Source: an uncultured Planctomycetaceae bacterium
GTDB lineage: Bacteria; Planctomycetota; Planctomycetia; Pirellulales; UBA1268
Length of the DNA stretch: 44,861 nucleotides
Reading direction: 5' to 3'
Assembly (NCBI GenBank): GCA_963923225.1
Contig: CAWUOA010000001.1
Span: 1 to 44,861, forward strand
The notes beneath the pieces are model-generated. The model had not been told where the DNA came from, ran no database searches, and saw only the letters and a program-made list of their open reading frames with translations. Shown here in pieces: positions 1 to 44,861 of the stretch (positions within the stretch are counted from its first letter, which is position 1; each line of letters begins with the position of its first letter). A program made the position numbers and the translations under genes.

Positions 1-2
1 CG

Positions 3-200
3 AGCGCCCTGACCGGCCCGTTCGGCTCGGCCCAGGAGTTCGGCGGCGGCTTCAACTGGTACCTCCACCGGACCCGTCAGAACCGCTTCACCTTCGAGAC
101 GTTGTGGATCGATTCGAGCCCGGCCCAGAATCCGCTCTATCCTTACCGGGCCGGGTTCACCGGCACGGCGATCCAAGCGCAGTACATGGTCATTTTCTAG
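3..200 (+). CDS. C-terminal fragment of an outer-membrane beta-barrel / porin-like protein (5' end lies outside the window)
   Basis: Frame 3 is open from the window edge to TAG 198-200. It is absent from the ORF track because it has no start. The translation ...GGGFNWYLHRTRQNRFTFETLWIDSSPAQNPLYPYRAGFTGTAIQAQYMVIF* has alternating aromatic/polar strand-like segments and a terminal Phe, the classical OMP C-terminal signature. Confidence 0.45.
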   Translation, partial: SALTGPFGSAQEFGGGFNWYLHRTRQNRFTFETLWIDSSPAQNPLYPYRAGFTGTAIQAQYMVIF

Positions 201-272
201 CCCGCGCGTCGGAAGCCATCCCCACCCCACGCGCGGGGCGACGCTTCCGTCCTCTAGGTCCCCGGAGCCACC

Positions 273-1220
273 ATGCCCTTCCTCCGCCACGCCCCCCCGA
301 TCCGCTTCGCCGCCCCGGGGCTCCATCCCGGCGGCTTCACCTGGTCGGAGGCGCTCGGGGCCTTTCTCGTCTGCTCGCAGCGGCAGGGAAAGCTCGTGCT
401 CGTGGAGAAGGACGGCCGCTGCGTCGATCTCCTCGACCATGCCGATCTGGTCACGTCGATGGCGGTGCGGGAGCGCGACGGGAAGGCGTACGTCGCCGTG
501 GGCCACCGGGGGAGCGGGGGCAGGAGCGCGTCGCCGAAGAAGTCCCCCGGTGACGACACGATCCTGCGGATCGGCCGGCTGTGCGTCTTCGACATCGCCT
601 CCCGCCGTCATCTGCGCACGCACGAACTGTCGCGGATCGTGGCCGGCCCGCACCTGGTCCTGCCGGACGATCTCGCCGTGGGGGGCGACGGCACGGTGTG
701 GCTCACCGACGCCTGCCGGCCGGTGGTCTACCGCGTGCCCCCTCCCGGCCGTGCCGGCCCGCATCTGTTCCTCGCCGACGACCGGCTCGGCGGCAACGAC
801 GGCTCCTCCGGGCGGATCGGCGGGATCACGCTCGTGGAGGACCGCTTCCTCCTCCTCTCGAGCGCCGGCGACGGGACGCTCTTCAAGGCCCCGCTCGAGA
901 ACCCGCACGAGTTCCGCCCGGTGGGGATCCCGCATCCCTTCCCCGGCGCCGACGCGATCGAGTTCGGCGCCGACGGATTCCTCTATCTCGCCGCCGACGC
1001 CCCGGGCGGGGCCGCGGGCGCCGTGTGGCGGCTCGCGCCGGACGAGCACTTCGAGAGCGTCCGCGTGGCGGCGGTCGACGCCCGCGCGGCGGTCGGCCGT
1101 CCGTCGGGGCTCGCCTTCGCCTCGCACCGCGCCTGGTCGATCGACGGCAGGGTCGCCGAGGAGCAGCTGCGGGGCGTCGACTCGGGCGACTGGTCGATCG
1201 TCCCCTTCGAGGCCGGCTGA
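273..1220 (+). CDS. hypothetical protein with beta-propeller-like repeats (SMP-30/gluconolactonase-like flavour, weak)
   Basis: 315-aa ORF. ATG 273 is preceded by GGAG (264-267) with a 5-nt spacer. Repeated motifs such as DGTVWLTDA, GGITLVEDRFLLLSS and ADGFLYLAAD resemble propeller blades. It converges on carA. Confidence 0.55.
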   Translation: MPFLRHAPPIRFAAPGLHPGGFTWSEALGAFLVCSQRQGKLVLVEKDGRCVDLLDHADLVTSMAVRERDGKAYVAVGHRGSGGRSASPKKSPGDDTILRIGRLCVFDIASRRHLRTHELSRIVAGPHLVLPDDLAVGGDGTVWLTDACRPVVYRVPPPGRAGPHLFLADDRLGGNDGSSGRIGGITLVEDRFLLLSSAGDGTLFKAPLENPHEFRPVGIPHPFPGADAIEFGADGFLYLAADAPGGAAGAVWRLAPDEHFESVRVAAVDARAAVGRPSGLAFASHRAWSIDGRVAEEQLRGVDSGDWSIVPFEAG

Positions 1221-1233
1221 CGGGCCCTTCGGC

Positions 1234-2376
<1,143 letters not shown>

Positions 2377-2461
2377 GCCCGTCCTCCTGCCGCTTTTTCC
2401 CGGCCGAAACGCCGCCGGGGCAATCCTACCACGGTGGCTGCGGCTGTCAGGGGGGCGAGGC

Positions 2462-3295
2462 TCACTCGGCCGGGGTGGGCTGCGGGCCGGGGGCGGGATC
2501 GAGGACCGCCTTCTTCTCCGCCTCGGTGAGCCGCAGGGCCGGCACCGGCTCGCCGTCGTCCTGGAGCTTCCCGGCGGCCCACAGGGTGCCGCGCGTGACG
2601 AGCCCGAGGAACTCCGGGGTGGCCACCGTCTCGGCGTAGTGGCCGATCGTGGTGCCGAAGACGCGGGTCTTGTCGTACTGGTTGGTCCAGATGCAGGTCT
2701 GCATGGCGTTGCGGTCGGTGCTCATCGCCTCGCCGAGCGGGGTGGCGGTCGACCAGACCTTGTCGGAGTAGTAGAGCTCCTCCTTCGGCACCTCCCACTC
2801 GAGCGGCAGCCCCGCGAGCACCGGATGCTTGCCGACGAGCTTGCAGGTGTAGGCGTAGTGGGCACCGTGGCCGGGGGAGGTGATCCCGCAGAACTTGAAC
2901 CACTCGTCGTTGCCGGCGCGGTAGCAGTGCATCGCGCAGTGCATCAGCACCGCCGGCACCCCCTTCTTGTGCTCGGCGAGGATCTTCTCGAGGAACTTCG
3001 GATCCTTGACGTCGGAGAAGCACTCGTTGTGGAACACCACGTCGTAGCCCTTCGACCAGTCGGGCTTCTCGTAGATCGAGATCGGGTGATTGGTCGAGGT
3101 GCCCCCCTCGTGGACGACGGTGCAGCGGATCCGGGCCCGCGCCGCCATGCCGCGCGTGATCATCGCCTTCTGGGCGTCGTAGTCGTGGCAGCAGCCGCCG
3201 GTGACATAGAGCACCTCGAGCGGCTTGGCCGGCTCCGCGCCGCGGGCGGCGATGGAAGAGAGGAGAATCGCGAGGGCGAGAGCGACGCGGCGCAT
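2462..3295 (-). CDS. secreted ThuA-domain (trehalose-utilisation-like) protein
   Basis: 277 aa. Sec-type signal MRRVALALAILLSSIAARGAEP. The body (LYVTGGCCHDYD..., VVFHNECF, LMHCAMHCY) looks like the ThuA fold family common in Planctomycetes. AAGGAG sits 7 nt upstream of ATG 3295. Confidence 0.7.
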   Translation of the reverse strand: MRRVALALAILLSSIAARGAEPAKPLEVLYVTGGCCHDYDAQKAMITRGMAARARIRCTVVHEGGTSTNHPISIYEKPDWSKGYDVVFHNECFSDVKDPKFLEKILAEHKKGVPAVLMHCAMHCYRAGNDEWFKFCGITSPGHGAHYAYTCKLVGKHPVLAGLPLEWEVPKEELYYSDKVWSTATPLGEAMSTDRNAMQTCIWTNQYDKTRVFGTTIGHYAETVATPEFLGLVTRGTLWAAGKLQDDGEPVPALRLTEAEKKAVLDPAPGPQPTPAE

Positions 3296-3458
3296 GAATG
3301 AGCTCCTTCAGGGGAGCGGGGAGGATACCACGGCGGCGGACCGGACAGGCCATGTCCACGCCGGCGGTGCAGGTCGCATGCCGCGGTTTTCCGATCCGTC
3401 CGATCCCCATGACGGCGGCGGGGTTGCGATCGAAACGGCGCGCGGCGCGGCGGCGGAC

Positions 3459-3489
3459 TTGCGGTCTTTTCGCGGCTCGGTGCTAGAAT
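3459..3489 (+). promoter_or_regulatory. candidate sigma70-type promoter with extended -10 (TGCTAGAAT) and weak -35 (TTGCGG)
   Basis: TGCTAGAAT at 3481-3489 matches the extended -10 pattern TGnTAnAAT, an AT-rich island in GC-rich DNA. TTGCGG at 3459-3464 gives a 19-nt spacer (long). A G-run (GGGGCG) starts at 3491. Confidence 0.35.
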
Positions 3490-3490
3490 A

Positions 3491-3792
3491 GGGGCGTCGC
3501 CGAGTCGCGGTCGAAAGGCCGCGAACGGGGGACCCAACGGTGCGGCCGCAGCCACCTTCGAGGTGTCGGCCGTGCCAGGGGCGCAGGAGCACGCGAGTGC
3601 TCCGGGGTACTTTCAAGCCCTAGCCCGTCAGCTAACCCCGTAGGCCGTTGGTCGGACGCGGTGTCCGGCCCGATTTGAAAGGGCATTCTCTGTCCTCCCT
3701 CTCGGGGAGGCAGGTTCGCCCCGGTTCGCGAGAGGGCGTTCTCACCCGGTGGCCGTCCGTGCCGCCGCGCAGGGCCCCCTCCTCGCCGGAGG
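3491..3792 (+). ncRNA. unassigned, highly structured 5' leader or ncRNA upstream of the flotillin gene
   Basis: About 300 nt with no credible ORF. GNRA-capped hairpins at 3507-3522 (GCGGUC-GAAA-GGCCGC) and 3586-3603 (GGAGCAC-GCGA-GUGCUCC). Further hairpins at 3652-3668 and 3694-3710. A CCUCC/GGAGG hairpin at 3778-3792 buries the Shine-Dalgarno sequence. An alternative long-range helix pairs 3527-3535 with 3772-3779. Confidence 0.35.
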
Positions 3793-3799
3793 CCATCAC

Positions 3800-6037
3800 G
3801 TGGGTTTCGTCGGTTTCCTCGCGGGGAGCCACTCCCCGCTCCCGTCGGTCGAGTCGAGTTCCGTTTCGCTTCCCCTGGCTCTGGCCATTCCGGCGGAACT
3901 GCTCGCCTGGTGGCCCGTCTGGCTCCTGGGCGCGGCATGTCTCGCCTTCTGGCTCTGCTTCCGCTGGATTCCCAACGACCGCGTCGGCGTCGTGGAGAAG
4001 TGGTGGAGCCTCGCCGGCAGCGTGCCGGAGGGGCGGATCATCGCCACCGGCCCCGAGGCCGGCTACCGGGCCGACATCCTCCGCGGTGGCTTGCACTTCG
4101 GCTGGTGGCGCTGGCAGTACGCCATCCACACCGTGCCGCTGGTGACGATTCCCGAAGGGAAGATCGGCTACGTCTTCGCCCGTGACGGCGAGCCGCTCCC
4201 CGCCAGCCAGACCCTCGCCCGCGTCGTCGACGCCGCGAACTTCCAGGACCCCCGCGCGTTCCTCGATCCGGCCGTGCCCGCGGGACGCCGGGGTCAGAAG
4301 GGTCGCCAGCGCGCGATCCTCCGCGAAGGCGTCTATGCCGTGAACCCGGCGCTGTTCACGGTGATCAGCGACAACGCCGTCTTCGCGCTGCGGGCGCTGC
4401 AGACGCGCGGCGAACAGGAATCGCTCGCCCGCTGGCTGGGCGAACTGCGCGACGTGCAGGGGTTCGATCCGATCGTCATCGGCCGCGGCCGGGCCGAGGA
4501 GGCCGAGGGCCAAGGAGACGCCGGCACCGACACCATCGGCATCGTCACCGTCCACGACGGCCCGTCGCTGCCGCCGGGGGAGATCATCGCCCCCACCGTC
4601 GGCGGCGACCTCGCCGACCCCGACTACCACAACAACTACCAGGACCCGGAGGCCTTCCTCCGCGCCGGCGGCCGCCGCGGCCGCCAGCACATGCCCCTCA
4701 CCGACGGCACCTACTTCGTCAACCGCTGGTTCGCCACGGTGGAGACGATCCCCAAGACGGTGGTGCCGATCGGCTCGGTGGGCGTGGTGGTGAGCTACAT
4801 CGGCCGCAGCGGCGCCGACGTCTCGGGCCAGGCCTTCCGCCACGGCGAGCGCGTGGCCGAGGGGGAGCGCGGCGTGTGGGAGCGGGCCCTCGGCCCGGGC
4901 AAGTACGCCTTCAACACCTACGCCGGCAACGTCGTCCTCGTGCCGACGACGAACTTCGTCCTCCACTGGGTGACGGGGCGGAGCGAGTCGCACCGCTACG
5001 ACGAGAGCCTCAAGAGCATCGAACTGGTGACGCGTGACGCCTACGAGCCCTCCCTGCCGCTCTCGGTGGTGGTCCACATCGACTACCAGCGCGCCCCGAG
5101 CGTCATCCAGCGCTTCGGCGACGTGCAGCGGCTCATCACCCAGACCCTCGACCCGATGCTCTCGGCGTACTTCCGCGACATCGCCCACAAGAAGACGATG
5201 CTCGAGCTCCTCCACGACCGCGACCTGATCCAGGCCGAGGCGCGACAGGAGCTGCGCGACAAGTTCCACGGCTTCGACATCGAGTGCGTCGACGTCCTCA
5301 TCGGCAAGCCGGAGACCGGCAAGGACTCGGGCAAGATCGAGACCCTCCTCGACCAGCTCCGCGAGCGGCAGCTCTCGGTGGAGCAGCTCGAGACCTTCGA
5401 GCGGAAGCGCGTGGCCTCGGAAAAGATGCGCCTCCTCGCCGAGGCGCAGGCCCAGGCCACGATGCAGACGCAGCTCACCAACGCCCGCGTCGAGGCGCAG
5501 ATCGCCGAGCAGCAGGGCGAGGCCGACCTCTACCGGGCCCGCAAGCAGGCCGAGCAGATGGTGGTCATGGCCGAGGCGGAGCTGTCGCGGTCGCGGCTCC
5601 AGGCGGAGCAGCGCGTGCTCCTGGCAGAGGCCGACGCGCGGCAGAAGGAGCTCGAGGGGCGCGGCGAGGGGCAGAAGGTGATGCAGGTCGGCCTCTCCGA
5701 GGCGGCGGTGCAGTTCAAGAAGATCTCGAGCTACGGCGACCCGCGCCTTTACGCGCTCGCCGAGGTGGCCGAGAGCCTCTCGGCGAGCGCCCAGCCGCTG
5801 GTGCCCGAGCGCCTCTTCGTCACCGGCGGAGAGGGGAAGGAGACGGGCGGCCAGGGGATGCTCGGCACGCTCCTGAGCCTGCTCGTGGCGGAGAAGAGCG
5901 GCCTGGGATCGGCGACCCTCGACGACTCCGACCCGCTCAAGCGCTACGCCGACACGATGAGCGAGCGGGTCCTCGCGGCGATGGCCGAGGGATCCTCCGC
6001 AAGCGACACACGGTCCGGGAATCAGCCGGCCGCGTAG
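3800..6037 (+). CDS. flotillin-like SPFH/Band-7 family membrane protein with a C-terminal EA-rich coiled coil
   Basis: I prefer in-frame GTG 3800 (GGAGG at 3788-3792, 7-nt spacer) over the track start 3749. There is an N-terminal TM segment (LLAWWPVWLLGAACLAFWLCF). The SPFH-like core includes VGVVEKWW and IELVTRDAYEPSLPLSVVVHIDY. A long AEAQAQA...AEQQGEADLYRARKQAEQ heptad region is typical of flotillin/YqiK. Confidence 0.85.
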   Translation: MGFVGFLAGSHSPLPSVESSSVSLPLALAIPAELLAWWPVWLLGAACLAFWLCFRWIPNDRVGVVEKWWSLAGSVPEGRIIATGPEAGYRADILRGGLHFGWWRWQYAIHTVPLVTIPEGKIGYVFARDGEPLPASQTLARVVDAANFQDPRAFLDPAVPAGRRGQKGRQRAILREGVYAVNPALFTVISDNAVFALRALQTRGEQESLARWLGELRDVQGFDPIVIGRGRAEEAEGQGDAGTDTIGIVTVHDGPSLPPGEIIAPTVGGDLADPDYHNNYQDPEAFLRAGGRRGRQHMPLTDGTYFVNRWFATVETIPKTVVPIGSVGVVVSYIGRSGADVSGQAFRHGERVAEGERGVWERALGPGKYAFNTYAGNVVLVPTTNFVLHWVTGRSESHRYDESLKSIELVTRDAYEPSLPLSVVVHIDYQRAPSVIQRFGDVQRLITQTLDPMLSAYFRDIAHKKTMLELLHDRDLIQAEARQELRDKFHGFDIECVDVLIGKPETGKDSGKIETLLDQLRERQLSVEQLETFERKRVASEKMRLLAEAQAQATMQTQLTNARVEAQIAEQQGEADLYRARKQAEQMVVMAEAELSRSRLQAEQRVLLAEADARQKELEGRGEGQKVMQVGLSEAAVQFKKISSYGDPRLYALAEVAESLSASAQPLVPERLFVTGGEGKETGGQGMLGTLLSLLVAEKSGLGSATLDDSDPLKRYADTMSERVLAAMAEGSSASDTRSGNQPAA

Positions 6038-6090
6038 CGGTCCGCGGCGGCCGCGAGGGACTTGAGCCCCTCCGGCCGCCGCCCCGCCCA

Positions 6091-6136
6091 GGCTGCCGGG
6101 AGGGGACGAAGCCCTCCCGGCAGCCTTTTCCTTTTC
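6091..6136 (+). terminator. rho-independent terminator downstream of the flotillin gene
   Basis: Perfect 14-bp stem GGCUGCCGGGAGGG (6091-6104) / CCCUCCCGGCAGCC (6112-6125), a 7-nt loop, then UUUUCCUUUUC (6126-6136). Confidence 0.85.
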
Positions 6137-6222
6137 ACGACGGGGACCGGGACGGGCACGCCGCAGCGGAGCAACGACCGGCCGGCATCCCGTATCCTGC
6201 TGACGCACACAGGAGCCCCCCC

Positions 6223-8364
6223 ATGCGCGCGACGACCATCCTCCTCCTCGCCTCCCTCGCCCTCACGGGGCCCCTCCGCGCCGCGGAGCCGGCCGCCAAG
6301 CGGCCGATGGAGATCGCCGACCTCTTCCGCTTCGTCCGCATCGCCGACCCGCAGCTCTCCCCCGACGGCACGCTCGTGGTGTGGCAGGCCGCCACCGTGA
6401 TCCAAGAGTCGAACGGCTCGAGCTCGTCCCTCTGGATCGCACCGGCCGACGGCTCGCAGGCGCCGCGGGCGCTGACCACCGTCGCCGGCACCACCAAGGA
6501 CGCCCGGCCGCGGTGGAGCCCCGACGGCTCGCGGATCCTCTTCCAGTCCGACCGCAGCGGCACCTCCCAGCTCTGGACCGTGCCCGCCGCCGGCGGCACG
6601 CCGACGCGCCTCACCGACGTCTCCACCGGCGCCGAGGACGCCGTGTGGAGCCCCGACGGCTCCCGCATCGCCTTCGTGTCGACGGTGTGGCCGGAGTTCT
6701 CGGCGCTCCCCTTCGCCGAGAGCGACAAGGCCAACGCCGAACGGGCCAAGGCGCTCGCCGCCGATCCGGTGAAGGTCCGCGTCTCCGAGCGGCTCTTCCA
6801 CCGCCACTGGGACGACCACGTCGGCGGCAAGCGCCGGCATCTGTTCGTCTGTGACGCAACCGGCGCCGACTGCCGTGACGTCACTCCGGGCGACCGCGAC
6901 GCCTCCCCCACGAGCAAGACCTTCTCCGTCGCCGACGATCACTGCTTCGCGCCCGACTCGCGGCACCTGATCTTCACCGCCGTGCCGGCCGAGGGGGAGG
7001 CCTGGAGCACCGACCACGACCTGTGCGTCGCGGCGATCGACGCCCCGAGCGTCGACTGGAAGTCGCTCACCGCCTCCAATCCCGCCGCCGACAACGGCCC
7101 GCGGCGGAGCCCCGACGGGAAGCGACTCGCCTGGCGGGCCCAGTCGAAGCCCGGCTACGAGGCCGACAAATGGGACGTGCTCGTGGCCGATCTCCGCCCC
7201 GACGGCACGCTCGCGGGCAAGCCACGGAACCTCACATCCGCCGCCGACGTCTCGGCGGGGGAGATCGCCTGGCTCGAGGATGCCGACTTCAAGCCCTTCG
7301 TCGCCTTCCTCTACGAGGAGAAGGGCTCCGCCTTCCTCGGCAAGGCGTTCCTCGACTCGCGCGGGGTGCAGTTCGACCGCCACTGGCCCGGCACGCTCGT
7401 CGGGCTCTCGACGAGCGGCATCTCCGCCGCCTTCCAGGTCGTGCGGATGGACAGCCCCGCGGAGGTCGTGGCCGTCGCCACGGTCGACGCCGGCGGCCGC
7501 GGCACCTCGGCCCGTGTGCCGGTGAGCCGCACCAACGACGCGCTCCTTGCCGCGATCGACCTCCCCCGCCCGCGCGCCGTGGAGGTGCCGGTGGAGGGGG
7601 ACGTGACGATGCACATGTGGATCCTCGAACCGCCGGGCTTCGATCCGGCGAAGAAGTGGCCGGTGGTGTACCTCGTCCACGGCGGCCCGCAGGGGGCCTG
7701 GGAGGACGGCTGGAGCTATCGTTGGAACCCGGAGCTGTGGGCCGCGCGCGGCTACGTCGTCGTGATGCCCAATCCGCGCGGCTCGACCGGATTCGGCCAG
7801 CGGTTCGTCGACGAGATCTCCGGCGACTGGGGGGGGAAGTGTTACCGCGACCTCGTCGCCGGCCTCGACGCCGTCACGGCGCTCCCCTTCGTCGACGCCG
7901 ACCGCGTCGCCACCGCCGGAGCGAGCTTCGGCGGCTACATGATGAACTGGTTCGCGGTCAACGACGTCGCCCCGCGTTTCGCCTGCATCGTCAACCACTG
8001 CTCGGTGTGGAACTTCGAGAGCATGTGGGGCACGACCGACGAGTTGTGGTTCGACGAGAACGACCACGGCGGCCTGCCCTGGGAGCACCCCGACCGCTAC
8101 CGGGAGTTCAGCCCGCACGTCCGCGCCGGGGAGCTCGGCCGCCACAAGGTGCCGATGCTCGTGATCCACAACGATCTCGACTTCCGCTGCCCCATCGGCC
8201 AGGGGCACGAGCTCTTCTCGGCGCTCGAGCGCCAGGGGGTCGAGAGCCGGTTCGTGAACTTCCCCGACGAGGGTCACTGGGTGAACAAACCGGCCAACGC
8301 GCGGCGCTGGCACGAGGAGGTGTTCGCCTGGCTCGACCGCTTCTGCCCGCCGGGGGGCCGGTGA
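6223..8364 (+). CDS. secreted S9-family serine peptidase (prolyl oligopeptidase / acylaminoacyl-peptidase type) with an N-terminal TolB-like beta-propeller
   Basis: ATG 6223 with AGGAG at 6211-6215; the track ORF starting at 5284 is an upstream run-on. Signal MRATTILLLASLALTGPLRAAEP. PD40-like repeats (PRWSPDGSRILFQSDRSG, AVWSPDGSRIAFVS, RRSPDGKRLAW). Catalytic GxSxGG (AGASFGGYM), then HNDLDFRCP and DEGHWV. Confidence 0.9.
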   Translation: MRATTILLLASLALTGPLRAAEPAAKRPMEIADLFRFVRIADPQLSPDGTLVVWQAATVIQESNGSSSSLWIAPADGSQAPRALTTVAGTTKDARPRWSPDGSRILFQSDRSGTSQLWTVPAAGGTPTRLTDVSTGAEDAVWSPDGSRIAFVSTVWPEFSALPFAESDKANAERAKALAADPVKVRVSERLFHRHWDDHVGGKRRHLFVCDATGADCRDVTPGDRDASPTSKTFSVADDHCFAPDSRHLIFTAVPAEGEAWSTDHDLCVAAIDAPSVDWKSLTASNPAADNGPRRSPDGKRLAWRAQSKPGYEADKWDVLVADLRPDGTLAGKPRNLTSAADVSAGEIAWLEDADFKPFVAFLYEEKGSAFLGKAFLDSRGVQFDRHWPGTLVGLSTSGISAAFQVVRMDSPAEVVAVATVDAGGRGTSARVPVSRTNDALLAAIDLPRPRAVEVPVEGDVTMHMWILEPPGFDPAKKWPVVYLVHGGPQGAWEDGWSYRWNPELWAARGYVVVMPNPRGSTGFGQRFVDEISGDWGGKCYRDLVAGLDAVTALPFVDADRVATAGASFGGYMMNWFAVNDVAPRFACIVNHCSVWNFESMWGTTDELWFDENDHGGLPWEHPDRYREFSPHVRAGELGRHKVPMLVIHNDLDFRCPIGQGHELFSALERQGVESRFVNFPDEGHWVNKPANARRWHEEVFAWLDRFCPPGGR

Positions 8365-8393
8365 GCGGCGCCGGGCCACGAGGAGACCGATCG

Positions 8394-10109
8394 ATGCGGG
8401 CCGTCGTCCACGCCATCGCCTCGGCAGCCCTGGTGGCCGCTGCGGCCGGACCATGCGCGGCGCCTCTCCGTGCCGTGGCGGCCGACCCGGCCCCGACCAG
8501 GGTCTTCCTCTTCGCCGGCCAGTCGAACATGGTCGGCGCCGACGTCGACCAAGCGCGGATCGACGACTATCCCGAGTTCGTCGGTGCGGGAGCGCCGCAG
8601 GAGGACGTGCGCTTCGCCTTCCTGCCGGAGGGGGAGAACGGCGACGGGGACTGGGGGCCGCTCCGGCCGCTGCGGTCCTTCGGCCCCGAGCTGACCTTCG
8701 CCCGCCGTCTGAAGAGCCATGGCATCGGTCCGCTGGCGATCGTCAAGTCGGCGGTGGGGGGCACGACCGTGGCCTTCGACTGGAACCCGGACGCCCCCGA
8801 GCGGGGGCAGAAGCTGTATCCGCGCACGCTGGCCCTCCTGAAGCGGGCGCTCGCCGATCTCGACGCCCGCGGGGTGGCCTACCGACTCGAGGGAGTCGTG
8901 TGGCACCAGGGGGAGAACGACATGCTCGACCGGGCGCTCTGCCCCCGGTACGCCGAGGGGCTCGACGCGCTCGTCGGACGGCTGCGGGCCGATCTCGGCG
9001 CGCCGGAGCTGAAGTGGTATCTCGCCGAGGTGAGCGAGAAGGGGATCTGGGGGATGGACCATCGCGGCCCGCTCGGCCTCTTCCGCAGGGAGCAGGAGAA
9101 GGTCCTCCGCGCCGACCCGCTCACCCGCTTCGTGCCCACCTCGCACCTGGCCTTCGAGGTGATGGGAAGCGGCCAGCCCCACTACCACTTCGGCACCCAG
9201 GGCCAGCTCCAGCTCGGCGAGGCCTGTGCCGACGCCTACCTCCGCGAGGTTGGCGCCTTGCAGCCGCCGCCCGAGCGGCGCTTCCCCGACGGGATGCCGC
9301 CCGCGGCCGGCGCCCGCGTGAGGCTCTTCGTCCTCGCGGGCCAGCGCTCCATGGAGGGGGAGGACGCGCACGTCGCCGAGATCGTGGCGGACGAGCGATT
9401 CGCCGCGCTCGGCCAGGACCGCAGCGACGTGCTCTTCCGCTATTCGCTCGGCGGCGGGGTTCGGGCCTCGTGCGACTGGGAGCCGCTGGGGCCGGTCGGA
9501 TTCCTCGGCAGCTTCGGCCCCGAGCTCTCCTTCGGCGCTCGCCTCCGCGCGGCCACCGACCCCGACGTCGGCGTGGCGATCGTGAAGTTCACGCACAGCG
9601 GCGCCCAGTCGCCCGACTGGTCGCCCGAAGGGTCGGAGGAGGCGCACCGGGATCTCTACCGCCGCTTCGTCCGGTTCGTCCGCGACGCGCGCGACGATCT
9701 CGTCCGCCGCGGATGCGACGTCCGGCTGGAGGGGATCGCCTGGACCGCCGGCGAGAACGACGCCTTCTTCGGCCCATACGTGAAGAACCTCCCCGTCGCC
9801 ATGCGCCGGCTCGTCGAGGCGACCCGGGCCGACCTGGGTGAGCCCGGGCTGCCGTGGGTCATCGCGGCCCACCACGATCGGGCCCCGTGGGGAAACGTGG
9901 CGGCCGTGAACGCCGATCTCGCCGCCCTGGCGGAGGCCCTGCCGGGGGTCGTCGTCGTGGAGACCTCGGATCTGCCCTACCTCCGAGCCTGGTACGGCAC
10001 GGCGGGGACGCTGCGTCTGGGCGACTCGCTCGCCGGGGCGTTCGAGAAACGGGCGGAGCGGGCGGCCGAGGAGGGGAGCGCCGCGGAATCGGGCGCCCCG
10101 CGGCGGTGA
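8394..10109 (+). CDS. secreted tandem-domain sialate-O-acetylesterase-like (SASA / SGNH-type) carbohydrate esterase
   Basis: ATG 8394 with AGGAG at 8381-8385, followed by a signal peptide. Domain 1 has FLFAGQSNMVG (GQSNM at 8517-8531) and HYHFGTQG. Domain 2 is a clear internal duplicate (LFVLAGQRSMEG, GQRSM at 9339-9353; both share GPELxFxxRL and EGxxWxxGEND). Confidence 0.8.
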   Translation: MRAVVHAIASAALVAAAAGPCAAPLRAVAADPAPTRVFLFAGQSNMVGADVDQARIDDYPEFVGAGAPQEDVRFAFLPEGENGDGDWGPLRPLRSFGPELTFARRLKSHGIGPLAIVKSAVGGTTVAFDWNPDAPERGQKLYPRTLALLKRALADLDARGVAYRLEGVVWHQGENDMLDRALCPRYAEGLDALVGRLRADLGAPELKWYLAEVSEKGIWGMDHRGPLGLFRREQEKVLRADPLTRFVPTSHLAFEVMGSGQPHYHFGTQGQLQLGEACADAYLREVGALQPPPERRFPDGMPPAAGARVRLFVLAGQRSMEGEDAHVAEIVADERFAALGQDRSDVLFRYSLGGGVRASCDWEPLGPVGFLGSFGPELSFGARLRAATDPDVGVAIVKFTHSGAQSPDWSPEGSEEAHRDLYRRFVRFVRDARDDLVRRGCDVRLEGIAWTAGENDAFFGPYVKNLPVAMRRLVEATRADLGEPGLPWVIAAHHDRAPWGNVAAVNADLAALAEALPGVVVVETSDLPYLRAWYGTAGTLRLGDSLAGAFEKRAERAAEEGSAAESGAPRR

Positions 10110-10119
10110 GCCGCGCCGA

Positions 10120-11460
10120 TCAGATCTCCGCCAGGCGGCCGGTGCTGTCGCCGAGCTTGTCGGTCGGGCAGCCGAGGCCGGCGAGCATCGCGAGGTAGAG
10201 GTTCGTCAGCGGCGTGTTCTTCTCGTGGACGACGTGCCGGCCCTGCTTCACCGCCCCGCCGCCGCCGCCGGCCAGGAGGATCGGCAGGTCGTTGTGGTTG
10301 TGGCGGTTGCCGTCGCCGATGCCGCTGCCGTAGACGAGCATGCAGCGGTCGAGGAGCGAGCTCTCCCCCTCGCGCGTGGCGTCGAGCTTCTCGAGGAGGT
10401 AGGCCAGCTGCTCCACGTGGAAGCGGTTGATCCTCTGGATCTTCGCCTGCTTGGCCGCGTCGTTGCCGTGGTGCGAGAGGTCGTGGTGCCCCTCCGGGAC
10501 GTCGATGAAGGCGTAGCTCTTGTTGCTGCCTTCGTTCGCGAACACGAAGGTCGAGACGCGCGTCGTGTCGGTGAGGAAGGCCAGGACGAGCATGTCGGCG
10601 AGCAAGCGGAGATGGTCGCGGTACAGCTCCGGCGGGCCCTCCGGCCGCGCCATGCCGAGGTCGCGCTGCGACGAGGCCGACGAGAAGCGTTCGAGCCGCA
10701 CCTCGAGCTCGCGGACGGCGGTGAAGTATTCGTCGAGCTTCCGCCGGTCGGCGGTGCCCACGACGCGGTCCATCCCCCGGGCCTCCTCGCGGACGTAGTC
10801 GAGGATGCTCCGCGACCGCTTCTCGCGCTTCAGACGCGCCTCCTCGGTCTCGCCCGGACGGCCGGCGGCGAAGAGGCGGTCGAAGACGAGGCGCGGGTCG
10901 CTCTCCTTGGGCACCGACTGCGTGTCGCTGCGCCAGGCGATGTTCGAGGAGTAGACGCAGCTGTAGCCGGAGTCGCAGTTGCCCGACTGCCCGCCCCCCT
11001 CGGAGCCGATCTCGAGGGACGGCAGCCGCGTGCGGCGGCCGAGCCAGGAGGCGGCGAGCTGGTCGACCGAGACGCCGGCCCGGATGTCGGCGCCGGCCGT
11101 CTTCCGCGCCTGGACGCCGGTGAGGAACGTGGCCAGGGCCCGGGCATGGTCGCCGGGGCCGTCGCCGTTGGCCTCGGCCTTGCGCTGCGCGAGACCGGTG
11201 TGGATCGAGAACTTGCCGTACAGCCCGCACAACGGCTCGAGCGTCGGGGGGAGGTCGAAGCCGGCCCCCGCCTGCTTCGGCGTCCAGTCGGCCATGTGCA
11301 CGCCGTTGGGCACGTAGAGGAACGCAGCCCGCAGCGGCGCCGCGTCGGCGGCCTCGGCGGCCGTGGCGGCTCCTGCCGGGAGCATGCAGTCGAGCAGCGG
11401 CAGGGCGATCGCGGTGCCGGCACCGCGGAGGAGCGTCCGACGCGAGAGGGGCGTGGTCAT
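10120..11460 (-). CDS. DUF1552-type protein with a twin-arginine signal (Planctomycete paralog family)
   Basis: 446 aa. The N-terminus MTTPLSRRTLLRGAGTAIALPLL is Tat-like. The overall sequence (FLYVPNGV..., HHDLSHHGND, GDGNRHNHNDLP) matches my recollection of the DUF1552 family, which pairs with DUF1592-type genes. GGAGG sits 5 nt upstream of ATG 11460. Confidence 0.8.
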   Translation of the reverse strand: MTTPLSRRTLLRGAGTAIALPLLDCMLPAGAATAAEAADAAPLRAAFLYVPNGVHMADWTPKQAGAGFDLPPTLEPLCGLYGKFSIHTGLAQRKAEANGDGPGDHARALATFLTGVQARKTAGADIRAGVSVDQLAASWLGRRTRLPSLEIGSEGGGQSGNCDSGYSCVYSSNIAWRSDTQSVPKESDPRLVFDRLFAAGRPGETEEARLKREKRSRSILDYVREEARGMDRVVGTADRRKLDEYFTAVRELEVRLERFSSASSQRDLGMARPEGPPELYRDHLRLLADMLVLAFLTDTTRVSTFVFANEGSNKSYAFIDVPEGHHDLSHHGNDAAKQAKIQRINRFHVEQLAYLLEKLDATREGESSLLDRCMLVYGSGIGDGNRHNHNDLPILLAGGGGGAVKQGRHVVHEKNTPLTNLYLAMLAGLGCPTDKLGDSTGRLAEI

Positions 11461-11651
11461 CGAAGCCTCCAGGAGGGGCGACTGCCCCGGTCATGTCGGT
11501 CAATCGTCGGTCGCCCCGCCGCGGGAGTCAATTCCTCACCCGCGACCGAGGGCCCCTCTCCTCCATCGGCGGGAATCCCGCCCCGGCGCCAATCGAGGGG
11601 GCGGAAATGGCCGAAAGGGCGGCTTTTCCGGTCCGCCGGGGACGGAAATGG

Positions 11652-13970
11652 TCAACGGGCCGATTCCGACTCCCGCTCCCGGAAAGCGGGGCTCGTCACG
11701 ATCTGCTCCACCACCGCGGAGAACCGGTCCCCGGCCGCCTCCGTCGCCGAGGCGATCCGCTCCACCGCGCAGGCGTCGTAGTACTCGAGCCCGCGGCCGA
11801 GGGCGTAGACCAGGAGCTTCTCGGCGAAGCAACGGCGGAACTCCCCCGCCCGCGAGAGGAGGATCGCGCGCAGCTCCGCCGGACCGGCGAAGGTGCGGCC
11901 GTCGGGGAGCTCGCCCGAGGGATCGATCGGGGCCCCCTCCTCCTCGCTCCGCCAGGCGCCGACGGCGTCGAAGTTCTCCAGGCCGAAGCCGATCGGGTCC
12001 ATCAGCTTGTGGCAGGCGGCGCAGGAAGGATTGCTGCGGTGCTCCTCCATCCGCTGGCGGAGCGTGCCCTTGAGCGCCTCGCCCGACGCAGGCAGCTCGG
12101 GGACGTTCGGCGGCGCCGCCGGCGGCGGGGCGGCGAGGAGATTCTCGAGCACCCAGCGGCCGCGCTTCACGGGGCTGGTGCGCGTGGGATTGCTCGTCAC
12201 CGCGAGGATGCTCGCCTGCCCGAGGAGGCCGCCGCGCTGCCGGCGGTCGACCGCCACGCGGCGGAACTCCGGACCGCTCACCCCCTCGATCCCGTAATGC
12301 TTCGCCAGCCGCTCGTCGACGAAGGTGGAGTCGGCGTCGAGGAACTCGAGGATGCTGCGGTCCTCGCGGACGATTCCCCGGAAGAACTCCTCCGTCTCGC
12401 GCCGCATCGCCGTGCGGAGGGCGTCGTCGAAGCCGGGGAAGCGGCCGCGATCGGGGGAGAACGAGGCGAGCGACCGGAGCTGGAGCCACTGCCCGGCGAA
12501 GTTGTCGACCAGGGCCCGCGCTTTGTCGTCGCGGAGCATGCGCCGGGCCTGCGCCACGAGCTGCTCGTCGGTGTGCACCTCGCCCCGGTCGGCGGCGGCG
12601 GCGAGCTCGTCGTCGGGGAGGCTGCTCCAGAGGAAGAAGGAGAGCCGCGCCGCGAGCTCGTGGTCGCTCAAGCGGCGGACCTCGCCCGCCGGGGGATCGG
12701 CCTCGACGAGGAACAGGAACGACGGCGACACGAGCATCGCCGTCACCGCCCCCCGCATCGCCCGCTCGATCGTGTCGCCGTCGGCCCGCGCCGCGGCGTA
12801 GATCGAGGCCAGCCGCTCCGTCTCGGCGTCGGTGGCAGGGCGGCGGAAGGCACGGGAGGCGAGCGCCCGCAGGTTCCGCGCCGCCAGGTCGCGCTCCGCG
12901 GCGGGCTCGAGCCCCGACGGGATCGGCGTGGCGAAGACGCGACGGTGGCTCGGCGGCAGCGCCGCATCGACGATCCCCAGCGGACCGATCACCTCCAGCG
13001 CCGCCACGTGGAGGTTGCGATCGCGGGCCTTGGGGTTCTCGGCGGCGGGGTCGTAGAAGTCGTTGAGGAAGGCGGCGGCGAAGCGCCGTTTCCCGGCCTG
13101 CACCCGGAAGGGGAAATCGTGGCTCTTCGGGCGTCGGGCCCGGTCAGGCACGTCCACGACGTGCTCCTCGCGGCCGTCGATGCGGAACCCCATCCGCACC
13201 GGATCGGGCCCCGCCTGGTCGCCGGAGGCGCGGATGCGGAAGACGTATTCGCCGTCGACGGGGAAGTCGAAGTCCTGCCCGATCTCGCCTTGCGAGGCGA
13301 GCGTGCCGCCGGGGGCCGTCTTCACCGGCGCGTCCTCGGGCTCGCCCGTGCTGATCGCCGCGCGGGCCACCTTCTCCGCCGCGTCGAGCGCCCGCTCGAA
13401 GAGCACCGGCGGCATGGAGAGGACGTCGCCGATGTTGTCGAAGCCGTAGCCGACGTCGTCGCTGGGGAAGTCGGCGGCGGCACGGATCTCGACGCCGAGG
13501 AGATCGCGGATCGTGTTGTCGTACTCGGCGCGGTTGAGCCGCCGCAGCGTCACCCGCCCCGGCCGCTCCCCCTGCGAACAATCGGGGGTCAGCACCACCT
13601 CGTGGATCCACGCGATGAGCCGCTTCCGCGCGTCGTCGGGAAGCGGCTCGGCGTCGGCCGGCGGCATCACTCCCCCCTCGAGCTGACGCATGACGCGCAC
13701 CCAGGTCGCCCGATCGGTGGTCTTCGCCGCCTCGAGCCGGCGGTCGTCGAGCGTCACCCCCGCCTCGGCCATGTCGCCGGCATGGCAGGCCGAGCAGTGG
13801 GCGGCCAGGAGCGGCCGGATGTCGTGCTCCCAGGCGGCGGCGTCGTCCTCGGACGGCGGCAGCGCGCGAGCCACACCACCGGCCCCCGACACGAGCGTGA
13901 GCAGGGCCGAGACGATCGCGTGCAGGCGAGGACGCCGCCGGTCGACGGCGGACGGGGAGATCGGGTGCAT
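11652..13970 (-). CDS. DUF1592/DUF1588/DUF1585-type multidomain protein with two CxxCH heme-binding motifs
   Basis: The track ORF reaches GTG 14129. I prefer ATG 13970, which gives a signal-like N-terminus (MHPISPSAVDRRRPRLHAIVSALLTLVSGAGG). CSACH is encoded at 13782-13796 and CAACH at 12010-12024 (read on the minus strand). It lies immediately upstream of the DUF1552 gene. Confidence 0.8.
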   Translation of the reverse strand: MHPISPSAVDRRRPRLHAIVSALLTLVSGAGGVARALPPSEDDAAAWEHDIRPLLAAHCSACHAGDMAEAGVTLDDRRLEAAKTTDRATWVRVMRQLEGGVMPPADAEPLPDDARKRLIAWIHEVVLTPDCSQGERPGRVTLRRLNRAEYDNTIRDLLGVEIRAAADFPSDDVGYGFDNIGDVLSMPPVLFERALDAAEKVARAAISTGEPEDAPVKTAPGGTLASQGEIGQDFDFPVDGEYVFRIRASGDQAGPDPVRMGFRIDGREEHVVDVPDRARRPKSHDFPFRVQAGKRRFAAAFLNDFYDPAAENPKARDRNLHVAALEVIGPLGIVDAALPPSHRRVFATPIPSGLEPAAERDLAARNLRALASRAFRRPATDAETERLASIYAAARADGDTIERAMRGAVTAMLVSPSFLFLVEADPPAGEVRRLSDHELAARLSFFLWSSLPDDELAAAADRGEVHTDEQLVAQARRMLRDDKARALVDNFAGQWLQLRSLASFSPDRGRFPGFDDALRTAMRRETEEFFRGIVREDRSILEFLDADSTFVDERLAKHYGIEGVSGPEFRRVAVDRRQRGGLLGQASILAVTSNPTRTSPVKRGRWVLENLLAAPPPAAPPNVPELPASGEALKGTLRQRMEEHRSNPSCAACHKLMDPIGFGLENFDAVGAWRSEEEGAPIDPSGELPDGRTFAGPAELRAILLSRAGEFRRCFAEKLLVYALGRGLEYYDACAVERIASATEAAGDRFSAVVEQIVTSPAFRERESESAR

Positions 13971-14209
13971 GACGTTGCTGGTCCGGGCGGGGTGCGTCTC
14001 GGGGAGGATCTGCGGCCGGAAGCCCGCTGGAAGAGGGCCGGTCGGCGCCCTTGTCGGCAGGAGGGATGGCTTGCCGGTGGAGATCGCGACCACCCCCGCG
14101 CCCGGAGGCGGCCACGTCGCCCGTGCCACTCGATCGTATCGTCAAACCGGTCGAACCCGTACCTGCCGCCTCCGATCGGTCGCGTCCCCAGCCCCGTCGG
14201 GCGTCCGAT

Positions 14210-15067
14210 TCAACGCCGGAAAGCGGTTCGACCGGCCGGGGCCCCGCGCCGGCAGATCGTCAGCTCGCCGTGGCGGACCATCTCGAACCCACGTCCGGCC
14301 ATCGCGCGGTGAAACACGTCGCTCGCCCTGCCGAAGGGGCCGTCGTCGTGGAGTTCGATGGCGATGGCATCGACCCTGTCGAGCCAGTCGAGGTCGGCCC
14401 CGAACACGACCGCCTCGGCGCCTTCGATGTCCATCTTCAATAACGACACCCGTTCGGCGCCGGACGACTCCAGCAGCGAGGCGATGCTCCGACCGAGGAA
14501 GTCGGGCTCCTCGTCGGCGTCTGCGGGGCGCACCTGAATCGCCCACTCGCGGCCGTCACGGTACCGCTCCCGACGGATCTTCAGCGGCACGTCGCGGGAC
14601 CACACGCCGGCCCGGACGGCCTGCACACGGTCGCCGAACGGGAGGAGGTTCCGTTCGAGTACGGCGAAGTTCCCGGCGTCGGGCTCCACGGCGGCGACCC
14701 GACAGGAGGGAAAACGGGAGAGGAAATAGGCCGAGGAGTACCCGACGTTGGCCCCGCAATCGATCACCAGGCCGACGTCTTCCAGGTCATCCAGCGGGGC
14801 GTACTCGCGATCGACGAAGATCTGGCGGAGGACGTCGAGATCGGACGCGCCGACCCGGTAGACGAGGCCGTGTTTCGACCCTCGTGGTGCGACGCGACAG
14901 AGCGTCCCCCGCTGCTTCGTCCGCGTGCGGAGCATCAGCCCCAGCCCGCCGGCGATGCCGACCTCCGCGAACAGCCGCCGCTGCCGCGACCAGGCCGCGC
15001 GCCACTCACGGACGGTGTGCGGAACGCATCTCCGCGCCCACCGGAGCACCCATTCCTTCGTCGGCAT
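14210..15067 (-). CDS. FkbM-family SAM-dependent methyltransferase
   Basis: 285 aa. VIDCGANVGYSSAYF (SAM-binding DxGAxxG) and LLKMDIEGAE are hallmark FkbM-family motifs. Confidence 0.85.
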   Translation of the reverse strand: MPTKEWVLRWARRCVPHTVREWRAAWSRQRRLFAEVGIAGGLGLMLRTRTKQRGTLCRVAPRGSKHGLVYRVGASDLDVLRQIFVDREYAPLDDLEDVGLVIDCGANVGYSSAYFLSRFPSCRVAAVEPDAGNFAVLERNLLPFGDRVQAVRAGVWSRDVPLKIRRERYRDGREWAIQVRPADADEEPDFLGRSIASLLESSGAERVSLLKMDIEGAEAVVFGADLDWLDRVDAIAIELHDDGPFGRASDVFHRAMAGRGFEMVRHGELTICRRGAPAGRTAFRR

Positions 15068-15133
15068 GCCTCTTGTTCCCCGTCATCGACCACTGCCCGA
15101 GACCGACGCCGCGGATCGTGGCCCTCGGAGCCG

Positions 15134-16342
15134 TCATCGCCCGGAGGGCGGCCGGCGTCGACGACCGTCGCCGACTCCGCCGGGACCTCCCGAGCGTGAG
15201 GCCAGCGCCGCGATCCGCCGCCCCGGCGCCGTCATCGCCAGCGACCCGAGCCGTGACCACTCGATCCAGCGCCGCCCCGCGCGACGGCCCCCCGCGGCGG
15301 CGGCCTCGGCGACCGCCACCTCCACGCGCACGCGGTGGTGCGTGACGGAGTAGGTCACGACGCCCGCCTTCTTCGGTCGGCCCGGCCGGAGCGCCTCGAG
15401 GCCGGCGGAGTCCTCCGCGCGGGGAAAGTCCCACAGGCCCTCCCACCATTCCCCCGGTCCGCGGCGCACCACGAGCACCTTCGTGCCGCGCCGCAGGACC
15501 AGCGCCGTCTCGCTCCGCTCCTCGGTCGCGCGCTTGGCGGCCATCGCCGGGATCGATGCCACGCGGCCCGTGGCGAGGGCCTGGCAGCAGGATGCCACGG
15601 GGCAGCGCGGGCAGGCGGGCGCACGCGGCGTGCAGACGATCGCCCCCAGATCCATCAGCGCCTGGTTCCAGTCGCCGGGCGAGTCGGGGGGCAACAGCGC
15701 CGCGGCGATCTCCCACACCGGCCCGTCGGCGGAGGTGCCGGAGAGCGTCGCCCCGTAGCCGGCCAGCCGCGCCAGGACGCGTCGGGAGTTCGCCTCCACC
15801 ACCGGGAAGGGCCGGCCGAAGGCGATCGAGAGAATCGCCGCGGCGGTGTACCGGCCGATGCCCGGCAGCGCACGGAGCGGCGCCTCCGCATCGGGCAGTC
15901 GTCCGCCGTGGTCCGCGACGATCCTCCGGGCCGCGGCGTGCAGTTGGCGGGCGCGGCGGTAATACCCGAGACCCTCCCAGAGGCGGAGCACGTCGGCCTC
16001 GGGGGCCGCGGCGAGCGCCTCCACCGTGGGGAAGCGGGCGAGGAACCGCGTGAAATAGTCGACGACGCGATCGACCTGCGTCTGCTGGAGCATCGTCTCG
16101 CTGACCCAGGTGCGGTACGCCTCGGGGCGACGGCGCCAGGGGAGATCGCGTCCCACCCGGGCGAACCACCGGAGAAGGTCGGCGTGGAGCCGGGGGAGGG
16201 ATTCGCGAAGCGCCGGCGGCACGAGCGCCCCGGTGGCGGGGGGGGACGCCTGCCCGGAACGCCCGGCCCGCGCGGTCGCCGTGCCGCGGGATGTCCGGCG
16301 CGGGCGGTTTGTCGATGCCACCTTCGCCATGCCCCTTGCCAA
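15134..16342 (-). CDS. mutY: A/G-specific adenine DNA glycosylase
   Basis: DLPWRR...YRTWVSETMLQQTQV, LGYYRRAR, the Fe-S cluster cysteines (CTPRAPACPRCP...C) and a C-terminal NUDIX-like domain. TTG at 16342 is the track start; ATG 16330 is an equally plausible start. Confidence 0.9.
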   Translation of the reverse strand: MARGMAKVASTNRPRRTSRGTATARAGRSGQASPPATGALVPPALRESLPRLHADLLRWFARVGRDLPWRRRPEAYRTWVSETMLQQTQVDRVVDYFTRFLARFPTVEALAAAPEADVLRLWEGLGYYRRARQLHAAARRIVADHGGRLPDAEAPLRALPGIGRYTAAAILSIAFGRPFPVVEANSRRVLARLAGYGATLSGTSADGPVWEIAAALLPPDSPGDWNQALMDLGAIVCTPRAPACPRCPVASCCQALATGRVASIPAMAAKRATEERSETALVLRRGTKVLVVRRGPGEWWEGLWDFPRAEDSAGLEALRPGRPKKAGVVTYSVTHHRVRVEVAVAEAAAAGGRRAGRRWIEWSRLGSLAMTAPGRRIAALASRSGGPGGVGDGRRRRPPSGR

Positions 16343-16449
16343 TCGCTGCGGGATCGTTTCCCATCCATCCGTCGTCCGGCCGGGGGTGAGTCTAGCCCCG
16401 GGGACGCGAACGACGAGTTCGGCCGGTCGACCCCGGCCCGGAGCGAGCG

Positions 16450-17040
16450 ATGGGCGACGACCGACGACCCGACGACGGCCCGCGCGGCAAACCGCGCCGC
16501 CAGCGCGAGCGTCTCCGCGTCGCGCGGCGCACCGCGACGATCGCCGCGGAGGGCGACGTCGTGGCGCTCCCCACCCAGGCGGCGCCGTCGTGGGAGTTCG
16601 TCCATCCGCGCTGTGCGCGGAAGCGGCGCGAGGACATCGAGGAGGTGGAGGCGATGCTCGAGGCGGGGGAGATCGACGTGGCCCGCGAGGAGCTCGTGTG
16701 GCTCCTCTCGGAGTGCCCCGACTTCCTCGAGGGGCATCTCCAACTGGGCCTGCTCGCGCTCGAGGAGGACGACCCGAAGCTCGCCCGCGGCCACTTCGGC
16801 CGCGCCGTGGAGCTCGGCTTCAAGGCGCTCGAGGAGGCCGGCCAGCCGCGACCGCTCCCCGCGTCGCTCCCGGGCAACCGGGTGTTCTTCGAGGCGGCCA
16901 AGGGGCTCGTCCACGCGCTGGTGGAGTCGGGAAAGCGGGGGATGGCGGCCGACACCGCGAAGCGCGTGGTGGCCCTCGATCCGGCGGACCCGCTCGGCAT
17001 CGCCGCGGTGGCCGCGGGCAAGGGGGGAGACCGTGGCTGA
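16450..17040 (+). CDS. hypothetical protein with a basic disordered N-terminus and a helical repeat (TPR-like) body
   Basis: 196-aa ORF from ATG 16450. Its stop (17038-17040) overlaps the GTG start of tmk. Amphipathic helices include EEVEAMLEAGEIDVAREELVWLL and HLQLGLLALEEDD. Confidence 0.55.
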   Translation: MGDDRRPDDGPRGKPRRQRERLRVARRTATIAAEGDVVALPTQAAPSWEFVHPRCARKRREDIEEVEAMLEAGEIDVAREELVWLLSECPDFLEGHLQLGLLALEEDDPKLARGHFGRAVELGFKALEEAGQPRPLPASLPGNRVFFEAAKGLVHALVESGKRGMAADTAKRVVALDPADPLGIAAVAAGKGGDRG

Positions 17041-17659
17041 CGCGCCGGGACGGTTCATCGTCCTCGAGGGGATCGACGGATCGGGGAAGTCGTCGCAGGT
17101 CGCGACGGTGGCGGCCCTGCTCCGCGAGCGGGGCCACGAGGTGGTGACCTGCCGCGATCCCGGCGCCACCGCGGCCGGCGACGCGGTCCGCCAGATCCTC
17201 CTCCACCGCGTGGAGATCCCGCTGGCGCCGACGACGGAGATGCTCCTCTACATGGCCGCGCGGGCGCAGCTCGTCGCCGAGGTGATCGCGCCGGCGCTGG
17301 CACGCGGCGCGTGGGTGGTATCGGACCGCTTCCTTCCGGCCAACGTCGTCTACCAGGGCCACGCCGGCTCGATCGACCCGGAGGCGATCCGCGCGGTCGG
17401 GAGGATCGCGACAGGCGGAATCGCCCCCGATCTGGTGATCCTTCTCGACGTCGACGTGGCGGTGGCGGCGACGCGGATGGACCACCGCCCGCTCGACCGC
17501 CTCGAGAGCCGGGGGGACGATTACCGGCGCCGGCTCCGCGAGGGCTATCTCCTCGAGGCGGCGGCCGACCCGACGCGCTTCGCGGTGATCGACGCCACCC
17601 CCGACCGGGCGACGGTGGAGCGACGGATCCGTGCCGTGGTGGCGGATCGTCTCGGCTGA
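17033..17659 (+). CDS. tmk: thymidylate kinase
   Basis: GTG 17033 gives VADAPGRFIVLEGIDGSGKSSQ (P-loop), then RDPG...G..IR and DRF..A...YQG motifs. The track shows it only as the tail of the run-on ORF 15335-17659. Confidence 0.9.
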   Translation: MADAPGRFIVLEGIDGSGKSSQVATVAALLRERGHEVVTCRDPGATAAGDAVRQILLHRVEIPLAPTTEMLLYMAARAQLVAEVIAPALARGAWVVSDRFLPANVVYQGHAGSIDPEAIRAVGRIATGGIAPDLVILLDVDVAVAATRMDHRPLDRLESRGDDYRRRLREGYLLEAAADPTRFAVIDATPDRATVERRIRAVVADRLG

Positions 17660-17681
17660 CCCCGCCCCGGAGACACGCGCC

Positions 17682-18779
17682 ATGGCCTGGCAGGGAATCG
17701 AGGGGCACGACGAGGTGGCCGCGCGGTTCGTCGCCGCCTTCGAGCGCGGCCGGATCGCCGGCACGTACCTCTTCATCGGGCCGGAGGGGGTGGGGAAGCG
17801 CGGCTTCGCGCTGGCATTGGCCAAGGCGCTCGTGTGCCTCGCGCCCCGCCCGGGGCTCCTGCCCTGCGGCGCGTGCGCCTCCTGCATCCAGGCCGCGGCC
17901 GGCAGCCACCCCGACATCGACGTGGTGTCGAAGCCGGAGGACCGGGCCACGATCCCGCTGGAACTCCTCATCGGCGACCGGGAGAACCGGATGCGCGAGG
18001 GACTCTGCTGGCGGATCCTCCTCAAGCCCGCGCTCGGCCGGCGGAAGGTGGCGATCCTCCTCGACGCCGACAGCCTGGCGGAGGAGGGGGCCAACTGCCT
18101 TCTCAAGACCCTCGAAGAGCCGCCGGACGGGGCGGTGATCGTCCTGGTGGGCACGGCGCTCGAACGCCAACTCCCCACGATCCGTTCGCGGTCGCAGATC
18201 GTGCGCTTCGCCCCCCTTCCCGAGTCGGTGGTCGCCGGGGCGCTGCGCCGGGGCATCGCCTCCGGCACGATCGACGGCACGGGCATCGACGACGCTGCCA
18301 TCGCGGCGGCGGCGGCCCGGTCCGGCGGGAGCGTCGACCGGGCATGTCTCCTCCTCGACGCCGAAACCGCACGCTTCCGCACGCGGCTGCTCTCGATGCT
18401 CTCCGCCCGTCCTCTCCACGGCGTCGATCTCTCTCGCGAGGTGCAGGCGGTGGTCGAGGCGGCGGGCAAGGAAGCCCCGCCCCGGCGGGCGCGGCTGCGC
18501 GTCGTGCTCGGGGCGGCGCTCGACTTCTTCCGGGCGGCGCTGCGTCACGACGCGGGTGCCGAGGGGGGCGTGGATCCCGGGCCCGGCGTGCCGGTCACGG
18601 ATGCCGACCTGACGGCCGCCGTGCGCCGCTGGCAGGGGACGGCGGACGAGGCGGCCGAGGGACTGCGAATCGGGCTCGACGCCCTCGACGGCATCGACCG
18701 CAATGCCCATCTGCCGACCCTGGTCGACGCTTGGACCGCCAGGCTCGAACAGGCGTTCCGACCGGGCACGCGCGGGTGA
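17682..18779 (+). CDS. holB: DNA polymerase III delta-prime subunit
   Basis: ATG 17682 gives MAWQGIEGHDEV...GTYLFIGPEGVGKRGFALALAKALVC, a zinc-module-like CGACASC, and NCLLKTLEEPP (the clamp-loader SRC/sensor region). tmk-holB is the classic gene order. Confidence 0.85.
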   Translation: MAWQGIEGHDEVAARFVAAFERGRIAGTYLFIGPEGVGKRGFALALAKALVCLAPRPGLLPCGACASCIQAAAGSHPDIDVVSKPEDRATIPLELLIGDRENRMREGLCWRILLKPALGRRKVAILLDADSLAEEGANCLLKTLEEPPDGAVIVLVGTALERQLPTIRSRSQIVRFAPLPESVVAGALRRGIASGTIDGTGIDDAAIAAAAARSGGSVDRACLLLDAETARFRTRLLSMLSARPLHGVDLSREVQAVVEAAGKEAPPRRARLRVVLGAALDFFRAALRHDAGAEGGVDPGPGVPVTDADLTAAVRRWQGTADEAAEGLRIGLDALDGIDRNAHLPTLVDAWTARLEQAFRPGTRG

Positions 18780-18980
18780 GATCCGCCCTTCCCGCTCCGG
18801 CACGGCCCCATCTCCTGGGCGGTGCCGCCGCGGTGTGAAGCTGCGGAAGCTGCGGAATGTGCAGGCGTCGTCCCGACCGGATCGATTTTTCCCTCCGTGC
18901 CTGTCGATCTGACGACGAGGCGGGAACATTCGGCTCGTACGGCAGGGTCTTCCGGGGCCCTCCAGAGGCACGGGACGCGC

Positions 18981-21428
18981 ATGGCAGTCAGGGCGGCAGG
19001 ACGGGGCGTGGCGGCGGCGTTCCTCGGCGGCCTGGTGGCCGTCGCGGGGGCGGGTCTCGTCGGCACCGCGATCCATGCCGGCTCCCCCGCCTCGGTGCTC
19101 GATCCCGCGGCCCGGCCACGCCCGCCTCGACGCGTTCCCCCGGCGGTGCCTGCGGTGGCGCCTCGGCCCGACGCACCGGCACGCTTTCCCGGCGCGGCAC
19201 CTGCCGCCGTCGGTGTTCATGACGCGGGAGACGTGGAAGGCGCGGTCGTCGCCGTGGCGTACTCGCCGGACGAAGGCGCGACAGACGACGCGGCGGTGGT
19301 GCCGCTGGTGGAGCCGAAACCGGCCACCGAGCCGCGTGGGCTTCTCGCCGGCGACCGGGCCCCCGACGGCGACGCGCTCGAGACGATCGGCTCCGGCGTG
19401 CCGCAACTCGACGGCCCGGGCGATCACCGCCGCGGGCCGATCGCCACCTGGATCCGCGATTCGTTCGAGGAGATGCGCGCCTCCCGGGGGAGCGTCGTCC
19501 CCTTCCCGCAGCGGCAGGCCACGGCGGGAAACGGACGGTTGATCGACCGGATCCGCTCCGGCGAGCGGATTCTCGGCCGCGATCGCGGCGACACCAAGGG
19601 GCCGCACGAGCAGGCCCGCGCCCGCGGCTGGCCGGCCCCGGCGACGCTGCTCGAACAGCTCGAGCAGGTGGCGAAGACCGAGCCGGCTCCCTCCTCGGGC
19701 TGGGCGACGGACACGCTGGCACTGGTGCGCCGCGTGGCGGCCACCGAGGGTCCGGGCGACGCCGACGCAGCCGCCGCACTGGAGGCGTTCCGCACGGCGA
19801 TCACCTCGGGGCTGGCCCTGGCCGACGCCGCCGCGGCGAAGGGCGACTCCGGCGGCGCCGCCAACCTCCGCCGGGCGGTGCTCGCCGCGAGGCGGCGCGA
19901 GGCGGTGTGGAGCGCCGCCATCCCCGCGGCCGGCGGCGCGGACGACGCGCCGACGGAGTCGTCCGCCGAACGGGTCGCCGACCTGCTCGCCCGGCTCGAG
20001 CGCTACGAATCCTCGCCGACCCCCGCCGAAGGGGCGGCGATCGTGGCGGTGCTGTCGGGGCTCGAGAGCGGCGGCGCGCCCGCCGCGGCGCTCGCCGCGG
20101 CGGTCCGCGAGCAGTACATCGCGGCCAATGTCCGTGTCGCCATCCACCAGAAGTTCGTCGAACGCGTGCTCCCGCCGACGCAGGTCACGTCGGCGCCGGT
20201 CGACGACACCGTCCTCGGCCGGCAGGTGCGTGGGACGAGCCGGGTGGAGCAGCGCACCGCGGTGCGATTCACCCCGGACGCCGACGGCATCTCCGTGCTC
20301 CTCGAGGTGCGGGGGCAGGTGGCGTCGCGCACGGTGACCGAGACCGGCCCGGTGGCACTGGTCTCCAAGGGGAACTCGTCGTTCACCGTCCGCAAGCCGG
20401 TGTCGCTCGACGACGGTGGGCTGAGTCTGGGGAAGTCACGCGGCTCGGCGTCGTCGCGCTCGCAGCTGGCGGACATCCAGACCACGTTCGACGGTGTCCC
20501 GATCATGCGGTCGCTGGTGCGCAACATCGCCCGCAACCAGCACGAGGAGCACCTTCCCGAGGCCAACCGGGAGGTGATCGACAAGATCGTCTCCCGCGCC
20601 TGCCGCGAGGTCGATCAGCAGGTCGAACCGCGCCTGGTGGAGGCGGCGGAGCGGATCCGCACGCAGGCCTGGGGGCCGCTCGTTCGCCTCGGCCTCGAAC
20701 CGACCCCAGTCAACCTCGAGACCTCCGGTGGCATCGCCATGGCGCGGCTGCGGCTCGCGGCCGACGACCAGCTCGCCGCCTTCACGCCGCGGCCGCGGGC
20801 CCCGCTCGGTTCGATGCTCTCGCTCCAGGTGCACGAATCGGCGATCAACAACGCGCTGGAGCGCCTCGACCTCGCCGGCCGGCGGCTGCCGCTGGAGGAC
20901 CTGGTCCATCTGCTCTGCGACAGGGCCGGCGTCGATCGGCGTTCGCCGGACGACCTCCCGGAGGACGTGGTCGTCGGGTTCGCCGCCTCGCAGCCGCTGC
21001 GGGTGCAGTACCGCGACGGCCTGGTGCACATTCGCGTGGCACTCGATTCGCTCGAGAGTGGCCGCCGGCAGTGGAACGACATCGTCGCCAGCGTCAGCTA
21101 CCGCCCCAAGGCGGCCGACCCGCAACTGTTCCTCGAGCGCGAGGGGCCGGTCCACATCGGCGGAGCCGGCAGGCAGGGGCGGGCCGAGATCGCCCTCCGC
21201 GCCGTTTTCGGCAAGATCTTCCCCAAGGAGAGGCCGTTGCCACTCCTGCCGGAGGCGTTCGTCGAAGATCCCAAGCTCGCCGACCTGAAGGTTCTTCAGG
21301 CGACCGCCACCGATGGCTGGATGGCGATCTCCCTCGGCGAGTCACCGACGCCGGCCGAGCGCCCCGCCGCGGCGGGAAAAGTGGCCTCCCCGCAACACTC
21401 CGGCCCGCGTCGCACCAAGCGCCGCTGA
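18981..21428 (+). CDS. large membrane-anchored hypothetical protein (no domain recognised)
   Basis: I prefer ATG 18981, which gives a basic N-terminus plus a TM segment (MAVRAAGRGVAAAFLGGLVAVAGAGLVGTAI). A Pro/Ala-rich linker is followed by about 600 aa of mixed alpha/beta sequence. Coding-like periodicity holds throughout. Confidence 0.6.
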   Translation: MAVRAAGRGVAAAFLGGLVAVAGAGLVGTAIHAGSPASVLDPAARPRPPRRVPPAVPAVAPRPDAPARFPGAAPAAVGVHDAGDVEGAVVAVAYSPDEGATDDAAVVPLVEPKPATEPRGLLAGDRAPDGDALETIGSGVPQLDGPGDHRRGPIATWIRDSFEEMRASRGSVVPFPQRQATAGNGRLIDRIRSGERILGRDRGDTKGPHEQARARGWPAPATLLEQLEQVAKTEPAPSSGWATDTLALVRRVAATEGPGDADAAAALEAFRTAITSGLALADAAAAKGDSGGAANLRRAVLAARRREAVWSAAIPAAGGADDAPTESSAERVADLLARLERYESSPTPAEGAAIVAVLSGLESGGAPAAALAAAVREQYIAANVRVAIHQKFVERVLPPTQVTSAPVDDTVLGRQVRGTSRVEQRTAVRFTPDADGISVLLEVRGQVASRTVTETGPVALVSKGNSSFTVRKPVSLDDGGLSLGKSRGSASSRSQLADIQTTFDGVPIMRSLVRNIARNQHEEHLPEANREVIDKIVSRACREVDQQVEPRLVEAAERIRTQAWGPLVRLGLEPTPVNLETSGGIAMARLRLAADDQLAAFTPRPRAPLGSMLSLQVHESAINNALERLDLAGRRLPLEDLVHLLCDRAGVDRRSPDDLPEDVVVGFAASQPLRVQYRDGLVHIRVALDSLESGRRQWNDIVASVSYRPKAADPQLFLEREGPVHIGGAGRQGRAEIALRAVFGKIFPKERPLPLLPEAFVEDPKLADLKVLQATATDGWMAISLGESPTPAERPAAAGKVASPQHSGPRRTKRR

Positions 21429-21540
21429 GCGCTGTGACCCCCCCGGCCCACAGGACCGGGTCCGCCCCGGCGAGGGCCCCTCTCCAGAGGGACGTCCTCG
21501 GGTGGTGCATCGCCGTTTTTCGCTCGATTCCGCGGTTTCC

Positions 21541-21570
21541 TTGCGACCGCCAATTCGTAAGGTGTATCTT
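21541..21570 (+). promoter_or_regulatory. candidate promoter of the glycan operon (TTGCGA - 18 nt - TATCTT)
   Basis: TTGCGA at 21541-21546 and TATCTT at 21565-21570 lie in the most AT-rich intergenic stretch of the window, about 135 nt upstream of the NusG-paralog start. Confidence 0.25.
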
Positions 21571-21704
21571 GGACGATGGCCAAAGCCACTCCGACGGCGC
21601 CGCCCCGTTCGGCGCAACTCCAATCTTATCAGACACTTCCATACATCTCGGGGAGCAATCTCACTTGCCACCCACGGGAACGGAGTCCGCGCGGAGGCTT
21701 TCCG

Positions 21705-22265
21705 ATGCCGCTTCTTCCCCGCGAGCCGGACATCTACCCGGCGAACCTCCTCGAGCCCGCGGAGAACTCCCCGGAACCCGGCAGGAAATGGCTGGCTTTC
21801 TACACGCTCGCGCGGCGCGAGAAGGACTTGGCCCGGAGACTCGCAGCACTGCGAGTCCCGTTCTACGCGCCCCTGGTGAAGCGACGGGTCAAATCGCCGG
21901 GTGGGCGAACGAGGGAATCGTTCGTTCCGCTCTTTCCCGGATACGTCTTCGCCAGGGTCGACGACGATCAGCGCCGCCTGACGTTGGCCACCAATACGAT
22001 CGCCCGCTGGCTCCCCGTCGGCGACGAGACGGTCCTTCTGGACGACCTCCGCTCGATCAAGCGTCTCATCGACGCGGGTGTTCCGCTCACACCGGAGGCG
22101 CGGCTCGAAGCCGGGCATCGCGTCCGTGTGCGGAGCGGACCGTTCCTCGGCCTGGAGGGCACGGTCGTCGAGCGGCGCGGCCGGCAGCGGCTCCTGGTGA
22201 CGGTTCGGTTCCTCAACCAGGGGGTGTCGATCGAACTGGAGGACGTGGAACTCGAGCCACGATGA
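21705..22265 (+). CDS. specialised NusG paralog (RfaH/UpxY/LoaP-like operon-specific antiterminator)
   Basis: ATG 21705 with GGAGG at 21693-21697 (7-nt spacer). NGN-like domain (WLAFYTLARREKDLARRL...PLFPGYVFARV) and KOW motif (GHRVRVRSGPFLGLEGTVVE). It is the first gene of a 23-kb co-directional polysaccharide cluster. Confidence 0.85.
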   Translation: MPLLPREPDIYPANLLEPAENSPEPGRKWLAFYTLARREKDLARRLAALRVPFYAPLVKRRVKSPGGRTRESFVPLFPGYVFARVDDDQRRLTLATNTIARWLPVGDETVLLDDLRSIKRLIDAGVPLTPEARLEAGHRVRVRSGPFLGLEGTVVERRGRQRLLVTVRFLNQGVSIELEDVELEPR

Positions 22266-22338
22266 TCGTGTCCCCGGGCCGCGTCACGGCGCGGCGCGGC
22301 GATATCTCCGCCCCCGGCGGGGAGGCGGGTGCCACCCC

Positions 22339-24081
22339 ATGAAGACGATCGCGAAACTCTGGGCCATGCTCGAGCCCGCGGAGAAGGTCTCCGCCGCGGG
22401 GCTCCTCGTGTGGATGCTGATCAGCATGCTGCTGGAGATGGTCGGCCTCGGCCTGGTCATACCCGCCCTGACGCTGATGGCCGGCGGCAGCGATTCCGGG
22501 ATGCTTCGCCACCTGCCGCCGTCGCTGCAGTGGATCGGCGGCGTCGATCGCTCCACGTTGCTCTTCTGGGGGCTCGGCGCGCTGCTCCTGCTCTACCTGG
22601 TCAAGGCCGCGTTCGTCCTGTTCGCCGTCTGGAGACAGCTCAAGTTCATCGAGCGACTGCAGAATCGCGTCGCGGAGCGGTTGTTCACCGTCTATTTGGG
22701 TCAGCCCTGGACCTTCCATCTCCAGCGCAATTCCGCCTCCCTGATTCGCGTCATCAACGACGTCACGCCGATGGCGGGCACGGTCACGTTCCTCCTCGGG
22801 GCGCTTGCGGAATCACTCGCCGTGGTGGGCATCATGGCGACGCTCCTGTGGTTCGAACCGGTCGGCGCCCTGGTGGTGGGCGCGCTGGCGACGGCCGCCA
22901 CGTTCGTCCTCGACCGTGTCACGCGAAAGCGACTGGTCCGCTGGGGGGGCATCGCCCAGCAGCATCACACCCAGAGTTCCAAACACATGCTGCAGGGACT
23001 CAACGGCGTGAAGGACGTCATCGTCGCCGGTGTCGAGAAGGGGTTCATCGAGCCGTTCGTCGCCAACCGCTCGCGGTACGTCCAGATTCTCACCCGCCAG
23101 AACTTCATCGGGGCGATTCCGCGGATTTGGTACGAGATTCTCGCCATCGGATCGCTCTGCGTGCTCACCCTGGTGCTTCACGCGCAGGGCCTCGGCCCGC
23201 AGGAGATGATCCCCACGCTCGGGCTGTTCGCCGCGGCGTCCTTCAAGATGCTCCCCTCGGTCAATCGACTCGCCCAGGCGACCCAGGCGATGCGTTTCGG
23301 AAAGGCGCTGATCGACGAGATCCACTCCGAACTCCAACTCTCCGCCCGGCCGATTCCGGAGTGTTCATCCGCGGCGCCGATGCGGTTCGAGGACACGATC
23401 GCGGTCGAGTCCGTCACCAGTCGTTATCCCGGCGCCGATCGCAACGCCCTCGAGAACGTCTCGTTCACGATTCCGCAGGGCGCCTCGGTCGGAATCGTCG
23501 GGGGGAGCGGCGCTGGGAAGAGCACCCTCGTGGACGTCATCCTCGGCCTGATCGCGCCGCAGGAAGGACGCGTGACGGTGGACGGGGTCGACATCGCGAC
23601 CGACGTGCGGGGCTGGCAGAGACTCGTCGGTTACGTCCCCCAGTCGATCTACCTCTGCGACGATTCGCTGCGGCGGAACGTGGCCTTCGGAGTACCCGAG
23701 GATCGCTTCGACCAGGCGGCGTTCGACCGAGCGATCAAGGCGGCACGCCTCGACGATTTCATGGCGACCCTTCCCGAAGGCGAGCACACGATGGTCGGCG
23801 AGAGGGGCGTGCGGCTTTCCGGGGGGCAGCGGCAGCGGATCGGCATCGCGAGGGCCCTGTACCACGACCCCCCCGTGCTCGTTCTCGACGAGGCGACCAG
23901 CGCCCTCGACACCGACACCGAGCGGGACGTGATGCACGCGGTCAATGCCCTCCATGGCCAGAAGACGCTGATCATCATCGCCCACCGCCTGACCACGGTC
24001 GCCAACTGTGACAGGGTGTACCGATTCGAACACGGCCGATTGATCGCTGCCGGTACGTTTTCCGAGGTCTGCGCCGGATGA
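22339..24081 (+). CDS. fused TMD-NBD ABC exporter (MsbA/PglK-like half transporter)
   Basis: 580 aa. Six predicted N-terminal TM helices. Walker A GGSGAGKST, signature LSGGQRQR, Walker B VLVLDEATSALD, H-loop IIAHR. Confidence 0.92.
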   Translation: MKTIAKLWAMLEPAEKVSAAGLLVWMLISMLLEMVGLGLVIPALTLMAGGSDSGMLRHLPPSLQWIGGVDRSTLLFWGLGALLLLYLVKAAFVLFAVWRQLKFIERLQNRVAERLFTVYLGQPWTFHLQRNSASLIRVINDVTPMAGTVTFLLGALAESLAVVGIMATLLWFEPVGALVVGALATAATFVLDRVTRKRLVRWGGIAQQHHTQSSKHMLQGLNGVKDVIVAGVEKGFIEPFVANRSRYVQILTRQNFIGAIPRIWYEILAIGSLCVLTLVLHAQGLGPQEMIPTLGLFAAASFKMLPSVNRLAQATQAMRFGKALIDEIHSELQLSARPIPECSSAAPMRFEDTIAVESVTSRYPGADRNALENVSFTIPQGASVGIVGGSGAGKSTLVDVILGLIAPQEGRVTVDGVDIATDVRGWQRLVGYVPQSIYLCDDSLRRNVAFGVPEDRFDQAAFDRAIKAARLDDFMATLPEGEHTMVGERGVRLSGGQRQRIGIARALYHDPPVLVLDEATSALDTDTERDVMHAVNALHGQKTLIIIAHRLTTVANCDRVYRFEHGRLIAAGTFSEVCAG

Positions 24082-24147
24082 CCTCCACGTTCCTCGGCGA
24101 AGACGCCGGCGGGGGACGGCTCCTTCCTCCATGTCGTTTCGGCGTGC

Positions 24148-25731
24148 ATGCACCCGACGACAACCACTGCTGAGAATCCCATGTCGACAGCCAGCGTGTT
24201 CGCCCATCCGGGCGTCCCCTACCCCCCTGGGGTGGCCGTGGGCGAGATGACGTCGCCGACGCGGGCCCCCCTCAACGCCGCCCGCATCGCGAAGGACGCC
24301 GCCCTCACCCTGGCGCTCGTCCTTCTCAACCTCGGCGGCATTCCCGGCTCCTCGATCTTCTTCGCGATCCTGACGGTGATGGTGTTCTGGAAGCCTTCAG
24401 CCGCCTACAAGGCGGTCCTCATCAGCGCCCTGGGCCTGATCCTCAACGAAGCCTTCGTACCCAAGACGGTCGTCTGGACCGTGGCGCGACTCGTCCTGCC
24501 GATGCTCGCCTGTGCACGCTTTCTGATCGATCTTGCCGCCACGCGCGGCGGCGGGGCCGGTGGCATGAAAGGCACCTACGCGACGCTCATGGTGTACGTC
24601 TTCACCATGGCGGCCTGCAGTTTCGCGAGCGGATGGTACACCCACATCGCGCTGCTCAAGCTCTTCAACTTCTGGATTCTCATGACCATGGTGTTCGCCG
24701 GAACGGCCGTCTTGCGCCGCACCAAGGTCGATCTCAGCGAATGGGTGGTGTCACAGATCGTCGCGACCGCGGTCGTCGGCGTCGCCGCCGTGGCGACCGG
24801 CCAGAGCCGCAACTTCCTCGTCTACCGTCTGCGCGACACCGACATCGCGATTTCGGATTCGCTCTTCAACGGCGCGTTCCTGCACCCCAACGCCCACGCC
24901 GCCTACGCCTCGTTGTTCGTGATCTTTCTGGTGAGCATCTACCTTTTCTCGCACTACCGCCAGCGGTTGCTCACGCTCCCGCTGATCGCGACTTGGTTGA
25001 TCTTCATGGTCTATTCGCAATCGCGGACGTCGCTGTTCGCGACGGCGGTTCCCCTCCTCGTCGTCCTGCCTTTCGAAGCCAGGAAAGTGGTTCGTGACGG
25101 AAGGCTGTTCAAGCCCCACGTCTCTCGCGCCACGCTCGCGGCTGCGGCGATGGTGATGGCCTGCGGACTGCTGATCCTCGACGTCGCGGCGGATCGCGTG
25201 GTGACGAAGCAGGCGGTCATGTTCCTCCACAAATGGGACCAGACGGAGACCACCGAGCTCAGCACCGAGACGATGCTCAGTTCACGGCAGGGAAAAATCG
25301 ACGAATCGATGGCCAACTTTCGCGAGAACCCCTGGCACGGAATCGGTTTCGGCGTGGCGAAGAACGACTTTTTCGTACAGGGGGCGACGTTGTTCACGGC
25401 GCCGGCGGAGAAGGGATTCCTCATTTCCGCGGTGCTGGAGGAGGGGGGAATCTTCGGAGCGGCTGCGTTCGTCCTGTTCCTGCTGACGATGGTCGTGAGC
25501 TTGGTGCGGTCACACAACGTTCCGGCGCTGCTCACGCTGGCATGCATGATCGTTTCGAACTTCGGCGAGGTGACGCTGTTCGCCCCCGGCGGTTCCGGCA
25601 CCTTTCTTTGGATGATGTTCGGACTGGCGGTCATTCTCGGTGACCATTGCTGGCAGAAGCCGCTGCCGCCGCGGACCGCCTCCGCCCCCGGCGGAATGCG
25701 TGCGGCCATCGCCCCGAACATGGCGGCTTGA
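24148..25731 (+). CDS. polytopic O-antigen ligase / Wzy-family (Wzy_C-like) membrane protein
   Basis: 527 aa with at least 10 hydrophobic segments and a large loop region (SRQGKIDESMANFRENPWHGIGFGV), typical of WaaL/Wzy/PglL-type proteins. ATG 24181 is an alternative start. Confidence 0.7.
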   Translation: MHPTTTTAENPMSTASVFAHPGVPYPPGVAVGEMTSPTRAPLNAARIAKDAALTLALVLLNLGGIPGSSIFFAILTVMVFWKPSAAYKAVLISALGLILNEAFVPKTVVWTVARLVLPMLACARFLIDLAATRGGGAGGMKGTYATLMVYVFTMAACSFASGWYTHIALLKLFNFWILMTMVFAGTAVLRRTKVDLSEWVVSQIVATAVVGVAAVATGQSRNFLVYRLRDTDIAISDSLFNGAFLHPNAHAAYASLFVIFLVSIYLFSHYRQRLLTLPLIATWLIFMVYSQSRTSLFATAVPLLVVLPFEARKVVRDGRLFKPHVSRATLAAAAMVMACGLLILDVAADRVVTKQAVMFLHKWDQTETTELSTETMLSSRQGKIDESMANFRENPWHGIGFGVAKNDFFVQGATLFTAPAEKGFLISAVLEEGGIFGAAAFVLFLLTMVVSLVRSHNVPALLTLACMIVSNFGEVTLFAPGGSGTFLWMMFGLAVILGDHCWQKPLPPRTASAPGGMRAAIAPNMAA

Positions 25732-25759
25732 CGGCTGGCACGGGTTGCAAGTGCACACC

Positions 25760-26758
25760 ATGTCACACACGACGGAAGACGCCTCCCGCCATGGGGGAGG
25801 CCAGGGACACATCGCCGTTCTTGTCCTCTGCTTCAACGACTCGAAATGGCTCCATCGATGCCTGACGAGCCTCTTGGCGACGAAGGACGAGCACTTTTCC
25901 GTGTACGTCATCGACAATGCGTCGGTCGACGGGAGCGTGGATTTCGTCACGTCGAACTTCCCCCAGGTGCGGGTGGTGAGGAACTCGCGCAACCTCGGGT
26001 TCGCCGCCGGCAACAACGAGGGAATCCGCGTCGCCGTGGAAGACGGGGCCGATTTTCTCGTCCTCCTCAACACCGACACCTGGGTGGAGGAGAACTGGCT
26101 CACGGAACTACGGAAACCGTTCGCCGCGGACCCGTCGATCGGTGTCGTCACCGCGATGATCGAGAACTACGACAACGACCGCTTCGACAAGAATTTCTCG
26201 CAGATCCTGGCCGCCACGCCGGAGTTCATCCAGGACGCCTGGGATGGACGGGTCAAGCCCTGGTACCACACCGACACGGGATCCGGCGCGGCGCTGATGG
26301 CTCGACGGTCGTTCTACGAGGACGTCGGCGTCATCGATCCGGTGTTCTTCATGTACTTCGAGGAGATCGATCTGATCCGCAGGGGCCGCTACCTGGGGTA
26401 CAAGGCCGCGTTCAGCACGACGGGGGTGATCCACCACCACAACCACCTCGAAACGCCGACCGCTGGAAGGCCGACGAAGGCGCGTTTCGAACGTGGCTAC
26501 ATGATCTTCACCCTCAAGAACCAGTTCGAACCCCTCGCGAAGTGCATCATCAAGTTCCTGCTCGAAGTCGTGTCCAGACCGGTGGGTGCGATCCTCAAGG
26601 GACAATGGAAGCGCACGTTGACGCTGCTCGGCACCGGCGCCGAGCTCCTCGTCCGCAGCCCGGCGATCCTCTATCGAAGGCATCTGGAGATGCACTCGCC
26701 CTCCCGGTTGCCGGAAATGCGCTGGCTGCGGCCTGGAACGGGGCGGACCCGTGACTGA
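25760..26758 (+). CDS. family-2 glycosyltransferase
   Basis: ATG 25760. AVLVLCFND...VIDNASVDGS...NLGFAAGNNEG...DFLVLLNTD (DxD) is the GT-A GT2 signature. Confidence 0.88.
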   Translation: MSHTTEDASRHGGGQGHIAVLVLCFNDSKWLHRCLTSLLATKDEHFSVYVIDNASVDGSVDFVTSNFPQVRVVRNSRNLGFAAGNNEGIRVAVEDGADFLVLLNTDTWVEENWLTELRKPFAADPSIGVVTAMIENYDNDRFDKNFSQILAATPEFIQDAWDGRVKPWYHTDTGSGAALMARRSFYEDVGVIDPVFFMYFEEIDLIRRGRYLGYKAAFSTTGVIHHHNHLETPTAGRPTKARFERGYMIFTLKNQFEPLAKCIIKFLLEVVSRPVGAILKGQWKRTLTLLGTGAELLVRSPAILYRRHLEMHSPSRLPEMRWLRPGTGRTRD

Positions 26759-28076
26759 TCGGCCGCGCGTGCTCGTCCCGATCGCCGAACCCATCGGCGG
26801 TCAGATGTCGGCCGTGGGAATCCGGCAGTCCGAGATCGGCAAGGCATTGTCGCCGCACTGCGACGTGACTTTCGCCGCCCGGGAGGCGGCCAACGACGAA
26901 GTCCCCGGGGTGCGAATCGTGCCCTGCAGGAGCCGGCGCGACTTCCGCGCGCTCCTCGACTCCCACGACGTCCTCTACACGCTCGGTCTCAATTCGGATC
27001 GGTTCCTCGACGTCGTCCGGTCGGGAATCCGCATCGTGCTCGACCTCTACACGCCCCAGGCGTTCGAGGTGATGGAATGCTGGCCGGAGGTGCCCGACGC
27101 GATCATGGAGCGGCACCACCGGCGGCTCGTCCGCTGGACGCTCGCCCAACTGGCGGTGGCCGACTACGTCGTCTGTACCACCGAGCCTCAGCTCGACCTG
27201 TGGCTGGGGATGATGAACGGCGCCGGCCTGCTCGGCGTCGGCCAATCCCGACGCGATCCGGCCTGGCGCGACCGGCTGGGGGTCGTGCCGATGGGGGTTC
27301 CGCAAACGCCCCCCCGCGCCGACGGCCATCCGCTCCGCGCGCGGCTGCCGGGAGTCGGGGCCGACGATTTCCTCCTCCTCTGGAGCAGCAATCTCCTCCC
27401 TTGGCAGGATCCGGTGACGCTCGTCGAGGCGATGGACCTGGTGCGCCGGCAGGACCCGGCCGTGCGCCTGGTGTTCCTGGGGATCGGCCAGCCCCGCGGT
27501 CCGGGCGGGTCGCTGTTCGACAACATGACGCTCCGCGCGCGGCAGGCCCGTGAGGCCTCCGACGCCCGCGGCCTCACCGATTCGACGGTGTTCTTCATCA
27601 CCGATCGCGTCCCTTACCGTGACATGGGCCCCCACCTCCTCGACGCGAACGCCGCGGTGTCGACCTATCCGGATTCCCTGGAAACGCGATGCTGCCTGGG
27701 AACCCGGCTCACCGATTACCTGTGGGCCGGACTTCCGATGGTGGTCAGCGGAGCCCGCATCCAGCATGATTTCATCGAGGGACAGGGACTGGGAAGGTGC
27801 GTACGGCCGGGCGACCCCGACGCCCTCGCCCGTGCGATCCTCGGAACCAAACGGGACGTGGAACAGGGGGCCATCGACCCCGCTGCCTTCGATCGGGCCC
27901 GCGAGCGGTTCGGCTGGTCCGCCGTGACGGAACCCTTGGTCCGGTGGCTGGCTGCACGAGTCCGACGTGGGGACCGGGCCCGGCGCGACGTCGTGGGGGC
28001 AGCGGGTTCACTCGCCGAGTTCTGGTTCCGCAGCCTCGACTTCCGGCTGGCTTCGCGATGGCACGGCGTCCGGTAA
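26751..28076 (+). CDS. GT-B fold (GT1/GT4-like) glycosyltransferase
   Basis: GTG 26751 overlaps the upstream stop by 8 nt. The C-terminal half has the GT1 pattern (FLLLWSSNLLPWQDP..., ETRCCLGTRLTDYLWAGLPMVV EX7E-like). Confidence 0.72.
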   Translation: MTDRPRVLVPIAEPIGGQMSAVGIRQSEIGKALSPHCDVTFAAREAANDEVPGVRIVPCRSRRDFRALLDSHDVLYTLGLNSDRFLDVVRSGIRIVLDLYTPQAFEVMECWPEVPDAIMERHHRRLVRWTLAQLAVADYVVCTTEPQLDLWLGMMNGAGLLGVGQSRRDPAWRDRLGVVPMGVPQTPPRADGHPLRARLPGVGADDFLLLWSSNLLPWQDPVTLVEAMDLVRRQDPAVRLVFLGIGQPRGPGGSLFDNMTLRARQAREASDARGLTDSTVFFITDRVPYRDMGPHLLDANAAVSTYPDSLETRCCLGTRLTDYLWAGLPMVVSGARIQHDFIEGQGLGRCVRPGDPDALARAILGTKRDVEQGAIDPAAFDRARERFGWSAVTEPLVRWLAARVRRGDRARRDVVGAAGSLAEFWFRSLDFRLASRWHGVR

Positions 28077-28125
28077 CCGTTCACACGACACACGACGTTT
28101 TTTGCACTTCCAGGAAAGACTACCA

Positions 28126-29127
28126 ATGACGACGAAGAGTCTGGTCACCGGCGGCGCGGGGTTCATGGGATCGCACGTGGCGAAGCTCTGTCTCGAGCGC
28201 GGCCACGACGTCGTGGTGCTCGACGACTTGAGCGGCGGCTTCGCCGAGAACGTGCCCACGGGAGCCACCTTCGTGGAAGGGTCGATCAACGACTCACCCC
28301 TCGTCGACCGCCTCTTCGCCGAGCACCGCTTCGACTACGTGTACCACCTCGCCGCCTACGCGGCGGAGGGGCTCTCCCATTTCATCCGCTGCTACAACTA
28401 CCGCAACAACCTCATCGGCTCGATGAACCTCGTCAACGCCTCGCTCAACGTCGGCACGGTGAAACGGTTCGTGTTCACCAGTTCGATCGCGGTCTACGGC
28501 GCCGGCCAGACGCCGATGTCGGAGGAGACGACACCGACGCCGGAGGATCCCTACGGCGTGGCGAAGTACGCCGTCGAACTCGACCTCCATGCCGCCCACC
28601 ACATGTTCGGCCTCGATTACACCGTCTTCCGCCCGCACAACGTCTACGGCGAGAACCAGAACATCGGCGATCGCTACCGCAACGTCGTGGGGATCTTCAT
28701 GAACAACGTCATGCAGGGACAGCCGATGCCGGTGTTCGGCGACGGCCTGCAGACGCGTGCCTTCACCCATATCGACGACGTCGCACCGCACATCGTCGAC
28801 TGCGTCGACAATCCCGCCGCCCGCAATACGGTCTTCAACGTGGGGAGCGAGTCGCCGCGCACCGTGCTCGACGTCGCCAAGGCGGTGGCGGCCGCCTTCG
28901 GTGTGCCGGCTCAGGTCACGCACCTCGCCCCGCGGAACGAGGTCGTCCACGCCTTCTCCTCGAGCGCCCGCTCGGAGCGCGTCTTCGGCAAGCACCGGAC
29001 CATCGAACTCGAGGAGGGAATCGAGCGAATGGCGGCCTGGGCGAAGAAGCACGGACCGCGGAAGACGTCCACGTTCGCGGGCATCGAGGTCGAGCGGAAT
29101 CTCCCCGCCTCCTGGCGAACGACTTGA
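28126..29127 (+). CDS. NAD-dependent nucleotide-sugar epimerase/dehydratase (extended SDR)
   Basis: ATG 28126. VTGGAGFMGSH (GxxGxxG) and the catalytic YGVAKY (YxxxK). The length and the C-terminal substrate domain are typical of UDP-hexose / UDP-uronate 4-epimerases. Confidence 0.9.
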   Translation: MTTKSLVTGGAGFMGSHVAKLCLERGHDVVVLDDLSGGFAENVPTGATFVEGSINDSPLVDRLFAEHRFDYVYHLAAYAAEGLSHFIRCYNYRNNLIGSMNLVNASLNVGTVKRFVFTSSIAVYGAGQTPMSEETTPTPEDPYGVAKYAVELDLHAAHHMFGLDYTVFRPHNVYGENQNIGDRYRNVVGIFMNNVMQGQPMPVFGDGLQTRAFTHIDDVAPHIVDCVDNPAARNTVFNVGSESPRTVLDVAKAVAAAFGVPAQVTHLAPRNEVVHAFSSSARSERVFGKHRTIELEEGIERMAAWAKKHGPRKTSTFAGIEVERNLPASWRTT

Positions 29128-29159
29128 GCCGTCAACTCCCAGCAAGGCCGCGTTTCGCC

Positions 29160-30152
29160 ATGACGAATCAGCCTCCACGCCGACCCACGGTCTACGTCGT
29201 CATCGTCGGCTACAACGAGAAACACCTCATCGAGGCCTGTTTCCAGTCGTTCCGGCAGGTCGACTACACGCCGCTGCGGATCGTCTACGTCGACAACGCG
29301 TCGACGGACGGATCGCTCCCGTGGGCGAAAGCCGAGTTCCCGGAAGTGATCTCGATGTCTTCCGGGGGCAATCTCGGCTATTGCGGCGGGAACAACGCCG
29401 GAATCCGCAAGGCGCTTGAGGACGGAGCCGATTTCGTCCTGATCCTCAACCCGGACACGGTCGTCTGCAATCCCGCGTTCATCGGCACGCTCGTCGATTA
29501 CATGCTGGCGCGGCCATCGGTGGGCAAGGTCGGGCCGATGGTGTGGCTCCGGAACAAGGGGGACGTCCAGAACACGATCCTCGATTGGCCGAGTCTTTTC
29601 GGAAGTGCGAGCTCCTACGTGGCGACGGCGCTCGGCCGAACCCCACCCCGGAAAAGCGAGGCGGCGAAGGAACCCGTCCGTGTGCCGTCCCTCAACGGAT
29701 GCTGCCTCCTCGTTCGGAAGGAGGCGATTCTCGACGTCGGCCTCTACGACGAAGGGTTCTGGTGTTACATGGACGAGGTCGACTGGGACTGGCAGGCCGA
29801 GCGGAAAGGCTGGGAACGTCATTACGTGCCCGTGGAGAGCATCCTGCACCTGCAGAAGATCTCGGGTTACGACTTCACCAGCCGGGCCAACCATCTGATG
29901 AAACGCAACACCGCCATCTGGTACGCGAAGACCGGTCGGTCGGTGTCGATGTTCGCCTGGATGGCCATCACCATGGCGATCGCGCTGGCACGGACGATCA
30001 CGGCGCCCTTCTGCGGCCGATCCATGAAGCAGTACGCGTCCTTCGTGGGAAAACTCGCCACCTCCTACCGTGGCGTGTGCTCGGATTGGGCGGCGGGACG
30101 ATACCGCGAACATCCACGCGCGAATCTGCCCGGCGCGGAGACGACGTCATGA
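29160..30152 (+). CDS. family-2 glycosyltransferase (paralog of 25760-26758)
   Basis: YVVIVGYNE...YVDNASTDGS...NLGYCGGNNAG...DFVLILNPD. TTG 29124 is an alternative start. Confidence 0.88.
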   Translation: MTNQPPRRPTVYVVIVGYNEKHLIEACFQSFRQVDYTPLRIVYVDNASTDGSLPWAKAEFPEVISMSSGGNLGYCGGNNAGIRKALEDGADFVLILNPDTVVCNPAFIGTLVDYMLARPSVGKVGPMVWLRNKGDVQNTILDWPSLFGSASSYVATALGRTPPRKSEAAKEPVRVPSLNGCCLLVRKEAILDVGLYDEGFWCYMDEVDWDWQAERKGWERHYVPVESILHLQKISGYDFTSRANHLMKRNTAIWYAKTGRSVSMFAWMAITMAIALARTITAPFCGRSMKQYASFVGKLATSYRGVCSDWAAGRYREHPRANLPGAETTS

Positions 30153-31369
30153 CGGGCGGAACGGCCGGGCGTGACGGAGCCCGGGGCGGCGGGAAGACTC
30201 TCGACATCGGGGTGATCACCCCGATCCCCACGCCGTACAGGGACCCGTTCTGGGACGCGGTGGCGTCGGTTCCCGGTACGTCCCTCCACGTCTACTACTG
30301 CGCCTCGGTCACCGCGGACCGCCCCTGGAAGGCGGCCTGGGAGAAGCGGTTCAGTTCCGAGGTGCTCCCTGGCACCAACGTGATGGCGGCGTTCCCGTCG
30401 CAGGGGTTCTCCTATTGGAATCCCCTCATCCGCCGACGACTCGACGAGGCCTCGCACGACGCGCTGATCATCGGCGGATACAACTACCCCACGATGATCG
30501 CGGCGATGGCGCACGCCCGCCGGAGACGGATCCCCTATTTCCTGATGAGCGAGTCGCATCTCAGCGAACCGCGAGCGTCGTGGCGGCGAGTGATCAAGTA
30601 CCCGCTCGTCCGATCGGTGGTGAAGGGGGCCGCCGGGTGCTTTCCGACCGGCACCTGGGCACGCGAATACCTGCTCGCGTACGGGGCGAATCCCGACAGG
30701 ATGTGGGCCCTGCCCAACGTGCCCGACGTGGAGGCGCTCCACTCACGAAGCGTGGAGTTGGATGGCGAGCGGGATTCCCTGCGGCGGAGACTGGGAGTCG
30801 GTGACGACCCTGTCGTGCTGTTCGTCGGGAGGCTCGTGCCGTTCAAACGGGTCGATCTCCTGGTCAACGCCTTCGCCAAGGTGGCGAAGTCCCACCGCGC
30901 GCGGCTGATCATCATCGGCGACGGCGTGGAGCGCCCCGCGCTGGAAGCGATGGCCGAGTCGTCGGGGATCGCCGACCGAGTCGAGTTCCGAGGCTTCGTC
31001 GAACCGTCCGAAATCGCCGGGTGGTACGCCATCGCCGACATGGTGGCGCTGCCCTCCGTGGGGGAGACGTGGAGCGTCGCCCTCCTCGAGGCCCTCGCGT
31101 CCGGCGTCCATGTCGTGACGACGGACACCGTCGGCGCCGCCGCCGACGCGGTCAACGATCCCGCCGTGGGTACGATCGTGCCCTCGGGCGACACCGACGC
31201 ATTCGCGGCGGCGATCGCCGCTCGACTCGACCATCCCGTCGACAGAACCGCCGTCCGGGAAACATGGGCGCCGGTGCGCGAGGGCTTCCGTTACGACGTC
31301 ATCGCCCGACGCACCGTCGCGGCCATTCGCGACACCGTGCACGGGAGCGGCTCGCGGCATGGCAGATGA
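30149..31369 (+). CDS. GT1/GT4-family glycosyltransferase
   Basis: ATG 30149 overlaps the upstream stop (ATGA). VVLFVGRLVPFKRVDLL..., FRGFV..., ALPSVGETWSVALLEALASGVHVV (EX7E). Confidence 0.85.
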   Translation: MTGGTAGRDGARGGGKTLDIGVITPIPTPYRDPFWDAVASVPGTSLHVYYCASVTADRPWKAAWEKRFSSEVLPGTNVMAAFPSQGFSYWNPLIRRRLDEASHDALIIGGYNYPTMIAAMAHARRRRIPYFLMSESHLSEPRASWRRVIKYPLVRSVVKGAAGCFPTGTWAREYLLAYGANPDRMWALPNVPDVEALHSRSVELDGERDSLRRRLGVGDDPVVLFVGRLVPFKRVDLLVNAFAKVAKSHRARLIIIGDGVERPALEAMAESSGIADRVEFRGFVEPSEIAGWYAIADMVALPSVGETWSVALLEALASGVHVVTTDTVGAAADAVNDPAVGTIVPSGDTDAFAAAIAARLDHPVDRTAVRETWAPVREGFRYDVIARRTVAAIRDTVHGSGSRHGR

Positions 31370-32594
31370 ACGGGGGACACGACCGCGGATCCTGGTTTTC
31401 GCCACCCACTACCTCCCCGCGTGCAAGGCCGGAGGACCGGTCCAGTCGATCCACAACCTCGTCGAGACGCTCGGCGACGAGTTCGACTTCCACGTGGTCA
31501 CGTCGGATCGCGATCTCGGCGATTCTTCTCCGTACTCCGACGTGCCTCTCGATCGCTGGACCGAGGTGGGAAAGGCACGCGTCTTCTACGGGACGCGCCG
31601 TGCGCTCGGCCTCTCCGGACTCTCGCGATTCTTCCGGGACATCCGCCCCGACGTCGTCTATCTGAACAGCTACTTCAGCCGGACCTTCTCCATCCTGCCT
31701 CTCCTGGCGAGACGAGCGGGGTTCGAGGGAACCCGTTGTGGCTGGGTGATCGCCCCACGCGGAGAGTTTTCCGCCGGTGCCCTGGCGATCAAGTCACGAC
31801 GCAAGCACGCCTTCGGACGTTTCGCCGATGCGTTCGGACTCCACGCAGGACTTTTCTGGCAGGGCTGCAGCACGCTCGAGGCGGACGACATCCGGCGTCA
31901 ACGCTCCGGCCGCGGCGAGTCGATCGTCGTCGCACCGAACCTCACCCAGCAGGTCGGCGGATACCTGCCGCCGACGTCGCTGGCCACTCCCCCGCCGCCG
32001 CTGGAGATCTGTTTTCTTTCCCGCGTCTCCCCCAAGAAGAACCTCGACTTCGCGATCGAAGCACTGGCGAGGGTTCGCGTTCCGGTGCGCTTCCACGTGT
32101 ACGGACCGAAGGAAGACGCCCGCTATGCCGCCTCCTGCGAACTTTCCGCTTCACGTTGCCCGGGGAACGTGGAGGTCGTGTGGCACGGCGAGATTCCCCA
32201 TGACCGCGTGCAGTCCACCTTGCGCCAGCACCATTTGTTCCTGTTCCCGACCCGGGGCGAGAATTTCGGCCACGTGATCTTCGAGTCTTTCGCCGCCGGG
32301 GTGCCGGCGCTGATCAGCGACCGCACGCCGTGGCTGGACCTGGATGATCGACGGGTCGGTTGGGTGCGGTCACTCGACGACGTCCAGGGCTTCGTCGACG
32401 TGATCGAATCCTGTGCCGGCATGTCCGGACCCGATCGGGAAGCGATGTCCCGGGCGGCCCACGATTACGCCGGGGCCTTCGTCCGGAACTCCACCGCCGT
32501 CACCGCCACCCGCTCCCTCTTTCGGGAGGCGGCGACGACGGGCCGCCGAAGCCCCACTCCCACGTCCCCTCAACCCACCGCCCACTCCCGATGA
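31359..32594 (+). CDS. GT1/GT4-family glycosyltransferase
   Basis: 411 aa. RILVFATHYLPACKAGGPVQS..., ICFLSRVSPKKNLD..., FPTRGENFGHVIFESFAAGVPALI (EX7E). It overlaps the upstream gene by 11 nt. Confidence 0.85.
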   Translation: MADERGTRPRILVFATHYLPACKAGGPVQSIHNLVETLGDEFDFHVVTSDRDLGDSSPYSDVPLDRWTEVGKARVFYGTRRALGLSGLSRFFRDIRPDVVYLNSYFSRTFSILPLLARRAGFEGTRCGWVIAPRGEFSAGALAIKSRRKHAFGRFADAFGLHAGLFWQGCSTLEADDIRRQRSGRGESIVVAPNLTQQVGGYLPPTSLATPPPPLEICFLSRVSPKKNLDFAIEALARVRVPVRFHVYGPKEDARYAASCELSASRCPGNVEVVWHGEIPHDRVQSTLRQHHLFLFPTRGENFGHVIFESFAAGVPALISDRTPWLDLDDRRVGWVRSLDDVQGFVDVIESCAGMSGPDREAMSRAAHDYAGAFVRNSTAVTATRSLFREAATTGRRSPTPTSPQPTAHSR

Positions 32595-34747
32595 AACAAA
32601 TCATCCAGTCCTATCGCACCGGCGAACTGTGGCTCGCGGACGTCCCCGGCCCGGCGCTCAAGTCGGGGGGGGTGGTCGTGCAGACCGCCGCCAGCCTCGT
32701 GTCGGCCGGAACCGAGCGCATGATCGTGGAGCTCGCGAAGAAGTCGCTGATCGGCAAGGCGCAGGCGCGGCCGGATCTGGTGCGGAAGGTGATCGACAAG
32801 ATCCGCACCGAAGGCCTCGCGCCGACGATGACGAAGGTCTTCGCCAAGCTCGACACGCCGATCCCGCTCGGCTATTCCTGCGCGGGGACCGTGGTGGAGG
32901 CGGGCGAGCGCTCGGGATTCCGGGCGGGGGACCGTGTCGCCTGCGCCGGCGCCGGGTACGCCACGCACGCCGAGTTCAACTTCGTCCCGCGGAATCTCTG
33001 CGTCCGCCTCCCCGACCGGGTGAGCTTCGCCGACGCCAGCTACGCGACGCTCGGCTCGATCGCGCTGCAGGGGGTGCGGCAGGCCGATCTGCGACTGGGC
33101 GAAAGCGTCGCCGTGATCGGCCTGGGGCTCCTCGGGCTGCTCACCGTGCAACTGCTCAAGGCCTCCGGATGCCGGGTGATCGGCGCCGACCCCTCCCCGG
33201 CCCGCTGCGAGCTGGCACGGCGTCTCGGCGCCGACGAGACGGTGGACGGCGGCCTGGCCGAGGCGGCGGCGTCTTTCACCGACGGCCACGGCGTCGACGC
33301 CGTGATCGTGGCGGCGGCGACGAAGTCGAACGAACCGATCGAGGTCGCGGCCGAGGCCTGCCGGCCGAAGGGACGCGTGGTGGTGGTGGGGATGGTGGGC
33401 ATGGACGTCCCGCGTGATCCCTTCTACCGCAAGGAGCTCGACCTTCGTCTCAGCATGTCGTACGGGCCGGGCCGGTACGACCCCGCCTACGAGGAAGGGG
33501 GGCACGACTATCCCTACGCCTACGTCCGCTGGACGGAGCAACGGAACATCGGCGCGTTCGTCGATCTGGTGGCGGCCGGGGCCGTCACCCCCGCCGCCCT
33601 CACCACCCATCACTTCGCCGTCGACGACGCACTCCGCGCCTACGATCTCCTCGAGGGGAAGACGAAGGAGCCCTACCTCGGCATCGTCATCGACTATCCC
33701 CAGCCGGCGGCGCCGGCTCCTCCCCGGCGCCTCGTGGAACTCCCCTCGACGCGGCCCGCGGCGGCCGGCAAGCTCGGCGTGGGCTTCATCGGAGCCGGCA
33801 ACTTCGCCAAGAGCGTGCTGCTCCCGGCGCTGGCACGGCAGGCCGACGTCGTCCTCACCGGCCTCTGCACCGCCACCGGCATGAGCGCCGTCGAGACCGG
33901 AAAGCGGCACGGTTTCCGCTTCGCCACCACGAGCGTCGACGAGCTCCTGGCCGACGCACAGACGCAGGTGGTGTTCGTGGCGACGCAGCACCATACCCAC
34001 GCCGGGTTCGTCCTCCGGGCTCTCGAGGCGGGCAAGCACGTGTTCGTGGAGAAGCCCCTGTGCATGTCGCCGGAGGAGCTCGACCGGATCGAGGAGGCGG
34101 TGCGTTCGTTGCCGCGGCCCGGTCCCTGCCTGACCGTCGGCTTCAATCGACGCTTCTCCCCCCACGCCCGTGCCATCCGCGCGGCCTTCGCCGGCCGTTC
34201 CACCCCGCTGGTGGTCAACTACCGGGTCAACGCAGGGATGGCGCCGAGCGATTCCTGGGTCCAGGACCCGGAGCGTGGCGGCGGCCGGGTGATCGGCGAG
34301 GTGTGCCACTTCGTCGACCTGGCCGAGTACCTCGTCGGGAGCGAGCCTGTCGCCGTGTCGGCCTCGTCGGTGCGGACGGCGGACCGACGCGCCGTGTCGG
34401 AGGATTCCCTCGTCGCCACCCTCTGCTATGCCGACGGGTCGCTGGCCACGATCCAGTACCTGGCCCACGGCTCGGCCCAGGTGCCCAAGGAGCGTGGCGA
34501 GGTGTGCGCCGACGGCGTGACCGCGGTCCTCGACAACTACCGCGCCACGACGTTCCACGGCGGGGGGCACGCGGCGGTGAAGGGCTCGCAGGACAAGGGC
34601 TTCGACGCCGAGATCGCCGCCCTCCTGGGAGCGGTGCGGGGGGGTGGAGAATGGCCGATCCCGTTCGACTCCCTGTCGCGAACCACCCGCGCTACCTTCG
34701 GGATCCTCGAGTCGCTCCGAGACGGCCGGTCGGTCGCGATTCGATGA
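32591..34747 (+). CDS. bi-domain oxidoreductase: an N-terminal MDR/zinc-ADH-like domain fused to a C-terminal Gfo/Idh/MocA domain
   Basis: ATG 32591 (ATGA overlap). The N-terminal half has the GroES-like/Rossmann pattern (VAVIGLGLLGLLTVQLLKASG). The C-terminal half has GVGFIGAGNFAKS and HVFVEKPL (EKP motif). Confidence 0.85.
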   Translation: MKQIIQSYRTGELWLADVPGPALKSGGVVVQTAASLVSAGTERMIVELAKKSLIGKAQARPDLVRKVIDKIRTEGLAPTMTKVFAKLDTPIPLGYSCAGTVVEAGERSGFRAGDRVACAGAGYATHAEFNFVPRNLCVRLPDRVSFADASYATLGSIALQGVRQADLRLGESVAVIGLGLLGLLTVQLLKASGCRVIGADPSPARCELARRLGADETVDGGLAEAAASFTDGHGVDAVIVAAATKSNEPIEVAAEACRPKGRVVVVGMVGMDVPRDPFYRKELDLRLSMSYGPGRYDPAYEEGGHDYPYAYVRWTEQRNIGAFVDLVAAGAVTPAALTTHHFAVDDALRAYDLLEGKTKEPYLGIVIDYPQPAAPAPPRRLVELPSTRPAAAGKLGVGFIGAGNFAKSVLLPALARQADVVLTGLCTATGMSAVETGKRHGFRFATTSVDELLADAQTQVVFVATQHHTHAGFVLRALEAGKHVFVEKPLCMSPEELDRIEEAVRSLPRPGPCLTVGFNRRFSPHARAIRAAFAGRSTPLVVNYRVNAGMAPSDSWVQDPERGGGRVIGEVCHFVDLAEYLVGSEPVAVSASSVRTADRRAVSEDSLVATLCYADGSLATIQYLAHGSAQVPKERGEVCADGVTAVLDNYRATTFHGGGHAAVKGSQDKGFDAEIAALLGAVRGGGEWPIPFDSLSRTTRATFGILESLRDGRSVAIR

Positions 34748-36447
34748 AGGTCGGCAGGCTCCTGCGCACGCTCCGCCACCTCCGCGGCGGACAGTTGCTC
34801 GCCCAGTTCCTCGAGCGCGCCCGGCCCGGTGCCCGTGATCCCTCCTGGGTGGCCGGCCGCCGTCCCCCGCCCGTGCCGTCGCTGCGTCTGCAGCCGGTCG
34901 CCGACTGGCTCCTCCCCGATCCGCAGGCCAATACCGCGGAAGCCCTGCGGGAGGGACGCTTCACCTTCGTCGGCGACGAGCGCCGGATCGGCTGGCCACC
35001 CGACTGGAACCCCGCCGGGGCGCCGTTGCTTTGGCGCTACAACCTCCATTATCTCGAGTGGATTCACGCCCTCCCGCCCCGGGAACGGCTGGAGGCGGCC
35101 CTCGACTGGGAGCGGCGGCACCCGCCGGCCGCCGGGGCCGTCGGCTGGGCCCCCTACCCGACGTCGCTGCGTCTGCCGACGCTCTGCCTCCTCGCGGCGG
35201 CCTCCCGGGACGTCGCGGCGCTGTGGCCCACGATCTGGCGGCAGGCGGAGCACCTCTCCCGGCGGCTCGAGTACCACCTCCTCGGCAACCATCTCCTCGA
35301 GAACGGCCTGGCGCTCGCTTTCACCGGCGCCTGCTTCGACGGCCCCGACGCGCGGCGTTGGCTGGCCACCGGCCTGGGCATCCTCCGCGAACAATTGCCC
35401 GAGCAGGTCCTCGCCGACGGCATGCATTTCGAGCGCTCGCCGATGTACCAGATCCGGCTCACGCACGCCCTGGCGCTGCTGGCCAACACCGGCCACCCCG
35501 AGGCGCGGGCCCTCGTCGCCGAACCGCTGGCGCGCATGCGTTCGGCGCTCATGGCGACCTGCCACCCCGACGGCGGGATCGCGCTGTTCAACGACGCCGC
35601 GTTCGGCATCTACCCCGAGCCGGCGGCCGTGTCGGCCTTCGTCTCGGCGACGCTCGGGACCGCCGCCGACCCCGAGCCCCCCGCGTCGCTCCCCGAGGCG
35701 GGCTACCACGTCGGCCGCGGGCCGGCCGGCGACATGGTGATCTGCGACTCCGGACCGCTCGGCCCCGACTACCTTCCCGGCCACGCCCACGGCGACATCT
35801 TCTCGTACGAACTCTCCCTGGGCGGCCAGCGCGTCGTCGTCGATGCCGGGACGCACGACTACGTCCCGTCCGAGATGCGCCGCTACTGCCGTTCGACCGC
35901 GGCCCACAACACGCTGACGGTCGGGGACGCGGACCAGGCGGAGTTCTGGGGGGCGTTCCGCGTCGGCCGTCGCGGCAGGCCGCACGACGTCCGCCGCGTG
36001 CCCGAGGCCGACGGCTTCGCCCTCTCCGGGTGGCACGACGGATTCCGTCACCTTCCTGGCAGGCCGGTCCACCGTCGCACCTTCCGCTGGCACTCCGCGG
36101 GTACGCTGGCCGTGGTCGATGAAGTGACCTCCGGCGTGGCCGTGACGGCCGCGTCCCGCATCCATCTCCACCCGGCATGCACGATCGAGGGCGTCGACGG
36201 GATGATCCTCCGGGCGGTCCGCGACGGCGTGCCCTTCACCGTGACGGTCACGGAGGGACCGGCGCCGCGGATCGAAGAGGGCTGGTACTGCCCCCGGTTC
36301 GGCACACGCCAGCGCAATTCCGTCGTGGTGCTCGAATCGACCGGCACCGTCGTCCGCTTCGGCTACACGATCTCCCGCATCCATGACGCCGACCGCCCCC
36401 GTGACGCCGGATCCCCACGCCCGAAGGGACGAACCGATGACGCGTGA
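34744..36447 (+). CDS. heparinase II/III-like (polysaccharide-lyase fold) protein
   Basis: ATG 34744 (ATGA overlap). The N-terminal alpha/alpha-toroid-like region (NLHYLEWI, HLLGNHLLENG) and the C-terminal GHAHGDIFSYELSLGGQRVVVDAGT...AHNT motif are typical of the heparinase II/III family. Confidence 0.8.
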   Translation: MKVGRLLRTLRHLRGGQLLAQFLERARPGARDPSWVAGRRPPPVPSLRLQPVADWLLPDPQANTAEALREGRFTFVGDERRIGWPPDWNPAGAPLLWRYNLHYLEWIHALPPRERLEAALDWERRHPPAAGAVGWAPYPTSLRLPTLCLLAAASRDVAALWPTIWRQAEHLSRRLEYHLLGNHLLENGLALAFTGACFDGPDARRWLATGLGILREQLPEQVLADGMHFERSPMYQIRLTHALALLANTGHPEARALVAEPLARMRSALMATCHPDGGIALFNDAAFGIYPEPAAVSAFVSATLGTAADPEPPASLPEAGYHVGRGPAGDMVICDSGPLGPDYLPGHAHGDIFSYELSLGGQRVVVDAGTHDYVPSEMRRYCRSTAAHNTLTVGDADQAEFWGAFRVGRRGRPHDVRRVPEADGFALSGWHDGFRHLPGRPVHRRTFRWHSAGTLAVVDEVTSGVAVTAASRIHLHPACTIEGVDGMILRAVRDGVPFTVTVTEGPAPRIEEGWYCPRFGTRQRNSVVVLESTGTVVRFGYTISRIHDADRPRDAGSPRPKGRTDDA

Positions 36448-37708
36448 TCCCCGCGTCCTGTTCCTCACGCACTATTTCCCGCCGGAGGGGAACGCACCGG
36501 CGACGCGGGTCCACGCCTTCGCCCGACGGTGGGTGCGGCGACCGGGGGGGCGCCTGGCGACGACGGTGGTCACCTGCGCTCCCAACGTCCCCGACGGGAA
36601 GGTGTACGACGGGTACCGCAACAGGCTCTCCCAGAGGGAGGAGATCGACGGCATCGACGTGATCCGGGTCTGGACGTGGCTCGCGCCGAACGCCGGCACC
36701 ACGCGTCGGATCCTCAACTTCGTCTCCTACATGGTCTCCGCCACGATCCGCTCCCTGTTTCTCCCCAGGCCCGACGTCGTCATCGCCACGAGCCCGCAGT
36801 TCTTCTGCGGCTGGGCCGGGGTGCTCGTGTCGTGGCTGCGGTGGGCCCCCTTCGTCCTCGAGATCCGCGACATCTGGCCCGAGTCGATCCTCGCCGTCGG
36901 CGCGATGCGGAAGGGGCGCCTCGTGCGCCTGCTCGAATGGCTCGAACTGCGGATGTACGCGTCGGCCAACCGGATCGTCACCGTCGGGGAGGGCTACCGT
37001 CGGCAACTCGTGGCCAAGGGTGTTCCCGACGAGCGAATCACGATCGTCACCAACGGCATCGACCGGGAGCGACTCCAGCCCCAGCCCCCCGATCCCGTCC
37101 TCGCCGCCCGCTACAACCCCGACGGCCGCTTCGTCTGCTCCTACATCGGCACCGTCGGGATGGCGGCGGGGCTCGAGGTGGTGGTGCGGGCCGCGGAGCG
37201 GCTCCGCCGTGCCGGCCGCAGCGACGTCCGTTTCCTCGTCGTCGGGGACGGCGCCACGCGCGAGGCGCTGGCGGCGGAGGTGTCGGCCGCCGGGCTCGAT
37301 GACATGGTGACCGTCACCGGACGACAGCCGAAGGAGGCGATGAACGGCTTCCTCTCCATCAGCGACTGCTGCCTCGTGCACCTGCGGAAGACCGACCTCT
37401 TCGAGACCGTCCTGCCGTCGAAGATCTTCGAGGCCGCGGCCCTCGAGCGGCCGATCATCCTCGGAGTGGGGGGGTTCGCCGCCGAACTGATCCGGGAGGC
37501 GGGGTGCGGGCTGTGCATCGAGCCGGAGAACGACGCCGAATTGGTGGCGGCGATCGACACGCTCCGCGGCGATCCGCGTCTGCGGGCCGAGATGGGGGCC
37601 CGGGGGCGCGGGAGCCTTTCGAGCCGGTATGATATCGATCGGCTCGCCGAGGAGTACGCGGCCCTCCTCTGCCGGGTGAGGGCCGACTGGCTCGCCGGCC
37701 GCCGCTGA
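36437..37708 (+). CDS. GT1/GT4-family glycosyltransferase (WcaI-like)
   Basis: ATG 36437 (11-nt overlap). RVLFLTHYFPPEGNAPATR..., the ICE...WPES pattern, YIGTVGMAAGLE, LPSKIFEAAALERPII. Confidence 0.85.
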   Translation: MTRDPRVLFLTHYFPPEGNAPATRVHAFARRWVRRPGGRLATTVVTCAPNVPDGKVYDGYRNRLSQREEIDGIDVIRVWTWLAPNAGTTRRILNFVSYMVSATIRSLFLPRPDVVIATSPQFFCGWAGVLVSWLRWAPFVLEIRDIWPESILAVGAMRKGRLVRLLEWLELRMYASANRIVTVGEGYRRQLVAKGVPDERITIVTNGIDRERLQPQPPDPVLAARYNPDGRFVCSYIGTVGMAAGLEVVVRAAERLRRAGRSDVRFLVVGDGATREALAAEVSAAGLDDMVTVTGRQPKEAMNGFLSISDCCLVHLRKTDLFETVLPSKIFEAAALERPIILGVGGFAAELIREAGCGLCIEPENDAELVAAIDTLRGDPRLRAEMGARGRGSLSSRYDIDRLAEEYAALLCRVRADWLAGRR

Positions 37709-37739
37709 CCGCCCCCGAGAGACGGAGACCGAATCGTTC

Positions 37740-38960
37740 ATGGCCCCGCCCGTATCCGGAAAAGTGTGTGTCGTCGGTCTCGGCTACGTCGGACTGCCGA
37801 CGGCGGCAGTGCTGGCCTCTCGCGGTTACGACGTCCATGGCGTCGACGTCAACCCGAAGGCCGTGGAGACGATCAATTCCGGCAAGGCCCACATCGTCGA
37901 GCCCGATCTCGATCTGCTCGTGCGCGCCGCCGTCCAAACCGGCAAGCTCACGGCCCACCCGGCGCCGGCCCCCGCCGACGTGTTCATGATCTGCGTCCCG
38001 ACGCCGTTCAAGGGGGACCACGAGCCCGACCTCTCGTACGTCGAGTCGGCGACGCGGCTGATCTGCCCGCACCTGAAACCGGGCAACCTCGTGGTGCTCG
38101 AGTCGACGAGCCCCCCCGGCACGACGGAACTCATGGCGCGGATCGTCGCGAGTGAGGCGGGGCTCGACTGCACGCAGGTGCACTTCGCGCACGCACCGGA
38201 GAGGGTGCTGCCCGGCAAGGTACTCCGCGAGATCGTGGAGAACGACCGGATCATCGGCGGCCTCGACGACGCCGCCACGCAGGCCTGCGTCGCCTTCTAC
38301 TCGACCTTCGTGTCGGGCGAGATCCACACCACCGGCGCCCGTACCGCCGAGACGGCGAAGCTCGTGGAGAACGCCTACCGGGACGTCAACATCGCCTTCG
38401 CCAACGAGCTCTCGCTCCTGGCCGACGAGCTCTCGCTCGACGTCTGGGAGCTGATCCGCCTGGCCAACCGCCACCCGCGCGTGAACATCCTCTCCCCGGG
38501 GTGCGGCGTGGGGGGCCACTGCATCGCGGTCGACCCTTGGTTCCTCGTCCACGCGGCTCCGGCGGTCACACGGCTGATCCGCACCGGTCGCGAGGTCAAC
38601 GACTTCAAGCCGGAATGGGTCGTCGAAAGGGTGAAGAAGAAGGCGGCACGGTTCAAGCATCCGAAGGTGGCTTGCCTGGGCCTGGCCTACAAGCCGGACA
38701 TCGACGACCTCCGCGAGTCCCCGGCGGTGCACGTCGTGGAGCGGCTGCTCGCCGACAGGGAACTGGGTGCCGACGTCGCCGTCGTCGAGCCCTACGTCTC
38801 CTCCCACCCGCGTTTTCCGCTGGTGCCGCTCGACGAGGCACTCGCCGATGCCGACATCATCCTCGTCCTGTGCGCCCACAGGCAATTCCGGAAGATCGCC
38901 CCCTCCCTGCTCGCCGAGAAAATCGTGATCGACACGTGCGGCGCGCTCCGCACGAACTGA
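37740..38960 (+). CDS. wecC: UDP-N-acetyl-D-mannosamine dehydrogenase (nucleotide-sugar 6-dehydrogenase family)
   Basis: VCVVGLGYVGLPTA (NAD-binding), a catalytic Cys region (GCGVGGHCIAVDP), about 406 aa, and the nearby wecB all favour WecC/Cap5O over Ugd. The specificity is an inference. Confidence 0.78.
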   Translation: MAPPVSGKVCVVGLGYVGLPTAAVLASRGYDVHGVDVNPKAVETINSGKAHIVEPDLDLLVRAAVQTGKLTAHPAPAPADVFMICVPTPFKGDHEPDLSYVESATRLICPHLKPGNLVVLESTSPPGTTELMARIVASEAGLDCTQVHFAHAPERVLPGKVLREIVENDRIIGGLDDAATQACVAFYSTFVSGEIHTTGARTAETAKLVENAYRDVNIAFANELSLLADELSLDVWELIRLANRHPRVNILSPGCGVGGHCIAVDPWFLVHAAPAVTRLIRTGREVNDFKPEWVVERVKKKAARFKHPKVACLGLAYKPDIDDLRESPAVHVVERLLADRELGADVAVVEPYVSSHPRFPLVPLDEALADADIILVLCAHRQFRKIAPSLLAEKIVIDTCGALRTN

Positions 38961-38967
38961 ACCCACA

Positions 38968-39990
38968 ATGGCAGTCCGCATCCACTTCGCGGGTCTGGTG
39001 CCGGGACAACCGCTCGTGCACGTCGCCTGGGCGGCATTCGCCGGGGACGAGCGACTGTCGTCGTCGACCGTCATGCACTTCGGCCGCGAACTGGCGGACG
39101 TGTTCGATCGTCACTGGTCCGTGGCCCCGACCGTCGCCGACTGCGACGTCGTCGTCTATCCCCACAGCTACGTCGACGGAGCCGAGACGGCGGCCGTCGC
39201 CGAGACGGCGCGGAGGGCCGGCAAACCATGCCTGTTCTTCAGCCAGGACGAGCGCATTCCCCCGTCGTCGTTGAGCTACGGGGCCTTGTACCGCAGTTCC
39301 ATCTTCGAGCGACGCCCCAACGAACGCTGCCATCCCGTCTTCATCCTCGACGCCATTGAGGAGACTCACGGCACGTTTCCGGAGACGCTTCCCAAGGAGA
39401 GCGCACCCCGGATCGGATTCTGCGGCTACGTGGGAACGCCGCTGGGAAGGCTCGCCTTGCGAATGCTCGGCGCGAAACAGAAGGTGGACGGACTCTTTCT
39501 GAGAGCCCGCGTCCTGTCCGCCCTGCGCGAAGACCCCCGCCTTCGCTGTGAGTTCGTCGCCCGGGCCAGCTATCTCGGCCGTGCGCCGTTGTCGGCGTTC
39601 GACAAGTCGCATCCGCTCACGGCGGAGCGGGACGTTTTCCTCCACAATCTCTTCACCTGTCCCTACGCGCTGGCGATGCGAGGGAAGGGCAACCACTCGG
39701 TCCGCTTCTACGAGATCCTCTCGGCGGGGCGGATTCCGCTGTTCTTCAACACGCGATGCGTGCTGCCGCTCGAGAACGAGATCGACTGGCGCGATCTGGT
39801 CGCCTGGGTCGAGGAGAGCGAACTGCCGGTGATCGGGGACCGTATCCTCCGCTTCCATGAGTCTCTCGATCCCGAGGCCTTCGAGGAGCGACAGCGAAGG
39901 ATCCGGCAGGTGTGGCAGACCCGGCTGATGCCGGAACCGTTCTTCGTGCACGTCCTCGACACCGTCGCCAGAGGCGAACCGGCCCCCTGA
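38968..39990 (+). CDS. exostosin-like (GT47-type) glycosyltransferase
   Basis: 340 aa. The C-terminal region FCGYVG..., YALAMRGKGNHSVRFYEILSAGRIPLFFNT...PLENEIDWRDLVAWVEE resembles the exostosin-family signature. Confidence 0.6.
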   Translation: MAVRIHFAGLVPGQPLVHVAWAAFAGDERLSSSTVMHFGRELADVFDRHWSVAPTVADCDVVVYPHSYVDGAETAAVAETARRAGKPCLFFSQDERIPPSSLSYGALYRSSIFERRPNERCHPVFILDAIEETHGTFPETLPKESAPRIGFCGYVGTPLGRLALRMLGAKQKVDGLFLRARVLSALREDPRLRCEFVARASYLGRAPLSAFDKSHPLTAERDVFLHNLFTCPYALAMRGKGNHSVRFYEILSAGRIPLFFNTRCVLPLENEIDWRDLVAWVEESELPVIGDRILRFHESLDPEAFEERQRRIRQVWQTRLMPEPFFVHVLDTVARGEPAP

Positions 39991-40005
39991 CCCAGGCGTT
40001 CATCG

Positions 40006-41160
40006 ATGACCAGAGCACGTATCGCCGTCTTCGTCGGCACCCGGCCCGAAGCCATCAAAATGGCGCCGGTCATCAAGGCGCTGGAGAAGGCCGAGGGCCT
40101 CGAACCGGTCGTCGTTTCCACCGGCCAACACCGGGAGATGCTCCGTCAGGTGGTGGATCTGTTCGAACTTCCGATCCACCACACGCTCGACGTGATGCAG
40201 CCCGACCAGACGCTCGCGGGTCTCTCGTCGCGTCTGCTCGCCGCCATCGACGGGTCGCTCGAGGCGATCCGCCCCGAGATGGCCTTGGTCCAGGGAGACA
40301 CGACGACGGTCCTCATGGCGGCGCTGGCGTGCTATTACCGCCGCATCCCGATCGGCCACGTCGAAGCGGGGCTGCGTACCGGCGACATCCATTCGCCGTT
40401 CCCCGAGGAAGCGAACCGGAAGTTGGCGTCGCCCCTGGTCACGCTGCACTTCGCCCCGACCCAGGGGGCCGCTGACAATCTCCTCCGCGAGGGGATCCCC
40501 CCCTCCACGATCCACGTCACCGGCAACACGGTGATCGACGCGCTGTTCATGGAAGTCGAGCGACAGAGGCGACCGGAGGTCCGGGACGCGATTTCCGGCC
40601 GTCTCGACGCGCTCCTCGGATCGGATCGGCGGGATCGGCCGTACGTGCTCGTCACCGGCCACCGTCGCGAGAACTTCGGCGGCGGCTTCGACGAGATCTG
40701 CGACGCGCTCGCCCTCTTGGCGGACCGATTCGCCGACCACGACTTCATCTATCCGGTCCACCTCAACCCGAACGTCCAGAAGCCGGTCTACCAGCGTCTC
40801 GCCGGTCGGCCGAACATCCGGCTCGTCGCTCCGCAGGCCTACGCCGAGTTCGTGGCGCTGATGCACGCCAGCCGCCTGATCCTCACCGATTCGGGGGGCG
40901 TGCAGGAGGAGGCTCCGAGCCTGGGCAAGCCCGTACTCGTCATGCGGGACACCACCGAACGGCCGGAGGCGGTCGCGGCGGGCACCGTGGAGTTGGTCGG
41001 CGCCCGTGCGGACAGGATCGTCGAGCGGGTCACGGCGCTCCTCGGCGACGCCGATCTCTACAAGCGGATGAGCGAGGCGATCAATCCGTACGGCGACGGC
41101 CACGCGGCGGGGCGAATCGTCGCGGCCGTGCGTCGTGCCGTCATCGGAGCCGGAACATGA
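40006..41160 (+). CDS. wecB: non-hydrolysing UDP-N-acetylglucosamine 2-epimerase
   Basis: IAVFVGTRPEAIKMAPV..., TGQHREML, VQGDTTT, HVEAGLRT, TDSGGVQEEAPSLGKPVLVMRDTTERPE are near-canonical WecB/MnaA motifs. Confidence 0.92.
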   Translation: MTRARIAVFVGTRPEAIKMAPVIKALEKAEGLEPVVVSTGQHREMLRQVVDLFELPIHHTLDVMQPDQTLAGLSSRLLAAIDGSLEAIRPEMALVQGDTTTVLMAALACYYRRIPIGHVEAGLRTGDIHSPFPEEANRKLASPLVTLHFAPTQGAADNLLREGIPPSTIHVTGNTVIDALFMEVERQRRPEVRDAISGRLDALLGSDRRDRPYVLVTGHRRENFGGGFDEICDALALLADRFADHDFIYPVHLNPNVQKPVYQRLAGRPNIRLVAPQAYAEFVALMHASRLILTDSGGVQEEAPSLGKPVLVMRDTTERPEAVAAGTVELVGARADRIVERVTALLGDADLYKRMSEAINPYGDGHAAGRIVAAVRRAVIGAGT

Positions 41161-42320
41161 CGACGAAGCGGGTCATGGTCGCGGGATGCTTCGACTTGCT
41201 GCACGCCAGCCACGTCGTCTTCCTGAAGAAGGCCGCCACGCTCGGCGATCTGTACGTGTCGCTCGGCGCCGACCAGTCCATCGTGCGCCAGAAGAACAAG
41301 TCCCCGACCTACAACCAAGAGGAGCGGAAGTACCTCCTCGAGAACTTGCGCTGCGTGACGTGGGTGGGAATCGTCACCGATCCCGGACCGACCGGCTTCG
41401 AGGAGCACATCGCGGAAATCCGACCGGACATCTTCGTGATCAACGAGGACGGCGACACTCCCGAGAAGCGCGCCGTCTGCCAGCGATTCGGCGTCGAGTA
41501 CCGCGTCTTTCCCCGGGACCACTTCGATCCCTCGGCCCCGACCTCGACGACGCAGATTTCGCAGGGCGATTTTCTCCCCACGCGCGTCAGTCTGTGCAGT
41601 GGATTCATGGACAATCCCGCATTCAACGGGAGCACCTCGGGGGGCGTCGGCAGTCTGGTGGTGTTGCCGATCGAGCCCATCCCGGGGATGCACGCCCGTT
41701 CCGGGATGGCCACGAGCACGATCAAGACCGTCCGCAAGTATTTCGGCTGCAGATTGCCCACGATCTACGACGTCGACCGCCTCGCCGAGATCATCTTCTG
41801 CCTGGAGAATCCGCCCCACAAGCGGGGCTACATCTCCGGAACGCTCGATGCCCGCGGCATCCTCGGGCACGGCGCGAGCATGTTCACCTACAGGGCGACC
41901 AAGTACTTTCCCCACGAGATCGAGACGCTCCGCGACGAACCCACCCTCTCCTGGCTGGAGCGACACCTCTATCTCAAGCATTCCTTCGACCGCCCCGAAG
42001 ACTGCATCGTCAGCGTGAGACACGACCATCCGGAGTTCCAGCATCATTGCGACACGATGCAGGAAGCGAGCCTGCAGTGCTGGGCCGCCATCCGGGAGCG
42101 GGATCTCGACTCGCTCTCCGACGCGATCACCAGATCCCATCTTTCGCAAAGCGCCGTCGTCCAGAACCATTGCCCTCCACGCCTCCGCGAGTTCATCGCA
42201 CAGGAGCGTCGGAGAGGGGCGAACGTCATGGGAGCGGGCGGTGGGGGATACGTGGTCTTCGCGGCCGAGGAGATACCCGCCGACGCCATACCCATCCGCA
42301 TCAAACGTGCCGACTTCTGA
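41157..42320 (+). CDS. fusion protein: N-terminal cytidylyltransferase-like nucleotidyltransferase + C-terminal GHMP-kinase-like domain
   Basis: ATGA overlap with wecB. N-terminal domain: VMVAGCFDLLHASH (HxGH-type motif reads HASH at 41202-41213) and TSTTQI (ISTT-like). C-terminal domain: RSGMATST (degenerate GHMP motif II) and GAGGGGY (motif III, 42230-42250). Confidence 0.8.
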   Translation: MTTKRVMVAGCFDLLHASHVVFLKKAATLGDLYVSLGADQSIVRQKNKSPTYNQEERKYLLENLRCVTWVGIVTDPGPTGFEEHIAEIRPDIFVINEDGDTPEKRAVCQRFGVEYRVFPRDHFDPSAPTSTTQISQGDFLPTRVSLCSGFMDNPAFNGSTSGGVGSLVVLPIEPIPGMHARSGMATSTIKTVRKYFGCRLPTIYDVDRLAEIIFCLENPPHKRGYISGTLDARGILGHGASMFTYRATKYFPHEIETLRDEPTLSWLERHLYLKHSFDRPEDCIVSVRHDHPEFQHHCDTMQEASLQCWAAIRERDLDSLSDAITRSHLSQSAVVQNHCPPRLREFIAQERRRGANVMGAGGGGYVVFAAEEIPADAIPIRIKRADF

Positions 42321-42508
42321 CCTTTCCGGATCCGCGGTCATGGATCCTCGTCATGCCCCGGCACGGTCGGCATCCTCCCGACCGGCCGTACGATCGGACC
42401 GGATTCCAGACGCCACCAATCGACTCTGTCGCCGCGACGACGGCAGGTGGACATCCCGGCGAGAGGACCGACCGTCGTAGCCGCGTCATTCGCCCCCCAT
42501 CACCATCC

Positions 42509-43708
42509 ATGACCATCCGCGTAAACTCCGTCATCTGTGGAATATTCCACTACCGCAAGTACATCGGCGACTACAGTCGCAGCGGGCAACTCCAGGCCTT
42601 CTATTACTCCCACCGTCGCTCCACCACCGCCGAGACGCTGGGCATCGTGTCGGGCAAGGCGATCAACTTGTGGCTCAAGGAGTACCTGCTGGCCTCCGCG
42701 TACAGACTGCCGGCCCAGTGGCGGGCTCACGATCGGATCGGGCCGACGGTCCACCGATGGTGGGAGCGACAGGTCTTGCGACGCTGGATCCCCTGTGACC
42801 TGCTCCACCTCCACCTCCTCGGCACCGCGAATCGGGTTCTCGACCGCGCCCGCTCGGAAGGCGCCGTGACGATGGGCGAACCCGTGATGTGCCATCCGGT
42901 CACGCTGGACCGAATCCTCGCCGAGGAGCACGATCTTCTCGGCATCCCCCGGCAGCGCCTCGATCTTCTTTTCGCGTCACTGGTGGAGGAGATCCCGAAG
43001 TGTGACTATCTCGTGGCCGGATCACGGGCCGTGAGGGATTCCTACGTCGCGAGGGGATATCCCTCCGATCGCATCAGGGCGATTTCTTACGGGGTCGACG
43101 CGACACGTTTCACGCCACTTTCCGAGGCGGAGAAGGCCGCCTGTGCCGACGGCAAGTTTCGGGTGATCTGCGTCGCTCAGATCACCCCGCGGAAGGGCAT
43201 TCACTACCTGCTCGAGGCGTGGGCGCGACTCGGCCTGCCCGCGAACGAATCCGAGCTCCTCCTCGTCGGCCCGGTCGCGGAGTCACTGGAGCCGGTGATG
43301 CGCCGATACGCCGGTAGTTACACCCACCTGCCGCACGTGCCCCACGAACGACTGAGGTTCTACTACGGCAAGTCCAGCGTCTTCGTCTTGCCCAGTGTCG
43401 AGGATGGATTCGGCCTCGTCACGGCGGAGGCGATGGCCTGCGGGCTTCCCGTGGTGGTCAGCGACGCCGCCGGCAGCGCCGATCTCGTCGAGCACGGCGT
43501 CAGCGGCTTCGTCGTGCCTTCCCGGTCCGCGGAGGCGATCATGGAAGCCCTCGACACCCTCTATCGTGACCCCGAACGCCGTGTCGCCATGGGCCGACGG
43601 AGCCTCGCCCTCTGCGGGGCGCACGATTGGTCAGCCTTCGCATCGCAACTCGCCGCCTACCATCGCGATGCGGTGGAAAGTCGCACCGGAGGGGTCGCCG
43701 CCCGATGA
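42509..43708 (+). CDS. GT1/GT4-family glycosyltransferase
   Basis: ATG 42509; the track shows it only as the tail of the run-on ORF 41135-43708. FRVICVAQITPRKGIHYLL..., VLPSVEDGFGLVTAEAMACGLPVVVSD (EX7E). Confidence 0.85.
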   Translation: MTIRVNSVICGIFHYRKYIGDYSRSGQLQAFYYSHRRSTTAETLGIVSGKAINLWLKEYLLASAYRLPAQWRAHDRIGPTVHRWWERQVLRRWIPCDLLHLHLLGTANRVLDRARSEGAVTMGEPVMCHPVTLDRILAEEHDLLGIPRQRLDLLFASLVEEIPKCDYLVAGSRAVRDSYVARGYPSDRIRAISYGVDATRFTPLSEAEKAACADGKFRVICVAQITPRKGIHYLLEAWARLGLPANESELLLVGPVAESLEPVMRRYAGSYTHLPHVPHERLRFYYGKSSVFVLPSVEDGFGLVTAEAMACGLPVVVSDAAGSADLVEHGVSGFVVPSRSAEAIMEALDTLYRDPERRVAMGRRSLALCGAHDWSAFASQLAAYHRDAVESRTGGVAAR

Positions 43709-44861
43709 CGTCTCCCCCCGGTGACACCCGGCCCCGTCCGCGGCGGCGACGCTTCTTTCCGAAGTCCGTCGCACGGGTGCTTCGCTACCTGAGCATCTAC
43801 GGGTTGCGGAGGACGCTCTACAAGATCGCCGGACGGCGGCGCGGATCGTTGCGCTGGCTGCGGCCGCGCCCCGCACGCAGGCGTGACATCGCCGTTCTCG
43901 GCTGCGGACAGTACGCGTTCGCGACGATCGGCTGCATCGTCGCGCGGCATGCCGGCAATCGCTTCGTCGACTGTTACGACCCCGATGGAGAGGCGCAGGC
44001 GACGTTCGCCGATTTCTACGGGCTCCCCGAGCCGTCGGGGTCGGCAGCGGCCGTCATCGCGAACCCTTCCGTACAGCTGCTCTACGTGGCATCGAACCAT
44101 GCCTCGCATACCGATTACGCCATCGAGGCCCTCGCCCTCGGGAAGGACGTCTACTGCGAGAAACCCATCAGCGTGTCGATGGACCAGGCGCGCCGGCTCT
44201 TCCGGGCGGTTCGGGAAGCCCGAAGCCGATTCGACGTCGGATACAATCGCCCCTTCTCCCGAGCCGTGAGGGACCTGCGCGACGCCAGCCGCCACGTCGG
44301 CGGGCCCGTCACCCTCGGGTGCTTCGTCGTCGGCCATTTCCTGCCCGACGACCACTGGTACCGGCGGCCCGGGGAAGGCACGCGGATCTGCGGGAACGTC
44401 GGTCACTGGATCGACTTGGCGGTGCACGTGCTGCGGTGGTCTTCGCGCCCGGACGAGTTCCACATCACGCTCGCCTGGTCCGACGACCGCGCCCGCGACG
44501 ACAATCTCTCCATCACGCTGACCACGCCGCGGGGCGACTTGGTGACGATCGTCCTGACGGCGCGAGCGGAGCCATTCGAGGGCATTCGCGAGTCGATTCA
44601 CTTCCAGCAAGGGGAAGTCCTCGCCGAGATCGACGACTTCAGGGCGATGGTCATCCGCGACGGGGATGGGCTGGTGCGTCGTCGCTACTGGCCCAAGGAC
44701 GTCGGCCACGTCGCCGCGATCACCCAGCCGTTCCGGCCTCCGTCCCGGGATTGGACGGAAGTCGAACTGTCGACGCTCCTCATGCTGCGTATCGCGGCGA
44801 TGGTCCGTGGCGGGGAGCGCGAGTCGAAGTTCATCTCCGGTCACGCCATCGAGAGCGTGTA
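43705..44861 (+). CDS. Gfo/Idh/MocA-family oxidoreductase, 3'-truncated by the window edge
   Basis: ATG 43705 overlaps the upstream stop (ATGA). Frame 1 is open for 385 codons to the window end, and I translated it by hand without finding a stop. IAVLGCGQYAF (Rossmann) and DVYCEKPIS (EKP motif). It is not in the ORF track; the listed antisense ORF 43657-44844 is its shadow. Confidence 0.75.
   Translation, partial: MTSPPGDTRPRPRRRRFFPKSVARVLRYLSIYGLRRTLYKIAGRRRGSLRWLRPRPARRRDIAVLGCGQYAFATIGCIVARHAGNRFVDCYDPDGEAQATFADFYGLPEPSGSAAAVIANPSVQLLYVASNHASHTDYAIEALALGKDVYCEKPISVSMDQARRLFRAVREARSRFDVGYNRPFSRAVRDLRDASRHVGGPVTLGCFVVGHFLPDDHWYRRPGEGTRICGNVGHWIDLAVHVLRWSSRPDEFHITLAWSDDRARDDNLSITLTTPRGDLVTIVLTARAEPFEGIRESIHFQQGEVLAEIDDFRAMVIRDGDGLVRRRYWPKDVGHVAAITQPFRPPSRDWTEVELSTLLMLRIAAMVRGGERESKFISGHAIESV

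Follow-up and report, generated by a model that had tools for sequence, protein, structure and literature searches.

A planctomycete operon led by a NusG paralog that may assemble a surface glycan by an uncommon, Wzk-type route

How might a bacterium build and export a surface glycan from a locus in which none of the familiar priming and export genes can be recognised? This question is raised by a gene island in the second half of a 44,861-nt stretch of DNA (the window) from an uncultured planctomycete. The initial annotation had described eighteen co-directional genes, headed by a NusG paralog and reaching the window edge, and a GC3 frame plot, a start-codon listing and Pfam/NCBIfam scans bear this out: They place 18 plus-strand genes (g1 to g18) between 21576/21705 and 44861 and reveal no convincing minus-strand gene within the array. 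All eight of the start/stop overlaps listed there are present, namely five ATGA overlaps at 30149, 32591, 34744, 41157, and 43705, an 8-nt overlap at 26751, the GTG start of g5 (with ATG 26805 as the alternative start), and 11-nt overlaps at 31359 and 36437; the remaining intergenic gaps measure 7–96 nt. Terminator-like sites inside the array show no excess over shuffled sequence (6 found, 6.8 expected), and promoter-like sites amount to 0 where 1.2 are expected. Extension past the window edge via three contigs of 99.7–99.9% identity (L001, L052, L053) completes g18 as a 397-aa protein and adds a 19th gene, g19, which encodes a 324-aa methyltransferase and again follows with an ATGA overlap. 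After g19 the direction of transcription reverses, and a convergent rmlC-rmlA-rmlB set is followed by the housekeeping genes for fumarase and P-II. With 18 + 1 co-directional genes, 9 junctions coupled by overlap, no gap longer than 96 nt and no terminator excess, the island is likely one long operon of 19 genes and about 24 kb, from which we infer a single transcript, as had been proposed. Its architecture appears typical of O-antigen loci: Between related loci, the head of NusG paralog, ABC transporter and ligase-like gene as well as a precursor cassette (g10–g14, 65–89% identical) are conserved, the intervening transferases vary, and the GC content falls below that of the upstream half of the window (67.4% vs 72.8%).

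The statement that no priming or classical export genes are in view holds as well. PF00953 and PF02397 are absent from all called genes, and when E. coli WecA, WcaJ, WzxE/RfbX/WzxC, Wza, Wzc, and WzzE served as tblastn queries against the window and L001 in all six frames, no match was better than E about 0.6. Neither WecA/WbaP nor Wzx, Wza/Wzc or Wzm/Wzt was found in the 44.9-kb window or the ~6 kb downstream. The initial annotation had allowed that a WecA/WbaP gene plus Wzx or Wza/Wzc might follow the array and make it an ordinary cluster; the operon end, g19, the rmlC/rmlA/rmlB genes, fumarase and P-II lie there instead, and the near-identical contigs contain no priming transferase in this extension. 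In related planctomycetes (L049–L051), an orthologous NusG paralog (66–69% identical) heads a separate operon with the order NusG paralog, PglF-like, DegT, Glycos_transf_4, Bac_transf … Wzx and a divergent Poly_export gene. By its domains, this operon is predicted to encode WecA-type and PglC-type priming transferases and Wzx, with Wza adjoining divergently. Because the relatives carry these functions in a separate NusG-led operon, the missing priming enzyme is, by this comparison, an ordinary feature of the locus.

The genes between head and end can be read as a glycan assembly line. Seven glycosyltransferases score above the Pfam threshold: the GT2 proteins g4 (25760..26758; PF00535, 83 bits; no TM segments) and g7 (29160..30152; PF00535, 55 bits), the weakly matching GT4-type (GT-B) protein g5 (26751..28076; PF13692, 31.6 bits vs 27 cutoff), and the GT4 proteins g8 (30149..31369; PF00534, 115 bits), g9 (31359..32594; PF00534, 62 bits; 49–56% identical in related loci), g12 (36437..37708; PF00534, 78 bits; WcaI/WbuB-like by NF007640, 166 bits vs 276 cutoff; 78% identical in L009), and g17 (42353..43708; PF00534, 110 bits). 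The length of g17 differs by gene caller (451 aa in L001, 399 aa in L052), and starting it at 42509 instead would open a gap of 188 nt behind g16. Of the eight transferases originally counted, the eighth, g14 (38968..39990; 71% identical in L009), is a possible GT47-like protein that stays below threshold (PF03016, 26.8 vs 33.4 cutoff). Pfam and NCBIfam models confirm the annotated wecB and wecC, the SDR epimerase and the fused ABC exporter: g15 (40006..41160) is WecB, the non-hydrolysing UDP-GlcNAc 2-epimerase (TIGR00236, about 464 bits vs 210 cutoff), g13 (37740..38960) is WecC, the UDP-ManNAc dehydrogenase (NF008286, 531 bits vs 459 cutoff), each 53% identical to its E. coli counterpart, and g6 (28126..29127) is a GalE-like SDR NDP-sugar epimerase/dehydratase (PF01370, 189 bits; GalE TIGR01179, 164 vs 262 cutoff). 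The three oxidoreductase modules reside in g10 (32591..34747), a fusion of Zn-ADH and Gfo/Idh/MocA domains (PF00107, PF01408, PF22725), and in the second Gfo/Idh/MocA protein g18 (43705..44861, cut by the window end; PF01408, 64 bits). Gene g10 opens the highly conserved cassette and shows 80–89% identity to its counterparts in L002, L004, and L009, loci in which g2 and g3 reach only ~50%. The annotated lyase-fold protein corresponds to the heparinase II/III-like g11 (34744..36447; PF07940, 174 bits, and PF16889; weak PDB matches to heparinase III; 65% identical in L009), which possibly acts on a uronic acid by C5 epimerisation or elimination. The kinase-nucleotidyltransferase fusion is g16 (41157..42320), in which an N-terminal cytidylyltransferase-like domain (PF01467, 39.6 bits; HldE domain II model, 65 bits; PDB matches to cytidylyltransferases only) precedes a GHMP-kinase-like domain (PF08544, GHMP_C, 23.1 bits) and which would activate some sugar or polyol.

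WecB and WecC at equivalog level recall the ManNAcA supply of the enterobacterial common antigen and of S. aureus Cap5-8, but in contrast to the common antigen the locus lacks WecG (GT26), WzxE/WzyE/WzzE and WecA; ManNAcA is presumably transferred by one of the GT4 proteins. Membrane proteins are limited to g2 and g3, and since neither the transferases nor g11 carry a signal peptide or TM segment, assembly should be cytoplasmic and the glycan flipped whole.

Gene g2 (22339..24081) encodes a half-transporter in which the ABC_membrane (PF00664) and ABC_tran domains are fused. It aligns over its full length to the NCBIfam model of PglK (280 bits vs 1000 cutoff), whereas the MsbA model TIGR02203 (290 bits vs 602 cutoff) spans residues 110–577 only; as both scores lie under their cutoffs, the substrate is not firmly assigned by them. 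Among PDB entries, the best homodimeric match of the whole protein is PglK (264 bits, MsbA 209), and a search with the transmembrane domain (TMD) returned PglK with 50.8 bits (E 1.4e-12, colinear over 4–314/2–313), MsbA with 26.4 bits, and no further match. Moreover, the functional basic residues R86/R260/R302/R309 of PglK (PMC5395944) align to K89/R262/K303/R310 of g2, and the four positions remain K or R in orthologues of 49–75% identity. We thus predict from sequence affinity that g2 is a PglK/Wzk-like flippase for a lipid-linked glycan. Like Wzm/Wzt and KpsMT, it would drive export of a cytoplasm-completed glycan by ATP, but those systems combine a separate ABC-2 permease with an ATPase, whereas g2 is a fused half-transporter of the type-IV-exporter fold, and KpsE/D or Wza partners are missing here.

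The label of a Wzy_C-type membrane protein, given initially to g3 (24148..25731; possible start ATG 24178), fits the family better than the protein. With its ~10 hydrophobic segments and a large loop, g3 itself has no Pfam or NCBIfam match even at E<=1, Pfam Wzy_C included, but 26/35 of its family members match PF04932, and for its AF2 model (pLDDT 81) WaaL (7tpg, E 3e-5) is the sole significant PDB fold match; on these two grounds we assign it to a divergent Wzy_C (O-antigen-ligase-like) clade. The structural match to 7tpg is globally weak (TM 0.37/0.44, rmsd 12 Å), and the g3 family profile did not find WaaL in the PDB by sequence. In a by-eye alignment the family carries an invariant E-K (APAEKGF) where E. 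coli WaaL has the essential H337-N. The lack of LPS-core genes in the window counts against a ligase role. In L006/L011, L012, and L013, three independent MAG lineages, homologues of g3 stand directly after genes for a GT9 heptosyltransferase, GmhA and HldE, and rmlC/rmlA flank them convergently as they do in the island. From fold and family, g3 is predicted to be the transferase of the flipped glycan.

The PglK-like TMD of g2, its Wzy_C/WaaL-like neighbour and the heptose/LPS-core context of the homologues together match the O-antigen pathway of H. pylori, which employs an unlinked WecA, cytoplasmic transferases, the PglK homologue Wzk, and WaaL (PMC2841628). On balance, we favour the reading that the island follows this known but uncommon Wzk-type route and not Wzx/Wzy, Wzm/Wzt or a synthase; the earlier conclusion that the pathway fits no known scheme gives way to a Wzk/PglK-type ABC flippase acting with a WaaL-like transferase. 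The operon probably makes a ManNAcA-containing LPS O-antigen or outer core. In the mechanism that we infer, with every activity and the acceptor deduced from gene content, affinities and synteny, a surface oligo- or polysaccharide would be assembled on the cytoplasmic side of the membrane, with polyprenyl diphosphate as its carrier: A priming phosphoglycosyltransferase whose gene lies elsewhere would start the chain, and the seven or eight soluble GT2/GT4-type transferases would extend it, using UDP-ManNAcA provided by WecB/WecC, sugars tailored by the SDR, the GFO enzymes and the oxidoreductase/heparinase-like cassette, and probably a dTDP-6-deoxyhexose supplied by the adjacent rmlCAB genes. 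The finished lipid-linked glycan would then be flipped by g2 and moved by the WaaL-like g3 to a periplasmic acceptor, most likely lipid A-core. Predicted cytoplasmic completion, a homodimeric TMD-NBD flippase with the four cavity basic residues kept, WaaL-family transfer, and a priming transferase unlinked to the locus are thus shared with H. pylori WecA-Wzk-WaaL and C. jejuni PglK. However, flippase, ligase-like protein and transferases are united in one coupled operon here, whereas they are scattered in H. pylori; the phylum is a different one, and g3 belongs to a divergent Wzy_C clade with an apparent E-K in place of the H-N of WaaL.

Other readings of the two membrane proteins have to be weighed against this one. 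We consider it unlikely that g2 is an MsbA-type lipid A-core flippase and that the Wzx of the separate NusG-led priming locus flips the glycan, with or without a Wzy, with g3 still as ligase. MsbA adjoining WaaL would be functionally sensible, TIGR02203 gives nominally the top NCBIfam score, and a Wzx-like gene does occur in the priming operon of related genomes, but the substrate-determining TMD, the full-length alignment and the retained cavity residues all favour PglK, and a fall of g2 orthologues to ~50% identity in step with a variable locus is unusual for an essential housekeeping MsbA. The Wzy_C superfamily also includes polymerases and protein O-oligosaccharyltransferases. General protein O-glycosylation, in which g3 would be a PglL/PilO-type enzyme acting on envelope or S-layer-like proteins, would accord with this membership, with the missing canonical His of WaaL in the by-eye alignment, with the window's lack of core-LPS genes, and with the function of PglK itself in protein glycosylation. 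H. pylori is described as employing Wzk/WaaL for both LPS and proteins (PMC9553153). We nevertheless hold this reading, too, to be improbable, as WaaL is the only significant fold match of g3, its homologues sit inside heptose/GT9 core-LPS gene sets of three lineages, and acceptor protein genes are not found nearby.

A capsule or exopolysaccharide such as holdfast material, made by a Wzy-like polymerase g3 and exported by machinery encoded elsewhere, is very unlikely in view of the LPS-core context of the g3 homologues and the absence of Wzx, Wzz/Wzc, and Wza from the locus and its flanks. Moreover, we know of no precedent for a PglK-type ABC half-transporter paired with a Wzy polymerase. What such a reading can draw on is the presence of polymerases among Wzy_C proteins and of Wza genes in the lineage, and a partial ORF in L043 that is Wzy_C-like by eye and follows a Wzc-like kinase. 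Least plausible appears an assembly scheme outside all known ones that dispenses with the usual lipid-linked priming step: The divergence of the g3 clade, the unassigned chemistry of g11 and g16, and the absence of priming and classical export genes from the window and ~6 kb beyond would be compatible with it, but for each step the Wzk/PglK plus WaaL route offers a recognisable counterpart, relatives encode priming transferases in a sister operon, and E. coli and H. pylori both have WecA unlinked as a rule.

Returning to the Wzk-type operon, its head gene g1 (21705..22265) encodes a specialised NusG paralog with NGN and KOW domains (PF02357, 36 bits vs 22 cutoff). The likeliest start is ATG 21705, which follows a GGAGG Shine-Dalgarno sequence at a distance of 7 nt and yields 186 aa, a length that more than 100 homologues share together with an MP(L/I)LP N-terminus; with this start, 21429–21704 is leader and not coding sequence. 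The family comprises 888 matches, the best 120 of which are 63–99% identical. In contrast to UpxY, RfaH, and LoaP themselves, g1 scores under all three NCBIfam cutoffs (UpxY NF033644, 75 vs 100; RfaH, 46 vs 144; LoaP likewise) and far under that of housekeeping NusG (32 vs 136).

Within the leader, a conserved block at 21541..21570 (plus strand) is promoter-like in the window (TTGCGA-N18-TATCTT). In alignment A2, L004/L005 share the conserved block CCTTGCGACCGCC...GGTGTATCTT and L016 shares part of it, and a consensus promoter scan did not call the block (8/12 matches); because a similar CTGCGACCGG block upstream in L049–L051 has a different spacing, its assignment as a promoter is tentative. 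Further downstream lies a ~26-nt element, GCCACCCACGGGAACGGAGTCCGCGC (21667..21692, plus strand), which was newly noticed in the present analysis and ends 12 nt before the g1 start codon. It is invariant in alignment A2 while its flanks diverge, and also across loci whose proteins are 62–71% identical; in the window it is unique, with 0 matches expected. Its 21-nt core is present in 12 metagenome contigs, and the fetched loci hold 21 distinct instances with <=3 mismatches, in which positions outside the query are conserved as well (-1 G in 19/20, +22 C in 18/20). The element has no Rfam match, no significant RNA fold (z = -1.1) and no covariation among its variants.

The element is a candidate ops-like recruitment site: On loading onto RNA polymerase there, g1 would suppress termination and polarity over the full length of the long transcript, in the manner of RfaH at ops and of UpxY at its ops sites. 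Like RfaH/ops (JUMPStart, Enterobacteria) and UpxY/opsX (Bacteroides capsule), the island combines a NusG paralog and long envelope-polysaccharide operons with a short conserved element on the sense strand of the transcribed leader; a paralog gene in first position is shared with UpxY, one element common to several operons with RfaH. Unlike in the UpxY system, no UpxZ-like inhibitor is encoded in second position, and the candidate G-Y-CACCCA-C-GGGAACGGAGT-C-CGCGC shows no sequence relationship to ops and has about double its length. Furthermore, the C-terminal domain of g1 is a beta-barrel in the AF2 model (pLDDT 83) and not the helical hairpin of RfaH, so that the prediction gives no sign of the autoinhibition that makes recruitment of RfaH depend on its ops site, which counts against the ops-like proposal. 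A role of the element as a repressor or activator site would be equally possible.

The distribution of the element suggests an RfaH/ops-like regulon, as it stands in front of NusG paralogs and also of further polysaccharide operons. Since some of these operons have no NusG gene, g1 probably acts in trans, and the paralog that the initial annotation had called dedicated to the island looks regulon-wide, its ortholog heading a separate operon in relatives. Such operons without a NusG gene carry a polysaccharide deacetylase and a sugar C-methyltransferase (L037/L041), a GT4 protein and a Wzc-like kinase (L043), or, in L046, a PglD-like acetyltransferase together with a polytopic membrane protein of 523 aa that has no Pfam match and that we take, by its sequence, for a Wzx-type flippase. 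In L009, a 3-mismatch variant is followed by an acetyltransferase, a methyltransferase and a g2-type ABC gene, again with no NusG gene, and L049–L051 each hold a second, internal copy of the element.

The co-directional gene array that the initial annotation had described from 21.5 kb to the end of the window is real and was described accurately. Because the high GC content of the window (about 72%) inflates the number of spurious open reading frames, of which 154 reach at least 100 aa, genes were called from third-position GC and start-codon context: By this measure, the coding frame of the array is always on the plus strand and 18 genes result. All eight overlaps of start and stop codons were recovered, namely ATGA at 30149, 32591, 34744, 41157, and 43705, 8 nt at 26751, and 11 nt at 31359 and 36437, and the other junctions measure 7-96 nt. 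Terminator-like and promoter-like sites within the array show no excess over the shuffled expectation. The genes do run up to the window edge, but the array continues beyond it: In three contigs found by exact-protein look-ups (L001, L052, and L053, 99.7-99.9% identical to the window), the truncated gene g18 has its full length of 397 aa and is joined by a further ATGA overlap to a nineteenth gene, which encodes a 324-aa methyltransferase. This is followed by convergent rmlC, rmlA, and rmlB-like genes and then by fumarase and P-II genes. The GC content of the island lies 5 points below that of its flank. Within the array, the start of g17 is ambiguous (42320-42509): ATG 42353 adds a Pro/Arg-rich N-terminus of 52 aa, and the alternative ATG 42509, chosen by another gene caller, leaves a gap of 188 nt, which would be wider than any other in the operon and might serve as an internal regulatory region.

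With regard to gene content, Pfam and NCBIfam models support two GT2 and five GT4-type glycosyltransferases; the eighth transferase that had been counted, which is GT47-like, is matched below threshold only. WecB, WecC, a GalE-like SDR, a fusion of Zn-ADH and GFO domains, a second GFO protein, a heparinase II/III-like protein, a fusion of cytidylyltransferase-like and GHMP domains, a fused ABC exporter, and a NusG-family protein are present as proposed. The supply of UDP-ManNAcA is assigned at equivalog level for both enzymes (WecB, TIGR00236, 464 vs 210; WecC, NF008286, 531 vs 459). The fusion protein g16 (41157-42320) is unusual in domain order and pairing: An N-terminal nucleotidyltransferase of the cytidylyltransferase fold, resembling HldE domain II, precedes a C-terminal GHMP-kinase-like domain. 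For comparison, HldE combines a PfkB kinase with a nucleotidyltransferase and Fkp an NTP_transferase with a GHMP domain.

The head of the operon, composed of the NusG paralog g1 (21705-22265), the ABC protein g2 (22339-24081), and the ligase-like membrane protein g3 (24148-25731), recurs in further loci (L004/L005/L045, L016, and L042). The genes g10-g14 (32591-39990), which encode the oxidoreductase fusion, the cytoplasmic heparinase-like g11, a WcaI-like GT4, WecC, and the GT47-like protein, are 65-89% identical in loci L002, L004, and L009, although identity falls to about 50% for g2 and g3 of these loci; this sequence conservation points to either strong constraint or recent cassette exchange. 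A literature search for the oxidoreductase/heparinase-like/GT4 cassette yielded nothing useful. The transferase genes between the head and g10-g14 differ from locus to locus, and an arrangement of this kind, in which conserved ends enclose a changing set of glycosyltransferase genes, is typical of O-antigen-type loci.

The reported absence of priming and export genes was borne out: When E. coli WecA, WcaJ, Wza, Wzc, WzzE, and three Wzx proteins were used as tblastn queries against every frame of the window and of L001, nothing was returned, and WecB and WecC were found to be 53% identical to the E. coli enzymes. A priming transferase with Wzx or Wza/Wzc directly downstream of the array is likewise missing, the place being taken by the methyltransferase, rml, fumarase, and P-II genes. 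The Wzx/Wzy route lacks a Pfam Polysacc_synt or Wzz match among the called genes as well as any tblastn match in the window and L001, and the gene table of L052 contains none of its genes downstream. For a Wzm/Wzt or KpsMT route there is no separate ABC-2 permease with its ATPase, the sole ABC component being the fused exporter-type g2, and for a synthase route there is no membrane-embedded processive GT2, both GT2 proteins being about 330 aa long without convincing transmembrane segments. These three schemes were thus correctly excluded before, but the conclusion that the pathway lies outside the known schemes is not supported, as it overlooked a fourth route, in which a PglK/Wzk-type ABC protein acts together with WaaL as in H. 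pylori. Only g2 and g3 are membrane proteins, and the transferases and g11 carry no signal peptides, which argues for cytoplasmic assembly, flipping of the whole glycan, and transfer outside. Specifically, the glycan would be built in the cytoplasm on a lipid carrier, the finished lipid-linked glycan would be flipped whole across the membrane by the PglK/Wzk-type ABC route, and a WaaL-like transferase would transfer it on the outer side. For the O-antigen of H. pylori, experiments have shown a pathway that starts with WecA, encoded away from the other genes, and proceeds through transferases of the cytoplasm and Wzk, a PglK homologue, to WaaL (PMC2841628); the scheme of cytoplasmic assembly, ABC flipping, and WaaL-type transfer would be the same here.

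A missing priming transferase at the locus is ordinary. In E. coli, wecA is located in the ECA cluster, and in other Planctomycetia a g1 orthologue (66-69% identical) heads a different operon that does contain priming enzymes (L049-L051, approximately 10001-20500 in each). Its order is NusG paralog, PglF-like dehydratase, DegT aminotransferase, a WecA-type (Glycos_transf_4) priming transferase and, adjacent to it, one of the PglC type (Bac_transf), then an 88-aa ACP-like ORF, an AMP-ligase, an SDR, a PglD-like acetyltransferase, and a Wzx-like protein; the operon is adjoined by a Poly_export (Wza) gene in divergent orientation.

The proposed flippase g2 is a single polypeptide of 580 aa with about six hydrophobic segments, in which an N-terminal exporter domain (PF00664) is followed by a C-terminal nucleotide-binding domain (NBD; PF00005), that is, the half-transporter architecture of the PglK/Wzk type. 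Among homodimeric exporters in the PDB, the full-length protein is best matched by PglK (264 bits, residues 4-568 vs 2-560), with MsbA at 209 bits. Because the transmembrane half determines the substrate, the search was repeated with this half alone, and phmmer gave three matches, of which two are to PglK (50.8 bits, E 1.4e-12, with colinearity from the N-terminus onward) and one is to MsbA (26.4 bits). The functionally relevant cavity arginines of PglK, R86, R260, R302, and R309 (PMC5395944), align to K89, R262, K303, and R310 of g2, two of them thus being conservative lysines, and in g2 orthologues (49-75% identical) the four positions are K/R, R, K/R, and R. With 280.5 bits, g2 stays below the cutoff of 1000 of the NCBIfam PglK equivalog NF050066, a model tuned to Campylobacter orthologues, and it also stays below the curated cutoff of the MsbA equivalog model. 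Consequently, g2 is classed as a PglK-like predicted flippase and not as a PglK orthologue. In the related locus L002/L008 a PadR gene stands in place of NusG, and the product of the ABC gene is a MacB_PCD/ABC_tran protein of 453 aa that shares 82% identity with the g2 NBD in its C-terminus. The contig of this locus, CAZMOU010000007.1, is labelled 'uncultured Chitinophaga sp.', yet its GC content is 69% and its locus is of planctomycete type (g10 87% and g3 52% identical), so that it is probably mis-binned.

The second membrane protein, g3, contains roughly ten hydrophobic segments as well as a large loop. It had been labelled Wzy_C-type, a label that rests on its relatives and not on a match of the protein itself: g3 has no match to Pfam Wzy_C (PF04932) at E<=1 and none in NCBIfam, but 26 of 35 rescanned relatives match PF04932 (best E 2e-9). 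In the protein collection it has 126 relatives, Planctomycetota MAGs among them, many with a precomputed Wzy_C match. A search of PDB sequences with the family profile reached nothing, with no WaaL even at E<=10. The link to WaaL comes from the fold: In a search with the AlphaFold (AF2) model of g3 (pLDDT 81, pTM 0.84), which is polytopic with a large periplasmic loop like WaaL, the sole PDB match with E<0.001 was WaaL 7tpg_B (E 3.3e-5, prob 1.0), although the global superposition is modest (TM 0.37/0.44); neither the sequence profile nor hhalign gave this link. In the non-significant hhalign alignment (prob 0.4%), the invariant R283 (SQSRTS) of g3 falls on R215 (TQTRAT) of E. coli WaaL. Where E. 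coli WaaL has H337 (H-N...G..G), the g3 family has an invariant A-P-x-E-K-G-F...E-x-G-G..G at the boundary of loop and transmembrane segment. Because this provisional alignment was made by eye, we treat E-K in place of H-N as a lead and not as a result; elsewhere, g3 contains an invariant H236. AP-x-EKGFL, the defining motif of the g3 clade, is shared by Wzy_C-like genes from MAGs of Gammaproteobacteria and Lentisphaerae (26-36% identical in the C-terminal half; alignment A1, L018-L033), so that the apparent His-less variant is not confined to planctomycetes.

Genomic context says more about g3 than its sequence does. Three independent MAG lineages (L006/L011, L012, and L013) have g3 homologues (44-45% identical) directly 3' of genes for a GT9 heptosyltransferase, GmhA, and HldE, which together constitute an ADP-heptose/LPS-core set. 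The association with LPS-core genes that marks WaaL is therefore seen for g3 homologues; the window itself contains no such genes. The L006/L011 lineage additionally shares the convergent rmlC/rmlA flank downstream with the window locus, and L014 has this flank too.

Weighing these observations, we give a slightly better than even chance to a Wzk/PglK-type ABC route that would lead to an LPS O-antigen or outer core with ManNAcA, under the control of the NusG paralog as an antiterminator. It is unlikely that g2 is MsbA: MsbA does appear in both exporter searches, each time behind PglK, and the cavity positions of PglK are basic in g2 and its orthologues. With WaaL as the sole significant fold match of g3 and LPS-core genes as neighbours of its homologues, attachment of the glycan to proteins appears improbable to a similar degree. 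Still less probable is that g3 acts as a polymerase for capsule or EPS, since its homologues lie in LPS-core surroundings and Wzx, Wzz/Wzc, and Wza genes are absent from the locus.

The start of the presumed regulator g1 was placed at ATG 21705, which gives a protein of 186 aa with a GGAGG Shine-Dalgarno sequence and the conserved MP(L/I)LP N-terminus, so that 21429-21704 is leader; a version of 229 aa from ATG 21576 was ruled out by homologue length, N-terminal conservation, and the position of the Shine-Dalgarno sequence. PF02357 is matched with 36 vs 22 and KOW with 18 vs 22, and the AF2 model shows an NGN domain, a linker helix, and a beta-barrel KOW domain (4-5 strands, residues 138-185). 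With both domains in place, g1 is nevertheless distinct from housekeeping NusG (32 vs 136 with the equivalog model) and falls below the cutoff of every named subfamily (UpxY 75 vs 100, RfaH 46 vs 144, LoaP 31 vs 125). By these scores it is assigned to a separate clade of specialised NusG paralogs whose nearest neighbour is UpxY. The family counts 888 matches, and the best 120 of the 888 are at least 63% identical (alignment A3). An alpha-helical autoinhibitory C-terminal domain of the RfaH type is absent from the AF2 model, which predicts beta strands, a kind of prediction that is unable to exclude fold switching. The gene is the first of the 19-gene operon, and its orthologues are first in the operons of L004, L016, L042, L045, and L049-L051. 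Two surveys of NusG paralogs (PMC7819879; PMC7593976) do not mention planctomycetes.

Alignment of the leaders of NusG-led loci revealed an invariant block at 21667-21692, ending 12 nt 5' of the start codon, and the other leader parts diverge with indels. Its 21-nt core is single in the window, with 0 matches expected, and was found in 12 metagenome contigs, in five of which a g1 orthologue follows the core. Across 21 distinct instances the consensus of about 26 nt reads G-Y-CACCCA-C-GGGAACGGAGT-C-CGCGC, and the positions beyond the searched 21-mer are also conserved. The element is not restricted to NusG-led operons: With no NusG gene at the head, it precedes a polysaccharide deacetylase/DUF3473, a sugar C-methyltransferase, and an RmlC-like protein in L037/L041, a GT4 and a Wzz/Wzc-type kinase in L043, and, in L044/L046, a PglD-like acetyltransferase with a polytopic membrane protein of 523 aa; the latter has no Pfam match and is taken from its sequence for a putative Wzx-type flippase. 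L009 likewise lacks a NusG gene here, and the element, in a variant form, precedes an acetyltransferase, a methyltransferase, and a g2-type ABC gene. L049-L051 carry two copies each, one 5' of NusG and one in an internal intergenic gap 5' of the acetyltransferase gene. No second, degenerate copy with <=5 mismatches was found in the window or downstream of the operon, and the ambiguous region 42320-42509 holds none.

The simplest reading of this distribution is a sequence-specific site in the transcribed leader that would act across a regulon and is a candidate recruitment site. Such a site would be a counterpart of ops in the RfaH system, or of the extended ops sites in Bacteroides capsule leaders, which are read by UpxY (PMC11685472; PMC7819879). 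Recognition as DNA or by a protein was preferred to a structured RNA: The fold z is -1.1, and the variants show no covariation for the sole possible hairpin. An Rfam search of the leader and the whole window gave nothing at the leader. GGAAC in the element was rejected as an ECF-sigma -35, since neither the spacer downstream of it nor a -10 is conserved and the start codon follows at distances between about 12 and 65 nt. A sigma-70 promoter scan made no call, and because a conserved TTGCGA...TATCTT block is promoter-like in the window only and differently spaced in L049-L051, this promoter is left tentative. L040 (50% GC) does not fit the ops-like reading: It has two copies of the element on the minus strand at 5046 and 5374, about 330 nt apart, with three tandem repeats of about 33 nt (ATTGTAGAACAGTTGTCCCCAACTGTTGATCCT) after one of them, and no polysaccharide genes were recognised near the copies.

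As a glycan gene cluster the island is ordinary. Three things are new: a leader element that several polysaccharide operons have in common, an apparent change from His to Glu/Lys in the ligase-like clade, and the proposed occurrence in Planctomycetota of the Wzk-type route; to our knowledge, this route has so far been known only from Epsilonproteobacteria. It is now accepted that planctomycetes are diderm and possess LPS. The assembly or regulation of their O-antigen or other surface glycans is undescribed, and neither O-antigen nor NusG appears in a 2025 review of the phylum. The locus offers a concrete testable model in which a Wzk/PglK-type ABC route is joined to a divergent ligase. Combining all of its parts, we tentatively picture an RfaH-like regulon of the Planctomycetia's own, a reading that we hold to be possible and rather doubtful in its entirety: The conserved 186-aa NusG paralog would be recruited by the previously undescribed element of about 26 nt, which would mark priming/Wzx, flippase/ligase, and other envelope-polysaccharide operons; a PglK/Wzk-type ABC route ending in a WaaL-like clade without the canonical catalytic His (E-K for H-N) would yield the O-antigen of the phylum; and the cytoplasmic heparinase-like/oxidoreductase cassette would perform uronic-acid chemistry. 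The antiterminator and leader element could be a master switch for planctomycete envelope polysaccharides. Being short and invariant, the element lends itself to mutation, and g2 is amenable to cross-complementation.

The upstream half of the window contains planctomycete signature genes (PSD/PSCyt modules, DUF1552) beside the housekeeping genes carA, tmk, and holB and a prolyl oligopeptidase gene. Two ORFs with strong coding signal lie at or near the island, one of 868 aa adjoining it (18822-21428, plus strand; no Pfam or NCBIfam match) and one of 452 aa (15006-16364, minus strand; no Pfam match), together with an FkbM-type methyltransferase gene (14210-15067, minus strand); none of the three is kept beside the NusG-led locus in relatives. 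Further upstream, a c-di-AMP riboswitch (3488-3662, plus strand; Rfam RF00379, 50.2 bits vs a gathering score of 38, E 8e-9) is positioned directly 5' of a gene for a 762-aa SPFH/Band-7-domain protein (3749-6037).

Follow-up and report, generated by a model that had tools for sequence, protein, structure and literature searches.

Genes and domains at the locus

The window, which is the whole stretch of DNA analysed (44,861 nucleotides), contains a polysaccharide cluster with wecC, wecB, two glycosyltransferase genes and a gene for a two-domain protein of 387 aa (Table 1). A nucleotidyltransferase of the TagD/RfaE-domain-II type followed by a GHMP-kinase-like domain (RSGMATST ... GAGGGGY), in a gene coupled to wecB by ATGA, had been predicted from the DNA, and this description was borne out. 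Both domains were recovered by Pfam, NCBIfam, profile searches against the PDB and structure prediction. The start codon lies within an overlap with the wecB stop codon, which predicts translational coupling, and an identical 4-nt overlap occurs in the syntenic locus L097, where the GT47/exostosin-like gene is also conserved. A scan of 42200-42600 for promoters and terminators found none. Downstream, at a distance of a few kb, the extended contig L001 carries an rmlA-like (NTP_transferase) gene.

Table 1. Positions of the genes, domains and motifs discussed
Feature	Position	Strand	Basis
wecC (UDP-ManNAc dehydrogenase)	37740..38960	+	NF008286, 531.5 bits (cut-off 459)
GT47/exostosin-like glycosyltransferase	38968..39990	+	PF03016, 26.8 bits (below cut-off)
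wecB (non-hydrolysing UDP-GlcNAc 2-epimerase), upstream	40006..41160	+	TIGR00236, 463.6 bits (cut-off 210)
ATGA start/stop overlap with wecB	41157..41160	+	ATG at 41157 over wecB TGA
Fusion gene, clade A of its family, 387 aa	41157..42320	+	ORF call, full-length homologues
HxGH-type (cytidylyltransferase-like) nucleotidyltransferase domain, aa 8-134	41178..41558	+	Pfam CTP_transf_like PF01467, 39.6 bits (cut-off 21)
HASH variant of HxGH motif (H16, A17, S18, H19)	41202..41213	+	Sequence
Inter-domain linker, aa 125-140	41529..41576	+	AF2 model
TSTT motif, aa 129-132, equivalent to the (I)STT phosphate-binding motif	41541..41552	+	Alignment
Compact kinase domain of the GHMP type, aa 141-387, homologous to Fkp fucokinase domain	41577..42317	+	Profile, Foldseek, Pfam
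Motif I / sugar-binding loop PTRVSLCSGFMDNP	41577..41618	+	Alignment to Fkp 590-603
GHMP motif II variant RSGMATST, ATP phosphate loop	41697..41720	+	Alignment
GTLD, with L230 and predicted general base D231 (= Fkp D762)	41838..41849	+	Alignment to Fkp
GHMP motif III GAGGGGY	42231..42251	+	Identical to Fkp GAGGGGY
GT4 glycosyltransferase, directly downstream	42509..43708	+	PF00534, 109.9 bits; gene call on L001

The original prediction had allowed for a frameshift or an assembly error that fused two separate genes. This can be set aside as practically ruled out, because there are thousands of full-length homologues that match the protein in domain order and, at about 380 aa, in size. An identical protein is also encoded on a second, independently assembled contig, and the AF2 model (mean pLDDT 87.5) is confident for each domain, with aa 125-135 in the linker as the sole segment below a pLDDT of 50.

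The N-terminal nucleotidyltransferase domain

The N-terminal domain is closest to RfaE/HldE domain II, HldC, and TagD. Its top NCBIfam match is rfaE_dom_II (65.5 bits, under the cut-off of 181.5), and Foldseek retrieved the Fom1 CyTase (5x3d), HldC (5xf2), and TagD (2b7l and 1coz) with TMt values of 0.72-0.82. The best matches in a sequence search against the PDB include ethanolamine-phosphate and glycerol-3-phosphate cytidylyltransferases.

Conservation was assessed in an alignment of 249 family sequences, 59 from clade A, to which the window protein belongs, and 190 from the main clade, clade B. The canonical H-x-G-H signature is altered in the window protein: both histidines are kept and glycine is replaced by serine, as originally described. 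This is a trait of clade A, with Ser18 in 57/59 sequences compared to Gly in 190/190 clade-B sequences; HASH is the dominant form in clade A and HSGH elsewhere in the alignment. Moreover, H19 is replaced by Gln in seven of the 59 (HPSQ or HPGQ). Active members of the superfamily rarely show changes such as these at the two positions, which counts against a role of the clade A protein as a sugar activator. The remainder of the site is preserved. D13, H16, K46, R57, S130, and T132 are invariant in all 249 sequences and position 131 is Thr or Ser throughout, and the domain has the (I)STT motif and the conserved Lys/Arg (K46, R57) of the GCT subfamily. At position 129, all 59 clade-A sequences have Thr and all 190 clade-B sequences have Arg. 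This substitution was considered as a sign of a crippled NTP site and then dropped as not diagnostic, because Amuc_1591, a distant relative described below, has Val at, or adjoining, this position in an hhalign alignment. In RfaE domain II the counterpart is Cys. Within clade A, mean identity is 74.6% for the N-terminal and 64.9% for the C-terminal domain, so the former is under purifying selection and not decaying.

The C-terminal kinase domain

The C-terminal domain is closest to the fucokinase domain of Fkp. Pfam GHMP_kinases_C (PF08544) matches aa 311-377 with 23.1 bits against a cut-off of 21, and GHMP_kinases_N (PF00288) has no match in the 387-aa protein at E<=0.1. A profile of the domain retrieved Fkp (9iip) from the PDB with an E-value of 1.7e-15, compared to 7.7e-7 for the best non-Fkp GHMP kinase and about 1e-6 for heptokinases. 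Foldseek also returned 9iip as the best GHMP match (E 2.9e-9), and the two-lobed GHMP fold is recovered with 9iip, 4usk, 1vis, 1s4e, and 3k85, each with a probability of 1.00.

The roles of the Fkp kinase residues are known (PMC11982464) and can be transferred by alignment. In the sugar-binding loop, R143, F150, D152, and N153 are equivalent to Fkp R592, W599, D601, and T602. The catalytic Arg592 and Asp762 align with R143 and D231, which are both invariant. Among the residues that contact fucose, Asp601 is kept (D152), Trp599 is replaced by Phe150 and Gln761, which binds the C4-OH, by Leu230. Both replacements are clade-specific: position 150 is Phe in 58/59 clade-A and Trp in 190/190 clade-B sequences, and position 230 is Leu in 59/59 and Gln in 190/190, respectively. 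Together with the weak score of the Fkp model (see below), these altered contacts may count against an activator function.

R143, D152, E217, D231, motif II, and the motif III GAGGGGY are invariant or nearly so in the 249 sequences. Motif II had been called degenerate, and this did not hold. It departs from the canonical PxGSGLGSSAA, but E-R-S-G-M-A-[TS]-S-T is essentially invariant across the 249 family members, and it is thus a family-specific version of the motif. R181, S182, G183, and S187 show no or almost no variation; Ala occupies position 185, with Ser in its place in 44/190 clade-B sequences.

A widespread family with two clades

At least 7,311 proteins share the architecture at E<=1e-30, and another search gave 1,995 matches; full-length members have about 380 aa. 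In the databases, these proteins are annotated solely as 'adenylyltransferase/cytidyltransferase family protein'. We found no curated NCBIfam or Pfam model that names the fusion family, and no biochemical characterisation of the transferase-kinase architecture in the literature. A search for the architecture in other genomes had been suggested with the original prediction; the fusion proved to be real, but it is widespread and therefore less novel than was implied.

The window protein shares with the family the single polypeptide of about 350-400 aa, the transferase placed first, and homology over both domains. It aligns with clade B proteins at 35-41% identity (E ~1e-70) over 98-100% of the query. 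Clade A is planctomycetal and monophyletic in the tree, and a long stem branch separates it from clade B, whose hosts include Bacteroidota, Chloroflexota, Verrucomicrobiota, Latescibacterota, and others. The catalytic positions of clade B and the window protein are all alike, whereas the surrounding motifs differ: HSGH, RSTT, AGGWLDQP, and GSQD in clade B correspond to HASH, TSTT, CSGFMDNP, and GTLD in clade A. The NCBIfam Fkp model gives 46-55 bits on clade B proteins, compared to 15.7-19 bits on two clade-A proteins, and it misses a third.

Comparison with Fkp and HldE

Fkp from Bacteroides fragilis (PDB 9IIP, 9IIT, 5YYS; PMC11982464) is an L-fucokinase/GDP-L-fucose pyrophosphorylase on one polypeptide, and its route from sugar via sugar-1-phosphate to NDP-sugar is the one proposed for the window protein. 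The kinase domains have PxRxDxxGGW/F-x-D-x-P, the catalytic Arg and Asp, and GAGGGGY in common. Nevertheless, Fkp has 949 aa with an N-terminal guanylyltransferase of the GlmU/beta-helix type, whereas the window protein has 387 aa and an unrelated HxGH Rossmann-type transferase, and its kinase domain is also smaller (about 245 aa compared to more than 330 aa). The window protein falls outside the Fkp model NF009948, for which it scores 15.7 bits (cut-off 721) with a match at aa 300-380 only. HldE/RfaE is likewise a bifunctional kinase and transferase, with a transferase fold that acts on a sugar-1-phosphate. In this case, the N-terminal kinase is of the PfkB type, the domain order is the reverse of that in the window protein, and the phosphatase GmhB is required between the two steps. 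The HldE model scores 53.8 bits on the window protein (cut-off 521), and a Pfam search found no PfkB domain in it. The original description as an analogue of HldE and Fkp with a different pairing of folds and the transferase first is apt; both order and pairing differ from those of either enzyme.

Genome context of the two clades

Clade A genes are found in polysaccharide clusters. At every clade-A locus examined, the gene is located amid GT2, GT4, GT47, GT61, Wzy_C, Poly_export, Bac_transf, pyruvyltransferase, and acyltransferase genes. No partner glycosyltransferase is common to all clade-A loci; the neighbours vary between GT47-like, GT61, GT2, and GT4. The GT47-like glycosyltransferase upstream of wecB is a speculative candidate for the enzyme that uses the product. 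Neither the window nor any of seven other distinct clade-A contexts that were examined showed a transporter or permease, mutarotase, or fucosidase gene, and this lack counts against the activator reading, as a source of free sugar is required. BLAST clustering suggested a tandem paralogue downstream in another locus (L002), but direct BLASTP found no similarity, and the link probably came from over-long ORF calls.

For the main clade, genome context points to L-fucose salvage. Genes for FucP, FucU, RhaM, GH29, FucI, an FGGY kinase or a Gmd/Fcl-type SDR lie within 7 kb in 34 of the 78 analysed loci, a count that includes one clade-A locus scored only for a Gmd/Fcl-type SDR; NCBIfam and Pfam searches served as a check of the neighbour annotations. 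About half of the clade-B loci have genes for fucose uptake, mutarotation, catabolism or GDP-fucose synthesis. Fusions of a RhaM-like mutarotase with the transferase and kinase are common, and six further target ORFs, 582-609 aa long, are extended at the N-terminus by a segment whose beginning resembles the RhaM domain of P0093, which Pfam confirmed. Since clade B genes directly adjoin gmd-fcl in L058, L059, L070, L018, and L045, GDP-fucose is suggested as the family product.

A fucose link is on record for only one distant member, by genetics. Amuc_1591 of Akkermansia muciniphila has been proposed as a 'fucose-nucleotidyltransferase' (PMC13313206, June 2026). D-arabinose is no longer toxic once Amuc_1591 has lost its function, and L-fucose likewise relieves this toxicity; the genetic data point to a role in fucose/D-arabinose activation (PMC13313206). 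We took its sequence from the supplement of that paper and compared it directly. Using hhalign, the window family and Amuc_1591 align with a probability of 99.8% (E 1.2e-29) over 314 columns spanning both domains, and the architecture and domain order are the same. Amuc_1591 nevertheless represents a distant lineage, as BLASTP aligns aa 4-156 only, at 34% identity, and its motifs read HAGH, AGGWLDVP, GWQD, and GGGYGGY. From the deposited sequences, the suppressor mutation G326E appears to fall in the equivalent of motif III. Amuc_1591 adjoins murJ outside any polysaccharide cluster, in contrast to the window gene. A link between the family and Amuc_1591 via murJ adjacency was rejected because the Verrucomicrobiota loci L036 and L088 lack murJ. 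No Akkermansia protein is among the best 120 of at least 7,311 homologues.

Proposed function and alternatives

We propose, with a probability of roughly 60%, that the product of this gene acts as a bifunctional sugar activator within the surrounding planctomycete exopolysaccharide/O-antigen-type cluster. By homology, the C-terminal GHMP domain would bind a free L-fucose-type pyranose and phosphorylate it at the anomeric hydroxyl with the gamma-phosphate of ATP, with D231 as the general base and the phosphates held by R143, the RSGMATST loop, and GAGGGGY. The N-terminal HxGH domain would then join the sugar-1-phosphate and an NTP to form NDP-sugar and pyrophosphate, as RfaE/HldE domain II does with heptose-1-phosphate. 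Judging from the context, a glycosyltransferase of the cluster would consume the NDP-sugar. Because the contacts to the C4-OH and the C4-C6 face and the HxGH glycine are changed, clade A and the main clade may differ in the sugar, and perhaps in the nucleotide, that they use. That clade A makes an undescribed nucleotide sugar, using an HxGH-fold transferase with a HASH or even HPSQ motif, is a tentative and rather doubtful extension of this proposal. The salvage-type route to an NDP-sugar or NDP-alditol of the original prediction survives in its first part, which is in line with the fucose context of the wider family and the phenotype of Amuc_1591. An NDP-alditol is less likely, given the specific resemblance of the kinase domain to fucokinase.

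Alternatively, the specificity may be unchanged, and the protein would be an L-fucokinase/L-fucose-1-phosphate guanylyltransferase that forms GDP-beta-L-fucose, a compact Fkp analogue recruited into the cluster. The full-length homology to clade B, the retained catalytic residues, and D152, whose Fkp counterpart D601 binds O3 and O4, are in agreement with this, as are the ability of Phe150 still to stack on the sugar and the gmd-fcl genes next to clade B members. Degradation of fucose-rich algal polymers is also common among planctomycetes. However, the pocket differences at positions 150 and 230 are fixed or nearly so between the clades, the HxGH glycine is changed, and the stem branch is long. 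Fucose genes are absent from the examined clade A contexts, bar one Gmd/Fcl-type SDR, and no GT10/GT11 gene (and thus no recognisable fucosyltransferase family), gmd, or fcl was seen in the window. The characterised HxGH enzymes use ATP or CTP and are not known to use GTP; GDP-fucose would therefore be an unprecedented product for this fold. On balance, we consider unchanged specificity unlikely. An activator of a non-sugar alcohol or polyol (glycerol, a tetritol or pentitol, or an amino alcohol), which would be phosphorylated and cytidylylated to a CDP-alcohol for phosphodiester decoration, is clearly less probable. It would parallel the TagD, LicA/LicC, and ECT/CCT pathways and fits the cytidylyltransferases among the PDB matches, the altered fucose contacts of clade A, and the NDP-alditol option already offered. 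Against it stand the fucokinase-like kinase domain, which retains the vicinal-hydroxyl-binding D152, R143, D231, and an aromatic stacking residue, and the lack of a LicD/TagF-like CDP-alcohol phosphotransferase in the cluster.

The changed HxGH motif, in which some clade A members have also lost the second histidine, raises the question of whether the N-terminal domain is non-catalytic and has a nucleotide-binding, regulatory or scaffolding role. The protein would in that case be a kinase only and pass its sugar-1-phosphate to a separate pyrophosphorylase, such as the RmlA-type protein encoded downstream. We give this little credence, since this domain is the better-conserved half in clade A, with its key residues still invariant, and the Thr at position 129 is not diagnostic. 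A heptose pathway, in which an HddA/WcbL-like heptose phosphate kinase and an HldC/RfaE-II-like adenylyltransferase would lead to ADP- or GDP-heptose, was prompted by the rfaE_dom_II match and by the heptokinases (WcbL, 3k85) among the structural and profile matches. It is highly improbable and was rejected, as Fkp outscores the heptokinases by eight orders of magnitude and neither gmhA (SIS) nor gmhB (HAD) turned up in the window or on its extension; the family context is also fucose and not heptose.

Implications

Fkp is the standard enzyme for the chemoenzymatic synthesis of GDP-fucose and its analogues. On the more doubtful reading given above, in which clade A makes an undescribed nucleotide sugar, the family would be a compact, non-orthologous replacement of Fkp with 380 aa, whose cytidylyltransferase fold has come to serve the activation of sugar-1-phosphates, perhaps with GTP. 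A non-orthologous enzyme of less than half the size of Fkp that occurs in thousands of bacteria would be valuable as a tool. The family would also fill gaps in the annotation of fucose salvage in Bacteroidota, Chloroflexota, Verrucomicrobiota, and other phyla. For planctomycetes, the same doubtful reading would imply a new class of donors for GT47-like or GT61-like transferases in surface polysaccharides, for example an ADP- or CDP-activated 6-deoxy-L-hexose or a fucose analogue with a different C4. Clade A represents a natural experiment, in which the same scaffold with altered sugar-pocket and HxGH residues is located inside polysaccharide clusters, and it could show what determines specificity and which unusual sugar is present in the envelopes of planctomycetes.

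Structure of the fusion gene and conservation of its two halves

The ATG of the fusion gene overlaps the TGA of the upstream wecB ORF (ATGA). In Pfam, its product matches CTP_transf_like (aa 8-134; 39.6 bits) and GHMP_kinases_C (aa 311-377; 23.1 bits), each above a cut-off of 21. An AlphaFold2 model built from 24 homologues (mean pLDDT 87.5) has two domains and a short low-confidence linker (aa 125-135). The two-domain ORF of the original prediction was thereby confirmed, its coupling to wecB is evident from the overlap, and a sequence check found every motif where it had been placed.

Features of the window that bear on the fusion gene and its setting
Feature	Position	Strand	Details
Planctomycete hallmark gene pair	10120-14129	-	DUF1552 (HXXSHH, 326 bits) and 825-aa multi-DUF protein
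Apparent cluster start	21576-26754	+	NusG-like (possibly RfaH-type) gene, ABC exporter, two ORFs
ORFs without Pfam match	24148-25731 and 25846-26754	+	
Zinc-ADH and GFO/IDH/MocA oxidoreductase fusion, then heparinase II/III-like protein	32591-36447	+	fusion of 718 aa
wecB, non-hydrolysing UDP-GlcNAc 2-epimerase	40006..41160	+	TIGR00236, 463.6 bits
Fusion gene	41157..42320	+	387 aa
HASH	41202-41213	+	
TSTT	41541-41552	+	
RSGMATST	41697-41720	+	
GAGGGGY	42231-42251	+	

For the N-terminal domain, the best NCBIfam match was RfaE domain II at 65.5 bits, far under the cut-off of 181.5. Sequence matches were to ethanolamine-phosphate and glycerol-3-phosphate cytidylyltransferases, and Foldseek returned Fom1 CyTase, HldC and TagD as structural matches. 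A profile of the C-terminal domain (alignment A2) matched, among solved structures, the fucokinase domain of Fkp, the bifunctional L-fucokinase/GDP-L-fucose pyrophosphorylase of Bacteroides fragilis (E 1.7e-15). Among solved GHMP kinases, heptokinases came second, at E 7.7e-7 and worse. The top Foldseek entry among GHMP matches was 9IIP, "fucokinase part of FKP with beta-L-fucose 1-phosphate", and GAGGGGY is the same in Fkp and the window protein. Profile and structure comparisons of each half thus support a nucleotidyltransferase and a GHMP kinase, as had been proposed.

The catalytic residues are conserved across 249 aligned full-length members, 59 from clade A, the Planctomycetota clade that holds the window protein, and 190 from clade B, the main clade. 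Invariant in the transferase half are D13, H16, K46, E56, R57, N96, G99, K104, R120 and S130, with T132 close to it. The kinase half has P141, R143, G149, D152, S182-G183, S187, N218, P220, G228, D231 and Q331 without exception; R181 and GAGGGGY each have one exception. GHMP motif II, which had been called degenerate, is essentially kept across the 249 members and by this alignment is a conserved family-specific variant.

Abundance of the architecture and a distant relative

A word-indexed search with the window protein found 1,995 relatives, and nearly all of the best 120 are about 380 aa long with 98-100% query coverage. A second search, with a Verrucomicrobiota member as the query, returned no fewer than 7,311 proteins at E<=1e-30. 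At the same threshold, 67 clusters came out of an exhaustive scan of 1.84 billion representatives at 50% identity. A second contig codes for an identical protein. The fusion is neither an artefact nor rare. Database names for the relatives are only "cytidyltransferase-like protein" or "adenylyltransferase/cytidyltransferase family protein", and in NCBIfam no specific model for the family was found, just the generic TIGR00125 domain. Stand-alone proteins of about 240 aa (P0321, P0344, P0349, P0372, P0398, P0400 and P0404) match the compact kinase domain alone (aa 140-384). This domain also lies inside larger proteins of other architecture (P0338, 667 aa; P0396, 601 aa), and P0359 (1232 aa), of a different architecture, shares the N-terminal transferase domain instead.

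In a paper of June 2026, all D-arabinose-resistant suppressors of Akkermansia muciniphila fell in Amuc_1591, and L-fucose relieved D-arabinose toxicity (PMC13313206). The authors modelled Amuc_1591 as an N-terminal adenylyl/cytidylyltransferase with a C-terminal fucokinase-like domain and proposed, on genetic grounds, a "fucose-nucleotidyltransferase" (PMC13313206). Its sequence, taken from the supplementary table of that paper, was matched to the family alignment by hhalign over both domains (probability 99.8%, E 1.2e-29, 314 columns), and BLASTP against the window protein aligned only aa 4-156 (34% identity). By these two results Amuc_1591 shares the architecture but belongs to a distant lineage; its motifs read HAGH, AGGWLDVP, GWQD and GGGYGGY. 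From a reading of two deposited sequences, suppressor G326E would lie in motif III, which fits a requirement for kinase activity. Literature searches found no characterisation of the fusion architecture beyond this paper.

Linkage of the main clade to fucose genes

Neighbourhoods were surveyed at 80 loci on one-genome-per-species contigs by clustering neighbours within 7 kb, and neighbour families were checked with NCBIfam and Pfam. One or more of the tabulated genes were found at no fewer than 34 of the 78 analysed loci, which are mostly clade B; the single clade-A locus among the 34, L011, is counted solely through an RmlB-like SDR. The SDR cluster is mixed, with Gmd or Fcl in some members only and GME-like or RmlB-like enzymes in others. 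The FGGY kinase fits the rhamnulokinase model best, and the fuculokinase model reached just 131.5 bits vs a cut-off of 470.9.

Neighbours of the fusion gene in the locus survey
Neighbour	Loci	Model score (cut-off)
L-fucose:H+ symporter FucP	14	309.7 (280.4)
SDR cluster, Gmd/Fcl type	14	Gmd 579.8 (415); Fcl 429.8 (500, below cut-off)
RhaM-type mutarotase	11	107.4 (23.4)
GH29 alpha-L-fucosidase	7	305.7 (25.2)
L-fucose isomerase FucI	7	1064 (775)
Rhamnulo/fuculokinase-type FGGY kinase	6	519.5 (527.95, just below cut-off)
FucU mutarotase	6	194.6 (141)

Loci L009 and L010 hold a clear operon of the fusion gene, an MFS transporter and rhaM. The order permease, mutarotase, anomeric kinase and transferase would follow the logic of a salvage pathway, parallel to Fkp. 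In about one quarter of the best matches to the Verrucomicrobiota member, PF05336 is part of the same protein. Proteins of about 580-610 aa (P0093, P0178, P0181 and about 25 others, mostly Bacteroidota where the source is named) unite a RhaM-like mutarotase with the HxGH transferase and the fucokinase-like kinase; the basis is a precomputed PF05336 match, confirmed with Pfam for P0093. In addition to the 34 loci, six target ORFs of 582-609 aa have an N-terminal extension that begins like the RhaM domain of P0093, and the triple fusion at L021, L037, L046, L053 and L068 was judged solely by ORF length and N-terminal similarity to P0093. The triple fusion would place three successive reactions of a putative salvage pathway in one protein.

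Two further arrangements were observed. Locus L035 (Sedimentisphaerales MAG) has, at genes +0 to +3, two full-length tandem paralogues of the fusion gene with a GME-like SDR between them and FucP after them; the second paralogue has HAGH, as in Amuc_1591, and the pair may mean that a single operon serves two sugar specificities. At three Chloroflexota loci (L025, L077 and L072), an SDR directly downstream (gene +1 or +2) matches GDP-fucose synthase weakly and resembles a GDP-mannose 3,5-epimerase-type enzyme, so that the family may be linked to L-galactose besides L-fucose.

The planctomycete clade and its polysaccharide clusters

In a neighbour-joining tree, clade A is monophyletic with a long stem. 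Identity is 52-81% inside the clade and only 35-41% to clade B, and clustering at 50% leaves a single full-length representative of clade A. Its named members come from Planctomycetia/Planctomycetota MAGs, and the nearest genome match is a Pirellulales MAG. The hallmark gene pair places the window itself in Planctomycetota; the 825-aa protein carries DUF1592, 1588, 1585, 1587 and 1595, a planctomycete cytochrome c domain and CBM60.

Fixed or near-fixed clade differences, and window residues mapped onto Fkp by alignment, with residue roles as published for the Fkp structure (PMC11982464)
Position	Clade B	Clade A	Window = Fkp	Role in Fkp
17	S (189/190)	A or P		
18	G (190/190)	S (57/59)		
19	H (190/190)	H (52/59), Q (7/59)		
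48	R (183/190)	K (57/59)		
129	R (190/190)	T (59/59)		
143			R143 = R592	leaving-group stabilisation
147-148	A-G	C-S		
150	W (190/190)	F (58/59)	F150 = W599	stacking on C4-C5-C6
152			D152 = D601	O3 and O4 binding
153			N153 = T602	O3 binding
230	Q (190/190)	L (59/59)	L230 = Q761	O4 binding
231			D231 = D762	general base

By spacing alone, E217 probably corresponds to Fkp E751.

The window cluster, on the + strand, extends past the window end; its first genes, near 21.5 kb, seem to be the NusG-like gene and the ABC exporter, followed by two ORFs without a Pfam match. Then come GT4, SDR, GT2, two GT4 genes, the ADH/GFO fusion, the heparinase II/III-like gene, GT4, wecC, a GT47-like gene, wecB, the fusion gene, GT4 and GFO. 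The longer sister contig continues with a methyltransferase, rmlC, rmlA and rmlB. The gene order wecC, GT47-like, wecB with a 4-nt overlap, fusion gene and GT4 recurs in a relative with 75% identity. The ADH/GFO and heparinase-like pair, set amid a biosynthetic glycosyltransferase cluster, is kept in the syntenic clade-A locus L097 and may serve as an epimerase, as a lyase or in sugar modification. GC content is 63-65% across 41.1-43.5 kb vs about 70% for the window as a whole. This dip (41100-43500) spans the fusion gene and the GT4 that follows it, a part of the cluster that may have been acquired horizontally.

Other clade-A members adjoin GT61; Wzy_C, a hexapeptide transferase and GT2; Bac_transf, Poly_export and a beta-helix protein; or SDR, GT2, pyruvyl transferase and acyltransferases. 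In one planctomycete lineage (L002, L093 and L011), a conserved block comprises a 745-aa protein with weak sulfotransferase and GT4 signals, GT61 and the fusion gene, with a protein of about 400 aa without a Pfam match in L002 and L093 only. The clade-A loci examined contain no fucose transporter, mutarotase or fucosidase, and gmd/fcl, gmhA/gmhB and a Pfam-recognisable fucosyltransferase were not found in the window.

Proposed function

The analysis shows what the two domains are, that their catalytic residues are conserved, that the protein belongs to the family and that its gene lies in a polysaccharide cluster. In the route proposed from this, the GHMP domain would use ATP to phosphorylate a free fucose-type sugar at its anomeric OH, the HxGH domain would convert the sugar-1-phosphate and an NTP to an NDP-sugar, and a glycosyltransferase of the cluster would use this donor. 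Clade-B genes next to gmd-fcl argue for GDP-fucose as the family product, which cannot be assumed because the characterised enzymes of the HxGH-type fold are generally known to use ATP or CTP. The replacement of the C4-OH-binding Gln by Leu and of Trp by Phe argues that the clade-A sugar may differ from L-fucose at or near C4/C6.

Less probably, the clade-A N-domain lacks transferase catalysis, leaving a kinase only, a reading that S18 in the HxGH motif would allow, as would Q19 in P0025, P0026, P0027, P0031, P0032, P0036 and P0041, which read HPSQ or HPGQ. The remaining N-domain is well kept in these seven proteins. Inside clade A the N-domain is the more conserved half (mean pairwise identity 74.6% vs 64.9% for the C-domain) and hence under selection. 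Loss of Arg at position 129 is unlikely to be critical, since Amuc_1591 has none there either (Val by hhalign).

The observation of the original prediction is confirmed and its salvage-type interpretation is supported; the implied unusualness of the architecture is not, since it is abundant. Motif II is conserved, and Amuc_1591, a distant family member, is already discussed in print (PMC13313206). What remains new is a divergent planctomycete clade in which pocket and HxGH residues are altered and, within the literature searched, the strong link between the main clade and fucose genes.
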